Below are positions 1 to 64,000 of a DNA stretch of 64,000 nt, one piece after another. Made by a program: the position numbers and the translations under genes. The notes below the pieces were generated by a model that worked only from the letters and a program-made list of their open reading frames with translations, did not search any database and was not told the DNA's origin. Positions within the stretch are counted from its first letter, which is position 1, and the number at the start of each line of letters is the position of its first letter. The DNA is taken from the IMG/VR virus record IMGVR_UViG_3300021478_000018; one strand, written 5' to 3'. Source of the stretch: an uncultured virus (IMG/VR IMGVR_UViG_3300021478_000018) (Duplodnaviria; Heunggongvirae; Uroviricota; Caudoviricetes).

Positions 1-386
1 GATCGCCGAGATAAGAAGCTCTCCGAGTACCAGAGCGAACCCCACGAGATCGACGCGACCCTAGAGGTTACCAACGCGGTAACCGATCTAATCGAGTAAC
101 TTTTAAAAATTGGGGAAGTAGCGACCGAAATGGCCCGGCCAGCCTATGTGAAAACCGTCGTTCTGATAAAGCCAATATCGGCCCCAACCCTTCTCGAATG
201 ACTAAAGTTTCCGTAACCCGGCTCGCCGACGACCCGCTTTGTCCTCCGGGTTAGTATCGGCGGAGGAGAGAAAATCGGCGGCTATTACTGCACCTACCGG
301 GGGACCCGGGAAGCGTCGATCGAAGCCCTCGAAACGGTTCTCCTCGCGTTAAAGGAGATTCCGGAGCAACCGATCGAGGAAGATTA

Positions 387-560
387 ATGCGATGCTCCAA
401 CTGTAAGTCGAGTCTCGTAAAATTTATCGAGTACGAGGATCTCTATTGCGAGAAATGCGATGAGTGGTTTTCCTTAAACGCCCTCGAATTGGAGAAGAAG
501 ATCTCGGAGCTGGTTAAACGGAAGAAAGCGCCCAGCGCTATCGAGATCGAGAGCTTATAA
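387..560 (+). CDS. small zinc-finger-like hypothetical protein (57 aa)
   Basis: Manually read ORF MRCSNCK...YCEKCDEW with two CxxC pairs; its ATG overlaps the upstream TAA. Confidence 0.55.
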   Translation: MRCSNCKSSLVKFIEYEDLYCEKCDEWFSLNALELEKKISELVKRKKAPSAIEIESL

Positions 561-570
561 GACGTCCTTT

Positions 571-594
571 TGGGTTCGAGTCCCACGGCATCCA
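571..594 (+). other. tRNA 3'-half-like fragment (T-arm plus acceptor strand ending CCA)
   Basis: TGGG-TTCGAGT-CCCA-CGGCATCCA; no matching 5' acceptor strand or D/anticodon arms seen upstream. Confidence 0.4.
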
Positions 595-606
595 AAGTAG
601 TTTCCT

Positions 607-670
607 AGGACCGGGCGGCGTCGAGTAGGGACCGTACAAGCCCCTTCCGCCGTCCGGTCCTCTTTATTTT
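607..670 (+). terminator. long hairpin followed by T-rich tract
   Basis: AGGACCGGGCGGCG (607-620) pairs with CGCCGTCCGGTCCT (648-661), then CTTTATTTT. Confidence 0.45.
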
Positions 671-671
671 T

Positions 672-893
672 ATGCGGACCGAACATAGCCTCCGTTTTTC
701 GATTATCCCTTTCCCGGACGGAAGCTACATTTTAGAATTCTCCTACTGGGTCCCGATCGAGGGCGGATTCCGGTTAGTAAATAGCCGGACGATCGCTCCG
801 AATACGGCGGGGATCGTTAAGGTTTTCGAGACCTTACTCTCTTACGCTCGGGATAAACCCGAATACGGGGACGACCTTCGTTCGGGCCTTTAA
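672..893 (+). CDS. hypothetical protein
   Basis: 73-aa ORF with genome-typical codon usage. Confidence 0.55.
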   Translation: MRTEHSLRFSIIPFPDGSYILEFSYWVPIEGGFRLVNSRTIAPNTAGIVKVFETLLSYARDKPEYGDDLRSGL

Positions 894-1136
894 GCCTCCT
901 ACTTCTTTCGCGTTTTCCGACGCGAAATGTAGGAAGTATATGAAAAACTTCCTTAACGTCGTCCCCGCCTAACCTATGTGCGACTTCGCCGTTTTCTACT
1001 GTTGGCTAATGATCGGCTTATGGCTCGTCGTTAGTTTCCTCTCCGACCGCGAGAGCCGGAAAGCGATCCGGAACGCTAAACGAATTATTAACTAACCCTA
1101 CTAAGCGTTCCCCCCGGAATTTCTCTTTTTTCTCGC

Positions 1137-1144
1137 GAAATGTA
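1137..1144 (+). promoter_or_regulatory. GAAATGTA gene-start element (representative copy)
   Basis: Exact copies found at 924, 1137, 3052, 3283, 6505, 7707, 9591, 10465, 38340, 46739, 47350, 52685 (+) and 39799, 44621, 61608 (-); 14 of 15 lie 6-11 nt upstream of a start codon. Confidence 0.8.
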
Positions 1145-1154
1145 TTAGGTATAA

Positions 1155-1799
1155 ATGAACTTCGAAAACGAAATCTATATCTATAAGATGTCTTGGGACG
1201 CGGGGATCGCTCCCGCCGTCTCGAACGGGCTCTTAAGCCTCGCGATTTGTAAACCGGCGATCCGGAATAACGCGAAACCGGGCGACGTTATCGTCGGGTT
1301 CGCGGGAGCGGGGATGGAAATGGGTCGCTTACTTTACTTCGCCTCGGTCGATAAGGTCCTCTCGGGCGACGCTTACTATCTCGACCCCGGTTACGCGAAC
1401 CGGCTCGATAACGCCTACGGGCTCGGTCGCGGCGGTCGCGCTATTCATAAAGGCGAGGCGTTCGCGAATTACGACGAGAGCGGTCTTTACCTAAAGCGGG
1501 ATATCGGACGGGAGAAGCTTTTAGCGAAGGCGAAGATCCTCCTTAGCCGGAACTTCGTTTATCTCGGGGCCGAAGGGACGAAGGACTACCTAAAGGTTTC
1601 GAATAAGCTCGCTTTTATCGAGAGCTTCGGTTTAGGGCACGGCCTCCTCTCGGGTAAGCCCGAGGCTCGCCGCCTTCTCGGTCTTTACCTCGGAGACGTT
1701 CTTTCTAAGAAGGGGAACGGTTACGCCGGGATTCCGACCCTTAAAGCGGAATTTAAAGCGTACCGCGCCGCTCGCGGGTTCTACGGGAAAATTATATGA
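1155..1799 (+). CDS. Nmad2-like (nucleotide modification associated domain 2) protein
   Basis: N-terminal YxYKMxxDxGxAP...LSLAICKPxIRxxAxxGDxIVG...LxY pattern typical of Nmad2. Confidence 0.7.
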   Translation: MNFENEIYIYKMSWDAGIAPAVSNGLLSLAICKPAIRNNAKPGDVIVGFAGAGMEMGRLLYFASVDKVLSGDAYYLDPGYANRLDNAYGLGRGGRAIHKGEAFANYDESGLYLKRDIGREKLLAKAKILLSRNFVYLGAEGTKDYLKVSNKLAFIESFGLGHGLLSGKPEARRLLGLYLGDVLSKKGNGYAGIPTLKAEFKAYRAARGFYGKII

Positions 1800-2146
1800 C
1801 GACGGGAGAAGCCCGGCGGCGGCTAAAAGTAAAAGCCGCCCTCGATCGGAAGGTCGGACGCTTATCGGCGGAGGAGTATCTCGGCGAACTTCTCGCGATC
1901 TCGGTTATTTCTCCTAAGGAGGCCCGGTTCCGGGCCTCGACGACGAAACCGAAATAATATGAATATGAATAACAAATTAATCTTTAGCGATAAAATGGAA
2001 TTCGATCTTACCGGCCCGCGTCGAATCGAGGAAAGGCCGGACGGTCTTTACGTCGTCGGGGAGGGAGTTCTTCTCGCCGTCGCGACCGAGGAGGAAGGCC
2101 GGGAGTATCTCGACCGGTAAGGCCGGGCGAAATGAAGAGGGTCTTT

Positions 2147-2812
2147 ATGTTCAATTTTTCTTTAGAAAAGGTAAAGCGGGTTATCGCGATCGGAGCCCAC
2201 TCGGACGATATCGAGATCGGCGCGGGCGGGACGCTTCTTAAACTAATCGAGGCGAACCCCGACCTGAAGGTTTGCTGGGTCGTCTTTAACGCCGAGCGGA
2301 CCCGTTTTAGCGAGGCGCAGGAGAGCGCGAAGGAATACCTCGCGCCGCTTAAGAAGGGCTACCAGGTACAGATCGCCTCTTTCCGGGAGAGCTATTTCCC
2401 GGCCCAATGGGGCGAGATTAAGGATTTCTTTAGCCGGGTCGTTTCCGACTTCTTCGACGAGTGCGACGGCCTCGGGCCGGATCTCGTCTTTACCCATACC
2501 CGCGACGACCGCCATCAGGATCACCGGGTCCTCTCGGACCTTACCTGGAACGCGTACCGGAATAACGTTATCCTCGAATACGAGATCCTAAAGTACGACG
2601 GCGATCTCGGGCGTCCGAACGTTTACGTCCCGCTTACCGAGCGGATCGCCGCCCGGAAGATCGAACTCCTCTTTAAACACTTCAAGAGTCAGGCCTCCTC
2701 GAAACATTGGTTCGACGGGGAGAGCTTTAAAGCGCTCGCCCGGATCCGGGGCCTCGAAAGCGCCTCGCTTTACGCCGAGGCGTTCTACGGTAGAAAGATT
2801 ACTCTCGGTTAA
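2147..2812 (+). CDS. PIG-L/LmbE family deacetylase
   Basis: AHSDD and HQDH metal-binding motifs, C-terminal AEAF; start at 2147 preferred over 2132 because it follows a GAAATGAA variant element. Confidence 0.9.
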   Translation: MFNFSLEKVKRVIAIGAHSDDIEIGAGGTLLKLIEANPDLKVCWVVFNAERTRFSEAQESAKEYLAPLKKGYQVQIASFRESYFPAQWGEIKDFFSRVVSDFFDECDGLGPDLVFTHTRDDRHQDHRVLSDLTWNAYRNNVILEYEILKYDGDLGRPNVYVPLTERIAARKIELLFKHFKSQASSKHWFDGESFKALARIRGLESASLYAEAFYGRKITLG

Positions 2813-2901
2813 TGAGAGGGTTTTTCTTCGTTCTTTGTATTATCGAGATAATCGGATCGATCGTTTATATCGGTTACAATTCGGTTCTTTTAATCGGAAC
2901 G

Positions 2902-2925
2902 TTTCTTCCGGCTCGCCGGAAGAAA
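2902..2925. terminator. perfect 10-bp hairpin, possibly a bidirectional terminator
   Basis: TTTCTTCCGG-CTCG-CCGGAAGAAA. Confidence 0.5.
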
Positions 2926-3065
2926 ATCGCGGGCTGGGGAATGCGGTAGAGAGTCTAGCGAGATGCTAGGACGGGGTTTTTAGACTGTTATTTTACCCTC
3001 ATATTGATTCCCATTCCCCAGCCTCGATTAAAAAACGCGGGAATCGGTCACGAAATGTATAGGGT

Positions 3066-3272
3066 ATGAATAATTCGAACCTGTTTAAAAAAGTAATCCC
3101 GACCGACTTCGTTCCTACCGTTCCCGGCCCGATCGCCGCTACTACCTATAAGGGGCTGGAGTGGATCGGGGACGAGATGTTCTTTATCCGCTATTACAAC
3201 TGCGGCGTGCATTACTCCACCTTCGAGGTCGCCCGCGAGAAGTACAACTCCCTAACCGCCGTTAAACGCTAA
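3066..3272 (+). CDS. hypothetical protein
   Basis: 68-aa ORF directly after a GAAATGTA element. Confidence 0.65.
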   Translation: MNNSNLFKKVIPTDFVPTVPGPIAATTYKGLEWIGDEMFFIRYYNCGVHYSTFEVAREKYNSLTAVKR

Positions 3273-3296
3273 TTTTCCCGACGAAATGTATAGGGT

Positions 3297-3641
3297 ATGG
3301 ATAAATTTAACGAACTAAAGGACGAGCTACGTAAGGCTCTCGCGAAAATCGTCGAGGAGACCGTTACGAAAGCTTTCGAAAACGATTTCGTAAAAACGAT
3401 CGACGTCGCCGCCGCGAAAGCCGATTTTGACGTCGACGACGAAGTCGATTCTACCCGCGAGTACATTACCGATGACGAAGCTTACGAGGAAATCCGCGAG
3501 AAGGCGGAAATATGGGCGGAGTCGGTCGGGGATCTCCTAACTAAGAAGATCGGGGATTCTTTTGACGATTGGATTTTGGGAATGAAACATTACGTCCCGA
3601 CTTCCGCCATTCATTGCGATAACGGGGTCTACGACGACTAA
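3297..3641 (+). CDS. acidic hypothetical protein
   Basis: 114-aa ORF after a GAAATGTA element. Confidence 0.75.
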   Translation: MDKFNELKDELRKALAKIVEETVTKAFENDFVKTIDVAAAKADFDVDDEVDSTREYITDDEAYEEIREKAEIWAESVGDLLTKKIGDSFDDWILGMKHYVPTSAIHCDNGVYDD

Positions 3642-3723
3642 CTTCCGGAGGGCCGCGACCGAGCCCGGGAAGGATCCCGGGAACGCCTCGGAACGCTCGC
3701 GGCCCTTCTCTTCAATTTTGAAT

Positions 3724-4086
3724 ATGACGAAGCTACCGATTACCGTTAGCCGGATACGTAAAACGGCGGTCGAGATTAAGGCCAGCGCAGAGGGAGAGGA
3801 GATCCGCAAGTGGTTCTCGTTTCCCGAGACGAGCCGGTTCTCGGTCGGGATGCCGATGTTCCTCTATATCTGCGAGGACGACGAGGAACTTCTTCTCGCC
3901 GAGCGGGACGCGAATAGCCCGGAGACGGCGAAGATCGCGAAATATAGCCTCTTCCTCCGGAAGGGATGGAAGGAAGGGGTAAGCGACGAAAGGTGGGAGA
4001 CGCTTGCGAAATGGATCGAGCACGAGTCCGACCGGGGGAAACCTTTAAGGACGAAGGACGTAACCGAATTTCTAGAAAATGACTGA
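3724..4086 (+). CDS. hypothetical protein
   Basis: ORF overlapping the next start; ATG at 3724 chosen. Confidence 0.65.
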   Translation: MTKLPITVSRIRKTAVEIKASAEGEEIRKWFSFPETSRFSVGMPMFLYICEDDEELLLAERDANSPETAKIAKYSLFLRKGWKEGVSDERWETLAKWIEHESDRGKPLRTKDVTEFLEND

Positions 4087-4468
4087 AACGCAATATAAAG
4101 TTTACCTTCGCTTAAAAGGGCGGCTAGAGTCCCGGGCCGAAGAGATTTACGCCCGCTACGTTAAGCTCGCGAACGAAGTTCTCGGGCCGAAACAGACCGA
4201 GGCTAGCCCCTACGCTCATTTCGAGGGAACGGAGGAATCGCTCAACGGGAACGACCTCTTAAATTTTCGCCGGGATTTTAACGGGGGCGATTTCGATTCT
4301 TATTCGATTCCGCTCCGTTGGTTATGGGACCCGGAATGGGAGACCGTCGCCCGCGAGTCCTTAGAGGAAGTCATCGCCAAGGAAAAGGAAAAACTAGAGG
4401 CGAAGGCTAAAGCGGAGCGGGAACGGGAACTCCGGATGTATAAGCAACTGAAAGCGAAATTCGAATGA
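4079..4468 (+). CDS. hypothetical protein with C-terminal coiled coil
   Basis: 129 aa, ATGA overlap with the next gene. Confidence 0.7.
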   Translation: MTETQYKVYLRLKGRLESRAEEIYARYVKLANEVLGPKQTEASPYAHFEGTEESLNGNDLLNFRRDFNGGDFDSYSIPLRWLWDPEWETVARESLEEVIAKEKEKLEAKAKAERERELRMYKQLKAKFE

Positions 4469-4650
4469 AATTCTTTTCCCGGGAACGGGCTTTAGCGCGG
4501 GCCGAACGTAAACTCTCCCGGATCGACGCCGCGCTCGATCGGGGGGGTCTTAACCTTAATCCCGTAAATCATCTCCGTTTAAATCTCGTTTGCAAAAAGA
4601 TTCGTCGGCTCGAAGCCGAAATTCGGAAAGAGAAAGGAGAAATAAAATGA
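4465..4650 (+). CDS. small basic hypothetical protein
   Basis: 61 aa, translationally coupled on both sides. Confidence 0.6.
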   Translation: MKFFSRERALARAERKLSRIDAALDRGGLNLNPVNHLRLNLVCKKIRRLEAEIRKEKGEIK

Positions 4651-4790
4651 ACATAAAATTATTGCTAGTTGGTAGTGGAATGCTTCTCGGGGTCGTTCTA
4701 ACGATCGGCTCTTTAATCGGAGCCGCGTTTTACCTTAACGCCGAAGAGGAGCGACTCGGGATTTACCCGAAAGGAATGTTTAAAGTATAA
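4647..4790 (+). CDS. small single-TM membrane protein
   Basis: MNIKLLLVGSGMLLGVVLTIGSLIGAAFYL hydrophobic stretch; AGGAG upstream. Confidence 0.6.
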   Translation: MNIKLLLVGSGMLLGVVLTIGSLIGAAFYLNAEEERLGIYPKGMFKV

Positions 4791-4853
4791 AATCGGGCGT
4801 TACGGACCGAGAGCCGTTCGGATAAAAGTATACTCTCCTATCTTTTAAAGCTT

Positions 4854-5486
4854 CTGAACCGGATAGCGATACTCTCGGTTATCGACGAGGAATACGGCGA
4901 TAAGGCGTACCGGGGGGTCGGCGCGATTAGTAACGAGAATAAGCGCCGGTACGCCTCCCGCTACGGTTATTACCTTATCCGGAGCGGGATCCTCGATCCG
5001 GAACGGAATATCGCCTGGAGTAAGATCCGGGCCGTTCTAGAGTTAAACGAGTACTTCGACTGGATCTTCGTAATGGACGCCGACGTCGTTATTACGAATC
5101 CCCGGATCCGGCTCGAATCGATTATCGATCCCCGCTTCGATCTCATAATCTCCGAGGACGAGAACGGGCTTAACGCCGGGAACTTCTTCGTCCGGAATAG
5201 CGTCGCGACCTTTACCTTCTTTAAGCGGGTCTACGCGACCTCGGAGTTCGCGACCTCTTACCCGATCCTAGAGTCTCAGGAGGCGATCGCCCGAGCGCTC
5301 CGGCGTTACCCGCTCCCGCTCGTTAAGATCGCCCCGCAGCGGGCCTTTAACTCCTACTACCGGGCGAAAGAGGGGAATTGGGAGCCGGGCGATTTCCTTA
5401 TCCACTTCGCCGGTCTCGGCGGCGAGCGTTCTCCGCTCCGGCTCGCGCTAATGAAAGAGTACGCGGATTTAGTCGATTGGTCGTGA
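4854..5486 (+). CDS. GT34-like (GMA12/MNN10 galactosyltransferase) glycosyltransferase
   Basis: Frame is open from 4791 and gives NKRRYASRYGY, WSKI, WIFVMDAD (DxD), LNAGNFFVRN, GDFLIHFAG; the only plausible upstream start is CTG at 4854. Confidence 0.8.
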   Translation: MNRIAILSVIDEEYGDKAYRGVGAISNENKRRYASRYGYYLIRSGILDPERNIAWSKIRAVLELNEYFDWIFVMDADVVITNPRIRLESIIDPRFDLIISEDENGLNAGNFFVRNSVATFTFFKRVYATSEFATSYPILESQEAIARALRRYPLPLVKIAPQRAFNSYYRAKEGNWEPGDFLIHFAGLGGERSPLRLALMKEYADLVDWS

Positions 5487-5689
5487 CAAAACAACAGACA
5501 TTGGACGCTCTTTATTCGTTGCACTACGCGGCCCAAAAAGTGCATGACGCGATCGACCCGGAATTCCGTAAACCGTTTAAGGGTTCGGCGGAAGATGAAC
5601 CGGCGCGATCGGCGGACGTTCTTTACGGGAGGATTATTGCTTTAGGAACCGCAATCCAAGCGGTGGAACAAATCGACGAAAAATTGTAA
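5483..5689 (+). CDS. hypothetical protein with atypical (CA/TG-rich) codon usage
   Basis: GTG start overlapping the previous TGA; MTKQQTLDALY... Confidence 0.55.
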   Translation: MTKQQTLDALYSLHYAAQKVHDAIDPEFRKPFKGSAEDEPARSADVLYGRIIALGTAIQAVEQIDEKL

Positions 5690-5711
5690 AAACGAAAGAG
5701 ATGAATAGTAT

Positions 5712-6308
5712 ATGAGTAGTAAGCGGTTTAATACGGACGAGTTCGAATCCGCGCCCCCTCGGGCGGCGGTCGAAGAGATGTTACGGCCTAAGCGGGCGCG
5801 GATGTTCCGCTCGTCTCCGCCGTCCCCGGGAAAGCCTTCCCGGTTAGAGGGAGCGCGAAAGTTCGTTAATACGGCGATCGGCTGGGCGGCGGGCCTAACC
5901 TTTATCTTTACTATGCTAGTCGTCGCTAGCTACTTCGTCGGAAAACGAGAAACCGCTCCGGCTCCGGCGGTCGTCTTCCCGACTCCTCGTCCCTCGGTCG
6001 CTCCCGCGCCGACCCCCGCTCTCGTCCCCCCGGCGCTCGCGCCGATCGCCCCCGCGCCCCCGGTCCGGAGGGCGGAACTCGCGGTTAAGCGGGCGCAATT
6101 CGTCGGCTTGCCGGTCGGCTGGACGGGCAACGAGCTAATGCCGGACGGGAGCATCGTCCCCGTCCGCTATATGGGAGAAGTCGGGTACTTCGACCATTTG
6201 CCGCGCAATCCCAGCTACGGGGATATGTGGAAGGTAACGTCGAGCGGAGCGGCCTGGGTCTGGACGACTCCGGCGGGCTTCGCCGCTCCGGCCTGGGTCG
6301 ACCCGTGA
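5712..6308 (+). CDS. single-TM protein with Pro/Ala linker and C-terminal tail-fibre-like module
   Basis: TM segment AIGWAAGLTFIFTMLVVASYFV, Pro-rich linker, C-terminal LP...YGDMW...GxxWVW module. Confidence 0.75.
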   Translation: MSSKRFNTDEFESAPPRAAVEEMLRPKRARMFRSSPPSPGKPSRLEGARKFVNTAIGWAAGLTFIFTMLVVASYFVGKRETAPAPAVVFPTPRPSVAPAPTPALVPPALAPIAPAPPVRRAELAVKRAQFVGLPVGWTGNELMPDGSIVPVRYMGEVGYFDHLPRNPSYGDMWKVTSSGAAWVWTTPAGFAAPAWVDP

Positions 6309-6324
6309 AGCTACTTTCTTTAAT

Positions 6325-6513
6325 ATGGACGATTACGACCGTTCGACTTTCCCGGAACTTATCCTCCTTCTCGCTCGAAAAGACGTCGCGACGGGCTTCG
6401 CCGCGACGTTAAAAGGACGAGACGAAGGGGAGATTAGGAAACTAACCGCCTACGGAGAAAAACTCCACCGCCACCTCGAATCCTCCTTCCCTTCGATCTC
6501 TCGGGAAATGTAA
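6325..6513 (+). CDS. hypothetical protein
   Basis: 62-aa ORF in operon context. Confidence 0.5.
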   Translation: MDDYDRSTFPELILLLARKDVATGFAATLKGRDEGEIRKLTAYGEKLHRHLESSFPSISREM

Positions 6514-6520
6514 CGAGTTT

Positions 6521-7699
6521 ATGAGTACCGGACGAACGAGCGAAGTTATCTTTAAGAGCCCGGGGCACGCCCTCTTCTACGGAGACGACCCAAGGCGGGA
6601 AGAAAAGATGAAGGAGCGGGAGCGGATAAAGTTCTGCCCCCACCTCCACGAGGTTATGTACGGGAAGCGTTACATCCTCCCGAACTATCGCCAGCCGGAC
6701 TATTACCCCCAGAAGATCGCCGATAACATGTTCGCTTCGGCGCTCTTCGTCCCGATGCAGACCTACGAGATGGACGACGTAATGAACGCCGCCTTAATCG
6801 GAGCGATCGCGGCGATTAAGCACGGGCGGCCCCAGCTCTGGTTAGAGCGGGAGCTAGGGGAAGCGTTTATGCGGGCCGAGCTACCGGAAGATATGGTCGC
6901 CGAGGATATCCAGTGGCGTTGGGGCGGGTTCCGGGTCCATCTTCCAAAGAAGCTCCTCCATATTTCCGACGATCAGGTCGGGGGCCATGACCTCATGTTT
7001 ATCGATATCTCCTACGTTCCGGCGAAGAAGCGGTTCGGGCTTCCGCCGCTTTACGCCGCCGAGGCCGAGGCGCTCGGGATCGAGTATAACTGGGACGAAC
7101 CGAGCCGGGCCCGGACGATCGAGACCCGGTATTACGATAACTCGGCGCTGGTTATTTCCGGGAACCTTAACGGAAGCGGGAACGGGTCGTTTTCGACGAT
7201 CGAGAACGCGAAGCTCGGGGACTTTATGGTTTACGCGGTTATTAAGCCGTTCGACGAGGCGATCCGCTTAGGGCAGCTCCGGGCCGTCTCCCACGAGTCC
7301 CTCTTTTCTCCCTACGAGAATACCCCGGACGATAACCGGTTCTGCGAGCGCATTCTCCATCTCGGGATCCAGATCCTCCTTTACCTCGGGAGTATCCCCT
7401 TAGAATACCAGACTAAGGAGCGGGTTATCCGGAAGCCGAAGACCGAAGGGAAGCATACCGTCCCCGGCCTTTACGCGGCGAAGTTCGTCGGCGCGAGTCA
7501 GCTCCGGCCCGAAAGTAAACCGGACCTTCCTTCTCTAGCCGCCGGGACGGGCCGGGTCGTCGCCGCCCATTGTCGAGCGGGCCACTGGACCCGACAGCCT
7601 TACGGGCCGAAGCGCGGTCTCCGGAAACTAATCTGGATCCATACCCAATGGATTCACGGCGAGATTTTCGAGGAGGAGATTCTAAAAGGGATAAAGTAA
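6521..7699 (+). CDS. conserved phage protein with C-terminal HxRxGHWxxQxxG motif
   Basis: HCRAGHWTRQPYGPKRGLRKLIWI, a recurrent uncharacterised phage motif; GAAATGTA element upstream. Confidence 0.8.
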   Translation: MSTGRTSEVIFKSPGHALFYGDDPRREEKMKERERIKFCPHLHEVMYGKRYILPNYRQPDYYPQKIADNMFASALFVPMQTYEMDDVMNAALIGAIAAIKHGRPQLWLERELGEAFMRAELPEDMVAEDIQWRWGGFRVHLPKKLLHISDDQVGGHDLMFIDISYVPAKKRFGLPPLYAAEAEALGIEYNWDEPSRARTIETRYYDNSALVISGNLNGSGNGSFSTIENAKLGDFMVYAVIKPFDEAIRLGQLRAVSHESLFSPYENTPDDNRFCERILHLGIQILLYLGSIPLEYQTKERVIRKPKTEGKHTVPGLYAAKFVGASQLRPESKPDLPSLAAGTGRVVAAHCRAGHWTRQPYGPKRGLRKLIWIHTQWIHGEIFEEEILKGIK

Positions 7700-7723
7700 G
7701 CGGGCCGAAATGTAGGGGGTATT

Positions 7724-8622
7724 ATGAACGAAAAGAAAGCGAAAGTTACCGTTACCTTTACCCGGAAAGAGGCCGACTGGCTCCTGAATCTCCTAACCCG
7801 CGAGCATCGCGCTAACGTTACCGATAAGGAAAAAGCGACTCCGAACGGACTGAACTGGGGCTTCCAAGCCGAATCGCTCGCCGACCGGATCCGAGCGGAG
7901 GGCTAAACCCGTGTATAACATCCTACTGACGACCGGAGCGCTAGGCGCGGAAACCTGTATTGTCCGGCAAGAGATTCGTTCCTTAGCCGAGGCCCGCGTT
8001 CTAATCGAGCGGGATAAGGCGGAAGGGTCGGACTGGGGGAGCCCCGATTTCGCCCACCGTTGGTTAATAACCGAAGGAAAGATCCATCCCGAAAATCCTT
8101 TCGGAAACATTCCTTACGGGAAAGTAATCGAGGCCTACTAAATGAAAACTCCTACGCCTAAGAAAGAGCGGACCCTCGTCGAGGGGATCTCGGGGACCTG
8201 GTACTACCACCTCTCCGACGACGGTAAAACGGCGCTCTGCGGGGCGGCGGTAATGATTAGTTCCGCGCCGGAGTCGACCTGGGGCTATCGGAGCGGGCAT
8301 CTTAACGAACGCTACTGCTCGAAGTGCGCGGAGATCCGGAAGGCTAAAAGCCTAAATGGGTAAGAAAACCCTATTAATGTTTTTCTTCCTTTTCTCCGTT
8401 CTATCGGGGTACGGACAACTTCCGTACGCCCCGCCGACTCCGCCTCCTTCCTTTAAACAATTTAGGGTTCGCTACGAGTACGCCTGTAAAGACGGGGAGT
8501 CGGGGAGACGGGAAGTTCTAATCGACGCGGATAGCGCGGACGAAGCCCGGTCGATAATCTTAAATATGATACCGTGCGCGACGATAACGAAAATAACCGA
8601 GGTAATGTGGTATGAAGAATGA
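7724..8622 (+). CDS. run of four small hypothetical genes (7724-7906, 7911-8141, 8142-8363 Cys/His-containing, 8356-8622 signal-peptide-like)
   Basis: Abutting or overlapping ORFs after a GAAATGTA element. Confidence 0.6.
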
Positions 8623-9241
8623 TTTAACCGAAATTGGTATTGTTTTAGACCGGAGCGGGTCGATGGAGGAGATGGCGAAAGAGGCGATCGGCGGGATTAA
8701 CGCCTTCCTCGAATCCCAGTCTAAGCTTCCCGGCGAGGCCCGGCTTACCCTCGTCCTTTTCGATCACGAGTACCTCGTCGTCGAAGCGAGCCGCCCGATT
8801 AAGGAGGTCGCTCCGTTAACGGCGAAGACCTACGTTCCCCGGGGGACGACCGCCTTACGGGACGCGATCGGGAGGACGATTATGGATATCGGGGCGCGGC
8901 TCGACCGGACTCCCGAGGATTTTCGCCCGGGTAAGGTAATCGTCGCGATCCTTACCGACGGCCTAGAGAACGCTTCGAAAGAGTTTAGCGCCCGCCGGAT
9001 CCAGCTTATGATCAACCATCAGCGGGAGAAGTACGCCTGGGAGTTTATTTTCCTCGCCGCCAATCAGGACGCCGTCGTCGAAGGGGAGAAGCTCGGGATC
9101 TCCGCCGATTGCGCGGTTACCTACGCCGCGACTCCGGAAGGCGCGGCGAGAGCTTATAACGCGGTCGGGCTCGTCGTTTCGGCGGCCCGGGCGAACGCTC
9201 CCGACTTTAAGACCCACCTTAAGAAGGCCGCGAAAAAGTAA
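8612..9241 (+). CDS. von Willebrand factor A (vWA) domain protein
   Basis: MIDAS motif VLDRSGSM, then TALRDAIG and ILTDGLENAS. Confidence 0.9.
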   Translation: MKNDLTEIGIVLDRSGSMEEMAKEAIGGINAFLESQSKLPGEARLTLVLFDHEYLVVEASRPIKEVAPLTAKTYVPRGTTALRDAIGRTIMDIGARLDRTPEDFRPGKVIVAILTDGLENASKEFSARRIQLMINHQREKYAWEFIFLAANQDAVVEGEKLGISADCAVTYAATPEGAARAYNAVGLVVSAARANAPDFKTHLKKAAKK

Positions 9242-9325
9242 AGACTCCCCCCGGAGGGGCGTTGACCTAAGTAGGGGAAAGGACGTTCTTTTTAAGTCAA
9301 CGCTCCACCCTCTTCCTCCCCTTTT

Positions 9326-9577
9326 ATGAGCGACGACCTAACGAAAGAGGATTACGAGAAAACGTTCCGGTCTCAGTCCCGCCGGATCGAGATGCTCGAA
9401 TACGAGACGAATATTCTTCGGGCTCAGAATGTTCTTCTCCGGGATATCATCGTCGAGGCGCTCTCGGGGCGAAGATCTCCGACGATGACGGCGTTTACTT
9501 ACGACCCGGATTACGACCCGAAACCCGACGGACCCGATTACGAGGGAGAAGAGAGCGAGGAGGACGAACATCGTTAA
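9326..9577 (+). CDS. hypothetical coiled-coil/acidic protein
   Basis: 83-aa ORF. Confidence 0.6.
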   Translation: MSDDLTKEDYEKTFRSQSRRIEMLEYETNILRAQNVLLRDIIVEALSGRRSPTMTAFTYDPDYDPKPDGPDYEGEESEEDEHR

Positions 9578-9604
9578 CACCCCTTCTCACGAAATGTAGA
9601 AGGT

Positions 9605-9952
9605 ATGAACGAAGAAAAACCACTTAAAGAGACCCTCTGGTTCGTGGGGGAGAATTATAACGTCGCCTACGGTAAGAAGCCGGTTAAGAGCGATAAGGTT
9701 TACGTCGTCGAGATTCTCGCCGACGGAACGAACGAGGCCGGGACGAAGACGTTTTGGACCGTAAAGGCGAGCTGGGGGAGGCGCGGTAAAGCGTTCCAGT
9801 CCCAGATTAAACTCGAAAAGACCTCCTCCTACTACTTCGCGAAGTCGAAGTTCGAGGAGCTTCTCCGGGCGAAGCTCGATAAGGGGTATAAGAAGTGGGA
9901 GTTCGCGCCCGAAGTAGAAACGATGCATACGATTAGCGGATGGGACGAATAA
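9605..9952 (+). CDS. WGR-domain protein with C-terminal ETMH tag
   Basis: SDKVY...WGRRG...Q...F..L...K..KGY pattern; ends PEVETMHTISGWDE. Confidence 0.85.
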   Translation: MNEEKPLKETLWFVGENYNVAYGKKPVKSDKVYVVEILADGTNEAGTKTFWTVKASWGRRGKAFQSQIKLEKTSSYYFAKSKFEELLRAKLDKGYKKWEFAPEVETMHTISGWDE

Positions 9953-9953
9953 A

Positions 9954-10475
9954 ATGGAAAGGCCCGAAATTGAAGAGTGGATCGCCGTCGAGCGGGATTC
10001 CTGGAAAAGTATTATGAACGGAGTTCCGAGTGGGGCCTGGTTAATGCACGAGTTCCTTCTCCGGAACGGGAAACGGTTCGTCTCTCAGCCGAAGCCGCGA
10101 CGCTACAAGATGGGGGTTCCGAAAGCGTGTTTCGAGAATACCCGGGCCCTCGTTAGCCGGTCGCGGGGCCGACTCCGTTACGCCGAAGGGTACGTCGCGA
10201 GCGCCGAGCTTCCACTCTTAATCCTGCACGCCTGGGCGGTGGATTCCGAGGACCGGGTTATCGATACGACGCTCCAGGATATCCTTACTCGGGAAAGCCG
10301 GTCCGCCGAGGCGCAATATTTCGGGATCGTCTTTCCGAAGGAGATCTGGCCGAAATGGGGTGGGTTGAGCGTTCTCGATTCGGACCGGGGTTACCGGATC
10401 CCCTTATGGTTAACGGTCGATTCCGGTTTTCGGGAATTTCTTCCGGAGGGGTTCGCGCTTTCGCGAAATGTATAG
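9954..10475 (+). CDS. conserved phage protein, possible Cys-His-Asp (papain/transglutaminase-like) fold
   Basis: CFEN...YAEGY...HAW...IDTT...YFG motif order. Confidence 0.6.
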   Translation: MERPEIEEWIAVERDSWKSIMNGVPSGAWLMHEFLLRNGKRFVSQPKPRRYKMGVPKACFENTRALVSRSRGRLRYAEGYVASAELPLLILHAWAVDSEDRVIDTTLQDILTRESRSAEAQYFGIVFPKEIWPKWGGLSVLDSDRGYRIPLWLTVDSGFREFLPEGFALSRNV

Positions 10476-10478
10476 TTT

Positions 10479-10811
10479 ATGAAAAAAGAACCGCGAACGA
10501 AAAAGTTTCTTCGCTATATAATCGCCCATCCCGGGACGACGGCGGCGGGGATGATTAAGGCGTTAGGCTGCGTCCAATATTATCCGGTTTATATCTCGGC
10601 GGATAATCAGGCGAAAGCCGCCGCCGAGCGAGCCGCGCTCGGTCTTAAACCGAGTAAGCCCCGGGTCGACGGACGTTCGACTTTCGAGACGGTTAAGACG
10701 CTCGTTAAGAAGGGTCTCGTCCGGAAGGCGAAAGAGGGGACGAAAGTCCGCCTTTATCCGATCGTCCCGAACCTCGAAACGATGCACGAAATTTCCGGCT
10801 ACGACGCTTAA
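10479..10811 (+). CDS. winged-helix-like protein with C-terminal ETMH tag
   Basis: FLRYIIAHPGTTAAGMIKALG...VKTLVKKGLVRK...VRLYP; ends PNLETMHEISGYDA. Confidence 0.7.
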   Translation: MKKEPRTKKFLRYIIAHPGTTAAGMIKALGCVQYYPVYISADNQAKAAAERAALGLKPSKPRVDGRSTFETVKTLVKKGLVRKAKEGTKVRLYPIVPNLETMHEISGYDA

Positions 10812-10822
10812 GCCCGGGCCGT

Positions 10823-11863
10823 ATGACCTATCGGAGGAGGCCTAGGAGCCTCCGGGCCGCGTTTAAAACCGAGTCCGCGTTAGAGACGGGGACTCGGATT
10901 AAAAAGCCTCTTAAACCGGCTCGGAGCGAGCCGGAGACCGATTTCGCTCTTCTTAAAGAAATGCACACTTTAGCCGCTTCCGTCCCTACAGTACCCGAGA
11001 CCGAGACCGAGATCGAGATCGATCCGAGGATTAAACTAACCCGACGGCTTTTAATCGGGGCGGCGATTTTCGCCGGATTACTCGTAATCGGTTACCTCGT
11101 TCTAATCGGGACTTCTTACGGGCACCGGCTCGATAACGCCGCCTTTACGGGCCGGTTATCCCTTTCCCGGGGGTTAGCGAACGCTTTTAGGAACCTTTTA
11201 GAGATCGTTAATAAGAAGGGTCTCTTAATCGCTTCCGTCCTCTTACTCGGGATCGCGGCTTACCGCCGGGTTATCGAGGTCGGAATTATCGCGGTAATCG
11301 CTTTCGGAAGTTCGATCGTCGGAGCGGAACTTTTAAAACATGAACTCCCTCGGAACGCTCTCGTCCCCGGGGACTCCTGGATAAATAAAGCGCTCTGGGA
11401 TAATTCGTACCCGAGCGGGCATACCACCGTCGCCGCTTCGCTCGTTCTCGCTTTTCTCCTCGTCTCTCCGGCCCGGTTCCGGCCTTTCCTCGTCGTCGGG
11501 GGCGGCCTCTTAAGCGCCGCCTTCGCGACCGGGGTCCTCGCGGCGGGCTGGCATAGGCCCTCGGACGCTCTCGGGGCGCTGGCCTGGTCTGGATTTTGTA
11601 TGTCGGTCGCGGCGGCGGTCTCGATCCGGTTCCGGGGCCGGTTACTCTCGGAGCCGAGCCGCTATAACCTCGGCTCGGTCGGGCTCTTCGTCGCCGTCGC
11701 GACGACCTTCCTCCTCGCCCTCGTAAGCGCGAGAGCGATTAACTACGTCGGGATGGATTGGGTCTTCTTCGTTCTAACCGGAACGATCGCCGCCTTCTCC
11801 TTCGCGCTAATCGGCTGGTATGGGTTAACCCTCTCGGGCGTCGAATTTAATAGGAATGACTGA
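10823..11863 (+). CDS. PAP2-family membrane phosphatase
   Basis: KHELPR, SYPSGH and HRPSD motifs with several TM helices; true start may be the ATG at 10961. Confidence 0.85.
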   Translation: MTYRRRPRSLRAAFKTESALETGTRIKKPLKPARSEPETDFALLKEMHTLAASVPTVPETETEIEIDPRIKLTRRLLIGAAIFAGLLVIGYLVLIGTSYGHRLDNAAFTGRLSLSRGLANAFRNLLEIVNKKGLLIASVLLLGIAAYRRVIEVGIIAVIAFGSSIVGAELLKHELPRNALVPGDSWINKALWDNSYPSGHTTVAASLVLAFLLVSPARFRPFLVVGGGLLSAAFATGVLAAGWHRPSDALGALAWSGFCMSVAAAVSIRFRGRLLSEPSRYNLGSVGLFVAVATTFLLALVSARAINYVGMDWVFFVLTGTIAAFSFALIGWYGLTLSGVEFNRND

Positions 11864-12137
11864 ACTCGATATTGCTTACTGGGAGCGGAACCGGCTCGTC
11901 CGGTTCCTCGCTTCCCTTTATCCCTCCGGGACGAGGCGAACGGCGATTCTCGGCTGGGAGCCGGAGTGGTGTAACTGCGTTTACATCGATACCCCGGAAG
12001 GACAGCTCAGCTGGCATTATCACGACCGGGAAGCCGGGACCTTCGCCGATCTTCCGCGCTACGAAAAAGAGTGGGACGGGCATACCACGGAGGAGAAGTA
12101 TAACCGGCTCGCCCGGCTCGGCTGGCGAAATGGGTAA
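11856..12137 (+). CDS. conserved phage hypothetical protein
   Basis: YIDTPEGQLSWHY...WDGHT motif. Confidence 0.75.
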   Translation: MTELDIAYWERNRLVRFLASLYPSGTRRTAILGWEPEWCNCVYIDTPEGQLSWHYHDREAGTFADLPRYEKEWDGHTTEEKYNRLARLGWRNG

Positions 12138-12141
12138 CGGT

Positions 12142-12285
12142 ATGGAGAATCATTACATCTTAGAAGTAAGCGAGAAGGAATTTTCGAAAATCTTAAACGC
12201 TCTCCGGCTCGCCGGAGCGCTCGAATTAGTCGCCTCGTTAACGAACCGGGCCGAGAAGGATAAGGGCGATAACGATGAAAACTGA
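12142..12285 (+). CDS. small hypothetical protein
   Basis: MENHYILEV... after a CGAAATGG variant element; overlaps the next start. Confidence 0.45.
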   Translation: MENHYILEVSEKEFSKILNALRLAGALELVASLTNRAEKDKGDNDEN

Positions 12286-13771
12286 AACCGTTGCCGCTGA
12301 GCCGACCGATTTAAAGCGGAGAACGACCCGGGGAGCCTTCTCCTCCCTCGCCGGGCAAGGGCTTTCTTTCGTCCTCCGATTAGGTTCGCTCGTTATTTTA
12401 GCCCGCCTCTTAAGCCCGAGAGATTTCGGTCTCGTGGGAATGGCGACGGCGATTACCGGGATCCTCGTCTTATTCCAGGACGCCGGTCTTTCCAACGCCG
12501 CGATCCAGAGCGCCTCGATTACCCGGGAGCAAACGTCGACGTTGTTTTGGATTAACGTCGCGGTCGGTTTCGTTCTCGCTTCGCTCGTCGTAATCGCCGC
12601 CCCGTTTCTCGCGACTTTTTACCGGGAACCCCGGGTCGCGCCGGTCGCTTACGCCCTCGCCTCGACCTTTCTTTTCTTCGGGGCCTCGGCGCAGCATCGG
12701 GCAATGCTAGTCCGGAATATGAAGATCTCGACCCTCGCGATCGCCGATTTAATCGGGAGCGGGATTAGCGTCTCGATCGCGATTACTTTAGCGCTTCTCG
12801 GAGCGGGATACTGGGCGCTCGTCGGTTTAGCGGTCGTCCCGCCGCTCTTTAACCTAATCGCCGTCCTCTTCCTCGGGCGCTGGTTACCGGGGCTTCCGAG
12901 CCGGACGGCGGGAATCGGAAAAATGATAAAATACGGGGGGACCCTAATGCTCGATAGCGCGGTAATGTACTTCGCTTACAATACCGATAAGATCCTTCTC
13001 GGACGGTTCCTCGGAGCGGAAGCGCTCGGCCTTTACGGTCGCGCTTACCAGCTGGTTAATATCCCGACCGCGACCCTTTCCTCGGTTCTCGGGTCGACCC
13101 TCTTCCCGGTCCTTTCCCGGCTTCAGGGGGAGCCGGAGCGGCTTCGGAACTATTTCCTAAAGAGTTATACTTTATTCCTAAGCCTGGCTACCCCGGTAAC
13201 GGTCGCTTGCGGTCTCTTCGGGGAAGATATTATCCGGGTCTTTCTCGGGCCGAAGTGGATCGAGGCCGCGCCGATCTTCCGGCTTCTCGCCCCGACGATT
13301 CTCGCCTTCGCTCTTATTAATCCGACCGGTCTTTTACTCTACGCTCTCGGGCGCGTAATCCAGGGGCTCTATATCGGGCTAATGATCGCCCCGGTCGTTA
13401 TCGCCGGGTACGCTTTCGGGCTTAGTTACGGGCCGGAAGGGGTCGCGGGAGGGTTTTCCGGGGCGATGCTCCTCCTAATCGTTCCCTCGATCCTCTGGGG
13501 CGTAAAAGGGACTCCGGTAAGTTCGAAGGACGTTTTCCGGGCGATCTTTCCGCCGCTTAGTTCGGTCGTTATCGCCGGGGTTCTCGCCGGACTCGTCGCG
13601 ATCCCGGCTTCCCGGATCGAGGTTCCCTTCTTTCGGCTCGTCGTCGAGAACGCCGTTCTCTTCGGAGCGCACGGGGCTCTTCTCTACTTCGTTTTAGGGC
13701 AGAAAGCCCTCTACCTTAGCGTCTTCTCCGGGCTCGGCTTAAAGTTCCGGCGGCGGGCGTCGGCGGTCTAA
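12275..13771 (+). CDS. wzx: Wzx-type polysaccharide flippase (WzxC-like)
   Basis: LARLLSPRDFGLVGMA, DKILLGRFLGAEALGLYGRAY, many TM helices. Confidence 0.9.
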   Translation: MKTETVAAEPTDLKRRTTRGAFSSLAGQGLSFVLRLGSLVILARLLSPRDFGLVGMATAITGILVLFQDAGLSNAAIQSASITREQTSTLFWINVAVGFVLASLVVIAAPFLATFYREPRVAPVAYALASTFLFFGASAQHRAMLVRNMKISTLAIADLIGSGISVSIAITLALLGAGYWALVGLAVVPPLFNLIAVLFLGRWLPGLPSRTAGIGKMIKYGGTLMLDSAVMYFAYNTDKILLGRFLGAEALGLYGRAYQLVNIPTATLSSVLGSTLFPVLSRLQGEPERLRNYFLKSYTLFLSLATPVTVACGLFGEDIIRVFLGPKWIEAAPIFRLLAPTILAFALINPTGLLLYALGRVIQGLYIGLMIAPVVIAGYAFGLSYGPEGVAGGFSGAMLLLIVPSILWGVKGTPVSSKDVFRAIFPPLSSVVIAGVLAGLVAIPASRIEVPFFRLVVENAVLFGAHGALLYFVLGQKALYLSVFSGLGLKFRRRASAV

Positions 13772-13775
13772 CGAT

Positions 13776-13976
13776 ATGACGAAAGAATTAGCTAATAAAA
13801 TCGAGGCTTTCTTAAAAGAGAAGCTCGAACCGGAGCACGGCTACATTTTAATCTTCGGCGAAATAGCGACGTCGAATACCGGGATTATTAGTAACTATTC
13901 CGGGGAAAAGGTCGTTAAGATCCTAAAGACCTTTTCCGACGTTCCCTATATTCCCGGGGATCCCGATTTAAACTAA
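13776..13976 (+). CDS. hypothetical protein
   Basis: 66-aa ORF convergent on the collagen-like gene. Confidence 0.55.
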
Positions 13977-15028
13977 GCGCGGTTAGCGGGTTCGGCGGTC
14001 GGACCGAGATCGGCGATTAAAGCGTAACTTACGAGTCCCGGCCAGTTCGCGTCGTTTTCCCCGATAATCGAAATAAGGGGATTCCCGGCGTATTGTCGGG
14101 CCAGGATACTAACCGAGGGCGTCGTTCCCGAAACTACCCTCCAAAAGATTAAGGAGGCCCCGTTACAACTCGCATCGTCTTTCTTATCGACGACGACGTG
14201 AAGGGTGCGGTGGAAGGCGTCCTGATCGTCCGGAGACCAATCGATTAGCGCCATCTCCCCGGTATTGGCCGTCCAGGCGAGATGGGTGGAGAGGGCGATC
14301 TGGAGGAGGGTATTCCCGGGCCGGGGCGGGAGAGGGAAGGTCGTCGGCGGTAAAATGGTATACCAGGTATTAAGATTCGCGAGCGAAGTATAAGGAAGAG
14401 AGACGACGAGTGGCTCGGAAGGGAGCCCCGCTAACTTCGAATAATCCGGGACTGGAACGTAGAGAAGAGAATCGTTCCCTAAAGTCGCCGTATTCCCGGC
14501 GTCGGCGCTAACTAAGGTCGGGCCCGGGATGCCCTGGGGGCCTTCGGAGCCGACTGGCCCCTGAGGTCCGGGAGGTCCCGCCGGACCGAGTTTACCTTCG
14601 GGACCGACGGAGCCGGATGGGCCCTGAGACCCTTGGGACCCCTGATCGCCGGGGTCCCCTTTATCGCCTTTCGGCCCGGGAACGGTACTATCCGCTCCGG
14701 GATCCCCTTTCGGCCCGGGAACGGTACTATCCGCTCCGGGATCCCCTTTCGGTCCGGGATCTCCGGGATCGCCTTTCGGGCCGGGAACGGTACTATCCGC
14801 GCCGGGATCTCCTTTATCGCCCTTCGGCCCGACTTCTCCGACCGGGCCCGCCGGGCCGGGATCGCCCGGATCGCCTTTCGGTCCGGGCTCGCCGGGCTCG
14901 CCGTCTTTACCGGGATCGCCTTTAGCGCCTTCCGGTCCCGGAGGGCCCTTCGGTCCTCCTTGTAAGACGGAAGTTGGAATGTAGAAACCACCCTCGACGT
15001 TTAGGACGCGGATGTAGTCTTCGTTCAC
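13973..15028 (-). CDS. collagen-like (Gly-X-Y) fibre protein
   Basis: Long GPKGDPG repeat tract with ADSTVP interruptions, then a C-terminal globular domain. Confidence 0.85.
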
Positions 15029-15059
15029 GCCCCTTAATTACTTCCTTCGAGCGATAAAT

Positions 15060-16889
15060 TTAGCCGTACGGGGCGGCTCGTTCGAGAATGACCTGCCGGG
15101 TATTATCGGTAATCGTAAAGACCCCGTTCGCGCTACTCGGTAAACTCGCGACGGTTCCGGCGGGGAGCGAGGAGACGGTAAAGGGGGCGGTCGTACTAAA
15201 GCCGAAGGCGTCGATAAAGTTCGATCCGTAGGTCGTCCCGAGCGGGAAGGAGTCGGCGATAAGCGTGTACTGATTAATGCCGGTCTGAATCCCGGCGTAG
15301 ACGACGAAGGAGATCCCGTTCGCGCTCGTCGGAAGCGGGATCTCGAAAAAGCCGGTCGGGCTATCGGGGGTCTGGGCGACGAAGGCGTAGGTCGCGGTTA
15401 TCCCGGTAAAGTTTCCGGGAGCGCCGATGAGCTGATAGACGAGGATTGTATTATAGGTCGAGTTCGCGGCGGCTCGCCAGTTATAGTTCCGGATCGCGAA
15501 CGAGCCGACCGAGAGAAAGATCCGTCCGACGGCCCGGGCCGAGTAGGTCGCGACGCCCGCGATATTCTCCGGGATATTGGCGTTCCCGGAGAGGTTATTA
15601 ATCGTAATCGTCCCCGTTCCCGCGATCGCTCCGGTCGTCTTTAGAAGCGCCGAATCGGGCCCGTAATTTACCACTAGGCCGACCGGATCGAAAACGCCCC
15701 GGCGGACGATTAGGTTCCCGCCGGTATTCGGCGGGAAAGCGGCGACCGCCGCGTCGAGCGAGAGATAGTTTAAGCTATCGTCGTAAAGGTTATTTCCGTA
15801 GGTCGCGACCGAGTAAGAGGCCTCGTAAAGGGTCGTCTCGGTAATCGGAGCCGAAAGGGTTCCGGCGGAGAGCCAGGAGACCTTTAGGAAGTCGTAGGTC
15901 GTAATCGAGCCCGCCGGGGCTCCGGCGTTTAAGCCGACCCGTCCGTCCCAGTTATAGATAAAGAGCCGGTTCTTCGCCGGAGAGACGAAGTTATCCTGGA
16001 TCGCGAGGTAAGTCTGCTGCGGATTGGGGGCGTCGATATAAGCCGAGGTCCCGTCGAGGATCGGGAGATTCGTTACGACGGAGACCGGATGCCCCGAGCC
16101 GGGGGTAACCGGGAGTTCCTTCGTATAAGCCGTTCCGATTAGGGTATACGACGGGTCGAGCTGGAGAACGGTCGGGTTAACCGGGACGACCCGGCTATAG
16201 GAGACCGTCCCGGAGCCGGAAGCGGGGGTAACGCTCGAATAGGCGATCGACCAGAGGAAGGTCTCTTCCGAGTTATAGGCGGTTACGACGCTTGTATAAT
16301 CGATTGTATTCCCGGCGAGGTAGGGTTTCCCGTCGATCGGGTAGCTTTTAAGAAGGGTAGCGTGCTTCGGATTGCTCGGGATCCCGCCGTCGAGGAGGTA
16401 AAGGTTGTAGGTAAGGTTTTCGGTCGGGCCGATCGAGGCGGCGACCTTTATCGTCCAGACCGCCGGAGTCGACGAGCAGATCAGCCCCGCCGTCGCCGCC
16501 GTCGCCGCCGCCGAAAGCGCTTTCGCGTCGGCGTCCGGCTGAGATATGATCGAAGTGTAGGTTGCGCTCGCGGTTACCGAGGAGCCGATCTCCCCCGAGG
16601 GGCAGACCGCCGTATACGACTTATTTCCCGTATAGAAGCCCGCGACGGTAACCGACGTCGACGCGACGGTCGCGGTAACACCATCGGAAACGGAAATCTG
16701 AAAAGAATAAACGCCCGGTACCGGGCAAGTAATGTTCGGCTGGGGGGCGAAAATATTCGAGATCGAGGCCGGAGCGGGGCCGCCGGTCTGCGTCCACATA
16801 TACGAGAGCGGGGTTCCGGGGAAGTTATCGGGGTCCGTCGCGATGACGTTGATAGCAAAAGGGTTCCCGGCATAAATGGTTCCCGCCAT
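15060..16889 (-). CDS. baseplate/tail appendage protein: PKD-like domain, Cys-paired module, beta-rich domains
   Basis: DPD...LSYMWTQTGGP...GVYSFQISVSDG; YTAVCPSG...ISQPDADAKA...LIC. Confidence 0.75.
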   Translation of the reverse strand: MAGTIYAGNPFAINVIATDPDNFPGTPLSYMWTQTGGPAPASISNIFAPQPNITCPVPGVYSFQISVSDGVTATVASTSVTVAGFYTGNKSYTAVCPSGEIGSSVTASATYTSIISQPDADAKALSAAATAATAGLICSSTPAVWTIKVAASIGPTENLTYNLYLLDGGIPSNPKHATLLKSYPIDGKPYLAGNTIDYTSVVTAYNSEETFLWSIAYSSVTPASGSGTVSYSRVVPVNPTVLQLDPSYTLIGTAYTKELPVTPGSGHPVSVVTNLPILDGTSAYIDAPNPQQTYLAIQDNFVSPAKNRLFIYNWDGRVGLNAGAPAGSITTYDFLKVSWLSAGTLSAPITETTLYEASYSVATYGNNLYDDSLNYLSLDAAVAAFPPNTGGNLIVRRGVFDPVGLVVNYGPDSALLKTTGAIAGTGTITINNLSGNANIPENIAGVATYSARAVGRIFLSVGSFAIRNYNWRAAANSTYNTILVYQLIGAPGNFTGITATYAFVAQTPDSPTGFFEIPLPTSANGISFVVYAGIQTGINQYTLIADSFPLGTTYGSNFIDAFGFSTTAPFTVSSLPAGTVASLPSSANGVFTITDNTRQVILERAAPYG

Positions 16890-16986
16890 AGGCCCGATAA
16901 CTACTTAGAATCGTCGCTCTATAACTCGCTAATCGCGATCCGCCAAAATACCCAGATCCAGAACAAGAAGAAAATCGAAAGAAGGA

Positions 16987-19314
16987 TCATAATACGAAGG
17001 GGACTCCGCCGTTTACCCGGGCGTTGTATAAAGTTTCGCTGTAGGCGAAGGTTCCGCTAAAAGTTACCGCCCCGGAGATCGAGGCCGGGAAGCCCGCTAA
17101 ACCGGTAAAGGAACTAACCGAGTAGGTTTGGACTCCATTTACCGTCCTCGGATTAGAAAGGATCGGGAAAGAGTTCGCGTAGAGGATAAAATTATTCGCG
17201 ACGGCGTTATAGAGGGCGGAATAAAAGACGGCGGTAAACGGGGTAAAGGCGGAAGCCGCTCGGGTTAGGGTCTTTACGGTATCGAACTCGGAAAATGTCA
17301 TTAGGAGGTTATTCGGCCCGTCGTAAACCGCCGGGTCGCCGAGCGGGAACGAATACTGGTTTCGGACGGAGAGCGGGTTCCCGGGGGTTCCGGAGATCGT
17401 TACCGCGATAACGTGGGTAAAGGCGTCCGAGGGAAGACGCCATTTAAACGCTGATAAGTTAAACCGGGGAACCGGGAAAGCGGCGATCGCCGGGGTTCCC
17501 GGGAACGGGGTAAAGGTCGCGGCGACGTTAAGCCCCGGGGTAATACTTCCGGCGTCGTTCGCCGCGAGGTTCCCGATCGTTACCCCCGGGAGCGAGGGGC
17601 CCGGGGTCGTATAATCGTAGAAATTTAGGGAGGACTCGAAGCGGAACCCGGTCTCGGCGGGATCGAAGACGAGGGTATCGCCGGAGAGGATCCGGGCCCG
17701 GCGGAGGACGTAGGACGCGGTCGCCGCCGCTCCGTTAAAATAAGGGGTAAAGGAGAGCCGGTTCGCGGCGAAATCGTACGGGTCGTTAAAATTGTAGGAC
17801 GGAGCGCTAACGCTTAAAATAGTTTGCCGAAGCGGGGCCGCCGGGGTGCCCTGGAGGACGGAGAGGACGAGCTTATCGTAGCCGCGCCCCGGCTTTAAGC
17901 CGTAGACGAGATCGTTCCAGCCGTGCGTATTAAGGGAGAACGTATCCCAGGTATTCGAGAGGTCGAGCGAAAGCCCGACGGCGGAAACTCCGGGGTTTGC
18001 GACGGTTAAGACGGCGGCGGAAGCGTAGCCCTGATAAGCCGTACTAAGGGTTTCGAGGTCCCGGAACCGGAGGGTCGCGAGGGAGACGGTTCCGATCGGG
18101 GAGCCGTAATCGAGTTTTACGGCGGAAGAGGGAAGCGCGTTTATCGTCGTTACCCCGTTAACCGTTAAGGAGATCGTCGGCCAGAGATAAAAGGTCGTCG
18201 GCGCGGAGAGCCCGGTAAAAAAGGAGCTTAGATTAATAACATTGTTCGGGGGGAGGTTCGCGGCGTTATAGACCGGGGCCGCGAGATAGCTAATCGCGGT
18301 CGGGGCGAGCGCGGTCCCGGCGGTTAAGGTCGCGAGCCGGAGGGTTAGCGAATAGGTCGCGGAAGTCGATCCGGCGAGAAGATTCGCGAGGTTCGGGACG
18401 ACGATCCGGAAGCCCGAGAACCCTTGCGCCGGATCGCAGCGGAGTGCCGCATTTGCGGCCGTCGTCGCCGCCGCTAAAGCGAGGGTATCGGCGTCGGTTT
18501 GAGATATAACCGAGGTTACGGTCGCCGAACGGGTAACCGGGTTCCCGGTCGAACCGGCCCCGCAAATCGCCGTATAGAGCTTCGTCGAGGTATAGAGCGC
18601 GGTAACCGGGACGGTTAAAGTCGAGTTATTGGTTATCCCGCCGTCGGTCGCGGCGATCGAGTAGACGTAGCTTCCGGGAAGCGGGGCGGTAATTGTCGCC
18701 GTCGGGAGGGTCGGGTTACTAATCGTCGAGAGAGCCGGGCCGGAGCTTTGCGACCAAGCGTAGGTAACCGTCCCGCCGCCGGTCGGGGCGAAGATAACGT
18801 CGACGAAATAATTATTCGAGTCGGTCCCGCCGGTCGCGAGCGAGCCCGGATAGCTTCCGATCGCGGTCCGGATCCCTCCGGCGTTAACCGGGATAATGAA
18901 GTTGGTCTTGTTCTGCGTAATCGTAAAAGCGTTTAGGTCCTCGGGATAGAAGCCGAGCGGAGACCGGCGGACCGCGTAATAGTTTACTTTCGGGACGACC
19001 GGGACCGGGGTCGGGAAGGTGACCGTTTGCCAGCCGCCGGACGATTCGCTCGCCGGGGCGTTCGTCCCCGAGGTAAGGAGAACGTTCGGATCTTTCCAGA
19101 GGTCCGCGTAATGCGTCCCGGTATCGGAAGGGCTTTTCCAGAAGGCGACCCCGAGGATCGTTCCCGGAAGCGTTACCGAAAACTTTAGGCCGACGATAAC
19201 CGACGGCGGCGAGTTTACCTCGGCGATCGTCGGGACGGCGACCGGGGCGAACATTCCCGCCCGGGTCTCCGCCGTTAGGTTAAAGGGGATACCGTTATAA
19301 ATCGTCGCGGCCAT
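16987..19314 (-). CDS. appendage protein with DUF4082-like and PKD-like domains and a Cys-paired module
   Basis: VGLKF...GTILGVAFWK...GGWQTVTF...NYFVDVIF, then YAWSQSSGP. Confidence 0.75.
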   Translation of the reverse strand: MAATIYNGIPFNLTAETRAGMFAPVAVPTIAEVNSPPSVIVGLKFSVTLPGTILGVAFWKSPSDTGTHYADLWKDPNVLLTSGTNAPASESSGGWQTVTFPTPVPVVPKVNYYAVRRSPLGFYPEDLNAFTITQNKTNFIIPVNAGGIRTAIGSYPGSLATGGTDSNNYFVDVIFAPTGGGTVTYAWSQSSGPALSTISNPTLPTATITAPLPGSYVYSIAATDGGITNNSTLTVPVTALYTSTKLYTAICGAGSTGNPVTRSATVTSVISQTDADTLALAAATTAANAALRCDPAQGFSGFRIVVPNLANLLAGSTSATYSLTLRLATLTAGTALAPTAISYLAAPVYNAANLPPNNVINLSSFFTGLSAPTTFYLWPTISLTVNGVTTINALPSSAVKLDYGSPIGTVSLATLRFRDLETLSTAYQGYASAAVLTVANPGVSAVGLSLDLSNTWDTFSLNTHGWNDLVYGLKPGRGYDKLVLSVLQGTPAAPLRQTILSVSAPSYNFNDPYDFAANRLSFTPYFNGAAATASYVLRRARILSGDTLVFDPAETGFRFESSLNFYDYTTPGPSLPGVTIGNLAANDAGSITPGLNVAATFTPFPGTPAIAAFPVPRFNLSAFKWRLPSDAFTHVIAVTISGTPGNPLSVRNQYSFPLGDPAVYDGPNNLLMTFSEFDTVKTLTRAASAFTPFTAVFYSALYNAVANNFILYANSFPILSNPRTVNGVQTYSVSSFTGLAGFPASISGAVTFSGTFAYSETLYNARVNGGVPFVL

Positions 19315-19319
19315 TTCGT

Positions 19320-20684
19320 TTACGGGATCGTCGCTTCCCCGACGACGACGCGGGCGTACCGGGGGTTCGGGAAATAGATTACCCCGTTCGTCGCCGCCGG
19401 GATATTAAGGGCCGGGTTCCCCGACATCGACAGGATCGAGTACGGGGTCGAGCTACCGGGCGGGGCGGAGGTCGAAGCGCTAAAGACGGTATTATTCGCG
19501 AATTGGATCGAGTTCGGGATCGCGGTATAGACGCCGGTCCCGGCGTTATAGGTCGCGGCGTAAAAGACGAGGGTTAGGGCGGCGGAGAGCTGGGTCGCGG
19601 TAAAGAGGGTATCGAGCCGGATAACTTTCGCGAGCGGCGGGATCGTCGCCCGGTCCATCGGCGTTACCCAGGCCGGAGCGAGCCCGATCGGGGCGTTAAG
19701 GGACCCCTGAGGGAGGTAGACGAGGAGATGGGTCGCCGGGGAGGAGGAACTCTTCCAGTTCGACGTATCGAACCCGATAAAGGTCCCGGTCGAGAGGGAA
19801 ACCCGGACCGGCCCGGGTCGGGCCGAGGGGAGGACGAGAACGGCGTTCGGAGCGGCGGCGACCGATCCGGCGGCGGCGAGCGAGGTAACCGACGCGCCGG
19901 AAGGGCCGGAGTCGAGGTTTAGGGCGACCGGGAACGGGAAGGTTCCTCCGCTCCCGGCCCGGAAGATTAGGTAAAGCGGGGCGGCGTTCGGGACGAGGGC
20001 GACCAGGGTATCGTCGATATTGAGCTGGGTACTCGTCGAGTACGGCCAGAGCAGATTATTCGGATCGGCGATCGTCGTATTAACGAGGGCGAGGGGATGG
20101 GTAACGGTCGAAAAGCCGTTCTGGACCCCTAAGGGGGTCTCGGTAATCGGGGCGGAGGGGGTTCCGGCGGAAAGGTAGCTGAGCTGAAAGGAAGCGATCG
20201 AAGGATCGATCCCTTGGATCCCAAATAGATTAATCTGGAGCTTCGGGAGCGGGCCGTACGGGGAACATACCAGCGCGGCGTTCGCCGCGACCGAGGCGGC
20301 GGTCGTCGCTTTCGCGAGAGCGTCCGGGGCGGAGGTCGCCGAGGAAGCGGTCGCGGTAAAGGGGACGGGGGTACCGACCTGCCCGGTTGGGCAATAGGCG
20401 GTATAGGGGGCCGAGGCGGTAAAGAGCGGGAGAACGTTAACGAGGAAAGTCGCCGTAACCGGGGTAATCGAATCCGAGACGGTGAGCTGAAAATTGTATT
20501 GCCCGATCGTATCGGCGATAATCGTCGGAGAAAGGACGTTAAGAGCGGAGAAAGAGGCCGCGTCGGGGCCGGAAAGTTGGGTCCAGGAGTAGGCGAGGGC
20601 GATTCCCGGGTAAGCGTCCGGATCGAAGGCCGCGATATTAAAGGTAAAAGGCTGATTGAGGTACGCCGTGTAGGCTTGGGCCAT
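19320..20684 (-). CDS. appendage protein paralogue
   Basis: DPD...YSWTQLSGP...QYNFQLTVSD; one Cys-paired module. Confidence 0.75.
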   Translation of the reverse strand: MAQAYTAYLNQPFTFNIAAFDPDAYPGIALAYSWTQLSGPDAASFSALNVLSPTIIADTIGQYNFQLTVSDSITPVTATFLVNVLPLFTASAPYTAYCPTGQVGTPVPFTATASSATSAPDALAKATTAASVAANAALVCSPYGPLPKLQINLFGIQGIDPSIASFQLSYLSAGTPSAPITETPLGVQNGFSTVTHPLALVNTTIADPNNLLWPYSTSTQLNIDDTLVALVPNAAPLYLIFRAGSGGTFPFPVALNLDSGPSGASVTSLAAAGSVAAAPNAVLVLPSARPGPVRVSLSTGTFIGFDTSNWKSSSSPATHLLVYLPQGSLNAPIGLAPAWVTPMDRATIPPLAKVIRLDTLFTATQLSAALTLVFYAATYNAGTGVYTAIPNSIQFANNTVFSASTSAPPGSSTPYSILSMSGNPALNIPAATNGVIYFPNPRYARVVVGEATIP

Positions 20685-20692
20685 AGAAAGAT

Positions 20693-22606
20693 TTACCCGT
20701 TAGCGGAGGAAAGAAGAACCTTCGCGCCCGGGGCGTTGACGACTAGGACGTTATTCGTCCCGGCGGGAAGGTTCCCGACGGCGGCGATACTACTAATTGT
20801 ATAGTTCGGCCCGGTTGGGGCGTAGGAGGTAAGGTTATAATCGCGGAGCGGGAACGAGGAAGCGAGCGGGGTTCCGGCGCTCGTTTCGAGGTAGAAAGCG
20901 AGCGCGAGAGAGCCGTTCGTTAAGAGGAGACTCGCGAGAGTCGGGTTCGAGAGAAGGTTCGTAACGTCGTAACCCCGGCCCGCGACCGGTCCCGGGGAGA
21001 CCCCGAAGGCCCGGGTCCCGCCGGTCGGGTTCGGCCAGTTATTTATCGTGTAGACCCCGACCGTAACCCCGGTCGGGAAGCCGGTCGCGAACCGGTAAAG
21101 GTCGAGGAAGAGGGAGGGAGCGCCCCGGACGGTCGCGAAGAAGGGGTTCGGGGTCGAGAGCGCGGCGCTCGGGATCGAAAGGACCCCGTTCGCCGCCCCT
21201 AAAATCGGGCCGGATCCGGTTAGGGAAAGGATCGAAACGGTTCCGGACGGGTTCCGTTCGAGGTTAAGGGGGACCGAGTTCGCCGTAAAGGTATAGGTCC
21301 CGTTAACGTAGGTCCCGGCCCGGAAATAAACGTTCCAGGGCGGCGTCGGGTTATTCGCGCTAATATAAGCGAGGAGCGCCGCTACCCAGGTCGTCGCCGT
21401 CGAGGGAAGGGTATTAATAAAGCCGGTATGGGGGATAGACGCGTAAGCCCGGCGGTCGTTATAAGTCGGAGAGTAGAGGGAGCCCTGAAATGGGATCTGC
21501 GAATAGCCGAAAAAGTTATAGTAGGAATTTAAGAGGTTCGGTTCGGAGTTAACCGGATTCATCGTCATTATTAGCGTCTCGCTCATCGGCGAGGTTAAGG
21601 TTCCTCCGGTTAGGAAGAAGAGGCCGAGAGCGTTGGCGACTCCGTACCCGGCGATCCAATCCCAACCGTTCGCGTCGAGCGCCCAAGGGGAAAGCGCTTG
21701 GAGCTGATTAGAGATAGCGAGGGAGATCCGGGTAAAAGCGGGCGAAGGGAGATTAAGCCGGTAACCGAGGGAGCGGTTCGGGTTCGGGAGTCCGGAAGTC
21801 GGAGCGTAGCCGATCGTTTTCTTCTGCACCTTCGTAATCGTCGCTCCGGCGAGGTTCCCGTTTACCGTAGCCGGAACGAGCGAGAGATCGAAATTGGACG
21901 GTTCGAGGATCGTCTTAAACGAGGACGAGACCTCGGTAACCGAGATTAAAAGCGAGGCCGGGTTATTAAGCGGGAAGAGTTTCGGGAAATAGGGGAAGAG
22001 TTCGACCGTCGATCCGGCGGTAACCCCGGAACCGACGACGAAAGTCGCGCCGGTTAAGCCGGATCCGGAGGGGACGAGAAAATCCTGATTCGGGAGGGTG
22101 TCGGTTGGGAGGGTAACGATCGAGTAAACCGCGCCCGGCGGAGCGTCCGGCGGGAGGGTAAACCCAATTGAGGCGGGGCAGCAGGAAAGGACGGCGGTTA
22201 AGGCCGAGGAAGCCGAGGCGGCGGCTTTCGCGTTCGCGTCGGCGGCGGAGACGATCGAGGTCGCGTTCGCGGAGACCGTCTGGATTAAAGTCGAGAGGCC
22301 GTTCCCTTTCGAGGCGCAGCTTCCCGAGAGATAGGCGGTCGTCCCGTAGGAAGGGGCGGCGGTAAAGCGATAGGTCGCGGAGGTCGAGACCGCGCCGTCG
22401 AAAGCGGTTAAAGCGATCGAATAATCGCCCGGGGTATCGACGAGGACCGAAGGGGTAACCGAGTTCGTATTAAGGAAGAGGAGGATCGAACCGGGCGGCG
22501 ACGATACGACCGACCAGGTATAGGAGAGGAAATTATTCGGGAAATCGTCCGGATCGCTCATCCGCGCCTCGACCGTAAACGGCATATTCGTGTAAATGGC
22601 GGGCAT
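20693..22606 (-). CDS. appendage protein paralogue
   Basis: DPDDFP...YTWSVVSSP...GDYSIALTAFDG; one Cys-paired module. Confidence 0.75.
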   Translation of the reverse strand: MPAIYTNMPFTVEARMSDPDDFPNNFLSYTWSVVSSPPGSILLFLNTNSVTPSVLVDTPGDYSIALTAFDGAVSTSATYRFTAAPSYGTTAYLSGSCASKGNGLSTLIQTVSANATSIVSAADANAKAAASASSALTAVLSCCPASIGFTLPPDAPPGAVYSIVTLPTDTLPNQDFLVPSGSGLTGATFVVGSGVTAGSTVELFPYFPKLFPLNNPASLLISVTEVSSSFKTILEPSNFDLSLVPATVNGNLAGATITKVQKKTIGYAPTSGLPNPNRSLGYRLNLPSPAFTRISLAISNQLQALSPWALDANGWDWIAGYGVANALGLFFLTGGTLTSPMSETLIMTMNPVNSEPNLLNSYYNFFGYSQIPFQGSLYSPTYNDRRAYASIPHTGFINTLPSTATTWVAALLAYISANNPTPPWNVYFRAGTYVNGTYTFTANSVPLNLERNPSGTVSILSLTGSGPILGAANGVLSIPSAALSTPNPFFATVRGAPSLFLDLYRFATGFPTGVTVGVYTINNWPNPTGGTRAFGVSPGPVAGRGYDVTNLLSNPTLASLLLTNGSLALAFYLETSAGTPLASSFPLRDYNLTSYAPTGPNYTISSIAAVGNLPAGTNNVLVVNAPGAKVLLSSANG

Positions 22607-22611
22607 AGGGC

Positions 22612-24948
22612 TTAAAAGAGCGCTTGACGATGTTTCCGGAGGACGACTTTAACGTCTTCGGTCGAAGCGAAGGCGGCGACGTTCGAGTTCGCGGCGGGGA
22701 GGGTTACCGGGCCGACCGGGGAGGCGAGAGTCGGGGTTCCGGCGTAGGAAAGGACCGTAAAGGGCGGGGCGTTATTCGTCGCCGCTTTCGTCGCCGCGAC
22801 GAGCGAATAATCGGTCGGGAAAGGAACGGTCGCTCCGATCGGCCCGATATTCCATCCGCTCGCGAGCGTATACCCGAGCGGACCGCCGCCCGCCGTCGCG
22901 TTAAGGAAGATAAAGGTTAGGGGAGTCGAGGGATCGGTAAAGGTCGGGATAAAGGGGATCGGGCTAACCGAGGTTTCGGTTAGGTTCGACGGCGGGGTTA
23001 AGAGGACGAGTCCATAGTTTAGGATCGTCGTTAGCGAGGGGTTAGTCTGAAGGATCATTACTCCGGCGAAATTCGTTCCCGGCGCGGCCCAGTTCGCCGC
23101 GTCGAGCGCGAGGTAGGGAGCGGAAGCGATCGAGAAGGCGACGTTCCCGAGGGTTTCGATTCCGTTAAGGGTTAAGACCCCGGAAGCGGCGCTTAAGATC
23201 CCGGCGTTCGGGTTCGCGGCGAGAGAACCGATCGCGGCTCCGCCGCCCGGGTAAACGCCGTCGAGCCGGAGCGGGACCGAATCGGGGAGGAAGACGTAGG
23301 AGCCGTCGGAATGGGGCCGACCGAAGTAAAAGGCGTAGCTCCAGGTTCCCGCGAGGACGTCGTTAAAGCCGTCGTCGAGGTAGAGGATCGAATCGAGGTA
23401 ATTCGGCGGGTAGGAGAGGGGAAGGGTCGAGGTCCCGAGAAACTTCATTTTCTTCGGGACGGCGAGCGTCCCCGAGGTAAGGCGGTAGACGCCGAGGACT
23501 TGAACGTTAGAAAGGTTCTGCCCGGCGATCGCGTTATAGAGCCGGAGCCCGAACCGTTCCGGGGTCGGGTTACAGGTAAGCTGCGCGGCGGCTTGTTTCG
23601 TCGCGGCGGCGATAGCGTTCGCTTCGGCGGTCGGGTAATCGACGGTCGAGGTCGCCGAGACGGTCGCGTAAGCCCCGAGCCCGTAGGTTCCCTTCGGGCA
23701 GGAGACCCCGACGGTCGCCGAGGCGGTATAAAGGAAGTCGAGCGAAGAAGAAACGGCGGAGCGATAGCTATTATTACTCCGGTAGGGAACTTGAACCCGA
23801 TAGGTTAGATCGGTTTCGGTAACGATATAGACGATCGGCGGGACGTTCGGGGTACAATTTAAGGCGGCGTAAGCGGTCGTATAAGCGGCGTTTACAGCGG
23901 TCGTTTCGGCGATTCCGTAATCGTACGAGGTAAAGGAGGAAGTTACTTTAACCGGGGCTCCCTTATTCCCGGTCGGACATTGGACAACGACCGTAACCGT
24001 CGCGGTAACGAGCGGCGAATAATCGACGATCGTTACGACCGGCGGGATATTATTCTTACAGATTAAATTAGCGAGCGCGGTCGCTCTCGCGAGCGCGTAA
24101 GCCCGGTTCTCGACTTCCCGGTAAGGGAGGTTCGAAAGGGTTAAGGTCTTCGTAACCGTAACCGGGGGCCCGTAGGCGACCGCCGTTACTTCGGGGCAGG
24201 TCGCCGTCGCCGTCGCGGTCGCGGTAACCGAGGCGTTAAAGCCGAGGACCGAATAAACCGGGGGAACGTTCCCCCGGGTACAGGAAAGGGCGGCGTTCGC
24301 TCGCGTCTTCGCGACCGAGAGGGCCGAGGATTCGATCGAGGCGTAAGGTCGACCGGTATCGGAAAAGGTATAGGAAAGGATAACCGGGGTCCCGACGTCG
24401 GGCGGAACGCAGCTCGCGGTATAGGTTACGGTCGCCGCGATCGACGGGGTATAATCCTTAATCGTTACTCGCGGCGGAAGGTTATCGACGCAATTTAGGG
24501 CGGCGTAGGCTTGAGATTGAGCGGCGAGGACGGCGTTTTCTTCGGCGTCTTCGGCGGAGATCGAGGAGGAATAGCTCGCGATTACGGTTACCGGTTTCCC
24601 GTTCGACCCGGAGCCGCAGACCGCCGTATACTCGGCGGCGGCTCGATAGATATTGGTTATCGCGACCGCGATCTCGGTCGAGACGATCGCGAACCCGTTG
24701 GTAACCGAGAGCTGAAATAAGTAGGTCCCGAGCGAGTTACATACCACCGTCGGCTCTAGGAGGGTAACGTCGTTAAAGAGAGCGGTATCGGGACCGGCGA
24801 CCTGAACCCAGAGGTAATGGAGCGGTAACTCCGGGGTATCGAGATCGACCGCTTGGGCCTGGATCCGGAAAGGTTGCCCCGGGCCGACGAGAGCCTGAGA
24901 GCCGTCGGAGGGTAAAGGACCGAAATCGTTGAGCGGGAATACCGGCAT
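22612..24948 (-). CDS. appendage protein with five Cys-paired modules
   Basis: PKD-like N-terminus plus 5 x (C..G.PV....A.L.C..N.PP). Confidence 0.75.
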   Translation of the reverse strand: MPVFPLNDFGPLPSDGSQALVGPGQPFRIQAQAVDLDTPELPLHYLWVQVAGPDTALFNDVTLLEPTVVCNSLGTYLFQLSVTNGFAIVSTEIAVAITNIYRAAAEYTAVCGSGSNGKPVTVIASYSSSISAEDAEENAVLAAQSQAYAALNCVDNLPPRVTIKDYTPSIAATVTYTASCVPPDVGTPVILSYTFSDTGRPYASIESSALSVAKTRANAALSCTRGNVPPVYSVLGFNASVTATATATATCPEVTAVAYGPPVTVTKTLTLSNLPYREVENRAYALARATALANLICKNNIPPVVTIVDYSPLVTATVTVVVQCPTGNKGAPVKVTSSFTSYDYGIAETTAVNAAYTTAYAALNCTPNVPPIVYIVTETDLTYRVQVPYRSNNSYRSAVSSSLDFLYTASATVGVSCPKGTYGLGAYATVSATSTVDYPTAEANAIAAATKQAAAQLTCNPTPERFGLRLYNAIAGQNLSNVQVLGVYRLTSGTLAVPKKMKFLGTSTLPLSYPPNYLDSILYLDDGFNDVLAGTWSYAFYFGRPHSDGSYVFLPDSVPLRLDGVYPGGGAAIGSLAANPNAGILSAASGVLTLNGIETLGNVAFSIASAPYLALDAANWAAPGTNFAGVMILQTNPSLTTILNYGLVLLTPPSNLTETSVSPIPFIPTFTDPSTPLTFIFLNATAGGGPLGYTLASGWNIGPIGATVPFPTDYSLVAATKAATNNAPPFTVLSYAGTPTLASPVGPVTLPAANSNVAAFASTEDVKVVLRKHRQALF

Positions 24949-24964
24949 TTTTCTTCCGAGGGAA

Positions 24965-27900
24965 TTACCCGAGGAGTAGTTTGCCGTTGAGAACTCGCCG
25001 GTACGGGTAAAGCGGCCCGTCGTAATAAACGTAGGCTCCGTTCGAAAGAGCCGAGAAAGCGCCCGGCGACCTTACGTCCCATTCCGAGATTACCAGGTTC
25101 CGGTTTATCCCGGCGGCCCGGACGGCGGCCAGGTTCGCGGTCGCGCCGAGGAGCTGGGAGAGATTATCCCGTTTAAAGGAGGATCCGTAAGGGCCCCGGA
25201 GATCGGAGAAGGAATAGCCGGTCGCGAGGACGCCCGTTAAGTAAGCGTTCTCCGCCGGATCTAACCATCCCGGTAGCGCGATCGGTCCCCCGACGGTAAT
25301 ACTCCCGTAGAAGGACCAGTCGCCCGTCCCTCCGAGGGTCGTAAAGGGGAAGGAGGCCGGGAGCGGGCCGAAGGGGACGCCGACGTAGGAAAAGGAGCCG
25401 GTAACGGTCTGCGTCCGGAACGTCATTAGGTTCGAGTTCGTTAGAAACGCGAGGTAATAGTTTCCCGCCGGGATAAAGATCGGCGCGGCGAGCGTCAGCG
25501 TATACCAGCCCGGCGTCGTCGGGGTAACCGGAGGGGTCGAGGTAAGGAGGTTTCCGGGGTTCCCGACCGGGCCGGTCGCGTCGTAAAGTCCGAAGGTAAT
25601 CTTCCCGTCGACCGCGTCGAGATAGATACTAAAGGAGCGGAGAACCCCGCCGATCGCGAGCGAGGCGAGCTGAGCGATTAGGAGACCGGCGTTCCCGGCG
25701 TCGCTATTCGGGACCAGGGTCGAGTCGCCGAAAACGGTCGAGGAAGGGTTAACCGGGACCGGGGTCGGATCGATTACCGGTTCGACGAGCCCTCCGGCGA
25801 TCGAGGGAACTCCGAGTTCGGTTAAGATCGCCGGGACGTTCTCCGCGAGGTAACCGGTTCGGGTTCCGGCGTACGCTTCGTCGAAGAAGTAGGTCCCGCC
25901 GTAATGGACCGAGGGGCTCGCGTTCGAGACGGCGTCGAGTTTAAAGCGGTAGATCGAGCCGGTAAAGGTATTCGTCCCCGCTCCGGCGGCTCCGAGGTAA
26001 AGTTTCCCGGTCGTCGAGAGGAGGTAGGGGGTTCCGCCGAGCGGGAGGGTATTCGAGACGAGGGTTCCCCCGCTATAGTAGCCTTCGGTTACCATCCAGG
26101 CGGATCCCGCGCCCGAGGGCGAGTAGGCCCATTGCACATGGTAGGAAGTAATCGTCTCGTCGTCGGCGAAGACCCCCGGAGTAACGAAGTTCGCTCCGGC
26201 GCTCATAACGATCGAGGTCCGGATCGACCGGTAACCGCCGTTATATTCGATCCGGAACCCGCCGTCCGGGACGCTGGCGAGACCCGGGAAGAAGGAGGTC
26301 GGGGGAGAACCGGCGTAATCCGGCTTAAAATCGAGTTCGACCGTAATGTTATTGACCGCTCCGGCGGTAAAGGGGGCCGGGAGAAGGGTCGAGGCGTAGC
26401 TTCCGCCGCCGACGACGAGGGCGGTAAGGGCGTTCGAGGAGGGGCGCGGTAAGATCCCGTAGCTCCGGGGCGCGAACCAGTTAAAGCGCGATTCGAGGAA
26501 AGCGTTCCCGACCGTCGTTAAACCGCCGAGCGAGAAAGCGTCGGTAAAGGCGTTTCCCGGGAGGACGGTCGCTCCGGCGGCGTATCCGGAGGGGGCGGGG
26601 GTATAATGATAGTTCGCGGTCGAAAGATAGCTCCCGAGATTTTTCGAGCCGATCCCGGGATTAATACTAACCGAGGCGGCGTTGGTCTTCCCGGCCCCGT
26701 CGGTCGTATTAAGGAGCCGGTTCGTTTCGGCGAGGTTCGGATAAGTTAGGTACATGTCCTCTCCGGAAGCCGCCCCGAGAATCGCCTTATTATAGGTCGT
26801 CGAGGTTAAGGTCGCGCTCGGTTCGTACCAGTTTATCCCGAGGGTAACGTTGGTCGAGTTCCAGAGTCCATCGAGGGGGAAGTCCCCGAGGGTCGAGTTA
26901 AAGCTATATTCGTCGTTCCGGGCCGCGTAGGTAATAATCGCGGAAGGGAAGGTCGCGGCTAAGGAAGCGGCGGAAGTTAGTAACGTCTGTAGGAATAAAC
27001 GGCGGTTCGCGAGAACCGGGCTATTCGTTAGGCCCCGGTAGGAGTTACCGAGGTAGAAGATCGAGGGGTTAACTCCGACCGTTTTAAAGAGGTTCGCGTA
27101 ATTCGTTAGGAAGTTACTATACGCCGTTAACCAGGTCGTAAAGGAGCCCGCCGGAGCGCTATCGAAGTTAACCGTCGAACGGTCGGCGAGGACCCCGTTC
27201 GTATTATCGATAAAGCGGACGACTGGGTTAATTCCGACCTTAAACCCGGCGGAGTTAAGAGCGACGATCGTCGCTTTAACCGAGGCGTCGTTTTGGGTCC
27301 CGCCCCGGTAGGCGTTCGGGGGTAGGGTCGAAGCGGTCGCCGGGTTATAACCCGCGACCGACCAGGTCGCGTTCCCGCTTCCCGAAGGAATTATCCGGCT
27401 CGCGAAATTAACCGACATATAAGGCGCTAACGATGCCATATTATTAAACGGGGTAAACCAGTCGACCGTAAGGACGACCGTCGTTATCCCCCGGGCTTTA
27501 AGGGCCGGGGCGTCGGCGGCGAGGAAGCGGGTAAAGTCGGACCGGGCGGAGCCGAGCGCGGTCCCGGCGTAATAGTAATCGTTCCCGGAATTATAGGGAC
27601 GGCGGGCGTTATCGTACCGGAGAACCGGATCGTACCCGAACTCGTCCTTCGCGGTTAGGAGGATACTATCCGGGTTAAAGGGCGGCGGCGTACAATCGAG
27701 GGCGGCGGTCGCGGTCGCGGCGGCTCCGGAACCGGCGATCGCGTAAGCGTTCGCGTAGGAGGCCGGGTCGCTCCCGGTATAGGTCGCGGTAACGACGTTC
27801 CCGGGGGCGATATTTAGCCCCGAGGGGCAGGTTTCGGTTACCGTCGTCGTCGCCGAGTAGACCTGCGTCGGCGGGTCGATAAGAATCGTCGGGCCGGTAT

Positions 27901-29665
27901 TCGAGACGCAGCGCAGTCCGGCGTTCGCCGTCCTCGCGGCGGCGGCGGTCGCGAGGGTAATCGCGTTATCGTAGGTTGGACGGAACTCGCCCCGGCTCTG
28001 GTAGGTGTAAAGCTGGGAGACGGTCTGGGGGATGCCCTGCGTCCCCGAGGGACAGGTCTCGGTTACGGTTACCCCGACGGTAATCGTATAGATAAAATCT
28101 TCGACGACGATCGAGGGAGCCGCCGCCGCCTCGCAGACGAGGGCCGCTCCGGCGGCGGTAGAAGCTCCGGCTAAGGCCGCCGCTTCCGCGCTCGCGTAGG
28201 AGGTTAAGGAGAGGCCGGACCCGACGACGGTTACCGGTCGACCGATCGCTCCGGCGGGGCAGACCGCCGTATAAGTCGCCCGGGCGGAATAGGAGGGGGT
28301 AATATCGCCGAAGGAGACGATCGGGGGCGAGTTAAGGGTACATTTTAAGCCCGCTTCCGCTAGCCCCCTCGCGGCGGCGAAAGCGAGGGCGTCGGCGTCG
28401 GCCTGACTCAACGTAGAGGAGCGGGTTACCGTAACCGTATTCGAGGGCCCGTAATACCCTTCGGGGCAGTAGGCCGTAAACGAGGCCGTCGAATAGAAGG
28501 CGGTATAGGTTAAGGGCTCGATCCCGGTAATCGAGACCAGCGGCGGTTCCGGCTCGCAGCGGAGGGCGGCAATCGCTTGCTTCTCCGCCGCGAGAAGGGC
28601 GTTCGCTTCCGCGTCGGCGTAGGAGTAGGCCGAGGAATAGGTCGCGATCGCGGTCGTTGGGGTCCCGTAAAGTCCGGTCGGACAGTACGCGGTATAGCTC
28701 GCCTCGGCTTGGTATGTACTGAGGATCCGGCGGAGCCGGTCCCGGATCGGGATAACGCTATCGGTTAAGACCTTTAGTTTACTTGCGAAAGAATCGACGA
28801 TTTCCGTCGGGTCGGGAACGTCGCGGTCGACGACGATCTCGAAATCGTAAAAGGAGGCCGGATAGATAATCGACGGGTCGAAGATCGGTAGCTCGGTTCC
28901 GGCGGTTACGGTTACCCCGGGGACGGTACTAAGGGGCGGCGAGATCTCGATAATCGCGAGATTGACCGGGAGCCCGTCGCCGGTCGACTCGGTCGTCGGA
29001 GTACTTGAAACGACGGTATAAACCTCGACCCGGTTCGGGAAGAAGATTGTATAGCCCGGGGTCGGCTGGGTAAAGGCGGGGTTATTAAAGAGCCGGACCG
29101 TACTCTCGCCGCCGAGGAGGTTCTCCGCGAGGACCCAGAGGCCATTCTTCTGCCTAAGAGCGAAGGCGTCTTCGTTAAGGATCCCGCCGGGAGCGATCGG
29201 GACCGCCGGTTCGTAGGCGAGATAGGGGTTATTCGAGGCGTCGGCGAGATTGGTCGGGTTCGGGAGGGCGAACGCCGACCAGAGGGTCCTTACGTTAACC
29301 TTAAACCCGAGGAGGGCGGCGACCGCGACGACCGAACGTTCGACCCCTTTCTCGGCTCTAATAGCGGGCCAGGTCCAGACCATTAAGTTTTGCGCGGTCG
29401 GGTCGAAAGCGGTTAGGTCCGGAGCGTTAAGAAGGTTCGCGAGGTAGGGAAGGGTATTCGGCCCCGCGTACCAGGAGTCGTGCCCCGGCGAGATAATCCC
29501 GTTCGTTAGAGCGTAAAGCTCGAACCATTGGTCCGCCCAGGCCGACATTAACATCCGGGCTCCGTTATTCCCGAGCGTCGCGTCTAACTCCTGATAAAAT
29601 AAAGGGAGGAGTTTAAACGGGTCGTACTTATCCGCTCGTAACGAGAAATCGATTTCGGGAGCCAT
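24965..29665 (-). CDS. giant baseplate protein: gpI-like wedge N-terminus, five Cys-paired modules, GTA TIM-barrel-like domain
   Basis: LPYLANLL...IRAEKGVERSV at the N-terminus; GGTQNDASVKATIVALNSAGFKV, ILTELGVPS and WDVR...DG...LNGKL resemble the GTA TIM-barrel family. Confidence 0.7.
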   Translation of the reverse strand: MAPEIDFSLRADKYDPFKLLPLFYQELDATLGNNGARMLMSAWADQWFELYALTNGIISPGHDSWYAGPNTLPYLANLLNAPDLTAFDPTAQNLMVWTWPAIRAEKGVERSVVAVAALLGFKVNVRTLWSAFALPNPTNLADASNNPYLAYEPAVPIAPGGILNEDAFALRQKNGLWVLAENLLGGESTVRLFNNPAFTQPTPGYTIFFPNRVEVYTVVSSTPTTESTGDGLPVNLAIIEISPPLSTVPGVTVTAGTELPIFDPSIIYPASFYDFEIVVDRDVPDPTEIVDSFASKLKVLTDSVIPIRDRLRRILSTYQAEASYTAYCPTGLYGTPTTAIATYSSAYSYADAEANALLAAEKQAIAALRCEPEPPLVSITGIEPLTYTAFYSTASFTAYCPEGYYGPSNTVTVTRSSTLSQADADALAFAAARGLAEAGLKCTLNSPPIVSFGDITPSYSARATYTAVCPAGAIGRPVTVVGSGLSLTSYASAEAAALAGASTAAGAALVCEAAAAPSIVVEDFIYTITVGVTVTETCPSGTQGIPQTVSQLYTYQSRGEFRPTYDNAITLATAAAARTANAGLRCVSNTGPTILIDPPTQVYSATTTVTETCPSGLNIAPGNVVTATYTGSDPASYANAYAIAGSGAAATATAALDCTPPPFNPDSILLTAKDEFGYDPVLRYDNARRPYNSGNDYYYAGTALGSARSDFTRFLAADAPALKARGITTVVLTVDWFTPFNNMASLAPYMSVNFASRIIPSGSGNATWSVAGYNPATASTLPPNAYRGGTQNDASVKATIVALNSAGFKVGINPVVRFIDNTNGVLADRSTVNFDSAPAGSFTTWLTAYSNFLTNYANLFKTVGVNPSIFYLGNSYRGLTNSPVLANRRLFLQTLLTSAASLAATFPSAIITYAARNDEYSFNSTLGDFPLDGLWNSTNVTLGINWYEPSATLTSTTYNKAILGAASGEDMYLTYPNLAETNRLLNTTDGAGKTNAASVSINPGIGSKNLGSYLSTANYHYTPAPSGYAAGATVLPGNAFTDAFSLGGLTTVGNAFLESRFNWFAPRSYGILPRPSSNALTALVVGGGSYASTLLPAPFTAGAVNNITVELDFKPDYAGSPPTSFFPGLASVPDGGFRIEYNGGYRSIRTSIVMSAGANFVTPGVFADDETITSYHVQWAYSPSGAGSAWMVTEGYYSGGTLVSNTLPLGGTPYLLSTTGKLYLGAAGAGTNTFTGSIYRFKLDAVSNASPSVHYGGTYFFDEAYAGTRTGYLAENVPAILTELGVPSIAGGLVEPVIDPTPVPVNPSSTVFGDSTLVPNSDAGNAGLLIAQLASLAIGGVLRSFSIYLDAVDGKITFGLYDATGPVGNPGNLLTSTPPVTPTTPGWYTLTLAAPIFIPAGNYYLAFLTNSNLMTFRTQTVTGSFSYVGVPFGPLPASFPFTTLGGTGDWSFYGSITVGGPIALPGWLDPAENAYLTGVLATGYSFSDLRGPYGSSFKRDNLSQLLGATANLAAVRAAGINRNLVISEWDVRSPGAFSALSNGAYVYYDGPLYPYRRVLNGKLLLG

Positions 29666-29677
29666 TTCTTTCGCGGA

Positions 29678-32515
29678 TTAGTTAAGGACGAGGTTCGAGA
29701 GGAAATACATCGTCGAAGGGAGGGGCGGTTTAAAGATCGGGGTCGCCCCGATCGGAGCGTCGAACCGGACGGAATTTAATTTCGTAATCGCGACGATCGA
29801 AGCTTCGGCGGAGAGAAGGTTCCCGGGGGTAAACTTCTTCGGCCCGAGTTCGAAGGTATTGTAATTAAGATCGTGGGTATCGTAGAAGAACTGCTGCCCT
29901 ATGTAGGTAATTCCGCCCGAGACGAAGATAAGCGTTCCCGGGGAAAGCTCGTTATAATCGTTGAGATCGGGCGCTCTCGTTAGGGACCAGGGCGCGTTCG
30001 GGGTCGCCATTCCCCCGACGACGTAAACCCCGTTCTCGTAGGAGGCGCTCTGCCCTAATAAGAGGAGTCGGTCGCCCGGTTTAAGGTTCGTCCCGTCGAT
30101 ATTTAAAACCGAGGAAGCCGAGGCGTTCGTTAGGTCGACGTCGACGTTATCGGCGACCCGGACCGGGAGCGCCGAATTAACTTGTCCGGCGAGGGTCGCG
30201 TTAATTTTCGCCGTAATTCCGGCGATGGTAACCCCGTACCCGGGCCGGAGATCGAAGAAAAGCTCCTCGATATCTTTCCGGATCTCTTCCTCGGCGAGCT
30301 GGGCGTTCGGGTAAAGGGCGGCGTTAATGTAGACCGCGACCCCGATATTTATACTCCAGGCCAGCACGGCGATATCGCCCGGGATGACGATCGAGTTAAG
30401 GTTCCGGGGGTAAAGGTCGCCGATCGTCCGAAGCGAGGAGGGAGTAATCGAAAGGTCGGTCGGCTGATTAGGGTCGACGTAATCGAGGTAGAGCGCCCGC
30501 ATACGGACCTGGAGGACGCCGGGTAGATTCTCTAGGACCCCGTAGACGTCGGAGAGAAGGAGCGGGCTTCCGTCGACGACCGAGGAAGAGTTAAAGAGGG
30601 AGATAATCGTCGCCTCGGCGGCGACCCGGGTCGCGGTATTATCGTAAGTCGGGCCGATCTGGAGGTCGGCGACGAGGATCGCCGGGTCGACTTCGCCCTG
30701 GAGGACGGTCGGTACATCGGTCATCATCGCGTACCCGCCGAGAAACTCCTGGACGTTGGCGATTAGGGCGGCGGAGGGCGGGACCATTATCGAGTAGTAG
30801 GTCCCCGGGACCGCCGCGCTCGGCGGCGACCATTGCGCTACCGTCCAGGTATTAACGTAAATTAGGTTCCCGCCGTACTGGATCGCGTTTAACGCTTGAT
30901 TAATTGTGGCCTGGGAGATACTCCCGATCGCCCCGGCCCAAAGGGGGAAGTTCTGGAGGACGAGGGTTTTATAATCGTTCGCGGTAACCCCCCGGCTATT
31001 CGTCGAGTAGTAGGTCGGGATATTCGCTTTAAGCGAGTCGACGTCTTCGCCGTAAGCGCCGCCCTGGCCGTACGAATTAGCGTTGGAGATCTGGATCGAG
31101 ACGGTATCGCTTCCCCGTTCGCCGGAAGCGATTAGGTTAAAAGAGTTAACCGGGACGTTCCCTTCCGGACCGCCGCCGACGAGGTAGTCGACGGTTACGA
31201 CCCCGAGCGGCTGCTTCCCGAGGATCCCGTTCCCGAACCGGACCTCGTAAGTATCCTCGCTCGTTTCGACTAGTTGATAGCTACGGTAAGAGGGGCTATT
31301 AAAGGTGGCCTGATTTAAGTTATCGACCCGGGCCCATTCGACCGGCGAACCGTCGGGGTGCGTAAGGCCGTCCTGGTCGTAGACGGTGACCGAAGCCGGG
31401 ATAACCGGGGTCGAAAGGAGCGCGAACGCGGAGGGGACGGCGGTTTTCGTCGCCGGAAACTGATCCATGCGGCTAGAGCCGTTAACGAGGATAACCGAGC
31501 GGTTCTGGATATTGAAGCCGACGTTTACGTCGTCGAATCCGCCCGGGGCGGTCGGGCCGAACGGGGTCGAGAGAGTAATCGAGAGCCGGTCTCCGGCGAC
31601 CGCCGCGATCGCGAACCAGGCCGCCCCGCAGCAACTCGTCAACCCATTCATCCGGAAGTATTGCGTCGCCAGGATGGTCGCCGGTAGCGCGGTCGTAAAG
31701 GTTACCAGGGTCGAGTTAAGGGTCGCGGTCGCGGTCGCGTTAAAGGTCCCGAACGGGACCGCCGAAAGGATCGTCCGGGAGGAGGCGGCGTCGCTTCCCG
31801 CCGTCTTAATAACGAAGGAGCCGGTAAAGACCGCGTTCCAAGGGAGATCGAGGGTTAGAACGCTCTTATCGGTCGTCATCGACGCTATCCGGTACCAGGC
31901 CGGATAAGCCCCCTGCGAGGCAATCCACATTCCGGCCTGTACCGATAGGGCGTGCCGACCGGCGGTATCGCCGAGATGAAAGTGGATCTCGGTTTCTCCG
32001 GCGATAAAGTCGAGGAGGAGCCCTTGGGGGGCCGTGTCGGATTGGGAGGCGACGGCGACCGTCGGGGTTAGAGCGCCGGGCTGAATAACGCAATCCTCGG
32101 CGACTTGAAATAATTGGCCTTGGAGGCTTTTAACTTGGGTCCCGGCGGGGAGGATCGCCGGGACGGTATTCGGCGCGGTAATCATGGTCGCGTCCGCGAG
32201 GACGACCGCCGCCGTCCGCCCGACCGGGACGTACCCGACGTTCCCGGCGAGGGTTAAAACCGAGTCCTTTAGTTTAGCGGTCGCGAGATAGGTCTCGGAG
32301 ATCTCGGTATCGAGGTTCCAGGATAGGATCGCCGACTGGTAAGCGCCGACTTCGAGGAGGGGTAGACCGGCGTTCGCGGCGCTAAAGTCCTGCCAGCGGG
32401 TCGGGAAGTTTACCTTAAGGAATTGGATCGAGGCCGCGAGAATCGTCGGAAAATCCCGCGCCGAGTAAACGATTTTCGGGGCGACGTAGGTAGGGTTAGC
32501 GCTGGTACTCGACAT
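29678..32515 (-). CDS. baseplate wedge protein (T4 gp6 / baseplate J-like)
   Basis: YSARDF...WQDF...LLEVGAY...ETYLATA, YEVRFGNGILGKQP, RGVTANDY. Confidence 0.85.
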   Translation of the reverse strand: MSSTSANPTYVAPKIVYSARDFPTILAASIQFLKVNFPTRWQDFSAANAGLPLLEVGAYQSAILSWNLDTEISETYLATAKLKDSVLTLAGNVGYVPVGRTAAVVLADATMITAPNTVPAILPAGTQVKSLQGQLFQVAEDCVIQPGALTPTVAVASQSDTAPQGLLLDFIAGETEIHFHLGDTAGRHALSVQAGMWIASQGAYPAWYRIASMTTDKSVLTLDLPWNAVFTGSFVIKTAGSDAASSRTILSAVPFGTFNATATATLNSTLVTFTTALPATILATQYFRMNGLTSCCGAAWFAIAAVAGDRLSITLSTPFGPTAPGGFDDVNVGFNIQNRSVILVNGSSRMDQFPATKTAVPSAFALLSTPVIPASVTVYDQDGLTHPDGSPVEWARVDNLNQATFNSPSYRSYQLVETSEDTYEVRFGNGILGKQPLGVVTVDYLVGGGPEGNVPVNSFNLIASGERGSDTVSIQISNANSYGQGGAYGEDVDSLKANIPTYYSTNSRGVTANDYKTLVLQNFPLWAGAIGSISQATINQALNAIQYGGNLIYVNTWTVAQWSPPSAAVPGTYYSIMVPPSAALIANVQEFLGGYAMMTDVPTVLQGEVDPAILVADLQIGPTYDNTATRVAAEATIISLFNSSSVVDGSPLLLSDVYGVLENLPGVLQVRMRALYLDYVDPNQPTDLSITPSSLRTIGDLYPRNLNSIVIPGDIAVLAWSINIGVAVYINAALYPNAQLAEEEIRKDIEELFFDLRPGYGVTIAGITAKINATLAGQVNSALPVRVADNVDVDLTNASASSVLNIDGTNLKPGDRLLLLGQSASYENGVYVVGGMATPNAPWSLTRAPDLNDYNELSPGTLIFVSGGITYIGQQFFYDTHDLNYNTFELGPKKFTPGNLLSAEASIVAITKLNSVRFDAPIGATPIFKPPLPSTMYFLSNLVLN

Positions 32516-32525
32516 AAAAAAACTC

Positions 32526-33011
32526 TTAAGCGGGCGGGGTATACGAGGTAGAGTAGGTAAAGATATCGTCCGGGGTACTTCCGAGGATCCGGAGGGTAAC
32601 CGAGAGGTAGACCTGATTATTGTTTTCGTCGGAGTTTACGCTTACCCCTTGGACGGCGACTCGGGGTTCGTACGCTTCGATCGTGGAACGGATCGCCGAC
32701 TGGGCGGTGGCGGTCGTTTTCGCGTCGAGGACCTCGAAGACGAGGGCGTCTAGATTTAACCCGTACCCCGGCAACCAGAGCCTCTCCCCGGGCCGGGTCC
32801 CGAAGAGACTGTTAATCGAGGAGGTTAAAGCCTCCTTATAAGTCATCGGCGACGGGAAGATCGGCCCCGGACGGGCGATCGGGACCGTTACGTTCGGGTC
32901 GACGAGGGCGAGGGGCGCTCCTAAATAGGTATTTTTCGAGAGAATCGGCCCGTACCAGGACGGTACGGTCGTCTTCCGGGAAGTCGTCGGGTTACGGAAC
33001 GAGGTCGGCAT
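32526..33011 (-). CDS. baseplate wedge subunit (T4 gp25 / gpW-like)
   Basis: SINSLFGTRPGERLWLPGYG...IEAYEPRV. Confidence 0.9.
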   Translation of the reverse strand: MPTSFRNPTTSRKTTVPSWYGPILSKNTYLGAPLALVDPNVTVPIARPGPIFPSPMTYKEALTSSINSLFGTRPGERLWLPGYGLNLDALVFEVLDAKTTATAQSAIRSTIEAYEPRVAVQGVSVNSDENNNQVYLSVTLRILGSTPDDIFTYSTSYTPPA

Positions 33012-33045
33012 AGCTCGCCCCGTAAATATCTTTTACGGGCCCGGC

Positions 33046-35241
33046 CTAATAATTCGCGGGGTTCTCGTCGACGAGCGCCTTCGTAACCCGCCGGATTAGC
33101 GCCTCGTCCCAGCCGGAAATCGTGTGCATCGTTTCGATATCCGCGACCCCGGCTTTATTAATCGTCCGGGCGATCTCTTCGTAAACCGAGACGATTTCGG
33201 GGCTCGCTTTTAAATCCGCGAAGGCGATCTTTTTCCGTTTCGCCGAGCCTTTTACATCCATCCCGTCGATCGCGTTATTTATAAAATCGGGGAGCGAAAG
33301 GGGCATATCGGTAACGCTCGTCCCGAGGATCATACTGTAGTGGTAGACGTAAACTCGTCTCGGTAAGGAGGGTAACCGCTCGAAACTGATCTTGTAGACC
33401 CGGAGCGGGGAAGTAGGGTAGTCCCGCTTTTCCGGATAAGCTTCGACTTCGAGGACGCTACCCGTCGCTCGCGAGGTCATTCTAATCCGAGGATCGTGAA
33501 ACGTCGTTTCGCAATAATCCGGGTACCGGTTTTCGAGATCGCTACAGAGTTTCGTCCAGATCGCTTTCGGGACCGGCGTCGTCTCTTCGACGAGCCGCGC
33601 TTCGATTAGCCGTCCCTCATCCCAACCGCTTATCGTATGCATCGTTTCGACGTCGGGAGTTTTCTCCGAGTACCACTTTCCTTTTTCATAATTGAGACGC
33701 CCTTTCCAATCGCCCGCTAGACTCGACGCGAAATAGAGAATAATCGGTAAAGCCTTCGAGCCGAGAGTGTGCTGGGAAATAATTTTGAATCTTCCGGTTT
33801 CGCTTCCGCGATATTTAGAAATAACGATATCCCCGGGTTTTAGTCCGGCCCAGTCTTCTAGGGTAACCGGTAGTAAATTTTCCGTTAGCCGTCCCTCATC
33901 CCAACCGGAAATCGTATGCATCGTTTCGACTTCGGGAGCGTTTTCGAGTTCCTGGATAAAGCGGTTAACGATCCCTTCGATCTTCCCGGATTCGGGAGCG
34001 GTCGTTATCGCCCGGTATTTTTGAGGGTTGAGGTCGGTTCCGATTGCGAGCTGCCGGGAGAAGATTTTTTCGAGGGTATCGTCCTCGACGAGAAAGCCGT
34101 CGAGATAGATTCGTTTTACGCCGTAGGTAATCGAGTATTTGAGTTGATTATTGCGACCGGCGTAAACTGGGTCGTAAAAGTGGATGAGTTCGAACTGGAA
34201 GCCTTTTTGCCCCGGATATTTCGGGTTCGGGAAAACTAAGGTCCAATGGCCCCAATCCGACTGGGCGAGCCGGTAACCGAGCGACTCGTTCTCTTTCGCC
34301 CACTTAATCGCCTTCTCGTACGCTTCCGGGGTTACTTTTAAGAGCGGTCCGGATTCTTCCGTTCCCGCTTCCTCGAACCGCCGGATTAACGCCTCGTCCC
34401 AGCCGCTTATCTCGTGCATCGTTTCGATATCGGGAGCCGGGTTTAAGATAGTTAAGATCTTCCCCATCGACACCTCGTATAACGAAGCGACCTCTTTATA
34501 GGCCGCTTTATAGTAACGGGCTAAGGAGACGAGGAGCTTATTTAGATCATCCGTCGAAGCGGTTCCCGAAGCTTTTAAAGCGAGCTTCGAGAAATAAGCG
34601 AAATCGTCGATCCGGTTAATCTCGAAAGGAACGTCATGGAGCCAAACTATCTTCTTTTCTAAGTCGAAACTTAACCGGCCTCTTTTATTAAACCCGTTTA
34701 ATTCGACCGTTAGTTCGTTTTGGTTTCGATAGATCTCGAAACCGAACCGTACCCTTCCCGGGTAAGAGCGGCCTTTAACCGGGACCTCGATATCTTTAAA
34801 CCAAGCGTTTTTCCAGTTCGTAAACCCTAACGGGGTTAGAACGTCGTTGATCTTTCTTAAGAAAACTTCTTCGTCTTCGGGGCTTTCGACGATCGGTTCT
34901 TTCGCGATTATCGCCTCGTCCCAGTTACTAATCGTATGCATCGTCTCGATCTCCGGCGGTAAAGGTTCGGGCTCGATCCCGAGCGCCCGGGCGAGATCGG
35001 CTTCGACCGTTTTCTTATAGGCGGGAGAAGGGTCCTCGATCCCGGCGAGCGATTCGCTCCGTCCGTCGGGGCTCGTCGCGACGCAGTAGTAATATTCCCC
35101 GTCGTAGGCGTCTTCCCCTTCGCCCCCGGGATCTTCTTCCGTATCGAGGTACCATTTAAATTTAACGTCGAAGTCGTCTTCCGCCGTCCGGACGAGGCGT
35201 TCGTCGTCTAGTTCCCGAGGATCTTTTACTTTCCGGGCCAT
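33046..35241 (-). CDS. putative polyprotein of five unrelated modules, each ending in an ETMH tag
   Basis: Five copies of xx[IV]ETMH[TE]IS[GN]WDE within one 731-aa ORF in the structural operon. Confidence 0.8.
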   Translation of the reverse strand: MARKVKDPRELDDERLVRTAEDDFDVKFKWYLDTEEDPGGEGEDAYDGEYYYCVATSPDGRSESLAGIEDPSPAYKKTVEADLARALGIEPEPLPPEIETMHTISNWDEAIIAKEPIVESPEDEEVFLRKINDVLTPLGFTNWKNAWFKDIEVPVKGRSYPGRVRFGFEIYRNQNELTVELNGFNKRGRLSFDLEKKIVWLHDVPFEINRIDDFAYFSKLALKASGTASTDDLNKLLVSLARYYKAAYKEVASLYEVSMGKILTILNPAPDIETMHEISGWDEALIRRFEEAGTEESGPLLKVTPEAYEKAIKWAKENESLGYRLAQSDWGHWTLVFPNPKYPGQKGFQFELIHFYDPVYAGRNNQLKYSITYGVKRIYLDGFLVEDDTLEKIFSRQLAIGTDLNPQKYRAITTAPESGKIEGIVNRFIQELENAPEVETMHTISGWDEGRLTENLLPVTLEDWAGLKPGDIVISKYRGSETGRFKIISQHTLGSKALPIILYFASSLAGDWKGRLNYEKGKWYSEKTPDVETMHTISGWDEGRLIEARLVEETTPVPKAIWTKLCSDLENRYPDYCETTFHDPRIRMTSRATGSVLEVEAYPEKRDYPTSPLRVYKISFERLPSLPRRVYVYHYSMILGTSVTDMPLSLPDFINNAIDGMDVKGSAKRKKIAFADLKASPEIVSVYEEIARTINKAGVADIETMHTISGWDEALIRRVTKALVDENPANY
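33100..34956 (-). repeat. five 45-nt coding repeats of the ETMH tag
   Basis: 34912-34956, 34390-34434, 33892-33936, 33613-33657, 33100-33144. Confidence 0.95.
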
Positions 35242-35249
35242 AAGGCTCT

Positions 35250-36089
35250 CTAGGAACCGTCGAAGGTCGGGGTCGTATCGACTTCTTTAAGGTTACTTTT
35301 CGCGGTCTGACTACTGCCGCAATTTAGATTAATCTGGGAGGCTTGGATATTAACGACGGAATCGGAGTTAACGTTAACCGAGCTAGCGCCTTCGACGACG
35401 AGATCTCCGGACGAATAGATAATAACCTTATTACCCCGGATCTGAACGGCGGAATCGCAATCGATCGAGACGATATCCGCTCCCTTAATCGAGACCGTCC
35501 CTTTCGCTTTTATCTCGGTTAGACCGGCCTGGGAGATGCTAATGTAGTCGCCGGTCGGAGCGATCGCGATAATTTTCTCCGCGCCGGAGCGGTTATCGAT
35601 TTGGACCATACTCCCGTTCGGCGAGGTATAGTTGTAGTTATCGGGGGAGTTCCCGTTCTTCGCGAACGTGTATTTCGGGACCCCGGTTAAGCCTTCCGGT
35701 TTCGTCGGGGCTCCGCCGAAATACATCGGGTAGCGGTGATCGCCGCCCTCGAAGGCGACGATAACCGGAGCGCCGAGCGGGGGGACGTTCGCGCTCCCGC
35801 CCGCGCCGGTCTTTCCGGAGGAGGTCCCGTTCGCCGCGCCGGTCTGTCCCTTATTGGAGGTCGGCCACGACGGCGAGCAGGGATAGATCCAGGGCAGCTC
35901 GTCCGTAGGGACGTTCCCGTAGATATGGGGGAGGGCGACCTTAATCCGGTTCTGCTTATCGGGATCGTCCCGGCTTATAACGATCCCGCGATGGAAGCCG
36001 GGATGAGCGCCGGAGAAGGAAGCCCGGGTTTCCGTCCCGCGATCGCGGGGAAGTTCGTCCGACGTCTCTAACTCATTCTTTCCGGCCAT
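35250..36089 (-). CDS. baseplate spike (gp5 OB-fold / gpV / VgrG-like)
   Basis: HRGIVISRDDPDKQNRIKV, VPPLGAPVIVAFEGGD..YP, C-terminal beta-helix ending INLN. Confidence 0.9.
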   Translation of the reverse strand: MAGKNELETSDELPRDRGTETRASFSGAHPGFHRGIVISRDDPDKQNRIKVALPHIYGNVPTDELPWIYPCSPSWPTSNKGQTGAANGTSSGKTGAGGSANVPPLGAPVIVAFEGGDHRYPMYFGGAPTKPEGLTGVPKYTFAKNGNSPDNYNYTSPNGSMVQIDNRSGAEKIIAIAPTGDYISISQAGLTEIKAKGTVSIKGADIVSIDCDSAVQIRGNKVIIYSSGDLVVEGASSVNVNSDSVVNIQASQINLNCGSSQTAKSNLKEVDTTPTFDGS

Positions 36090-36261
36090 TCGCTTTCTCC
36101 TCTTCTTCGCTAAGTTTTTCTAGCTCGATCGCTTCCCGGATAAGGGCGCGGATGAGACGCTGGGAGAGGCGGTACTCGTTATCGGAGAGGTCCGAGGCCC
36201 AGCTCGGAAACTCGTCGAGAAAATTATCCCAGAGGTCATCGATTTGTTCGTCCGTAATCAT
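36073..36261 (-). CDS. small acidic hypothetical protein
   Basis: 62-aa ORF coupled to the spike gene. Confidence 0.55.
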   Translation of the reverse strand: MITDEQIDDLWDNFLDEFPSWASDLSDNEYRLSQRLIRALIREAIELEKLSEEEEKANGRKE

Positions 36262-37056
36262 TTAGACGCGATAGAAATTTTCGCCGCCTCGTTTATGCGG
36301 AGTCTCTCCTCCCGGCTTTCTCGGCGGCGGGGCGTCCGAGAGCATCTCTTCCGGGGTTACCCCCCGGCTCCGTAACGATTTAAAAAGCGAGGCTCCCGAA
36401 TTACCGACTTCGCCGCTCGCCGCCGCCGGATCTAACCCGAGGCGGATGAGCTTCTTTTCGAGGTCGTTATAAGCGATCTCGACTAAGAGCGTTTCTTTCT
36501 CGATTAAACGATCGAGCGTCTCGACCGTCTCTTCCGTTCCCGGTTCCTCGTAGCCGGTGGTATGGGTATCCTCGGGTTCGACGGCGGGAATGAGAACCTG
36601 ACGGAAAGTCTGGTAGGCGCGTTCGAGGTCGTGGGGGACGCCGAGGGAGGCGACCTTCTTCGCCGCCTCGTAACGGGGCGAATCTTTCGCCTTCTTTAAC
36701 TCGGAGACGACGAAGGCCTGGAGCGATTTCGGGAGGCTAAGAATCGCCTTATAGTTTTTAAGCGGGCGTTCGCCCCGGAACCCCGTCGTACTCCCCCGTA
36801 AATCGGGATCGATATAGAAGCCGAAGGTCGGCGGAGCGGCGTTCGTTACCGTTAACCATAGATAGTAGTTGCTATGTCCCTCCACCCCCCATAGGTAATC
36901 GGTTCGCGGGCCGCGATGATCCTCGGACCAGCCGTCCGTTCCCCGTAACCCTTTTAGGAGCGTCATTAGCTCCCCTTTCCAGATCTCCTTTTGAACGGCC
37001 TTATTTCCCGCTTCGAGAAGCGCTTCGTCGTCTCCGATCGTTTTATTTAAATCCAT
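36262..37056 (-). CDS. hypothetical protein, possible internal head protein
   Basis: In the structural operon; LLE-A near the N-terminus, LIE and LVE after a degenerate tag DTHTTGYEE. Confidence 0.65.
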   Translation of the reverse strand: MDLNKTIGDDEALLEAGNKAVQKEIWKGELMTLLKGLRGTDGWSEDHRGPRTDYLWGVEGHSNYYLWLTVTNAAPPTFGFYIDPDLRGSTTGFRGERPLKNYKAILSLPKSLQAFVVSELKKAKDSPRYEAAKKVASLGVPHDLERAYQTFRQVLIPAVEPEDTHTTGYEEPGTEETVETLDRLIEKETLLVEIAYNDLEKKLIRLGLDPAAASGEVGNSGASLFKSLRSRGVTPEEMLSDAPPPRKPGGETPHKRGGENFYRV

Positions 37057-37074
37057 ACTCTCGCGGGGGGAGCG

Positions 37075-38298
37075 TTAATGAAGGGTAGCGGAAGCGGTTA
37101 CGACCCGGCCTCCCCCCGTAAAGATCCCGTTCGTCGAAGATAAATTACCGGTCCCCGCCGTTGGGGCGTCGGTTCCGGAGATCTTTTGGGAGCCGACCGT
37201 CGAAGTCGGGGTCCGGCTAAGTTTAAGCTTCGTCCGGCCCCGGGAGGTAAGATGGATCTCGTGGAAGACGTGCTCCACTAACCAAAGCCCGTCCGCCGTC
37301 ATCGGGCTACCCGTCGAAGGATCTTTATAGACGAGCTTTACGAGGCTTCCCGGCTCGATCCCGGGATCGCCTTCGAGCGTTAGCTCCATCGAGTTCGTAC
37401 TCGTAACCGCGCCCGAGGCTCCGACGTCGGCGTCTTTTTCGAGAAGTTGCGCGGTATCGTGGTGGGTATGGAAGAATTTCCCGAGGAAGGCCCCGACGTA
37501 ATTCGACGGGACCGGCTTCGCGCCGTCGGTCTTCGTCGTCGAGGTTTCGTTCGCGGCGGCGTTTAGCGGGATCGCGGCGTCCTTACTAAAATTCCCGGCT
37601 TTATAGCCGACCGAGCCGCCGAGGATCGGTTTCCAGGCTCCCATCCGCAAGTTTAGCCCTTGCGCTAAGGTCGCCCCGATCGTTATCGTCCGGTAGGGGG
37701 CCTGAGTATAATCGGGCGGGTGGAAATGTAGCTCGTTCCCGCCCTTAAAGAAGAGCCGGTAATCGGAGTCGCCGTTATCCGCCGCCTTACAACCCTCCCG
37801 CTTTAAGGCCGAAAGAAAAGCCCAATGGTTAGAGCCGGTATGGAGGACATCGGCGATATATTTATCGGCCCGGACGACCGCCGCCGGGAAACCGGAATAG
37901 CTTTTGGTAATGGACGAGACGATCTGACTAAAGCTCTGGTGGGGGAAGGAGGAGAAAGCCGAGTTAGCGAGGAGATGGACCCGGCTATCGATAAGGTGGA
38001 TCCGGGCCATGGCCTGATTCTGAATGTACTGGAGGTCGACCGTATGGATAACGTAGGAATGGGGGATACTAACGTTACTCCCGTTCCCCCATTGGAACTT
38101 TAGGTTTTGATTAGCGGCGAGGGCCGCCTTCGCGATCGTCTCCGGAGACATCCCGATAAAGTGGAGAATAGCGCGGTCGGCGTGGTCGGTAATCGACTTA
38201 GCGACCTGGAGGCTCTGAAAGTAGGGGGCCCACGGGAGCGAGTTCCCGTTAACCGAGAAGGTCCGGAGGAGCGGGCTAGAAGTATTCGCGGCGGCCAT
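37075..38298 (-). CDS. baseplate hub / late control D-like protein
   Basis: Position upstream of the spike; LTLEGDPGIEPG...GLWLVEHVFHEI C-terminal pattern. Confidence 0.75.
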   Translation of the reverse strand: MAAANTSSPLLRTFSVNGNSLPWAPYFQSLQVAKSITDHADRAILHFIGMSPETIAKAALAANQNLKFQWGNGSNVSIPHSYVIHTVDLQYIQNQAMARIHLIDSRVHLLANSAFSSFPHQSFSQIVSSITKSYSGFPAAVVRADKYIADVLHTGSNHWAFLSALKREGCKAADNGDSDYRLFFKGGNELHFHPPDYTQAPYRTITIGATLAQGLNLRMGAWKPILGGSVGYKAGNFSKDAAIPLNAAANETSTTKTDGAKPVPSNYVGAFLGKFFHTHHDTAQLLEKDADVGASGAVTSTNSMELTLEGDPGIEPGSLVKLVYKDPSTGSPMTADGLWLVEHVFHEIHLTSRGRTKLKLSRTPTSTVGSQKISGTDAPTAGTGNLSSTNGIFTGGGRVVTASATLH

Positions 38299-38354
38299 AT
38301 TTTCCGGTTCGGAATTACCGGAATCGCGCTAGGGGAGGCGAAATGTAAGACGGT

Positions 38355-38537
38355 ATGAAGATAAGATTTAAGAAGCCCGACGAAAACGGGGTCGTAGTAG
38401 CGTTCGTTACGACCGAGGTAAAAATCTCGCCCTCCGAAGATGGGAGCGTCTGGTACGTTACCCGGGACGGGAAAACGCTCGGTTCCTGGTCGTCGCTCGC
38501 GATCGCTAAACGAAACCTCGCGATAGATTTACGATGA
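38355..38537 (+). CDS. small hypothetical protein
   Basis: Follows a GAAATGTA element. Confidence 0.6.
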   Translation: MKIRFKKPDENGVVVAFVTTEVKISPSEDGSVWYVTRDGKTLGSWSSLAIAKRNLAIDLR

Positions 38538-38628
38538 AAAGAAAAATTGCGTTAGCGGGATCCGTAATTGGCGGAGAGTAACCAATTCACAGTGGAAGAC
38601 TACTGATGTCATTGAGAGTGTCTTAAAG

Positions 38629-38662
38629 CCCCGGTAGTTTTCGACTACCGGGGTTTCTTTTT
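38629..38662 (+). terminator. intrinsic terminator
   Basis: CCCCGGTAGT-TTTCG-ACTACCGGGG followed by TTTCTTTTT. Confidence 0.75.
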
Positions 38663-38998
38663 CTTAGTCTTAGAGGCCTTTTGCCGAGCGAGAATCTTCG
38701 TTTTATTTTTCCGATAATAAACGCGCATCCGAGCGAGATTTTTCTCCCGGTTTTGAAAATGACGGGCCCGGCGCGATTCCGAGTGAGCCTTAGCGTAGGC
38801 TTTCCGGTAGGCCTTCTGAGAAGGCCGTTTAATGTAAACGCGATGGTAACGGGTAATCCGGGCTTGATGCGCTAGCCGGTATTCGTTATTGCAAGCCTTG
38901 CACTGGCTTTGCCGACCGTCGGCTTTAGTACGGTCCCGGCTAAAGCCGGTCTCTAGATCTTTCGGCTTCCCGCACTTACGGCAAACTTTATCCGGCAT
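38645..38998 (-). CDS. Zn-finger plus basic helix protein resembling the N-terminus of HNH/EndoVII homing nucleases
   Basis: KVCRKCGKPK...F.RD....DG.QSQCKAC; no nuclease domain before the stop. Confidence 0.65.
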   Translation of the reverse strand: MPDKVCRKCGKPKDLETGFSRDRTKADGRQSQCKACNNEYRLAHQARITRYHRVYIKRPSQKAYRKAYAKAHSESRRARHFQNREKNLARMRVYYRKNKTKILARQKASKTKKKKPR

Positions 38999-39005
38999 GG
39001 GACCT

Positions 39006-39789
39006 TCATAAACCGACCGAGGCGTCCCGGAGTAGCTCGACTTGCCAGGCCAGCTCCTTTAGGAGATCCTCCTGAGTATCGCCGTGCCCGGTCGTAAACG
39101 AATGGGCGACCATCCAGGCGGCTAACTTCTCCCGCTGCGTCTCGACGGCCCGGATAAGAAGCGAGGCAACGGTCTCGGCGGTCTCCGGGCTCGCTTCGAA
39201 TTCGGCGATAACCTTTCCCTCCTCGTCTTTTACCGCGTAGTTAGAGACGCCTTCGGCGGCTTTAAAGACCGCTTCCCGGTCGACCGAATCGAGCCAAGTT
39301 CCAAGTAGTTTAAAAGACTCTTCCCCGAGTAATTTCCGCGCTTCTTCTCCTCGTAAATCCATATTCTATCCGTTTAAAACCTTCCAGAGCTTATCGATTA
39401 ATTCCCGCCGGGCCCGCTCTTCGGCTAAGTGCGTAAGCATGTCGGAGACGTTCGGCTGTACGCCGAGTACGCCCCGGAACTGCTTAATCGCCTCGATGAG
39501 CGGTTCGGCGTCCTCGTCCTTTAGATCTTTCTCTAAGTAAACGATTAAGGAATTATACCGGTCACTCATCGTATTCTCCGAGAGCGGTATGGAGGTCGCC
39601 GTGTTCGACGATCGGCTTTATCTCCCAGGATTTCTCCGTTCCGTCGGCGAGGGTAACGGTGAAGATCGTTTTCTCGACCGAGAGACCGGGTAAAAGCCGG
39701 TTTAGAGCTTCTCTTACTTCTTCGATTACTTTTTCCTCCGGGGGAAAGTCATCGTAGGGGGTGGATGAAGGGGATTCTAGATCGCTCAT
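39006..39789 (-). CDS. three small hypothetical genes (39562-39789, 39366-39569, 39006-39362)
   Basis: Coupled ORFs; first start moved to 39789 because a GAAATGTA element lies at 39799-39806. Confidence 0.6.
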
Positions 39790-39806
39790 ATCTTTTTCTA
39801 CATTTC

Positions 39807-40526
39807 CTACGATACGTATCTCCAATTAAGCCGACTAGGGTAGCGAAAACCTATAGATCTCGGCCAGCGGGGATACTGATGGAGGAAGAGTTTCGCCGTT
39901 AGCGGGAAAGTATTTGCGAGATGAAAGAAGACGGAATCGATAACGTGGATCTCGTCGGCGTCGAAAAGGAGGGCGACGTAGCGGAGGATCGATTGGTCCC
40001 AAGAGCTAAAATCCGGGATAAAAGCTTCCGAGCGGGAGACGAGCTTCCGGATAACGAACCCCCGGGCCGGGTCGTCGTGGAGGAAGATTTTCCGTCCCCG
40101 GGGCCAAACCGGCGGTAGCTGTTCGACCGATTTCCAGGCTTCCAGTAACGGCGACTTATCCCATCGCGCCTCGTACGGGACGTCGAGATGCTTATAGAAG
40201 GAGCGGGAAAAATCCTCGTCGATCCCGATCCCGGCGTAAATCCCGGACCGGAGCGCCTCCTCGAAGTTCATTCCCTCCTCCTTAATCCGCCGCTCCCAGA
40301 CTCCCTCGGGCGGCGACCCCCAAGCGAAATTGGCCTCGTGGGGGAGGGTATAGACGGAAATTAGGGGAGAGTTAACGAAGAAAGATCGTGTACTTAGTCG
40401 ATATCGGTCGTAGGAAGGGACCGCGATTTCGCCGTACCGTTCGGAGAGGGCGACCTCTAGTCCGGCCTGGAGGACGCCGTCGCCGAGGCCGAGATGGGTT
40501 ATACGGGGTCGCCGTCGGGTCGTCAT
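39807..40526 (-). CDS. putative glycosyltransferase-like phage protein
   Basis: HLGLGD N-terminal motif and ADEIHVIDSVF C-terminal motif, reminiscent of GT-B heptosyltransferase-like proteins. Confidence 0.5.
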   Translation of the reverse strand: MTTRRRPRITHLGLGDGVLQAGLEVALSERYGEIAVPSYDRYRLSTRSFFVNSPLISVYTLPHEANFAWGSPPEGVWERRIKEEGMNFEEALRSGIYAGIGIDEDFSRSFYKHLDVPYEARWDKSPLLEAWKSVEQLPPVWPRGRKIFLHDDPARGFVIRKLVSRSEAFIPDFSSWDQSILRYVALLFDADEIHVIDSVFFHLANTFPLTAKLFLHQYPRWPRSIGFRYPSRLNWRYVS

Positions 40527-40534
40527 ACGCGCTT

Positions 40535-40825
40535 TTAACTCCGGCTCGGCCCGGGCCGCCGTTTTACCGGCGAGGCCGAGGTCCGTTCTAGGAGGAGATC
40601 GTACTTCGCCCGGAGCGTCTCCCAGTCGTTCTGGGTCCGTTTAAGCGCTTCGACGATTAGCTCTTCGTTTCGATATTTCCCGTCTTCGACGTCGGAGACT
40701 AGGCTATTTAGCCGGTCGAAGATTTTCCGGTAGGAGACGTTTTCGGCTTCGATTAATTGGATTCTTTCCCGGGTCATATACCGTTCTAATCCTTTTAGAA
40801 ATGTCTCTCTAGAGATTGTAGGCAA
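40535..40825 (-). CDS. hypothetical coiled-coil protein
   Basis: 96-aa ORF. Confidence 0.5.
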   Translation of the reverse strand: MPTISRETFLKGLERYMTRERIQLIEAENVSYRKIFDRLNSLVSDVEDGKYRNEELIVEALKRTQNDWETLRAKYDLLLERTSASPVKRRPGPSRS

Positions 40826-40917
40826 TACCGTGAGTAATTTTCGTCCCGAGTCCGATCCCCGGAATTTTTAACAAGAGAATAGTTACCAGCCGCAACCTTT
40901 TTTAACTCCCTCTCTTT

Positions 40918-41928
40918 ATGAACAACGTAACCGCCGCTCGTAAGCTTCTCGCGCCTCGGGACATCTTTAGTAAACGCATAAACTACAAGCCATTCGAATA
41001 TCCCGACGTCCTCCAGTATACCGACCTAATTAACCGAACCTATTGGGTTCATAACGAACTCGATTTTACCGCCGATAAGCAGGACTTCTCCGTTTCCCTC
41101 TCCCCCTCGGAAAAGAACGCCGTTAAGAACGCCCTCCTCGCCATTTCCCAGATCGAAGTCGCCGTAAAATGTTTCTGGGGGCGGCTCTACGATTACTTAC
41201 CGAAACCGGAGCTATGCGGTCTAGGATCGACTTTTGCGGAGTGCGAATTCCGCCATTCCCAGGCCTACTCCCGTCTCCTCGACGTCCTTTCCGCTTCGGA
41301 TGATTTTGAGGGGATTCTCGACGTTCCGCCGATTATCGACCGGATAACTTTTCTCTCGACCTACCTCCAGTCGAAGGTAAGCCTTACCGACCGACGGAGT
41401 TACGCCCTCGCCCTAATTATTTTCGCCCTCTTTATCGAGAACACCTCTCTCTTCTCCCAGTTCGCGATTATCCTTAGCTTTACCCGTTTTAAGGCGCTCC
41501 TAAAAAATGTCGCGAACGTAATCGCCTGGACGAGTAAGGACGAACAGGTCCATGCGGCGGCGGGAATCTGGCTCTTTAATACGATCGTCGCCGAGAACCC
41601 GGAGCTATTCGACGAGGAGATGAAGGGGACGATCGTCCGGGCGGCCCGGAAAGCGATTAAGGTCGAGGAAAGCGTACTGGGTTGGATCTTCGAGAAGGGG
41701 GAAATCGAGTTCGTTCCGAAAGCGTCCCTCCTCGTATTTATGGAAAGCCGGATCGACCGGAGCCTTAAGGCGATCGGGATCGGGCCGGTTTTCGGGGCGG
41801 AGAAAAAGAATCCCTTAAAATGGTTCGACGAGGAAATAAACGTGGGGACGCACGACGACTTTTTCGCGAAACGGCCCGTCGAATACAGCAAGTTTACCCA
41901 AGTCATTAGTAGCGATAACCTTTTCTGA
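40918..41928 (+). CDS. nrdB: ribonucleotide reductase class I beta subunit (class Id-like)
   Basis: YKPFEYP, QIEVAVK, ECEFRHSQAY, IENTSLFSQF, DEQVH, DFFAKRPVEY. Confidence 0.95.
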   Translation: MNNVTAARKLLAPRDIFSKRINYKPFEYPDVLQYTDLINRTYWVHNELDFTADKQDFSVSLSPSEKNAVKNALLAISQIEVAVKCFWGRLYDYLPKPELCGLGSTFAECEFRHSQAYSRLLDVLSASDDFEGILDVPPIIDRITFLSTYLQSKVSLTDRRSYALALIIFALFIENTSLFSQFAIILSFTRFKALLKNVANVIAWTSKDEQVHAAAGIWLFNTIVAENPELFDEEMKGTIVRAARKAIKVEESVLGWIFEKGEIEFVPKASLLVFMESRIDRSLKAIGIGPVFGAEKKNPLKWFDEEINVGTHDDFFAKRPVEYSKFTQVISSDNLF

Positions 41929-41931
41929 CTT

Positions 41932-43578
41932 ATGCGAGAGCGATACTGGTGGGTAAATGAGGAGTCGCGGACGGTTCTCGACCGGGGTTACCTCTTAGAG
42001 GGCGAAAAGCCGAAAGACGCGGTCGACCGGATCGTTTCGGCGGCGGCGTTCCGCTTAAACCGGAAGGATTACGCCTCGAAGTTCCGGGATCTAATCGAGT
42101 ACGGCTGGCTCTCGCTCTCGACGCCGATCTGGTGCAATATGGGAACCGAACGGGGTCTCCCGATCTCCTGCTTCGGGTTAACGATCGAGGATAGTATCGA
42201 GAGTATCGCCGACTCGCTTACCGAGGTTATTACCCAGACCAAGGTCGGCGGCGGGACGAGCGCTTACTTCGGGAATATCCGGTCCCGGGGCTCGAAGATT
42301 ACGAATAACGGCGAATCGGGCGGTTCGGTCTCCTTTATGCGGCTTTACGATACGGCGATCGCCGTCGTTTCCCAGGGCACTACGCGCCGGGGAAATATGG
42401 CCGCTTACCAGGATATCGACCATCCCGATATCGGCGAATTTTTAGGGATTAAGAACGTCGGGAGCGACATCCAGAACCTTTTCTACGCGGTTAATATTAC
42501 GGACCGGTGGATGGAGGAGATGGTGGACGGGGATAAGGAGAAGCGGAAACTATGGGCGCGGATCCTAGAGTCGCGCCGGGCGAAAGGCCTCCCCTATCTC
42601 CACTTCGTCGATACCGCGAACCGGCTCGCCCCGGCGGTTTACCGGGAGACGAACCGGCGGATACTCGCGAGTAATCTATGCTGCGAGATCGAGCTACCGG
42701 CGACGGCGGAGGAGTCGTTTGTATGCTGCTTAGCGTCGATGAATCTCGAACTCTACGACGAGTGGAAGGAGACGGACGCGGTCGCGACGGCGATCTATTT
42801 TCTCGACGGGGTAATGTCGGAGTTTATCGCGAAGGCGAGTAAGATCCGGCATCTCGAACGGGCGGTCCGCTTCGCCGTTAATCATCGCGCTCTCGGGCTC
42901 GGGGTTCTCGGCTACCATAGCTACCTCCAGAGCCGCCTTATCCCCTTCGAATCGCTCGCCGCGAAAAATCTTAATACGAAGATCTTCCGCGACCTTAAGA
43001 TCGAGGCGGTCGCGGCGAGCCGCCTTCTGGCGCTGGAATATGGGGAACCGGCGATGATGATCGGGCGCGGGTTAAGGAATACTACTTTACTCTCGGTCGC
43101 GCCTACGACCAGTTCTAGCTCGATCTTAGGCCAAACTAGCCAAGGGATCGAACCCCTCTCCTCGAATTATTTTAAGGTCGGCCTCGCGAAGGGGAACTTT
43201 ATCCGGAAAAATAAGTGGCTCGTCCGGCTTCTAGAGGAAAAGGGAGCGAATACGGATGAGATCTGGAGCGAGATAATGAACGCCGACGGGAGCGTACAGG
43301 GGCTCTCCGTCCTTAGTCCGGAGGAGAAGGAGGTTTTCCGGACCTTTAAGGAGACTTCCCAACTAGAGATTATTAATCAGGCCGCCGCCCGGCAGGAGTA
43401 CATCTGCCAGGGCCAATCGCTTAATCTAAATATCCCGCCGACCGTCGATCCCCGGGAGATAAACCGGCTTTATCTTGAGGCCTGGCGGCTGGGGGTAAAG
43501 GGTTTATACTACCAGAGGAGTCAATCCGTTTCCCAGGAGTTTATCCGGATTCTAAATTGCGCGGCGTGCGCCGCTTAG
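41932..43578 (+). CDS. nrdA: ribonucleotide reductase class I alpha subunit, no ATP cone
   Basis: LPISCF, SNLCCEI, APTTSSS, GLYYQRS, C-terminal CAAC. Confidence 0.95.
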   Translation: MRERYWWVNEESRTVLDRGYLLEGEKPKDAVDRIVSAAAFRLNRKDYASKFRDLIEYGWLSLSTPIWCNMGTERGLPISCFGLTIEDSIESIADSLTEVITQTKVGGGTSAYFGNIRSRGSKITNNGESGGSVSFMRLYDTAIAVVSQGTTRRGNMAAYQDIDHPDIGEFLGIKNVGSDIQNLFYAVNITDRWMEEMVDGDKEKRKLWARILESRRAKGLPYLHFVDTANRLAPAVYRETNRRILASNLCCEIELPATAEESFVCCLASMNLELYDEWKETDAVATAIYFLDGVMSEFIAKASKIRHLERAVRFAVNHRALGLGVLGYHSYLQSRLIPFESLAAKNLNTKIFRDLKIEAVAASRLLALEYGEPAMMIGRGLRNTTLLSVAPTTSSSSILGQTSQGIEPLSSNYFKVGLAKGNFIRKNKWLVRLLEEKGANTDEIWSEIMNADGSVQGLSVLSPEEKEVFRTFKETSQLEIINQAAARQEYICQGQSLNLNIPPTVDPREINRLYLEAWRLGVKGLYYQRSQSVSQEFIRILNCAACAA

Positions 43579-43586
43579 AGAGAACG

Positions 43587-43968
43587 ATGATAGTGGAATT
43601 AGAGGAGGGACCTATGGACGGAGCCGAGATGGACGTTGCGGCCTCGCACGGGTCTTGGTTACGGGTCATCGTTACGGAACAAATGCAGTCCCAATTTTGC
43701 CTCAATTATCAGAAGCTTCCGGCGAAACCCGAACGGTTACCGATCGCCCGCTATTTCCGGAATCCGAATGGGCGTTGGCGGTACGCGGGGATGGAATAAA
43801 AGTATGCGAACGATTCGATTAGACGATTTTTCCTTACGGGAAGACGGGGTACCGGTCCCCTGGCCGGAGGGGGCTTATGCGATCCGGCTCGACGATTTTA
43901 CTTTCGTCGACCGGAATCATCAGCCGCTAAAGGAAGAAGAGAAAGCCGATCCTAAAGATAAACGATAG
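43587..43968 (+). CDS. two small hypothetical genes (43587-43799, 43804-43968)
   Basis: Short ORFs following nrdA. Confidence 0.45.
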
Positions 43969-44614
43969 AGATCGCTTCGAGCTTTTCCGCCCGCCCGGGG
44001 ACCCAGGCCGGAACGGGCGCGGCCCGGACTTTCGTCGAGAAATAGTGGATAACCTTATTCGCTCCGGAAGCGTCTTCGATGAGCCACTGGTGAAACCATT
44101 TATAGCGCCGCCGGGAGTTTAAGATCCCGGTAACCGCTCCGTCTTTCCGGGTCGTCCGATAAATGTATTCTCCGCCCGGTAGCCGGGTTCCGCTAACGGA
44201 GACGATCGTTTCGGGGTAAAGTTTCTCGGTCATAGGAGAGGGGGGTCGAGTAAATCCGCCGCTTTCCGGAGAATTTTTATTTTCTCCGTTATCTTCGCCG
44301 CTTCGAGCCGGAGATCCGCCGCGTAAAGCCGCGCCTTCGAAGGCCGGAGTCGTTTTCTCTTAGGAGCCATAGGCCATCCGGATCGTAACCTCGGCATTAT
44401 TAATCGCCGCCTCTTTACTATAGACCGTATAGTCCATAATCTTTTTCCCATCGACCTCCGCCGACCAGCTTACCCCGATCTCGCGTCCCCGGAAGTTACG
44501 GGTCGAATGCCGGATAATGGTAATCGAGTGGCCGCGATATCCGACCGGTTTCAATTTCCGATCCGAAAAAGTATTAGCGAACTTCGCCCGGATTTCTTTA
44601 GATGTAACGCTCAT
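43952..44614 (-). CDS. small hypothetical genes (44360-44614, about 44230-44373, 43952-44233)
   Basis: Coupled ORFs after a GAAATGTA element at 44621-44628. Confidence 0.55.
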
Positions 44615-44683
44615 AGCCTATACATTTCGTGAGCGGGCGGGGTTCCGCGCTCGCGACGTTTCTATAGAACGGGAGCGCGTCCG

Positions 44684-45361
44684 TTACTTAAAATGATTTT
44701 CCCGGGCCAGCTTAATGGAAGCCCAGTTTCCGCTCGTAAAATCTTTCGCCGGATTAAGCCGGAAGAGTTCCGGGGTATCGGTAATATTTCCGATGTAAAC
44801 GACTTCGTCGAAAGAGGTTAGGAACATTTCCTTCTTTTCCTCCGGCGTACAGGCGACATAACTCGGCGGGGGCGGGATCCGGACCGGAATAAAGTTTATC
44901 GCGTTTAATTCGCATTGGAAGTAGGTCCGTCCGACGTAGCTCCCGTAATTCGGGTCGTAATAGACGAAATAGCTCCGGGTCGTCCGCTTCGGAAGCTCCG
45001 GCGGCGGGTTCGGCGGTAGGTTCCAGGGGTCTTTCCTCGGGGTTAGGATCGAGACCGGCTCCGGCGGGGGAGGAGGAACGTAGCCGTGATCCTTAGCGAA
45101 CTCCATCGGGGTCCCGGGATCGACCCGGGTCGCGCAGGGGCACGGTTTCTCCTGAGACCCGGAGAGGATATCGCCGACCCGGACGACCTCGTTTAACCGG
45201 GTAACGAGCCCGGTATCGCGCCCGAAATCGTCAAAGGCTAATTTTAGCCCTTTAATCCAGGGAGCGTAGCCCCGGATCCAGCTCCAAGTCGCCTGAATCG
45301 TCGGGCTAATAATCTCGGCGTCGCCGGGCGGCGGCGTCGTAAGGACGGCGGCGGTAGTCAT
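44684..45361 (-). CDS. Pro-rich hypothetical protein
   Basis: 225-aa ORF downstream of the exonuclease. Confidence 0.65.
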   Translation of the reverse strand: MTTAAVLTTPPPGDAEIISPTIQATWSWIRGYAPWIKGLKLAFDDFGRDTGLVTRLNEVVRVGDILSGSQEKPCPCATRVDPGTPMEFAKDHGYVPPPPPEPVSILTPRKDPWNLPPNPPPELPKRTTRSYFVYYDPNYGSYVGRTYFQCELNAINFIPVRIPPPPSYVACTPEEKKEMFLTSFDEVVYIGNITDTPELFRLNPAKDFTSGNWASIKLARENHFK

Positions 45362-45371
45362 TACCCCTTAT

Positions 45372-46469
45372 TTACGCGAACCGGGCCGGTCGTAACGCCG
45401 GATTACCGGCGTAGTCGTAAAAGGCGGGAAAATGCCGGAGAAACGTCTTCCAATCGATTAGAAAGCTCGCCATCTCGAACCGCCGGATCCGGTCCCGGGC
45501 CTTCGCTTCGTTAACCGCCGTCGTCGTCGAAGCGATCCGGTCGGCTAAGATTTTCGAGTAATAGCCGTCGCTATCGGCCTCCAGAGTTAAGGATAGATCT
45601 ATACATCGCATTTGGGCATCGAGATCCCGGCTATCGATCGCGGAGCCGAGGCTCGTGGTTTGTCGCTCGTTAAGAACCTTCCGCCATTCGGTCTCGCCCG
45701 CGTCGATTAAAACGCTAAAATCGTAAAAATGCTGGACGATTTTTAGGGCCGCCGCCGGTCCGATTCCCGGGACGCCCGGGAGATTATCCGAGCCGTCCCC
45801 GACGAGTAGCCGGTAAAGGACCCAGCGATCGAGGGGAATCCCCTCCGGGAGTTTCTCGACGAAGCGGATAAAGGTCCGGGGACCGACTTCCCGCATCTTT
45901 ATCCAGAACTTCTTATCCGGCCCGTCGTATTCCGGTCCGCCGATCCGGACAATTTTCCCTTTCGCCGGAACCATCGGACTGAAGAGATGCACCGTCTTTC
46001 CGATGAGCTGTATAAAGTCTTTATCGCCGGATACCAGGACGGTTTCTCCTTCGAAGGGGATTCGATAGGCGGCGAGGGCGGCGATATCGTCGGCTTCCAG
46101 TTCATCTTCTTTTAGTGTCGGGATACCGAGATAGGAGAGGATCTCTTCGGTCGCGTCGAGCTGGTCGTTAAAGAGGCGGCGTTCATTTACTTCGGCGACC
46201 GTCCGGTGCGCGTCGGTCCGGTTCGCCTTATAAAGGGGGTAAATCTCGGTCCGGAAAGAGCTTTTACTATCCCGGGCGGCGATTATCGCTCGCGGTCGGA
46301 ATAAATCCGAGAGCATTATTAAACTTTTTAGGACCCCGAAGATCGTTCCCGTCGATTCGCCGTACGAATTAGTAAGGCCGCCCGTCGTCGACCAGGTCCT
46401 ATGAGCGAGATGATTGAGGTCGAGGATTAGACGACCGTTCTGAAAGTTGGAGTAAACGCTAACGCCCAT
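45372..46469 (-). CDS. 5'-3' exonuclease / flap endonuclease (T4 RNase H, Pol I N-terminal family)
   Basis: LILDLNHLAHR, YKANR, EADD, SGDKDFIQL, GDGSDNLPGVPGIGP. Confidence 0.95.
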   Translation of the reverse strand: MGVSVYSNFQNGRLILDLNHLAHRTWSTTGGLTNSYGESTGTIFGVLKSLIMLSDLFRPRAIIAARDSKSSFRTEIYPLYKANRTDAHRTVAEVNERRLFNDQLDATEEILSYLGIPTLKEDELEADDIAALAAYRIPFEGETVLVSGDKDFIQLIGKTVHLFSPMVPAKGKIVRIGGPEYDGPDKKFWIKMREVGPRTFIRFVEKLPEGIPLDRWVLYRLLVGDGSDNLPGVPGIGPAAALKIVQHFYDFSVLIDAGETEWRKVLNERQTTSLGSAIDSRDLDAQMRCIDLSLTLEADSDGYYSKILADRIASTTTAVNEAKARDRIRRFEMASFLIDWKTFLRHFPAFYDYAGNPALRPARFA

Positions 46470-46498
46470 TTTCTCTTAATAGAGAACGGGGGCGAAAA

Positions 46499-46699
46499 TT
46501 ACGAGCCCCGTTGGCATCGGATCCGCCGGGCCGGTATTCCGGCGAGCTTCGTCCGTTCGACATGCCATCGGGCCCCTTCTAGTCCGCCGGTAATCGTCGT
46601 CGCGGTTAGATTAAATTTTTCGGGATGATCGCAGTAATCGCAGGTCGTCCGGGGAATAAGGGGGGTAAGGGGAGTGAGTTGTTTAAGTTGTTTAGACAT
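46499..46699 (-). CDS. small hypothetical protein with CxxC
   Basis: 66-aa ORF. Confidence 0.4.
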   Translation of the reverse strand: MSKQLKQLTPLTPLIPRTTCDYCDHPEKFNLTATTITGGLEGARWHVERTKLAGIPARRIRCQRGS

Positions 46700-46757
46700 A
46701 TCGGGAGAGAGGGAAGCGGTTTCTAAAGTTAGAACGGCGAAATGTACGAAGGTATCG

Positions 46758-47336
46758 ATGAAAGATTACGCACCGCACGAACTAATTACTGCCCAAGTGG
46801 AGAATTTCCGCGAGTGGTGGAACGAATTAACCCCGGCGCAGCGGCCTCCCGGCTTAGATATGGAAGCGGTCTTTATCCATATCGTCGAGAAGACCGTCCT
46901 TCCCGAAGTCTCTTACCGCCTCGATCAGGTCATCTACTACGATCAGGGCACTTATCCCGAACCGAGTCTAATCGCTTCCCTCCCTTACCGGAAGTATCCG
47001 GAGAAGCCGGAGTCGGCTTGGAACTCGCTCCGGCTCTATTTTACGCTTCACCCGCCTTTCGGGACCCGGAAAGCCTGGAAGATTACCGCGAACCTCCCGG
47101 AGCTACAAGGGCTCTTAAAACGGTTCCGGCTCGAATTCGACCCGATCGCCGTAACCGAAGCGATCGAGAAGACGACCCGGATTCCTTTCCTTAACGGGAA
47201 CGGGAAACGTTACCGGCCTTACCGGACGGAAGCGGAGGCGACGGCGGCGGTCGGAAAAATCCTCCTTAAGCTCGGGCTCGTTAAGCCGCTCCGAGGTATC
47301 GACGAGATGCACGAGATCTCGGCCTGGGACGCGTAA
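46758..47336 (+). CDS. hypothetical protein with C-terminal ETMH-type tag
   Basis: Start moved to 46758, after GAAATGTA at 46739; ends GIDEMHEISAWDA. Confidence 0.75.
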   Translation: MKDYAPHELITAQVENFREWWNELTPAQRPPGLDMEAVFIHIVEKTVLPEVSYRLDQVIYYDQGTYPEPSLIASLPYRKYPEKPESAWNSLRLYFTLHPPFGTRKAWKITANLPELQGLLKRFRLEFDPIAVTEAIEKTTRIPFLNGNGKRYRPYRTEAEATAAVGKILLKLGLVKPLRGIDEMHEISAWDA

Positions 47337-47379
47337 AGAAACCGACCGCGAAATGTACCGAACTTCTAACCCTCGAAAT

Positions 47380-48837
47380 ATGTCTACTACTATCCCTAAA
47401 GCCTTAGTCGTTATCGCCAGCCACGGCGATAAGAACCTCTCCTACCTAAAACGGATTATCGAAACCTACCGGAATATGCGGTCGGTCGAGGTCTCGGTAA
47501 CCGTTCTTTCGAACGAGCCGAAAGATCTCGGCCCGGGGGTAAAGGTCGTCGTCGAAGTCCCGAGTAAACGCCCCTTCGCCCTAACTTTCCTCCATAAGCC
47601 TCTCCTCGCCGAGGAGGCCGAGAACTACGATCTCTTTATCTATTCGGAAGACGATATCGAGATTACCGAGCGGAATATTAACGCCTTCCTTAAGGCGACT
47701 CCGCTCTTAAAGTCGGACGAGATCGCCGGGTTCTTCCGGTACGAGATCGGTCCCGACGGGATCTACTCGTATCCCGACGTCCTCTCCTACTACCATTGGA
47801 AACCGGAAACCGTCCGGAAATCGGGGCCCTATACGGTCGCCGAGTTCTCGAACGAGCACTCCGCCTGTTACCTCCTAACGAAGCTTCAGTTCCGGCTCGC
47901 CCTCGCTTCCGACGGGTTTATCCGGCCTATGTACGAGGAAGGGTACGATCTTGCCTGTACGGCGGCGACCGACCCGTATACCTCGTGCGGCTTTCGAAAA
48001 GTTCTTCTAATCTCCGAGTTCGACGATTTCCTCGTCCGCCATCTTCCCGACCGTTACGTCGCCGAAGGGGTCGGTTTAAGCGACCCGCTTTTCCGGGAGC
48101 AGATCGCGACCTTAAACGCGATCCGGGCCGGGGATCTCCCGACTTCGCGGCTTCTCGATACCGAGACCCGAATCTATCATCGCCGTTGGTCGAAATCCTA
48201 TTACGAGAAGCCGAGCGAAGTCCTTCTTAATGCGGTTCCGGGCGACGCGAAGACGGTTCTCTCGATCGGGGCCGGATCCGGCGAGATCGAGTCGCTCCTC
48301 GCCGAGCGCGGGCTCGCCGTTACGGCGTTACCGCTCGACTCGGTAATCGGGGCGGCGGCGGAAAAGCGGGGGATCGAGGTTATTTACGGGACCCTTAACG
48401 AAGGGCTCGTCGCCTTACGCGGGTATACCTTCGATACCGTTCTCGTCCCCAACCTTCTCCATCTCCTTCCGGAGCCGCTCGAATTTATCGACCGGGTCGC
48501 GAAACTCGTCGCGCCGGGCGGAACGCTCCTCGTCGCCGGGGTTAACCTCGACTTTTTACCGCTCGCGTTACGGCGGCTTAAGAACCCGAGCTATTACCGG
48601 GGGATCGATTCTTACGAGAAGAGCGGAATTAATATTTTCCGGACTTCGGAGATTATCGACCGGATTAAGGAGAACGGGTTAGCCGTCGTCTCGCTCGCCC
48701 GGCTTAACGGCGACCGCCGACCGAGGAAAGCGCTCCGGTTCGCGGCCTCGAATTATCTTCTCGCGGCGAAAGCCCGGCCCGCCGTTCTCTTAAACCACGA
48801 GACCTTTTCGGTCGAACGAAAGACCGTACAATTATGA
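47380..48837 (+). CDS. GT-like N-terminal domain fused to class I SAM methyltransferase
   Basis: YDLFIYSEDD in the N-terminal part; VLSIGAGSG, FDTVL, LHLL..P, LVAPGG in the C-terminal part. Confidence 0.75.
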   Translation: MSTTIPKALVVIASHGDKNLSYLKRIIETYRNMRSVEVSVTVLSNEPKDLGPGVKVVVEVPSKRPFALTFLHKPLLAEEAENYDLFIYSEDDIEITERNINAFLKATPLLKSDEIAGFFRYEIGPDGIYSYPDVLSYYHWKPETVRKSGPYTVAEFSNEHSACYLLTKLQFRLALASDGFIRPMYEEGYDLACTAATDPYTSCGFRKVLLISEFDDFLVRHLPDRYVAEGVGLSDPLFREQIATLNAIRAGDLPTSRLLDTETRIYHRRWSKSYYEKPSEVLLNAVPGDAKTVLSIGAGSGEIESLLAERGLAVTALPLDSVIGAAAEKRGIEVIYGTLNEGLVALRGYTFDTVLVPNLLHLLPEPLEFIDRVAKLVAPGGTLLVAGVNLDFLPLALRRLKNPSYYRGIDSYEKSGINIFRTSEIIDRIKENGLAVVSLARLNGDRRPRKALRFAASNYLLAAKARPAVLLNHETFSVERKTVQL

Positions 48838-49790
48838 CCTGGCATCCTAGTCTCTTCGTCCGGCGGCCTAAAGTAAGTATTGGGCTTCCGATTTATAACG
48901 GGGAAAAATATCTCTCCGCCTCGCTTATCTCCCTTCTCGATCAGAGCTTTACCGATTTCGAAATCGTTATCTCGGATAACGCGAGTACCGACCGGAGCGC
49001 GGAAATCGTTCGCGAGTTCGCGAAGAGCGATCCCCGGATCCGTTACTACCGGAACGAGACGAATATTGGCCTTACCCCGAATCATAACCGGGTCTTCGAA
49101 CTCTCGTCCGGCGAGTTCTTTAAGTGGGCGTCGCACGACGACGTCTATCCCCGGGAGATGCTCCAGCGGTACGTCGAGGTCTTAGAGAAAGCTCCGCCGA
49201 CGGTCGCGCTCGTCTATAGCGAGTTCCGGATTATCGACGAGTTCGGTAACCGTTCGGAGATCCTTTCGGACGCGATCGAAAAAAGAGACGCTCCGCCCCA
49301 TTTACGCCTTAAACAAGTTCTCACTAAGATGGGGCATTATAGCGGGGTCTACGCCCTTATCCGTTCGGCGACCCTTCGGAAGACCCGTCTCCACGGCCCC
49401 TTCCCGGATTCCGATAAGGTAATGATCGCGGAGCTGGCTATGCTGGGGGAGATCCGCTTAATTAAGGAGCCGCTCTTTTTTCTCCGGGAACATCCTGGGC
49501 GCTCGACCCGGGCCTTAAAAACGCCCGAGGCCCGGAGAGCGTGGATGGCTCCGGCGGAAGCGAAAAAGTCGACTTTCCTTTCGATCTTATGGAAGAGCGA
49601 TCTCGAAGTCGTCCGTTCGGCGTTCCGTTTACCGATTCCGGCGGGCGATAAGATCCGCTGCCTCGCGGTTGCGATGGGTTGTCCGGTCTGGCGCCGGATC
49701 TTAAAGTGGACGTTCCCGGTCCGGAAACGGTTCGGGTTAGCGCCGAGCGTATGGCGAAATGAGAAGAAGGAACTAGGAAAATCATGTTAA
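48834..49790 (+). CDS. GT2 glycosyltransferase
   Basis: VSIGLPIYNGEKYL, ISDNASTD, FFKWASHDD. Confidence 0.95.
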   Translation: MTWHPSLFVRRPKVSIGLPIYNGEKYLSASLISLLDQSFTDFEIVISDNASTDRSAEIVREFAKSDPRIRYYRNETNIGLTPNHNRVFELSSGEFFKWASHDDVYPREMLQRYVEVLEKAPPTVALVYSEFRIIDEFGNRSEILSDAIEKRDAPPHLRLKQVLTKMGHYSGVYALIRSATLRKTRLHGPFPDSDKVMIAELAMLGEIRLIKEPLFFLREHPGRSTRALKTPEARRAWMAPAEAKKSTFLSILWKSDLEVVRSAFRLPIPAGDKIRCLAVAMGCPVWRRILKWTFPVRKRFGLAPSVWRNEKKELGKSC

Positions 49791-50773
49791 TCACTTTAGC
49801 GATTACGAAGAACTATGCGATGCCGCTCGCGACGACTCTTCGTTCGATTACCGAAACGAACCGAAGCTTGGGACCGGTCGAATTCTGGGTTCTGCACGAC
49901 GGGTTAAGCGAGCCGCTTAAGAAACGGGTCTTCGATTCCTTACCCGAGGGGTCGGCGAAGATTACCTGGGTTCCGGTCGAAGCGGAGGTTCTCGCCGATC
50001 TCCCCTTAGGAGTCCCGCGTTCTCTCCGCTCGTCGGGCGAAAAACCGAGTTACCTCGCGAAAATGGCCTATGCCCGGCTCCTAATCCCGAGAATTTTTCC
50101 CGAGACCGTCTCCCGAGTTCTCTACCTCGACTCCGACGTTCTCGCCCTAGAGGATTTAAGCTCGCTCTTCGAAACGGATCTAAGGGGAGCCGCCGCCGGA
50201 GCCGTCCCCGATATCCGTCTCCACTCCGCTTACATCGCGAAAGGGGTCGACCCGAAAAGCGGGCGGATCGAGTTTATGTCGGAGATCGGGTACCCCGAAT
50301 TTAGTCCCGATCTACCTTCGGTCCCGGTCTACTTTAATTCCGGGGTCCTCCTAATCGATCTTAAACGGTGGCGGGAGGAGGAGATCTCCGAAAAGGCGTT
50401 CGCCTACCTCCGGGCTCATCCCGGAACCCCTTTCCACGATCAAGACGCCCTTAACGCCGCCCTCGACGGACGATGGATCGAATTAGAGCCCCGTTGGAAC
50501 TCGCAGGATCATTACGCGAAACTCCGGAGCGAGGAACGAAACGGTATCCTCCACTTCGTTACGAAAGCGAAGCCCTGGTTAGCGGAGGCCCGGAGCGCGA
50601 ACGCCGCGCTTTACGATAGCTTCCGGAGCCGGACCCGGTTTCCCCGGACTTTCCTCGACCGGTTACGAGATTCCCTCGTTCGGTTTAAGACCGGCGTTAA
50701 TAACGTTCGAAAACGCGGTTTTCGCCGGAAAAGAAACTATCCTACAGCGGTTATAACTCCGGAAAAATCTTAA
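49784..50773 (+). CDS. GT8 glycosyltransferase
   Basis: YARLLIP, VLYLDSD, YFNSGVLLIDL, DQDALN, ILHF...KPW. Confidence 0.95.
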   Translation: MLITLAITKNYAMPLATTLRSITETNRSLGPVEFWVLHDGLSEPLKKRVFDSLPEGSAKITWVPVEAEVLADLPLGVPRSLRSSGEKPSYLAKMAYARLLIPRIFPETVSRVLYLDSDVLALEDLSSLFETDLRGAAAGAVPDIRLHSAYIAKGVDPKSGRIEFMSEIGYPEFSPDLPSVPVYFNSGVLLIDLKRWREEEISEKAFAYLRAHPGTPFHDQDALNAALDGRWIELEPRWNSQDHYAKLRSEERNGILHFVTKAKPWLAEARSANAALYDSFRSRTRFPRTFLDRLRDSLVRFKTGVNNVRKRGFRRKRNYPTAVITPEKS

Positions 50774-50778
50774 AAATT

Positions 50779-51741
50779 ATGGTCTCGATTATTATTGTTA
50801 GTTGGAACGCGAAGGCTTATTTATTAAAGCTTCTCGCTTCCTTAGCGAACGAAACTTATCCCCGGGAAATTATCGTCGTCGATAACGATTCCTCCGACGG
50901 TTCTCCCGAGGCGGTCGCTCGCGACTACCCGGAAGTTAAGTTAATCCGTTCGCCGGAAAACCTCGGCTTCTCGAAAGCGAATAACCTCGGGATTAAAGCC
51001 GCGACCGGCGACTATCTCGCCTTCGTTAATAACGACGTCGAGGTCTTTCCGGGGACGATCCCTACTCTCGTCGCCTTCTCCGAGGCTCGTCCGCGAGTCG
51101 GGGTCGCCGGGCCCGCGCTCTTCGGCGGGACGGGCGGGCTTACGAAGTCCTACTGGGGGTTTCCGACTCTCCGGAACCGGTTCGCCCGGGCTTTCGCGCT
51201 CGATAAGTTCTTCCCGACGAAAGCTTTTAGCGGCCATTCTACCTACGGCGCGAAAGACTCCTTTAAACCGGTCGACGTCCTCCAGGGGTCCTTCCTCCTC
51301 GTTAAACGGGCCGCGTTAGAGACGGTCGGACCCTGGGACGAGGGGTTCTTTATCTACGGGGAAGATGTCGACTGGTGCCGGAGGTTCTGGGATGGAGGGT
51401 GGGAGGTTATGTTCGTCGCCTCGGCCCGCTCTATCCATTACGGCGGAAGTAGCTCGGCGAACGCCCCGATCCGGTTCTATATCGAGAAAGCGAAAGCCGA
51501 CCTCCAGTACTGGCTTAAACACGAGAGCCCTCTCCGGGTCCGGGGTTACCGTTTAATCTCCCTCCTCCACGAGTTCGTCCGGATTTTCGGGTTCTCGCTT
51601 TTAGCGCCGGTTAAACCTTCGGCGAAGTTTAAAGCGAAACGGGCGTTCGCGGCCTTTAGATGGCTACTGAGCGGGGAAAGTTCGAAAGAAAAACTAATCG
51701 GGAAGCCGACCGTCCCGATCCAATTTGAAGCTAAAAAATAA
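50779..51741 (+). CDS. GT2 glycosyltransferase (WbbL-like)
   Basis: SIIIVSWN, VVDNDSSDGS, NLGFSKANN, DEGFFIYGEDVDWC. Confidence 0.95.
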   Translation: MVSIIIVSWNAKAYLLKLLASLANETYPREIIVVDNDSSDGSPEAVARDYPEVKLIRSPENLGFSKANNLGIKAATGDYLAFVNNDVEVFPGTIPTLVAFSEARPRVGVAGPALFGGTGGLTKSYWGFPTLRNRFARAFALDKFFPTKAFSGHSTYGAKDSFKPVDVLQGSFLLVKRAALETVGPWDEGFFIYGEDVDWCRRFWDGGWEVMFVASARSIHYGGSSSANAPIRFYIEKAKADLQYWLKHESPLRVRGYRLISLLHEFVRIFGFSLLAPVKPSAKFKAKRAFAAFRWLLSGESSKEKLIGKPTVPIQFEAKK

Positions 51742-51769
51742 TAAAATCGAAACTTGAAATAAAGAAGCT

Positions 51770-52675
51770 ATGAATCGTAAATATGTTCTCCTAACCGCCG
51801 CGAAAGACGAAGAAAAGTATATCGAAGAGGTCCTTAAGGCCGTCGTCGCGCAAACTATTCTCCCGGTCGCCTGGTTTATCGTCGACGACGGTTCGACCGA
51901 CCGGACGGCCTCGATCGTTAAGCGTTACGCCGCCGTCTACCCCTTCATCGTTCTCCAATCGGAAGAAGCCCGGAAAGGCCGGAGCTTCGGGTCCCAGTAT
52001 AAAGCGATTAACGCGGCCTACGATCTCGCGAAAGGGTTCGAATTCGAATTTCTCGGGGTCGTCGACGCCGATCAGGCCCCTCAGTCGCCGACCTATTACG
52101 AGGAGATCTTTAGCGAGTTCGACCGGAATCCCCGGTTAGGAATGGCTTCCGGGTTTATCTACGAGCGGGCGAACGGGGAGAGCGGGGAGTGGCGGAACCG
52201 TCCGGGTAACTCGCGGGATTCGACTTGCGCGAGCGCGGTCTTCCGGAGGGCTTGCTACGAGAAGATCGGCGGTTATCGTCCGCTCGTCTACGGCGGTTCG
52301 GACGCCCTAGCGCAGATCGACGCGAAACGGCTCGGGTTCGAGATCTTTACCCGGCCCGACCTCGTTATCTACCATTACCGCCCGACGTCGAGCGCGGGAG
52401 GGATCTGGAAAGGGTTATTCCGGGGCGGGATGATGGACGCCTCGTTCGGGACCCTCTTTATTTTCGAAGTCCTAAAATGCCTCCGCCGGTTAAAGGCCCG
52501 GCCCCGGATCCTCGGGAGCGCGGTTCGTTTCGGGGGGTATCTCTACTGGCGGCTATCGGGCCGGGCCCCGCTCTTAAGCGCGGAGCAGGTCGACTTCCTC
52601 CGTAAAGATCAACTCTCGAAAATCCGTTCCGGGACGGCCCGGGTTAAGGGCGTCCGGACCGTTTCCGAGATTTAA
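51770..52675 (+). CDS. GT2 glycosyltransferase
   Basis: AKDEEKYI, IVDDGSTD, VVDAD, FRRACYEKIGGY. Confidence 0.9.
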   Translation: MNRKYVLLTAAKDEEKYIEEVLKAVVAQTILPVAWFIVDDGSTDRTASIVKRYAAVYPFIVLQSEEARKGRSFGSQYKAINAAYDLAKGFEFEFLGVVDADQAPQSPTYYEEIFSEFDRNPRLGMASGFIYERANGESGEWRNRPGNSRDSTCASAVFRRACYEKIGGYRPLVYGGSDALAQIDAKRLGFEIFTRPDLVIYHYRPTSSAGGIWKGLFRGGMMDASFGTLFIFEVLKCLRRLKARPRILGSAVRFGGYLYWRLSGRAPLLSAEQVDFLRKDQLSKIRSGTARVKGVRTVSEI

Positions 52676-52702
52676 AGACGGCGGGAAATGTAGGACCTAC
52701 TT

Positions 52703-54133
52703 ATGGACGACGCCTCCTCTTCCTCCGCTCTATTACTTCAAGACGCGACGAACGTTAACGGGTTCGCGGGGGTCGTCCTCGCGATAATGGTTCTACTTAC
52801 CCTCGGATTACCCCGGCGGTTCGCTTTAAGCCCGCTCCTAATCGTAATCGGGCTAATGCCCCTCGGTCAGCAGATCGTTCTCGGCGGCTTACACTTTACC
52901 CTCGTCCGGATCCTCCTCGTTTCTGGGATTATCCGGATCTTCGCCCGGCGGGAGACCGCCGCGATCGTCTGGACGAAGACCGATTCGCTAATGATCTGGT
53001 GGACGGTCGTAACGATCGTCTTCGGGTCGATGCTTTTCGGGTTAGGCGGCTCGCCCGCCGGAGGCGAGTCGATAGCGGCTCTCTTTGTAAACCGGTCGGG
53101 AGACGTCTTTAACGCGGCGATGGGGTACTTCTTCGTCCGGGCCGTCGTCCGCGATTACGCCGACGCGCTTACCGGGATCCGGACGCTCGCGGTCGTCTCC
53201 GTCCCGATCGCGATCCTAATGGTTATCGAGAAGGCGACCGCTCATAACTTTCTTTCCGTCTTCGGCGGGATCCCGGAAATTACCCAGATGCGCGAAGGCC
53301 ACCTCCGGGGGCAGGGCGCTTTTAGGCATCCGATCCTCGCCGGAACCTTCGGGGCGACCGCGACCCCGCTCTTTATCGCGCTCGGGTTTTGCCGGAAGAA
53401 GGACCGCTTCCTTAGCGTTATCGGGACGATCTCCGGCCTCGTTATTACCTACGAGGCGACGTCGAGCGGAGCCTTAATCGCGCTCGCCGGAGGGGTCGGA
53501 GGGCTCTTCATGTGGTATCATCGGAGTAAGCTTTCCCTCGTTCGCCGTTCCTCGGTCGTTATCGTTCTCGTCCTCTCCGTCGTAATGCAAGCGCCCGTCT
53601 GGTACGTTATCGCGAAGGCGAGTAACTTCTCCGGCGGCGGACAGGGGTGGCATCGCGCCTACCTAATCGATCAGGCGGTCGGGCATTTTAACGAGTGGTT
53701 CCTATTCGGGACGACCTATACGGCCCATTGGGGCCCGGCGGGCCAGGTTATCGCGGCGAACCCGAACATGATGGATATTACGAACCATTACGTCGAGGAA
53801 GGGGTAAAAGGCGGGCTCCTAAAGCTTTTCTTCTTCGTCGCCCTAATCGTCTCCTCGTTCCGGCGGATCGGCGAGATCCTCCGGAGTCTCGCCCTTCCCC
53901 GGGGACCGGCGGCCTTTTTCGTCTGGACGCTAGGGGTCTCCCTCTTTGGACATTGCCTCTCGTTCTTTTCGATTACCTACTTCGATCAACTGATAATCGT
54001 CTGGTTCTGGTTGATAGCGGTAATTTCCTCTATCCCGATTACCACCCCATCCTTTGTACAACCTCTAAGAATACATCCTAATGAAACGCGTAAAACTCCT
54101 CCTCGCCCTACTTTTAGTGTCGTTCGTCCCTAG
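52703..54133 (+). CDS. Wzy polymerase / O-antigen-ligase-like membrane protein
   Basis: Multi-TM protein with RGQGAFRHPILAG, TSSGA and periplasmic DITNHY motif, inside the GT cluster. Confidence 0.75.
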   Translation: MDDASSSSALLLQDATNVNGFAGVVLAIMVLLTLGLPRRFALSPLLIVIGLMPLGQQIVLGGLHFTLVRILLVSGIIRIFARRETAAIVWTKTDSLMIWWTVVTIVFGSMLFGLGGSPAGGESIAALFVNRSGDVFNAAMGYFFVRAVVRDYADALTGIRTLAVVSVPIAILMVIEKATAHNFLSVFGGIPEITQMREGHLRGQGAFRHPILAGTFGATATPLFIALGFCRKKDRFLSVIGTISGLVITYEATSSGALIALAGGVGGLFMWYHRSKLSLVRRSSVVIVLVLSVVMQAPVWYVIAKASNFSGGGQGWHRAYLIDQAVGHFNEWFLFGTTYTAHWGPAGQVIAANPNMMDITNHYVEEGVKGGLLKLFFFVALIVSSFRRIGEILRSLALPRGPAAFFVWTLGVSLFGHCLSFFSITYFDQLIIVWFWLIAVISSIPITTPSFVQPLRIHPNETRKTPPRPTFSVVRP

Positions 54134-55739
54134 CGTTTTCGCGGCGACTTACTACGTCGCGAAGAACGGGAGCGACTCGAATAACGGAAGCTCCGGGTCG
54201 CCCTTCGCGACGATTAGTAAAGCCGCTTCGGTCGCCGCTCCCGGCGATACCGTAAATATCGCCGCCGGAACCTATTCCGGTAACGTCTCTCTTTCTAAAA
54301 AGGCGAGCGCCGATAGTCCGATCGTTTTCGCGGGGACGGGTCAACCGGTGATCAATGGTCAGTTGAACGTTCCGGGCTCTTATATTACCGTTTCGGGGGT
54401 TACCGTCTCGCCCCCGGGGTCGACGAACGAGGCCGTACATGTGGGGGGCAGTTATAACACTCTTCTTAAAGTAACCGTTACCAATTACCCGGCGACCGCT
54501 CAACAACAGACCGCCGCTTTTACGACCGCCGGATCTTTTATTAAGATCGATCAGTACCAGATCCTTAACATAAACGATATCGACGGGTTCCATATCTGGG
54601 GTCACGACATTACGATTAGTAACGGGCTCGTTAAAGGCCTAAACCAGGTCGACTACGCCCATAATCATACCGATTGGGTGCAAGTATGGGGGCTAAGTTC
54701 CTCGGACCAGAGCTACAACGTCCTCCTCCTTAATAACGAGGTCCGGGACTCGACTTGCCAGCTCGGGAATACCGAGAATAACGCGAACCCGAATCTGCAC
54801 GATTGGACGTTCGCGAATAATATTTTTAACAATATCAGTAACGCCTTCTTCTCCGGGATCCCGAAGACCTACTGGTATAATAATATTTTCGATCACGTCG
54901 GCGATAATCAGAGTTGCGCCCTCTTCTTTTACGGGAGCGCTCCGAAGTACGATAGCGCGGGCTTCAAGGTCATCAATAACGTCTTCCGTAGCAATAAGAA
55001 GGATATCGGCTTTAATAACGAGTCGAGTTCCGCCGGGACGGTAACGAATAACTATTTTGGGACGGCGAGTAACGGAGCGATTAGTAGTAGCGCCTTCATG
55101 GGGAGCGCCTACGTTAACGGCGGCGATCCGAAGTTCGTCTCCGCTCCGTCCAATTATCGCGTTCAGAGCGGGAGCGTCCTAATCGGGAAAGGAAGCTCCT
55201 CGGCGACCCCGCCGAACGTCGATAAGGACGGGAAATCGCGGACGAACCCCTGGGATATTGGGCCGTACGCCTTCGCCGGAGGTCCCGTTCCTTCTCCGAC
55301 TCCGCCCCCCGAACCGACCCCAACTCCGGCTTCGAAATTTAACGTCGGCGACTCGGTTACTAATCCGGCGAAGCTGGTTAACGTTCGCGATACGCCCGCC
55401 GGTAACGTCGTCGGGTCGCACGACGCGGGAGCTATGATCGGGGTAGTAAAGGAGGGGCCGACGGTCGCGAATCTTAACGGAGCGCCGGTAAATTGGTACA
55501 ATATCAATATTACGACTCCGGTCGGAGCGACGGACGGGTGGATAGGGGACGATAACCTCGAAATCTATTCCGGCGGCGGGCCGACTCCTACTCCGACTCC
55601 TACGCCCGGCCCGACTCCGACGCCCGCGCCGACTCCTACTCCGACTCCTACGCCCGGCCCGACTCCGACTTATAACGCGTGGCAGACGGACCTAAATAAG
55701 TGGATCGACGCGAACCCGCCCTATCCGGATAAGAATTAG
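54081..55739 (+). CDS. secreted right-handed beta-helix (pectate-lyase-like) protein with Pro-Thr linkers
   Basis: Signal peptide ending VFA-A, YYVAKNGSDSNNGS..PFATI, GDTV, WDIGPY, PTPTP repeats. Confidence 0.85.
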   Translation: MKRVKLLLALLLVSFVPSVFAATYYVAKNGSDSNNGSSGSPFATISKAASVAAPGDTVNIAAGTYSGNVSLSKKASADSPIVFAGTGQPVINGQLNVPGSYITVSGVTVSPPGSTNEAVHVGGSYNTLLKVTVTNYPATAQQQTAAFTTAGSFIKIDQYQILNINDIDGFHIWGHDITISNGLVKGLNQVDYAHNHTDWVQVWGLSSSDQSYNVLLLNNEVRDSTCQLGNTENNANPNLHDWTFANNIFNNISNAFFSGIPKTYWYNNIFDHVGDNQSCALFFYGSAPKYDSAGFKVINNVFRSNKKDIGFNNESSSAGTVTNNYFGTASNGAISSSAFMGSAYVNGGDPKFVSAPSNYRVQSGSVLIGKGSSSATPPNVDKDGKSRTNPWDIGPYAFAGGPVPSPTPPPEPTPTPASKFNVGDSVTNPAKLVNVRDTPAGNVVGSHDAGAMIGVVKEGPTVANLNGAPVNWYNINITTPVGATDGWIGDDNLEIYSGGGPTPTPTPTPGPTPTPAPTPTPTPTPGPTPTYNAWQTDLNKWIDANPPYPDKN

Positions 55740-55933
55740 GGTTCTAAGGAATCTTTAAGGCTAGCGATCACATCCGACATATCGGGGACCGAAAGCCTTT
55801 TAAACCAGTCGACGATATCCTCCTCTTCCCGGAGATCCGGGGAGAGGTCGGCGATCGCGTCTTCGAGAGTGCCCGCTTCCTCGTGCTTCGCGAGGAGGGC
55901 GTTCGCGTAATCGATTTGTTTCTGGGTGGGCAT
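55736..55933 (-). CDS. small hypothetical protein
   Basis: MPTQKQIDYANALL...; GGAG upstream. Confidence 0.55.
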   Translation of the reverse strand: MPTQKQIDYANALLAKHEEAGTLEDAIADLSPDLREEEDIVDWFKRLSVPDMSDVIASLKDSLEP

Positions 55934-56014
55934 AGTCTCCGCTCCCGTTCTCTCTCTTTTGTATAACGAAAAATAGTTGAATAGCGAAATGTCGAATAGT
56001 GAATAGCGAAAAAT

Positions 56015-57274
56015 ATGCAATACCAAGAAAAACCCTCCTCCTCCCCCGAACCTTCCCCCGTCTTAAAAGGGAAAAAAGCGGCGATCGTCGTTTTCTCCTT
56101 TTTCCCGAGCGATCCCCGGCCCGCCCGGGCGGCCTTCGCGCTCGCGGAAGCCGGAATGAAAGTGGATTACTTTTGTCTCGCCCGTCCGGGCCAGGCTTTA
56201 TCGGAAACCGTCTCCGGGGTTAACGTAACCCGGTTTAAGCTCGATAAGAAACGCGGGAATAAACTCTACTACATCTTCCAGTATCTCGTCTTCCTAATCG
56301 CGAGTTTTTTCTTCGTAAGTAAGCGGTCGGGGTACGACTTAGTCCACGTTCATAATATGCCCGATTTCCTCGTCTTTTCGGCGTTCCTCGCGAAGCTCCG
56401 GGGAGCGCGGGTCGTCCTCGACCTCCACGACCCGAGCCCGGAAGTCTTTATTACGAAGTTCGGCCCGAAAAGCCCGCTCGTCCGGCTCCTTTACTTCTTC
56501 GAGAAACTCTCGATCGGGTTTAGCGATCTCGTCCTTACCCCGAATAAGGCCTTCGAACGGCTTTTCCTCGCCCGGAATAAGAACCGGCGGGTCGCGGTAA
56601 TAATGAACGCTCCGAGCGAGAAGATCTTTCCGCTCCGGTCGCCGATCGTACGGAAAGAGAGCGCGGAACGGCCCTTCGTCCTCATGTATCACGGGACCCT
56701 CGTCGAGCGGCACGGTTTACATCTCGCCCTCGAAGCGTTCGACTCGCTCGAAGCGTCGATCCCGAACCTCCGCTTCCATCTTTACGGCGCGGAGACCGAA
56801 TACCTAACGGAAGAGATCCTTCCCTTAATTAAGCGTCTCGGGCTAGAGAAACGAGTTCTTTACTTCGGGGAGAAGTCGCTTGACGAGATCGCCCTCGCGA
56901 TCGCCGGAAGCGATCTCGGGATTATCCCGAATTTAAAGACCGTCTTTACCGAGATAAATTTCCCGACCCGGATTTTCGAATATCTCGCGCTCGGGAAACC
57001 GGTCGTCGTCCCTTCGACCGAAGGGATCCGGGATTATTTCGACGAAGGGAATATGTTCTTTTTCGAGGCCGGTTACTCCGAGAGTTTAGCGGACCGGATT
57101 AAAGAGATCTATCGTTCTCCCGAGGAGACTTACTACCAGGTCGTCCGGGGCCAGGAGGTCTACGCCCGGTCGGTCTGGACGGGAGAGAAAGCCCGGTTTA
57201 TCCGGGAGATCTCGGCGCTTTTAACGCCGCCGCCTTACGATATTAAAGAATTCGTCCCCTCGACCCCGAAATAA
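56015..57274 (+). CDS. GT4 glycosyltransferase
   Basis: DPRPAR, YDLVHVHNMPDFL, LMYHGTLVERHGL, PTRIFEYLALGKPVV. Confidence 0.95.
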   Translation: MQYQEKPSSSPEPSPVLKGKKAAIVVFSFFPSDPRPARAAFALAEAGMKVDYFCLARPGQALSETVSGVNVTRFKLDKKRGNKLYYIFQYLVFLIASFFFVSKRSGYDLVHVHNMPDFLVFSAFLAKLRGARVVLDLHDPSPEVFITKFGPKSPLVRLLYFFEKLSIGFSDLVLTPNKAFERLFLARNKNRRVAVIMNAPSEKIFPLRSPIVRKESAERPFVLMYHGTLVERHGLHLALEAFDSLEASIPNLRFHLYGAETEYLTEEILPLIKRLGLEKRVLYFGEKSLDEIALAIAGSDLGIIPNLKTVFTEINFPTRIFEYLALGKPVVVPSTEGIRDYFDEGNMFFFEAGYSESLADRIKEIYRSPEETYYQVVRGQEVYARSVWTGEKARFIREISALLTPPPYDIKEFVPSTPK

Positions 57275-57449
57275 AGCTCGAAGTTTTTCGAAAAGGTCGA
57301 TAAAAATTCGATTTAAGCGGGTTCTCGGATCCTAAAAAAGTCTCGCCCCCGCCTTCCTATCCATCCTTCTTAGTTAGTTAGCATCCGTGCAAGCCCGAGG
57401 TTTAACCGCCTCGGGCTTGTTCCGTCTTTCCCGGGCCTTTTAAGGCCCA

Positions 57450-57458
57450 AGGTATTTA
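57450..57458 (+). promoter_or_regulatory. candidate late promoter ARRTADTTA (representative copy)
   Basis: AGGTATTTA here; minus-strand AAGTAATTA (15035-15043), AAGTAGTTA (16898-16906) and AGATATTTA (33023-33031), each 6-11 nt before a structural gene. Confidence 0.5.
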
Positions 57459-57466
57459 GGGGACGT

Positions 57467-57850
57467 ATGCCGTCGCCCGTCTCCCAAGTCATGTACGTTA
57501 TCGGCCAAGGCGCTACGCTCGAAGCCCCCTTTACCGTCGCGGTTAACGGCGAGGCCGTCGACATAACCAACTCCTCTTTCCGCTCGACCTTAAAGATCGA
57601 TTACGCCCTTCCGGATAGCGATCCGACCGTGGTAATGATCGACTGGACGGGAGGAAGTAATCCGAGTCGTAATTTTGCGCCGTCCGGCCCGGGGCAGACG
57701 GTTTTAGTTATCCCCGACGGGACGACCCGGGATATGGCGGTTGGGAAATGGTACGGGCAGGTCCGGGGCGAGGATATCCCGAATCTTCCGGCGGTTTCCG
57801 ACCTCTACTTTTATACCTTAGACGTTTTTCAGGTCGTCTCTAGCCGGTAG
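57467..57850 (+). CDS. virion accessory protein (BppU-N-like beta-sandwich)
   Basis: IGQGATL...VNGEAVDITN...T..M..GKWY pattern, upstream of the fibre gene. Confidence 0.55.
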   Translation: MPSPVSQVMYVIGQGATLEAPFTVAVNGEAVDITNSSFRSTLKIDYALPDSDPTVVMIDWTGGSNPSRNFAPSGPGQTVLVIPDGTTRDMAVGKWYGQVRGEDIPNLPAVSDLYFYTLDVFQVVSSR

Positions 57851-57856
57851 CTACCT

Positions 57857-60148
57857 ATGCCTCCCCCTTCGGACGTAAACCTCGATATTACCTTCGGCTC
57901 GGTTCCGCGAGTAACGGTCGACCCGAAACTTCCGGCGGCGGCGAATATAACGATCTCGACCGCTCCTAACGTTTACGTTTCCGCGCCGAACGCGGGCTTT
58001 TACGGTTTTAACTGGAAGGGGGAATGGACGGAGGAGGTCTCTTACTTCCCTTACGACGTCGTCTCTTACGGGACGGCCTCCTATATCTCGGTTACGGCGA
58101 ATAGTAATAAGCCGCCGGAGACGAACGGCGACTGGGAGCTATTTGTACTGGGGCAAACCGGCCCGCCCGGCCCGCCCGGCCCGCCCGGGACGGGGGTTTC
58201 GATTAAGGGAACCGTTTCTTCCTCCGCGAGTTTACCCCAGGAGGGTAATTCGGTCGGGGATCTTTGGATTACGGCGGATACCGGCCATGGGTGGACTTGG
58301 CAGAATAACGAGGTTTGGTTGGACGTCGGCCCGATCCAGGGGCCTCCCGGGCTAACCGGTCCCCAAGGTCCCCCGGGCGCTCGCGGGATGCAGGGGATGC
58401 AAGGTAACCCCGGCCCGACCGGTCCAGCGGGAGCGAAGGGCGATCCGGGCGCGGCGAGTACCGTCCCCGGCCCCATCGGCCCGGCGGGAGTTAAAGGGGA
58501 TACCGGGGCGACCGGCGCGACCGGGAATCCGGGTCCGCAGGGCGTTCAAGGCGTCGCCGGTAATCCGGGTCCGACCGGGAATACCGGCCCGGTAGGCCCG
58601 GCGGGTATGCAGGGGCCGGTCGGTTCGATCGGCCCGAAAGGGAACGACGGTACCTCCGTCGTTTTAAAGGGTTCCGTTCCTAATTCGGCGGCTTTACCGG
58701 CGACCGGAAATACGTACGGGGATCTCTGGGTGACGACGGATACGGGGGACGGTTGGGTTTGGAGCGCTCCCGGATTATGGGCGAACGTCGGTCCGATTCA
58801 GGGGCCCGCTGGCCCGCAAGGCGTACCGGGTACTCCCGGCGCGCAGGGGCCCGCCGGAGCGACCGGAGCGACCGGTCCGACGGGGAATACTGGATCCCAA
58901 GGTCCTCAAGGCGTACAGGGCAATCCAGGCGCTCCGGGGGCGAAAGGAGATACCGGGAATCCGGGCCCGACCGGGCCGACTGGGCTTACTGGTCCGCAAG
59001 GTAATCCGGGAGCCGATTCGACGGTCCCCGGGCCGACCGGTCCGCAAGGGATTCAGGGCATTCCCGGTCCGCAAGGCATACAGGGTAACCCCGGCCCGCA
59101 AGGCATCGCCGGGAGTACCGGCCCCGCCGGTCCGACCGGCCCGCAAGGGGATATCGGATTAACCGGCCCGGCGGGCCCGACCGGTAATACTGGCTCTCAA
59201 GGTCCGGCGGGAGCGACCGGGCCGACCGGGAATACCGGCCCAGCGGGGCCGGGAGTACCCGCCGGAGGAACGGCGGGGCAGGTTTTAAGTAAGGTAGACG
59301 CGACCGATTATAATACGAGTTGGAGCGCGGTCGCTTATTCTTCTCTAACCGGAGTTCCGGCGACTTTTCCGCCGGATTCGACGGCGATGCTTAAAAGCAT
59401 CTATGACGTAACCGGGGACGGGATCGTCGATAAGGCCGCCGCGTTAAGCACCGCCGGGGCCGTTCATCAGTTCTGGAAGAACGGGAATACTTGGGCTACG
59501 GTCGATTATACGGATCTAACCGGTACTCCGGCGATTCCGGTCGCTAGCTCGACGAATCCGGCGATGGACGGGACGGTCGCGATCGGCGTCTCGGCGACTT
59601 ACGCTCGCTCGGACCATGTCCACGCTTCCGATACTTCCCGGATGGCGGTAGGAGCGGCCCCGACGGCGCACGCCGCCTCGCATAAGAGCGGCGGTTCGGA
59701 TCTTCTCGCTCTCGATACTCTCGGGGCGACGACCGATATTACGACTCTTAACGCTTCGACGACCGCCCACGGGCTCTTACCGAAGCTCTCGGGCGTCGCC
59801 GGGCAATTCTTTAACGGGACCGGGGCTTTTACGGTTCCGGTTCCTCCGGCGACCTCGATGGGGGTCTTTATCGAGAGCCCGAGCAATAAGACCTATACCC
59901 TCGACCTCGACGCCCCCTCTCCTTATACGGTTATTAAGCTTTCGATAAAGACGGTTAGCGGGACCTGTACGGTAGCTTTGCAACGCAACGGAGCTTCTAT
60001 TACCGGGGCGACGGCGGTCTCCGTTACCTCGACCTTAGCGACGGTCGTCCTTAGTCAGGCGTGCGTCGCCGGGGATACCCTTACCCTCGTCGTAAGCGCG
60101 ACCGCGAGCGCCGTCGACCTTAGCGCCTCCGTGCGAGTGCAACCTTAA
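57857..60148 (+). CDS. collagen-like tail fibre
   Basis: Long G-X-Y tracts; NWKGEW...Y.PYDVVSY module; two KG.V....LP..GN..GDLW modules; YARSDHVH. Confidence 0.9.
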
Positions 60149-60154
60149 CCTCCT

Positions 60155-60634
60155 ATGCGTAGCGTCTTAATGGTCGGGCCCTCCGCCGCTCCCGCTATCT
60201 TTAACGCGGGATCGACCTCTCCCGGGGGGAGTAGCGGAACCTATACCGGGATTACCGCCGTCCAGGTCGCCGTCCCGCAAAGCGGAAGACTAAGCTCGTT
60301 AAGCGTCTATTGGAATACCGCAACCGGGATCAATTTCCTTCTCGGCCTTTATAACGATTCGAGCGGGAAACCGAACGCCCTCCTCGCTTCGAGCGCCGTC
60401 TCTACTTCGAAGCTCGATTGGAATAAGCTCCCGATTACCAGCGGCCCGACGGTCGGGGCCGGGAATTATTGGGTAGCCGTCCAGAATCAAAGCGGGATTT
60501 CGGGGAATTACGTCGCCGCCGGAGCCGGGGCCTGGAATAATGGGGTAACCTGGACGGGAGCTTTACCGGCTACCTGGCCCTTCGTTAGCTCCGGCGCGTT
60601 CCAGTACAGTATGTACGCTACCTTTAACGAGTAG
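60155..60634 (+). CDS. fibre-associated beta-sandwich protein
   Basis: Paralogous to the domain near the C-terminus of 24965-29665 (G.L.S.S.Y...GLY....G.P..LL...W......AGNY..A). Confidence 0.7.
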   Translation: MRSVLMVGPSAAPAIFNAGSTSPGGSSGTYTGITAVQVAVPQSGRLSSLSVYWNTATGINFLLGLYNDSSGKPNALLASSAVSTSKLDWNKLPITSGPTVGAGNYWVAVQNQSGISGNYVAAGAGAWNNGVTWTGALPATWPFVSSGAFQYSMYATFNE

Positions 60635-60673
60635 GATTAGCGATATCGCTAATCCGATTAGCGGATCCGCTAA
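60634..60673. repeat. two adjacent perfect palindromes
   Basis: GGATTAGCGATATCGCTAATCC (60634-60655) and TTAGCGGATCCGCTAA (60658-60673). Confidence 0.9.
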
Positions 60674-61356
60674 CTTCCCAGTTTACTTCTTAAATAAGCC
60701 ATGACGCCGAGGACGATAATGAGGAGAATAAGGAGGCTCGGGATCGGGTAGGTGCAGACGAAGGCGATCGGAATTAGGGCTAAACCGATCCCGACGAGGC
60801 CGAGGAGAATGAGACCGAAGATCTCGTTAACTTTATTGCGGAATTTCTCTTCCTCGACCGTAAGATTTACCGGGCCTTCGGCGATAGCGTAAAAGGAGCC
60901 TCGGGAGTAAGGCCCGAGGAGAGCGCCGAGCCGCCGGGCGAGCTTCCGGTATCCCGGGAGAGCGTCGAATTCCGCTTTCTTAGCCCGGTCCCGTTCTCCT
61001 TCCGCCCGCGCTCGTTCTCGCTCCTCCCGTTGTTCCCGTTCCCATTCTTTTCGTAGTTTTTCGTCCCATTCGGCTTGGGCTTTCGCCCGGGCGGCGGCTT
61101 CCTCCGAAGTTTCGTAGTAGTCGTTACTCTGGTAGCCGGTATTCCCGTAATGGGGTTCGGGCTCCGGTTCGGGCTCGGGATCCGGGTAAACGTACTCGGT
61201 CCGGATCTCCGCTTCTTTCATTAGATCCTCGACGGTAACGCCCCGGGCTTTTAAGCTTTCGATTAGTTTATTCGCCGCGCTGGCCTGTTCGCCTTCCTTA
61301 GCCGCTTTATCGAGAGCGAGCCGGGCGATCTTCTCCTCCTTCTCGGTAAGCTTCAT
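60670..61356 (-). CDS. membrane protein with DUF2786-like N-terminus
   Basis: KIARLALDKAAKEGEQASAANKL, coiled coil, two C-terminal TM helices. Confidence 0.7.
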   Translation of the reverse strand: MKLTEKEEKIARLALDKAAKEGEQASAANKLIESLKARGVTVEDLMKEAEIRTEYVYPDPEPEPEPEPHYGNTGYQSNDYYETSEEAAARAKAQAEWDEKLRKEWEREQREERERARAEGERDRAKKAEFDALPGYRKLARRLGALLGPYSRGSFYAIAEGPVNLTVEEEKFRNKVNEIFGLILLGLVGIGLALIPIAFVCTYPIPSLLILLIIVLGVMAYLRSKLGS

Positions 61357-61601
61357 CGGTAAATCCGATTCGTTAGGTCGTCGTTTTCCGGTAAATTGAG
61401 GATGAAGTTTCCGAGCGCCGCGCCGGGCGTATCGCCCCGGCTATCGCGGAAGGCGTTCTCGTCCTCGGTCGAGCCGGGATACTTCGCGAACCAGCGGGTA
61501 AACTCGGTTCGTTTGCTCTTCCATCGCGCTCTCCAGAGTTCGACCGCTTTCCCGGCGAAAGTAACGGTTCCGTAGTAAGAAGGATCGGGTTCCATAGTCA
61601 T
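61353..61601 (-). CDS. hypothetical protein
   Basis: Follows a GAAATGTA element at 61608-61615. Confidence 0.65.
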   Translation of the reverse strand: MTMEPDPSYYGTVTFAGKAVELWRARWKSKRTEFTRWFAKYPGSTEDENAFRDSRGDTPGAALGNFILNLPENDDLTNRIYR

Positions 61602-61701
61602 ACCCCGTACATTTCGTGAGCTACGAGTCGAAATTCCGCATTACCAGAAAGAGCCCGAGGAGCGGACCGATTAGGAAAAGAAAGAGGAACAGGAACATTT
61701 T

Positions 61702-61905
61702 TTATAGCTCCGGTAGCTCGATCTTTACGAGGTAGGAGAAGTGGGCGGAGTGGAAGAGGGGACGACCGTCCTTCTTAAAGACGACGTCGGCGACGCTTTG
61801 ATCTCCCCAGATCGCGACGACCCGGCCTAGGCCGTGACGGCGATGGGTAACGTAGTCGTTTATGTTAATCCGCTTTAGAACGGGTCTCTTAAATTGAGTT
61901 CTCAT
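61702..61905 (-). CDS. small SH3/Tudor-like hypothetical protein
   Basis: DYVTHRRHGLGRVV...DVVF; GAAATGAT variant upstream. Confidence 0.55.
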   Translation of the reverse strand: MRTQFKRPVLKRININDYVTHRRHGLGRVVAIWGDQSVADVVFKKDGRPLFHSAHFSYLVKIELPEL

Positions 61906-61964
61906 ATTCCCTTCCTATCATTTCGTCCAGGTTCCGGCGCTTTCCGTACTTTCCCGGACGAAAA

Positions 61965-63284
61965 ATGGCCGCGAGCGTTACTTCTAATTCCGCGATTCCG
62001 GGAACCGTCGTTCCGGCGGGTAAAATGGTTAGCCCGGGCGGCGGTCAGGGACCGACCGGCGGGACCGGCGCGCAAGGGGCAACCGGTAGTACCGGAGCGA
62101 CCGGGAATACCGGAGCGACCGGGACTCCGGCCTGGACGACGGTTTCCGGCTCGTCTTTTATCGTTCCGCCCTACGGGGCGACGGTAACGGTAAACCTCCT
62201 CGATACGAGCTGGATCGCGCTAAACGAGTGGGTTTACGTCGACGACGCGAACGGCGTCGGGACCGCCGGGCAGCTCGTCGTACAGAGTAAAACGCCGACT
62301 TCGGTAACTTTCCTTAACCCGAGTCCGACCGCCGCCTCCGGCCCCGCTAATACCGCCCAGGACGGCCTCCTCCGGAAGGTTAGCGGTTTAACGAGCGACT
62401 TCGTCGACGGGACGAATAATTGCCGGGATTTACAATCGAGCGTCGCCGGGGTTACCGCCCAGGTTCCGACCGGGGCGGTAATCGATTTCGCCGGAAGTAT
62501 TTCGCCGTCGGGCTGGTTACTATGCGACGGGACCTCTTACGCAACCGCGACTTACCCGGCCCTCTTTACGGCGCTCGGTTATACCTGGGGCGGGTCGGGG
62601 TCGAACTTTAACGTTCCCGATCTCCGGAGCCGGGTAAGCGTCGGAGCCGGGGCCGGTCCCGGTTTAACGAACCGGGTCCTCGCGGCGAAGGGAGGGGAAG
62701 AGAACCACGTCCTTTTAATCGCCGAATTGGCTTCGCATACGCATACCCTGGGTAATCATACCCACTTAGGGGTCGATCATCTCCACTCGATGCAGGGCCA
62801 TACCCACTACTACGACCATTACCACTCTTTAAGCGGTCATACTCATCTCGGGGTCGATCATACTCACGCGGTTACCGGGGTAAACCATCTCCACGATTTA
62901 AACGGCCACGTCCACTCCTATGTTTGGCCGGTCGCTTCGGGTAGTCAGTGGGCGGCGGGCGGCGGCTGGGGGCAGGGCTCCAGTAATACCGGCGGTCCGA
63001 ATACGACCTCGGGCGCGGCGGATCGAAGTTTAGCGACCGGTACCGGCGCTATGGATCGAGGGGCGACGACCAGCGGTCCGAGCGCGGATAATACGAATTG
63101 GGCCTCTCAGGAAGGTGGCGGTTGGGGGACTTCCGGGGGTCCGAGCGTCGGGACGACGGGGGCCGCCGACCGAGGCTTAACTACCGGGGGGCCGAGTACG
63201 AATACGAGCGACGCTAACGGGAGCGGTACCGGCCATAATACGATGTCTCCGTTTGCCGTCTTAAACAAAATCATTAAGACTTAA
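61965..63284 (+). CDS. tail fibre with phage tail collar domain and HxH repeats
   Basis: VPTGAVIDFAG...GWLLCDG....YPALF..LG..WG.....FNVPDLR; C-terminal HNTMSPFAVLNKIIKT. Confidence 0.9.
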   Translation: MAASVTSNSAIPGTVVPAGKMVSPGGGQGPTGGTGAQGATGSTGATGNTGATGTPAWTTVSGSSFIVPPYGATVTVNLLDTSWIALNEWVYVDDANGVGTAGQLVVQSKTPTSVTFLNPSPTAASGPANTAQDGLLRKVSGLTSDFVDGTNNCRDLQSSVAGVTAQVPTGAVIDFAGSISPSGWLLCDGTSYATATYPALFTALGYTWGGSGSNFNVPDLRSRVSVGAGAGPGLTNRVLAAKGGEENHVLLIAELASHTHTLGNHTHLGVDHLHSMQGHTHYYDHYHSLSGHTHLGVDHTHAVTGVNHLHDLNGHVHSYVWPVASGSQWAAGGGWGQGSSNTGGPNTTSGAADRSLATGTGAMDRGATTSGPSADNTNWASQEGGGWGTSGGPSVGTTGAADRGLTTGGPSTNTSDANGSGTGHNTMSPFAVLNKIIKT

Positions 63285-63297
63285 GGAAAAAACTAAA

Positions 63298-63555
63298 ATG
63301 AACTTTGATACCGTTATTAAGTGTCCGATTTGCTCCGAGGAGGGCGAGAAGAGTCGTTTAACCGCCGTAGGCGGACGATCAACTAATTTGGAATGGGAGA
63401 AGTTTTTCGACGAAGAAGGGAAATACCATCAACACGATCCCAATACGGTAATCCATCTCTTCAAATGCAGTAACGGGCACGAGATCGAGGTACTCAGTAA
63501 AACCGGCTGTGGAGCTTGCGGGAAAGAGGACGAAGTAATAATAAAGGCTTCATAA
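63298..63555 (+). CDS. Cys-rich hypothetical protein
   Basis: CPIC...FDEEGKYHQHDPN...CSNGH...CGAC. Confidence 0.7.
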   Translation: MNFDTVIKCPICSEEGEKSRLTAVGGRSTNLEWEKFFDEEGKYHQHDPNTVIHLFKCSNGHEIEVLSKTGCGACGKEDEVIIKAS

Positions 63556-63580
63556 AGAGCCCGTAGTTACGGGCTCGAAA

Positions 63581-64000
63581 ATGGCGATTCCCGGTTCAAC
63601 GGTCAACGTCGGTAGACTCGTAACCCCGAGCGGAGCCCAGGGTCCCCAAGGGGTCATCGGCTCGACCGGCGGGACCGGCCCGACCGGGCCGACCGGAGCG
63701 ACCGGACCGCCTTCCGTTACGACGACGACGAGCGTCTTTACCGTTCCTCCGATCGGGGCGACGACGACGGTTAACGTCGCGAATCCGAGTTGGATCGTCA
63801 TCGGGGAACTGCTTTACGTATCGACGGCGGGCGGAACGACTTCGGCGGGCGCTTTACAGGTTACGGCGATTAACGGGAATACGATTACCCTCCTTAATCC
63901 GAATCCTCCTTCGGTTATCCCCCCGGCGGATTCTACCCAGGCGGGCCTCCTTAATCAGGTCTCCGGGAATACGACGGACTTCGTCGACGGAACTAACCAT
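63581..64000 (+). CDS. tail fibre paralogue of 61965-63284 (partial, runs off the window)
   Basis: MAIPGSTVNVGRLVTPSGAQGP...QAGLLNQVSGNTTDFVDGTN mirrors SAIPGTVVPAGKMVSPGGGQGP...QDGLLRKVSGLTSDFVDGTN. Confidence 0.85.
   Translation, partial: MAIPGSTVNVGRLVTPSGAQGPQGVIGSTGGTGPTGPTGATGPPSVTTTTSVFTVPPIGATTTVNVANPSWIVIGELLYVSTAGGTTSAGALQVTAINGNTITLLNPNPPSVIPPADSTQAGLLNQVSGNTTDFVDGTNH

Follow-up and report, generated by a model that had tools for sequence, protein, structure and literature searches.

What one short peptide is doing at the ends of unrelated proteins, and what might read it there, is the question raised by a 64,000-nucleotide stretch of DNA from an uncultured virus (the window, meaning the whole stretch analysed). 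A sequence-only reading of this DNA had reported that the same peptide ends three unrelated small proteins and occurs five more times within a 731-aa ORF. Our analysis confirms both statements, and the copies within the long ORF are all in frame. The genes concerned are as follows.

9605..9952, plus strand: stand-alone cargo 1, a 115-aa WGR-domain protein (tag core 9914-9949, stop 9950-9952)
10479..10811, plus strand: stand-alone cargo 2, a 110-aa protein with a weakly suggested winged-helix fold (tag core 10773-10808)
46758..47336, plus strand: stand-alone cargo 3, a 192-aa hypothetical protein (tag core 47298-47333)
33046..35241, minus strand: multi-tag 731-aa ORF (tag cores 34915-34950, 34393-34428, 33895-33930, 33616-33651 and 33103-33138)

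The pattern E-x-M-H-x-I-S-x-[WY]-D-x occurs in eight in-frame copies in the 64-kb window (three terminal, five internal), all on the coding strand and none out of frame, and each terminal copy lies one residue short of the stop. Searching the six-frame translation with MH.[ILMVF][STRI].[WYF]D returns 8 matches, against 0 (maximum 0) in 200 simulated first-order Markov windows. The observation is real and stronger than first reported. The consensus is a Pro-rich spacer followed by hydrophobic-E-[T/E/D]-M-H-x-[I/M/L/V]-[S/T/R]-G-[W/Y]-D-x-COOH, and every copy has W, Y or F at its aromatic position (P3 in the protease numbering used below). The peptide had not been recognised as a described motif, and indeed it has no match in Pfam, PHROGs, the PDB or the literature searched. 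It looks like an undescribed address label with a single partner as its putative reader.

Conservation at the level of the protein had been proposed from codon choice, and this holds: Ser is encoded by AGC, AGT, TCC or TCG, Ile by ATT, ATA or ATC and His by CAT or CAC. Over 207 comparisons of identical degenerate tag residues, the fraction with the same codon is 0.55, and the codon usage of the window predicts 0.46. For tag pairs involving a stand-alone gene the rate is 0.50 vs 0.45 expected (121 comparisons), and among tags inside the 731-aa ORF it is 0.60 vs 0.46 (86 comparisons), with some of these internal pairs reaching 86–89% nucleotide identity across 54–66 nt. Such internal similarity and codon reuse fit recent duplication or gene conversion, and would suit a DNA-level repeat of mobile, recombination or regulatory type that is translated by accident. 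This explanation is nevertheless extremely improbable, since same-codon use between different genes stays at expectation, Ser is encoded by AGY in some copies and by TCN in others, all copies are in frame on the coding strand and orthologues alter the peptide yet retain M, H and the aromatic-D pair. Nucleotide conservation does not exceed amino-acid conservation, and the codon, frame and orthologue data refute a DNA repeat as the main cause of the tag. The avoidance of CA/TG dinucleotides ascribed to this genome is borne out as well (odds ratio 0.26 in the window).

Which proteins carry the tag? The WGR assignment of cargo 1 is upheld by Pfam (PF05406, E 4.1e-6, 27.3 bits against a 22-bit cut-off). 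Its top fold matches are the WGR domains of PARP1/2/3 (TM 0.45–0.54, probability 0.94–1.00, with Foldseek E of only 0.04–0.15). In the AlphaFold model residues 1–99 are folded, and residues 100–115 have a pLDDT of 42–48 and no secondary structure. Eleven WGR orthologues with 59–77% identity to cargo 1 all end with a variant of the tag. In 12/12 members of this family the stop falls exactly one residue past the Asp of the tag, and M, H and D are invariant among them down to 59% identity. The description of cargo 2 as winged-helix-like could not be substantiated, the matches to MarR_2 (E 0.081), Penicillinase_R (0.15) and EarA (0.18) all being below cut-offs. A homologue of cargo 2 in the AP72 contig (L014 4464-4835, minus strand; 32% identity over 90 aa) ends without a tag and, judged from this comparison, the tag has been gained or lost within one cargo family. 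Cargo 3 has no Pfam or PHROGs family. The tagged cargo further includes an L7/L12 C-terminal-domain-like protein (PF00542, E 2.7e-10), among others. The 11 stand-alone bodies have no BLAST link to each other, and no homology of stand-alone cargo to any polyprotein module was found.

The 731-aa ORF can be read from its sequence as a putative polyprotein or string of five cargo modules. These modules are mutually unrelated, and their order is shuffled with respect to P0002 and L014. In the AlphaFold model pLDDT falls below 50 at residues 90–122, 267–295, 438–462, 520–553 and 700–711, and all five troughs coincide with the five tags. The multi-tag proteins of relatives reach up to 1675 aa with 10–11 tags, and the 731-aa ORF thus appears as one member of a family of tag-delimited module strings. 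Three further features of the minus strand are relevant here.

33049-33102, minus strand: 18-aa tail of the 731-aa ORF after its last tag, conserved across W731, P0002 and L014
36262..37056, minus strand: 264-aa ORF, corresponding to module 2 in the five-tag ORF of AP72 (49.5% identity to L014 6471-7100)
36544-36576, minus strand: decayed tag in the 264-aa ORF, one residue shorter and with Met and Asp lost

In the 264-aa ORF the tag has decayed where the downstream modules are gone. Many modules are similar in size (about 160–190 aa) and end in a helix just ahead of the tag, as might be expected if the motif were the conserved end of one folded domain and the proteins were related after all. 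However, the parts that precede the tag include a WGR fold, an L7/L12 C-terminal domain and bodies without detectable similarity, and the tag itself is disordered in both AlphaFold models (after the WGR fold and between the modules of the 731-aa ORF). Profiles of the WGR family and of the AP72 five-tag protein align over tag and spacer only (31 columns, probability 29%). A shared domain is therefore highly improbable, and the unrelated folds, the disorder and the tag-only alignment bring it close to refuted. The earlier suggestion of a portable short linear motif carried by unrelated proteins draws support from the diversity of the cargo, from disorder, from gain or loss and from dialects. As its partner, a capsid/portal loader, RNA polymerase, a clamp, a protease or a compartment had been put forward as candidates. 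The dialects are seen in tag core identity, which is 0.78 within a source vs 0.61 between sources (0/2000 label permutations as high), figures inflated by shared descent and by non-independent copies within one protein. R and Y/F are fixed in P0002, P0021 and P0026, and the window, G001, P0017 and AP72 have fixed S/T and W. In G001 the similarity of its own terminal and internal tags (0.57) shows no excess over the similarity to the internal tags of other sources (0.44–0.73), one chance match being included.

The C-terminal position seen in the window extends to relatives: in 13/13 distinct stand-alone cargo proteins the chain ends one residue past the Asp of the tag. The residue after Asp depends on where the tag lies. 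Internal copies have Glu in 26/27 and 39/39 cases (65/66), the 13 terminal copies have Ala (8), Glu (2), Ser (2) or Gly (1) and the WGR orthologues have Glu in only 2/11. Fisher tests of this enrichment of Glu in internal over stand-alone and WGR tags give p = 3.8e-7 and 2.5e-9. The Glu of internal copies is followed by A/S/T/G in 27/27 and 35/39 cases (62/66), with R or N in the remaining 4/66. Beyond the small residue come R/L/V/I and then often L/I, and 22/27 internal copies carry Pro at −5. Terminal tags end at the position after Asp. The strict chain-end rule, the Glu with its small residue, the family of module strings and the generality of the start element described below had all been missed before.

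Our preferred explanation, which we hold tentatively and at a little less than even confidence, is that the tag is a portable, disordered C-terminal address peptide, that one lineage-specific partner reads the tag together with the chain end, that the multi-tag ORFs are cut after Glu and that the tagged proteins are loaded into the virion. Stand-alone cargo genes would simply end in the tag, and the multi-tag ORFs would string together 5–11 mutually unrelated cargo modules, with a tag ending in Glu, and then a small residue, after each. Cutting of such a polyprotein after the tag Glu would be the simplest reading, and released modules would then carry the same end as stand-alone cargo. The cutting enzyme may be the T4 gp21-type (S77) prohead protease of the clade, a Glu-cleaving kind. 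The motif, its strict position, portability, disorder and dialects and the rule of Glu with a small residue are seen directly; we infer the single reader, the reading of the chain end, the cleavage, the protease and the virion destination. It is possible, though on the unlikely side, that the system amounts to a private sorting code, in which up to 11 cargo per polyprotein would be cut apart at the tag ends by the head protease, the pieces and the free-standing tagged proteins would be loaded and injected, and each dialect would be matched to its reader.

The destination favoured by this explanation would be the virion interior (prohead core), followed by delivery into the next host, because the multi-tag genes lie inside baseplate-hub and head-morphogenesis clusters. 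Two neighbours in the window bear on this.

32526..33011, minus strand: gp25-like baseplate wedge gene (PF04965, E 3.7e-17), directly downstream of the multi-tag ORF
35250..36089, minus strand: gp5-like baseplate spike gene (PF04717, E 4.3e-9; phrog_430; 78.5% identity to L014 8361-9185)

The gp25-like gene gives the 731-aa ORF a late, structural context, and multi-tag ORFs flank the gp5-like spike gene in both the window and the AP72 contig. In G001 a multi-tag ORF of 460 aa has a gp23-like capsid gene (PF07068, E 4.6e-45) on one side and, on the other, the gene of a gp21-type (S77) protease that carries a fused, scaffold-like tail (PF03420, E 2.6e-15; phrog_207, E 1.4e-30). The context of the multi-tag genes thus varies, being the baseplate hub in two phages and the head cluster in one, and the G001 ORF adjoins a capsid gene, which neither the 731-aa ORF nor any of the three stand-alone genes does in the window. 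No gp21-type protease was seen in the 64-kb window itself, and the capsid protein gene of this phage lies outside it.

Does the tag resemble a site for such a protease? The T4 gp21 site is Leu/Ile-x-Glu. Published reports describe T4 gp21 and jumbo-phage proteases as cutting after Glu (PMC9958956, PMC10052503, PMC5694885, PMC7411985), and the site of SPN3US gp245 as A-x-E with a preference for Ser at P1′ (PMC10052503). The internal tags have the Glu at the putative P1 in 65/66 copies, but at P3 none has the Leu/Ile of T4 or the Ala of SPN3US. In G001 head proteins the likely gp21-type sites read I-L-E/A in the capsid protein and I-L-E/S at the N-terminus of the protease (the slash marks the cut), and an aromatic-D-E-small site is absent from eight G001 head-cluster proteins. 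P3 and P2 of the tag therefore differ from the sites that the gp21-type protease of the clade probably uses.

This mismatch would suit a reading in which nothing is cut. The internal Glu could mimic the carboxylate of a chain end, so that the same reader would bind terminal and internal tags alike and the multi-tag proteins, remaining intact, would act as a multivalent scaffold for numerous reader molecules or as a cargo-holding body. In bacterial microcompartments, repeat-motif scaffolds act as multivalent gatherers in this way. The exchange of Glu for the chain end suits such a mimic as well as it suits a cut, and the predicted flexible linkers in which the tags lie would favour multivalent binding. 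However, the residues past the Glu are constrained in internal copies only, for which a mimic has no need, and the 18-aa tail is conserved like a separate piece. We regard docking without a cut as unlikely, though worth weighing. The tag might also be a protease recognition site and nothing else, its terminal copies being functionless relics of genes split at module borders. The resemblance of internal copies to Glu-specific sites and the movement of modules among contexts would agree with this. Nevertheless, terminal tags are kept with M, H and D invariant in the 12 diverged WGR family members and persist despite the CA/TG in their codons, the stand-alone cargo is without homology to polyprotein modules and the terminal residue drifts off Glu while the remainder is held, all of which makes this possibility very unlikely.

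The element that precedes the stand-alone genes also bears on the destination.

9591..9598, 10465-10472 and 46739-46746, plus strand: GAAATGTA gene-start element before cargo 1, 2 and 3, respectively
39562..39789, minus strand: 75-aa ORF with a possible degenerate terminal tag, ending L-H-x-x-x-G-x-Y-D-E-stop, one residue longer than the tag

The element had been noted before all three stand-alone tagged genes and is found there, supporting the start of cargo 3 at 46758, but a specific link to the tag does not stand. There are 16 sites in the window vs 0.59 expected and 15 in a related 89-kb contig, mostly ahead of untagged genes. Its consensus is GAAATGTA-n3-5-GGTATG, 6–11 nt ahead of start codons, and on this distribution it is a general gene-start element rather than a tag-specific one. 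The 75-aa ORF is also preceded by it; the end of this ORF is possibly a degenerate terminal tag, for which relatives give no confirmation. Capsid, sheath and baseplate genes lack the element, and the tagged stand-alone genes have it in common with many small non-structural genes. This hints that the stand-alone tagged genes belong to a different, possibly early, expression class, and sharing the element with non-structural genes weakens the case for a virion destination.

The tag may instead tether its cargo to a host or phage hub in the cytoplasm (a sliding clamp, RNA polymerase, the ribosome or an AAA+ unfoldase N-domain), for recruitment or timed degradation rather than loading. C-terminal tails are found on unrelated proteins among the clients of the T4/RB69 clamp and of SspB-type adaptors, and by analogy the tag could be such a tail. 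Some of the cargo is nucleic-acid- or ribosome-like (WGR, L7/L12 C-terminal domain), and the shared start element also agrees. However, the multi-tag ORFs lie within clusters of late structural genes, no cargo is a replication or transcription enzyme and 10–11 degrons or clamp plugs per protein are hard to rationalise. In addition, a Pfam scan of the window (75 ORFs) and G001 (76/107 ORFs, 89 kb), covering the smaller part of both genomes, found no clamp, ClpX/ClpP, Lon or Cdc48, the sole AAA+ match being a MoxR-type AAA_5 protein in G001. A cytoplasmic hub is accordingly doubtful, but even then the tag would define the client list of that hub. One candidate for a reader of the acidic chain end lies beside cargo 1.

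8612..9241, plus strand: VWA-like 209-aa protein (VWA_2, E 0.0011, below cut-off; phrog_7371, E 1.9e-58)

By eye, this protein has an intact DxSxS...T...D motif, which we take to be the metal-site (MIDAS) motif. Adjacency is its only link to the tag.

The tag makes a sorting or docking code directly testable in an uncultured clade of soil T4-like jumbo phages, and groups roughly a dozen uncharacterised proteins of each genome into a single functional set. Cleavage after Glu predicts exact processing sites that can be checked by mass spectrometry, and a loading signal would provide a handle to pack chosen or foreign proteins into jumbo phage particles. To our knowledge, the choice of accessory proteins in large phages is described in detail only for the T4 CTS, the P22 and T7 ejection proteins and the phiKZ-like inner bodies.

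How does the tag compare with known systems? With the tails of T4/RB69 clamp clients and SspB tethers it shares the use of one C-terminal peptide on unrelated proteins, which in those systems serve a single hub. Unlike there, the cargo is not replication or transcription machinery, and the multi-tag proteins of structural clusters have no counterpart. Large DNA viruses have structural polyproteins cut at a repeated short site, such as pp220 and pp62 of African swine fever virus. The multi-tag ORFs resemble these in layout, with one repeated motif between the unrelated pieces of a long chain; here, however, the motif also ends free-standing genes. Polyproteins cut in this manner were not found for tailed phages in the literature searched. 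Encapsulin cargo-loading peptides dock on the inner side of an HK97-fold shell, their cargo genes adjoining the shell gene, and the HK97 maturation protease reportedly has a C-terminal encapsidation tail (Duda, Oh and Hendrix 2013). Like these, the tag is a short, portable, disordered C-terminal peptide behind a flexible linker, here Pro-rich, on unrelated cargo. It differs from them in sequence, those systems have one or few cargo and no polyproteins, and adjacency to the shell gene is seen here in one relative only (G001).

The sites of T4 gp21 and SPN3US gp245 are matched by the Glu at the putative P1, by the small P1′ and by the gp21-type protease of the clade. Unlike these three-residue sites, however, the tag is conserved over 12–14 residues with an aromatic P3 and Asp at P2, and its terminal copies have nothing to cut. 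As in T4, the clade carries gp23-type capsid and gp21-type protease genes. According to published accounts, T4 internal proteins are loaded via a short terminal targeting peptide, the CTS of IPII/IPIII and Alt being a ~10-residue peptide that takes unrelated proteins of a T4-type phage to the prohead core and is cut by gp21 after Glu (PMC9958956, PMC5694885, PMC7411985). The CTS, compared here by its description rather than its sequence, is an N-terminal propeptide of about 10–20 residues that is removed, whereas 13/13 stand-alone and 12/12 WGR tags are C-terminal, would stay on the cargo and have relatives in 5–11 copies inside polyprotein-like ORFs. If a sorting code of this kind is indeed in use, the tag would correspond to the T4 CTS, but at the C-terminus, retained on the protein and serving many cargo.

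The 64-kb window is T4-like jumbo phage DNA with a G+C content of 57.5%, and its gene content includes gp25-like and gp6-like wedge proteins, a gp5-type spike OB domain, collagen-like fibres, a ribonucleotide reductase and a large glycosyltransferase cluster. In the protein collection, the 731-aa ORF is located on a 254,649-bp contig. The sequence-only reading had claimed eight copies of a short peptide tag (approximate consensus E-[T/E/D]-M-H-x-[I/M/L/V]-[S/T/R]-G-[W/Y]-D-x) in the window. All eight were recovered in our analysis, each of them in frame, whereas the tag pattern has no match in 200 windows simulated with a first-order Markov model.

Tag-bearing features of the window
9605-9952 (+): WGR protein, terminal tag one residue ahead of the stop
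10479-10811 (+): 110-aa protein, terminal tag one residue ahead of the stop
46758-47336 (+): 192-aa protein, terminal tag one residue ahead of the stop
33046-35241 (-): 731-aa ORF with five internal tags
36544-36576 (-): decayed tag in a 264-aa ORF, one residue shorter and with Met and Asp replaced

At the place of the decayed tag, the homologue in AP72 (another sample, represented by three contigs) carries an intact tag followed by three further modules, that is, segments between tags. A 75-aa ORF (39562-39789, minus strand) lying behind the gene-start element GAAATGTA has the tag-like C-terminus L-H-x-x-x-G-x-Y-D-E-stop with one extra residue, and by its sequence may be a divergent member of the tag family.

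The codon variation claimed earlier among the copies, including switches between AGY and TCN serine codons, holds and places the conservation at the protein level. Of 207 comparisons at shared degenerate residues, a fraction of 0.55 use the same codon, where codon usage predicts 0.46; the fraction is 0.50 in comparisons involving a stand-alone gene (0.45 expected) and 0.60 within the 731-aa ORF (0.46 expected). The repeat finder detects only families of 54-66 nt with 61-89% identity, all of them within the 731-aa ORF. Codon sharing and repeat content thus indicate that the tag is not a DNA-level element, with perhaps some recent copying among the internal tags. Avoidance of CA/TG in the window, another point of the sequence-only reading, is indeed very strong (odds ratio 0.26), which makes the retention of the ATG-CAY and TGG codons in the tag more telling.

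The same gene-start element and the same form of the tag are present in G001, a related 89-kb IMG/VR contig. Six different proteins of G001 end in a tag, a 460-aa ORF has two internal tags and a 175-aa ORF has one tag located 15 residues from the C-terminus. A seventh terminal tag (locus L012) is found in a longer metagenome copy of this contig. AP72 adds two more stand-alone proteins with a terminal tag, a 990-aa ORF with six tags and a 791-aa ORF with five, the last of which is terminal. Distinct stand-alone cargo proteins of the window and these relatives carry 13 tags, and in all 13 the chain stops exactly one residue past the Asp. In metagenomes, the WGR protein has 11 orthologues (59-77% identity), all closed by an equally placed variant of the tag. 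Met, His and Asp never change in these variants, an aromatic residue precedes the Asp, and two upstream Glu vary little or not at all.

With the 731-aa ORF as query, an exhaustive HMMER search retrieves 21 proteins at E <= 0.001, among which strings of tags occur in proteins of 1675 aa (10 tags), 1578 aa (11), 1460 aa (7) and 846 aa (5). Three giant proteins from other metagenomes (P0019, P0020 and P0029 of 2744, 3260 and 2154 aa) have single modules in common with the 731-aa ORF. In two of the three a remote version of the tag occurs, E-x-E-[E/D]-V-H-T-D-T-[S/G]-[Y/F]-E-E, and Pfam and PHROGs reveal no known domain in the three giants except DUF4160 in P0029. A pattern scan of GTDB genomes gave three matches, all by chance. 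In IMG/VR, the strict pattern finds one contig, the looser pattern with Trp finds nine loci (five true, namely four in G001 and L028, and four by chance), and the pattern with Tyr finds eight loci, all by chance; true tags in these scans are confined to G001 and a single contig of 10 kb. The closest protease (38% identity) is encoded by the 595-kb phage LR756511.1, which is without the tag, its sole pattern match containing a stop codon. Within the GTDB and IMG/VR scans and LR756511.1, the sequences indicate that the tag is absent outside this clade.

The cargo of the tag is varied. The first cargo protein had been called a WGR protein, and this assignment is confirmed by a Pfam WGR match and by fold matches to the WGR domains of PARPs. 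A second recognizable cargo is an L7/L12 C-terminal domain in G001:

82439-82840 of G001 (L019 2439-2840) (-): L7/L12 C-terminal domain protein (PF00542, E 2.7e-10) with the tag at its end

Apart from these two domains, Pfam and PHROGs searches of all tagged proteins and polyproteins yield only a weak methyltransferase match in the related metagenome protein P0025 and the DUF4160 of P0029. With the tags removed, 11 stand-alone bodies show no BLAST link among themselves or to any module; the single-linkage clustering of modules is inflated by unsplit giant proteins and was used solely for the singleton status of these 11 bodies. At least seven unrelated groups can be distinguished among the tag-stripped modules of the multi-tag ORFs, and the module order differs among the window, the metagenome protein P0002 and AP72. 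A jackhmmer search from module 4 of the 731-aa ORF has P0002 as its sole match. The AP72 homologue of the 110-aa protein has a C-terminus without the tag, and one module in the five-tag ORF of AP72 corresponds to the 264-aa ORF that lies upstream of the spike gene in the window. A WGR module in this five-tag protein was hinted at by tblastn and was rejected, since the hhalign alignment is limited to the tag and its spacer (31 columns, probability 29%).

In the AlphaFold model of the WGR protein the body is confident, while residues 100-115 are unstructured (pLDDT 42-48). The model of the 731-aa ORF has a mean pLDDT of 57, with 10 sequences in the alignment, and its five low-confidence troughs coincide exactly with the five tags, lying between better-predicted alpha/beta modules. 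A Pro-rich spacer usually precedes the tag, with Pro at position -5 in 22 of 27 internal copies. Because the bodies are unrelated and the tag is disordered in the models, sequence and prediction together indicate that it is a linear peptide in flexible surroundings, added on to unrelated cargo. A tblastn search of 50,697 phage records with the 731-aa ORF gave no match, the Atlas model of this ORF is poor (pTM 0.27) with no usable neighbours, and BFVD matches to the 731-aa model have TM <= 0.10 throughout. VIA-align with the whole model describes module 4 as Tudor/SH3-like and module 2 as KA1-like at Z 5-6.4, under the meaningful level of the tool.

Internal and terminal copies differ in the residues after the Asp. 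Of the 66 internal copies, 65 have Glu directly after the Asp, and 62 have a small residue (A, S, T or G) in the position after that, the remaining four having R or N there; the positions further downstream are mostly R/L/V/I and then often L/I. The last residue of terminal copies is Ala in eight, Glu in two, Ser in two and Gly in one, and that of the WGR orthologues is Ala in six, Ser in three and Glu in two. The excess of Glu in internal copies is highly significant (Fisher p = 3.8e-7 and 2.5e-9). This pattern suggests two roles: the segment that starts with the upstream Glu and ends with the Asp would do something that every copy requires and that depends on the position of the chain end, and the Glu after the Asp, with the residues behind it, would be needed only within a chain. 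Two readings would be simplest: the chain is cut after this Glu, or the side chain of the Glu acts as a mimic of the carboxylate at a chain end. The mimic would account for the Glu, but the residues following it are constrained as well, and an enzyme of the right kind is encoded in the clade. For these two reasons we favour the reading in which the multi-tag ORFs would be cut after the Glu of the tag.

The candidate enzyme is a gp21-type (S77) protease of G001 with a long scaffold-like tail fused to it. Its gene and that of the gp23-type capsid protein are on either side of the 460-aa multi-tag ORF. In the window and AP72, a gp5-like spike gene is flanked by multi-tag ORFs among hub and wedge genes. 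Passages in the literature describe the trimming of T4 core and internal proteins by gp21, and the loading of T4 internal proteins through a short N-terminal capsid targeting sequence (PMC9958956; PMC5694885; PMC7411985; PMC10052503). For the jumbo-phage protease gp245, a passage in one of these reports gives cleavage after A-x-E with Ser preferred at P1' (PMC10052503). The likely gp21-type sites in G001 are I-L-E|A and I-L-E|S, in the capsid protein and the protease, and no aromatic-D-E site is found in its head-cluster proteins, which weakens a simple fit of gp21-type cleavage to the tag. A search of IMG/VR with the protease domain for relatives returned only G001 itself. Co-folding of the 686-aa protease-scaffold of G001 with a 78-aa tagged protein, run without controls, scored 0.00 and carries no weight for or against binding.

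The gene-start element may bear on the expression of the tagged proteins.

Gene-start element in the window
924-61615 (both strands): sites of the element, for example 1137-1144, 3052-3059, 9591-9598 and 44621-44628

In the form GAAATGTA(n3-5)GGTATG it has 16 sites in the window (0.59 expected) and 15 in G001, and the GAAATGTA element lies 6-11 nt upstream of the start codons of mostly small genes. It is common to the stand-alone tagged genes and many small non-structural genes, and was not found before capsid, sheath or baseplate genes of the window and G001. By its placement, the element could act either as a promoter of near-leaderless transcripts or as a signal for translation start in one temporal class of genes. 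Since the element precedes the stand-alone tagged genes and is absent at structural genes, the free-standing cargo may belong to an expression class different from that of the multi-tag ORFs. With such a separation, the proposed reader, a partner recognising the tag, may be a hub in the cytoplasm (a clamp, a polymerase, the ribosome or an unfoldase), which is a rival explanation.

The tags also fall into dialects. Identity of the tag core is 0.78 within a source and 0.61 between sources, a difference reached by none of 2000 label permutations. Arg and Tyr/Phe are fixed in the metagenome proteins P0002, P0021 and P0026, Ser/Thr and Trp in the window, G001, P0017, P0016 and AP72, and Ser and Tyr in P0025. 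In the window and AP72, terminal tags score highest, or nearly tie for highest, with the internal tags of the same source (0.79 for the window; 0.77 for AP72, which is at 0.80 to P0016), whereas those of G001 are at 0.57 to their own internal tags, a set that includes one chance match, and at 0.73 to those of the window. Descent and the non-independence of copies within one protein inflate all of these figures. As sequence patterns, the dialects fit a lineage-specific reader, but they do not prove it.

Two neighbouring genes of the window lie close to the tagged genes.

Neighbours of the tagged genes
8612-9241 (+): VWA-like protein of 209 aa (phrog_7371, E 1.9e-58), two genes upstream of the first tagged gene
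9954-10475 (+): 173-aa ORF between two tagged genes

The VWA-like protein has a seemingly intact DxSxS...T...D metal-site motif and is, by adjacency alone, a candidate reader of the acidic chain end. In G001, a MoxR-type AAA_5 ATPase adjoins a DUF2201-like protein. The 173-aa ORF looks by eye like a Cys-His-Asp (transglutaminase-fold) enzyme; the idea of a tag-specific enzyme was dropped, as the ORF has no Pfam match up to E 5 and none in G001. Atlas places it in a widespread hypothetical family of phages and bacteria (feature score 0.97, clusters of about 100 members), and YunG-like clusters appear at 0.85 only.

Over the whole window, the extreme CA/TG depletion is accompanied by enrichment of CG (1.54). 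The window contains an Nmad2 nucleotide-modification gene (1155-1799), and G001 a 5-hmdU DNA kinase (PF18723, E 2.4e-84). It is possible that the depletion is tied to thymidine hypermodification or to restriction avoidance. A large sugar-handling set in the window (10823-13771 and 47353-57274) comprises a PAP2 phosphatase, a methyltransferase, a Pel9A-like beta-helix protein, a Polysacc_synt_3 flippase-like protein (E 1.9e-77) and six glycosyltransferases of four Pfam families.

No PDB sequence matches a 22-aa stretch of the tag in phmmer at E 10, no family in Pfam or PHROGs holds the tag, and our literature search found no description of the motif, or of such polyproteins, in tailed phages. 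Being sharply defined and directly testable, the tag is of high interest. Encapsulin cargo-loading peptides and the protease tail of HK97 are short, portable terminal addresses, and the tag resembles the T4 capsid targeting sequence in the same respect. However, the T4 sequence is N-terminal and removed, whereas the tag is C-terminal and would be retained. Internal copies resemble a Glu-specific maturation site, but protease sites span 3 residues and the tag 12-14. Unlike all of these, the tag occurs in arrays of up to 11 copies within polyprotein-like ORFs. It is therefore not a member of any of these classes, and by analogy it would work most like the T4 capsid targeting sequence, the encapsulin cargo-loading peptides and the HK97 protease tail.
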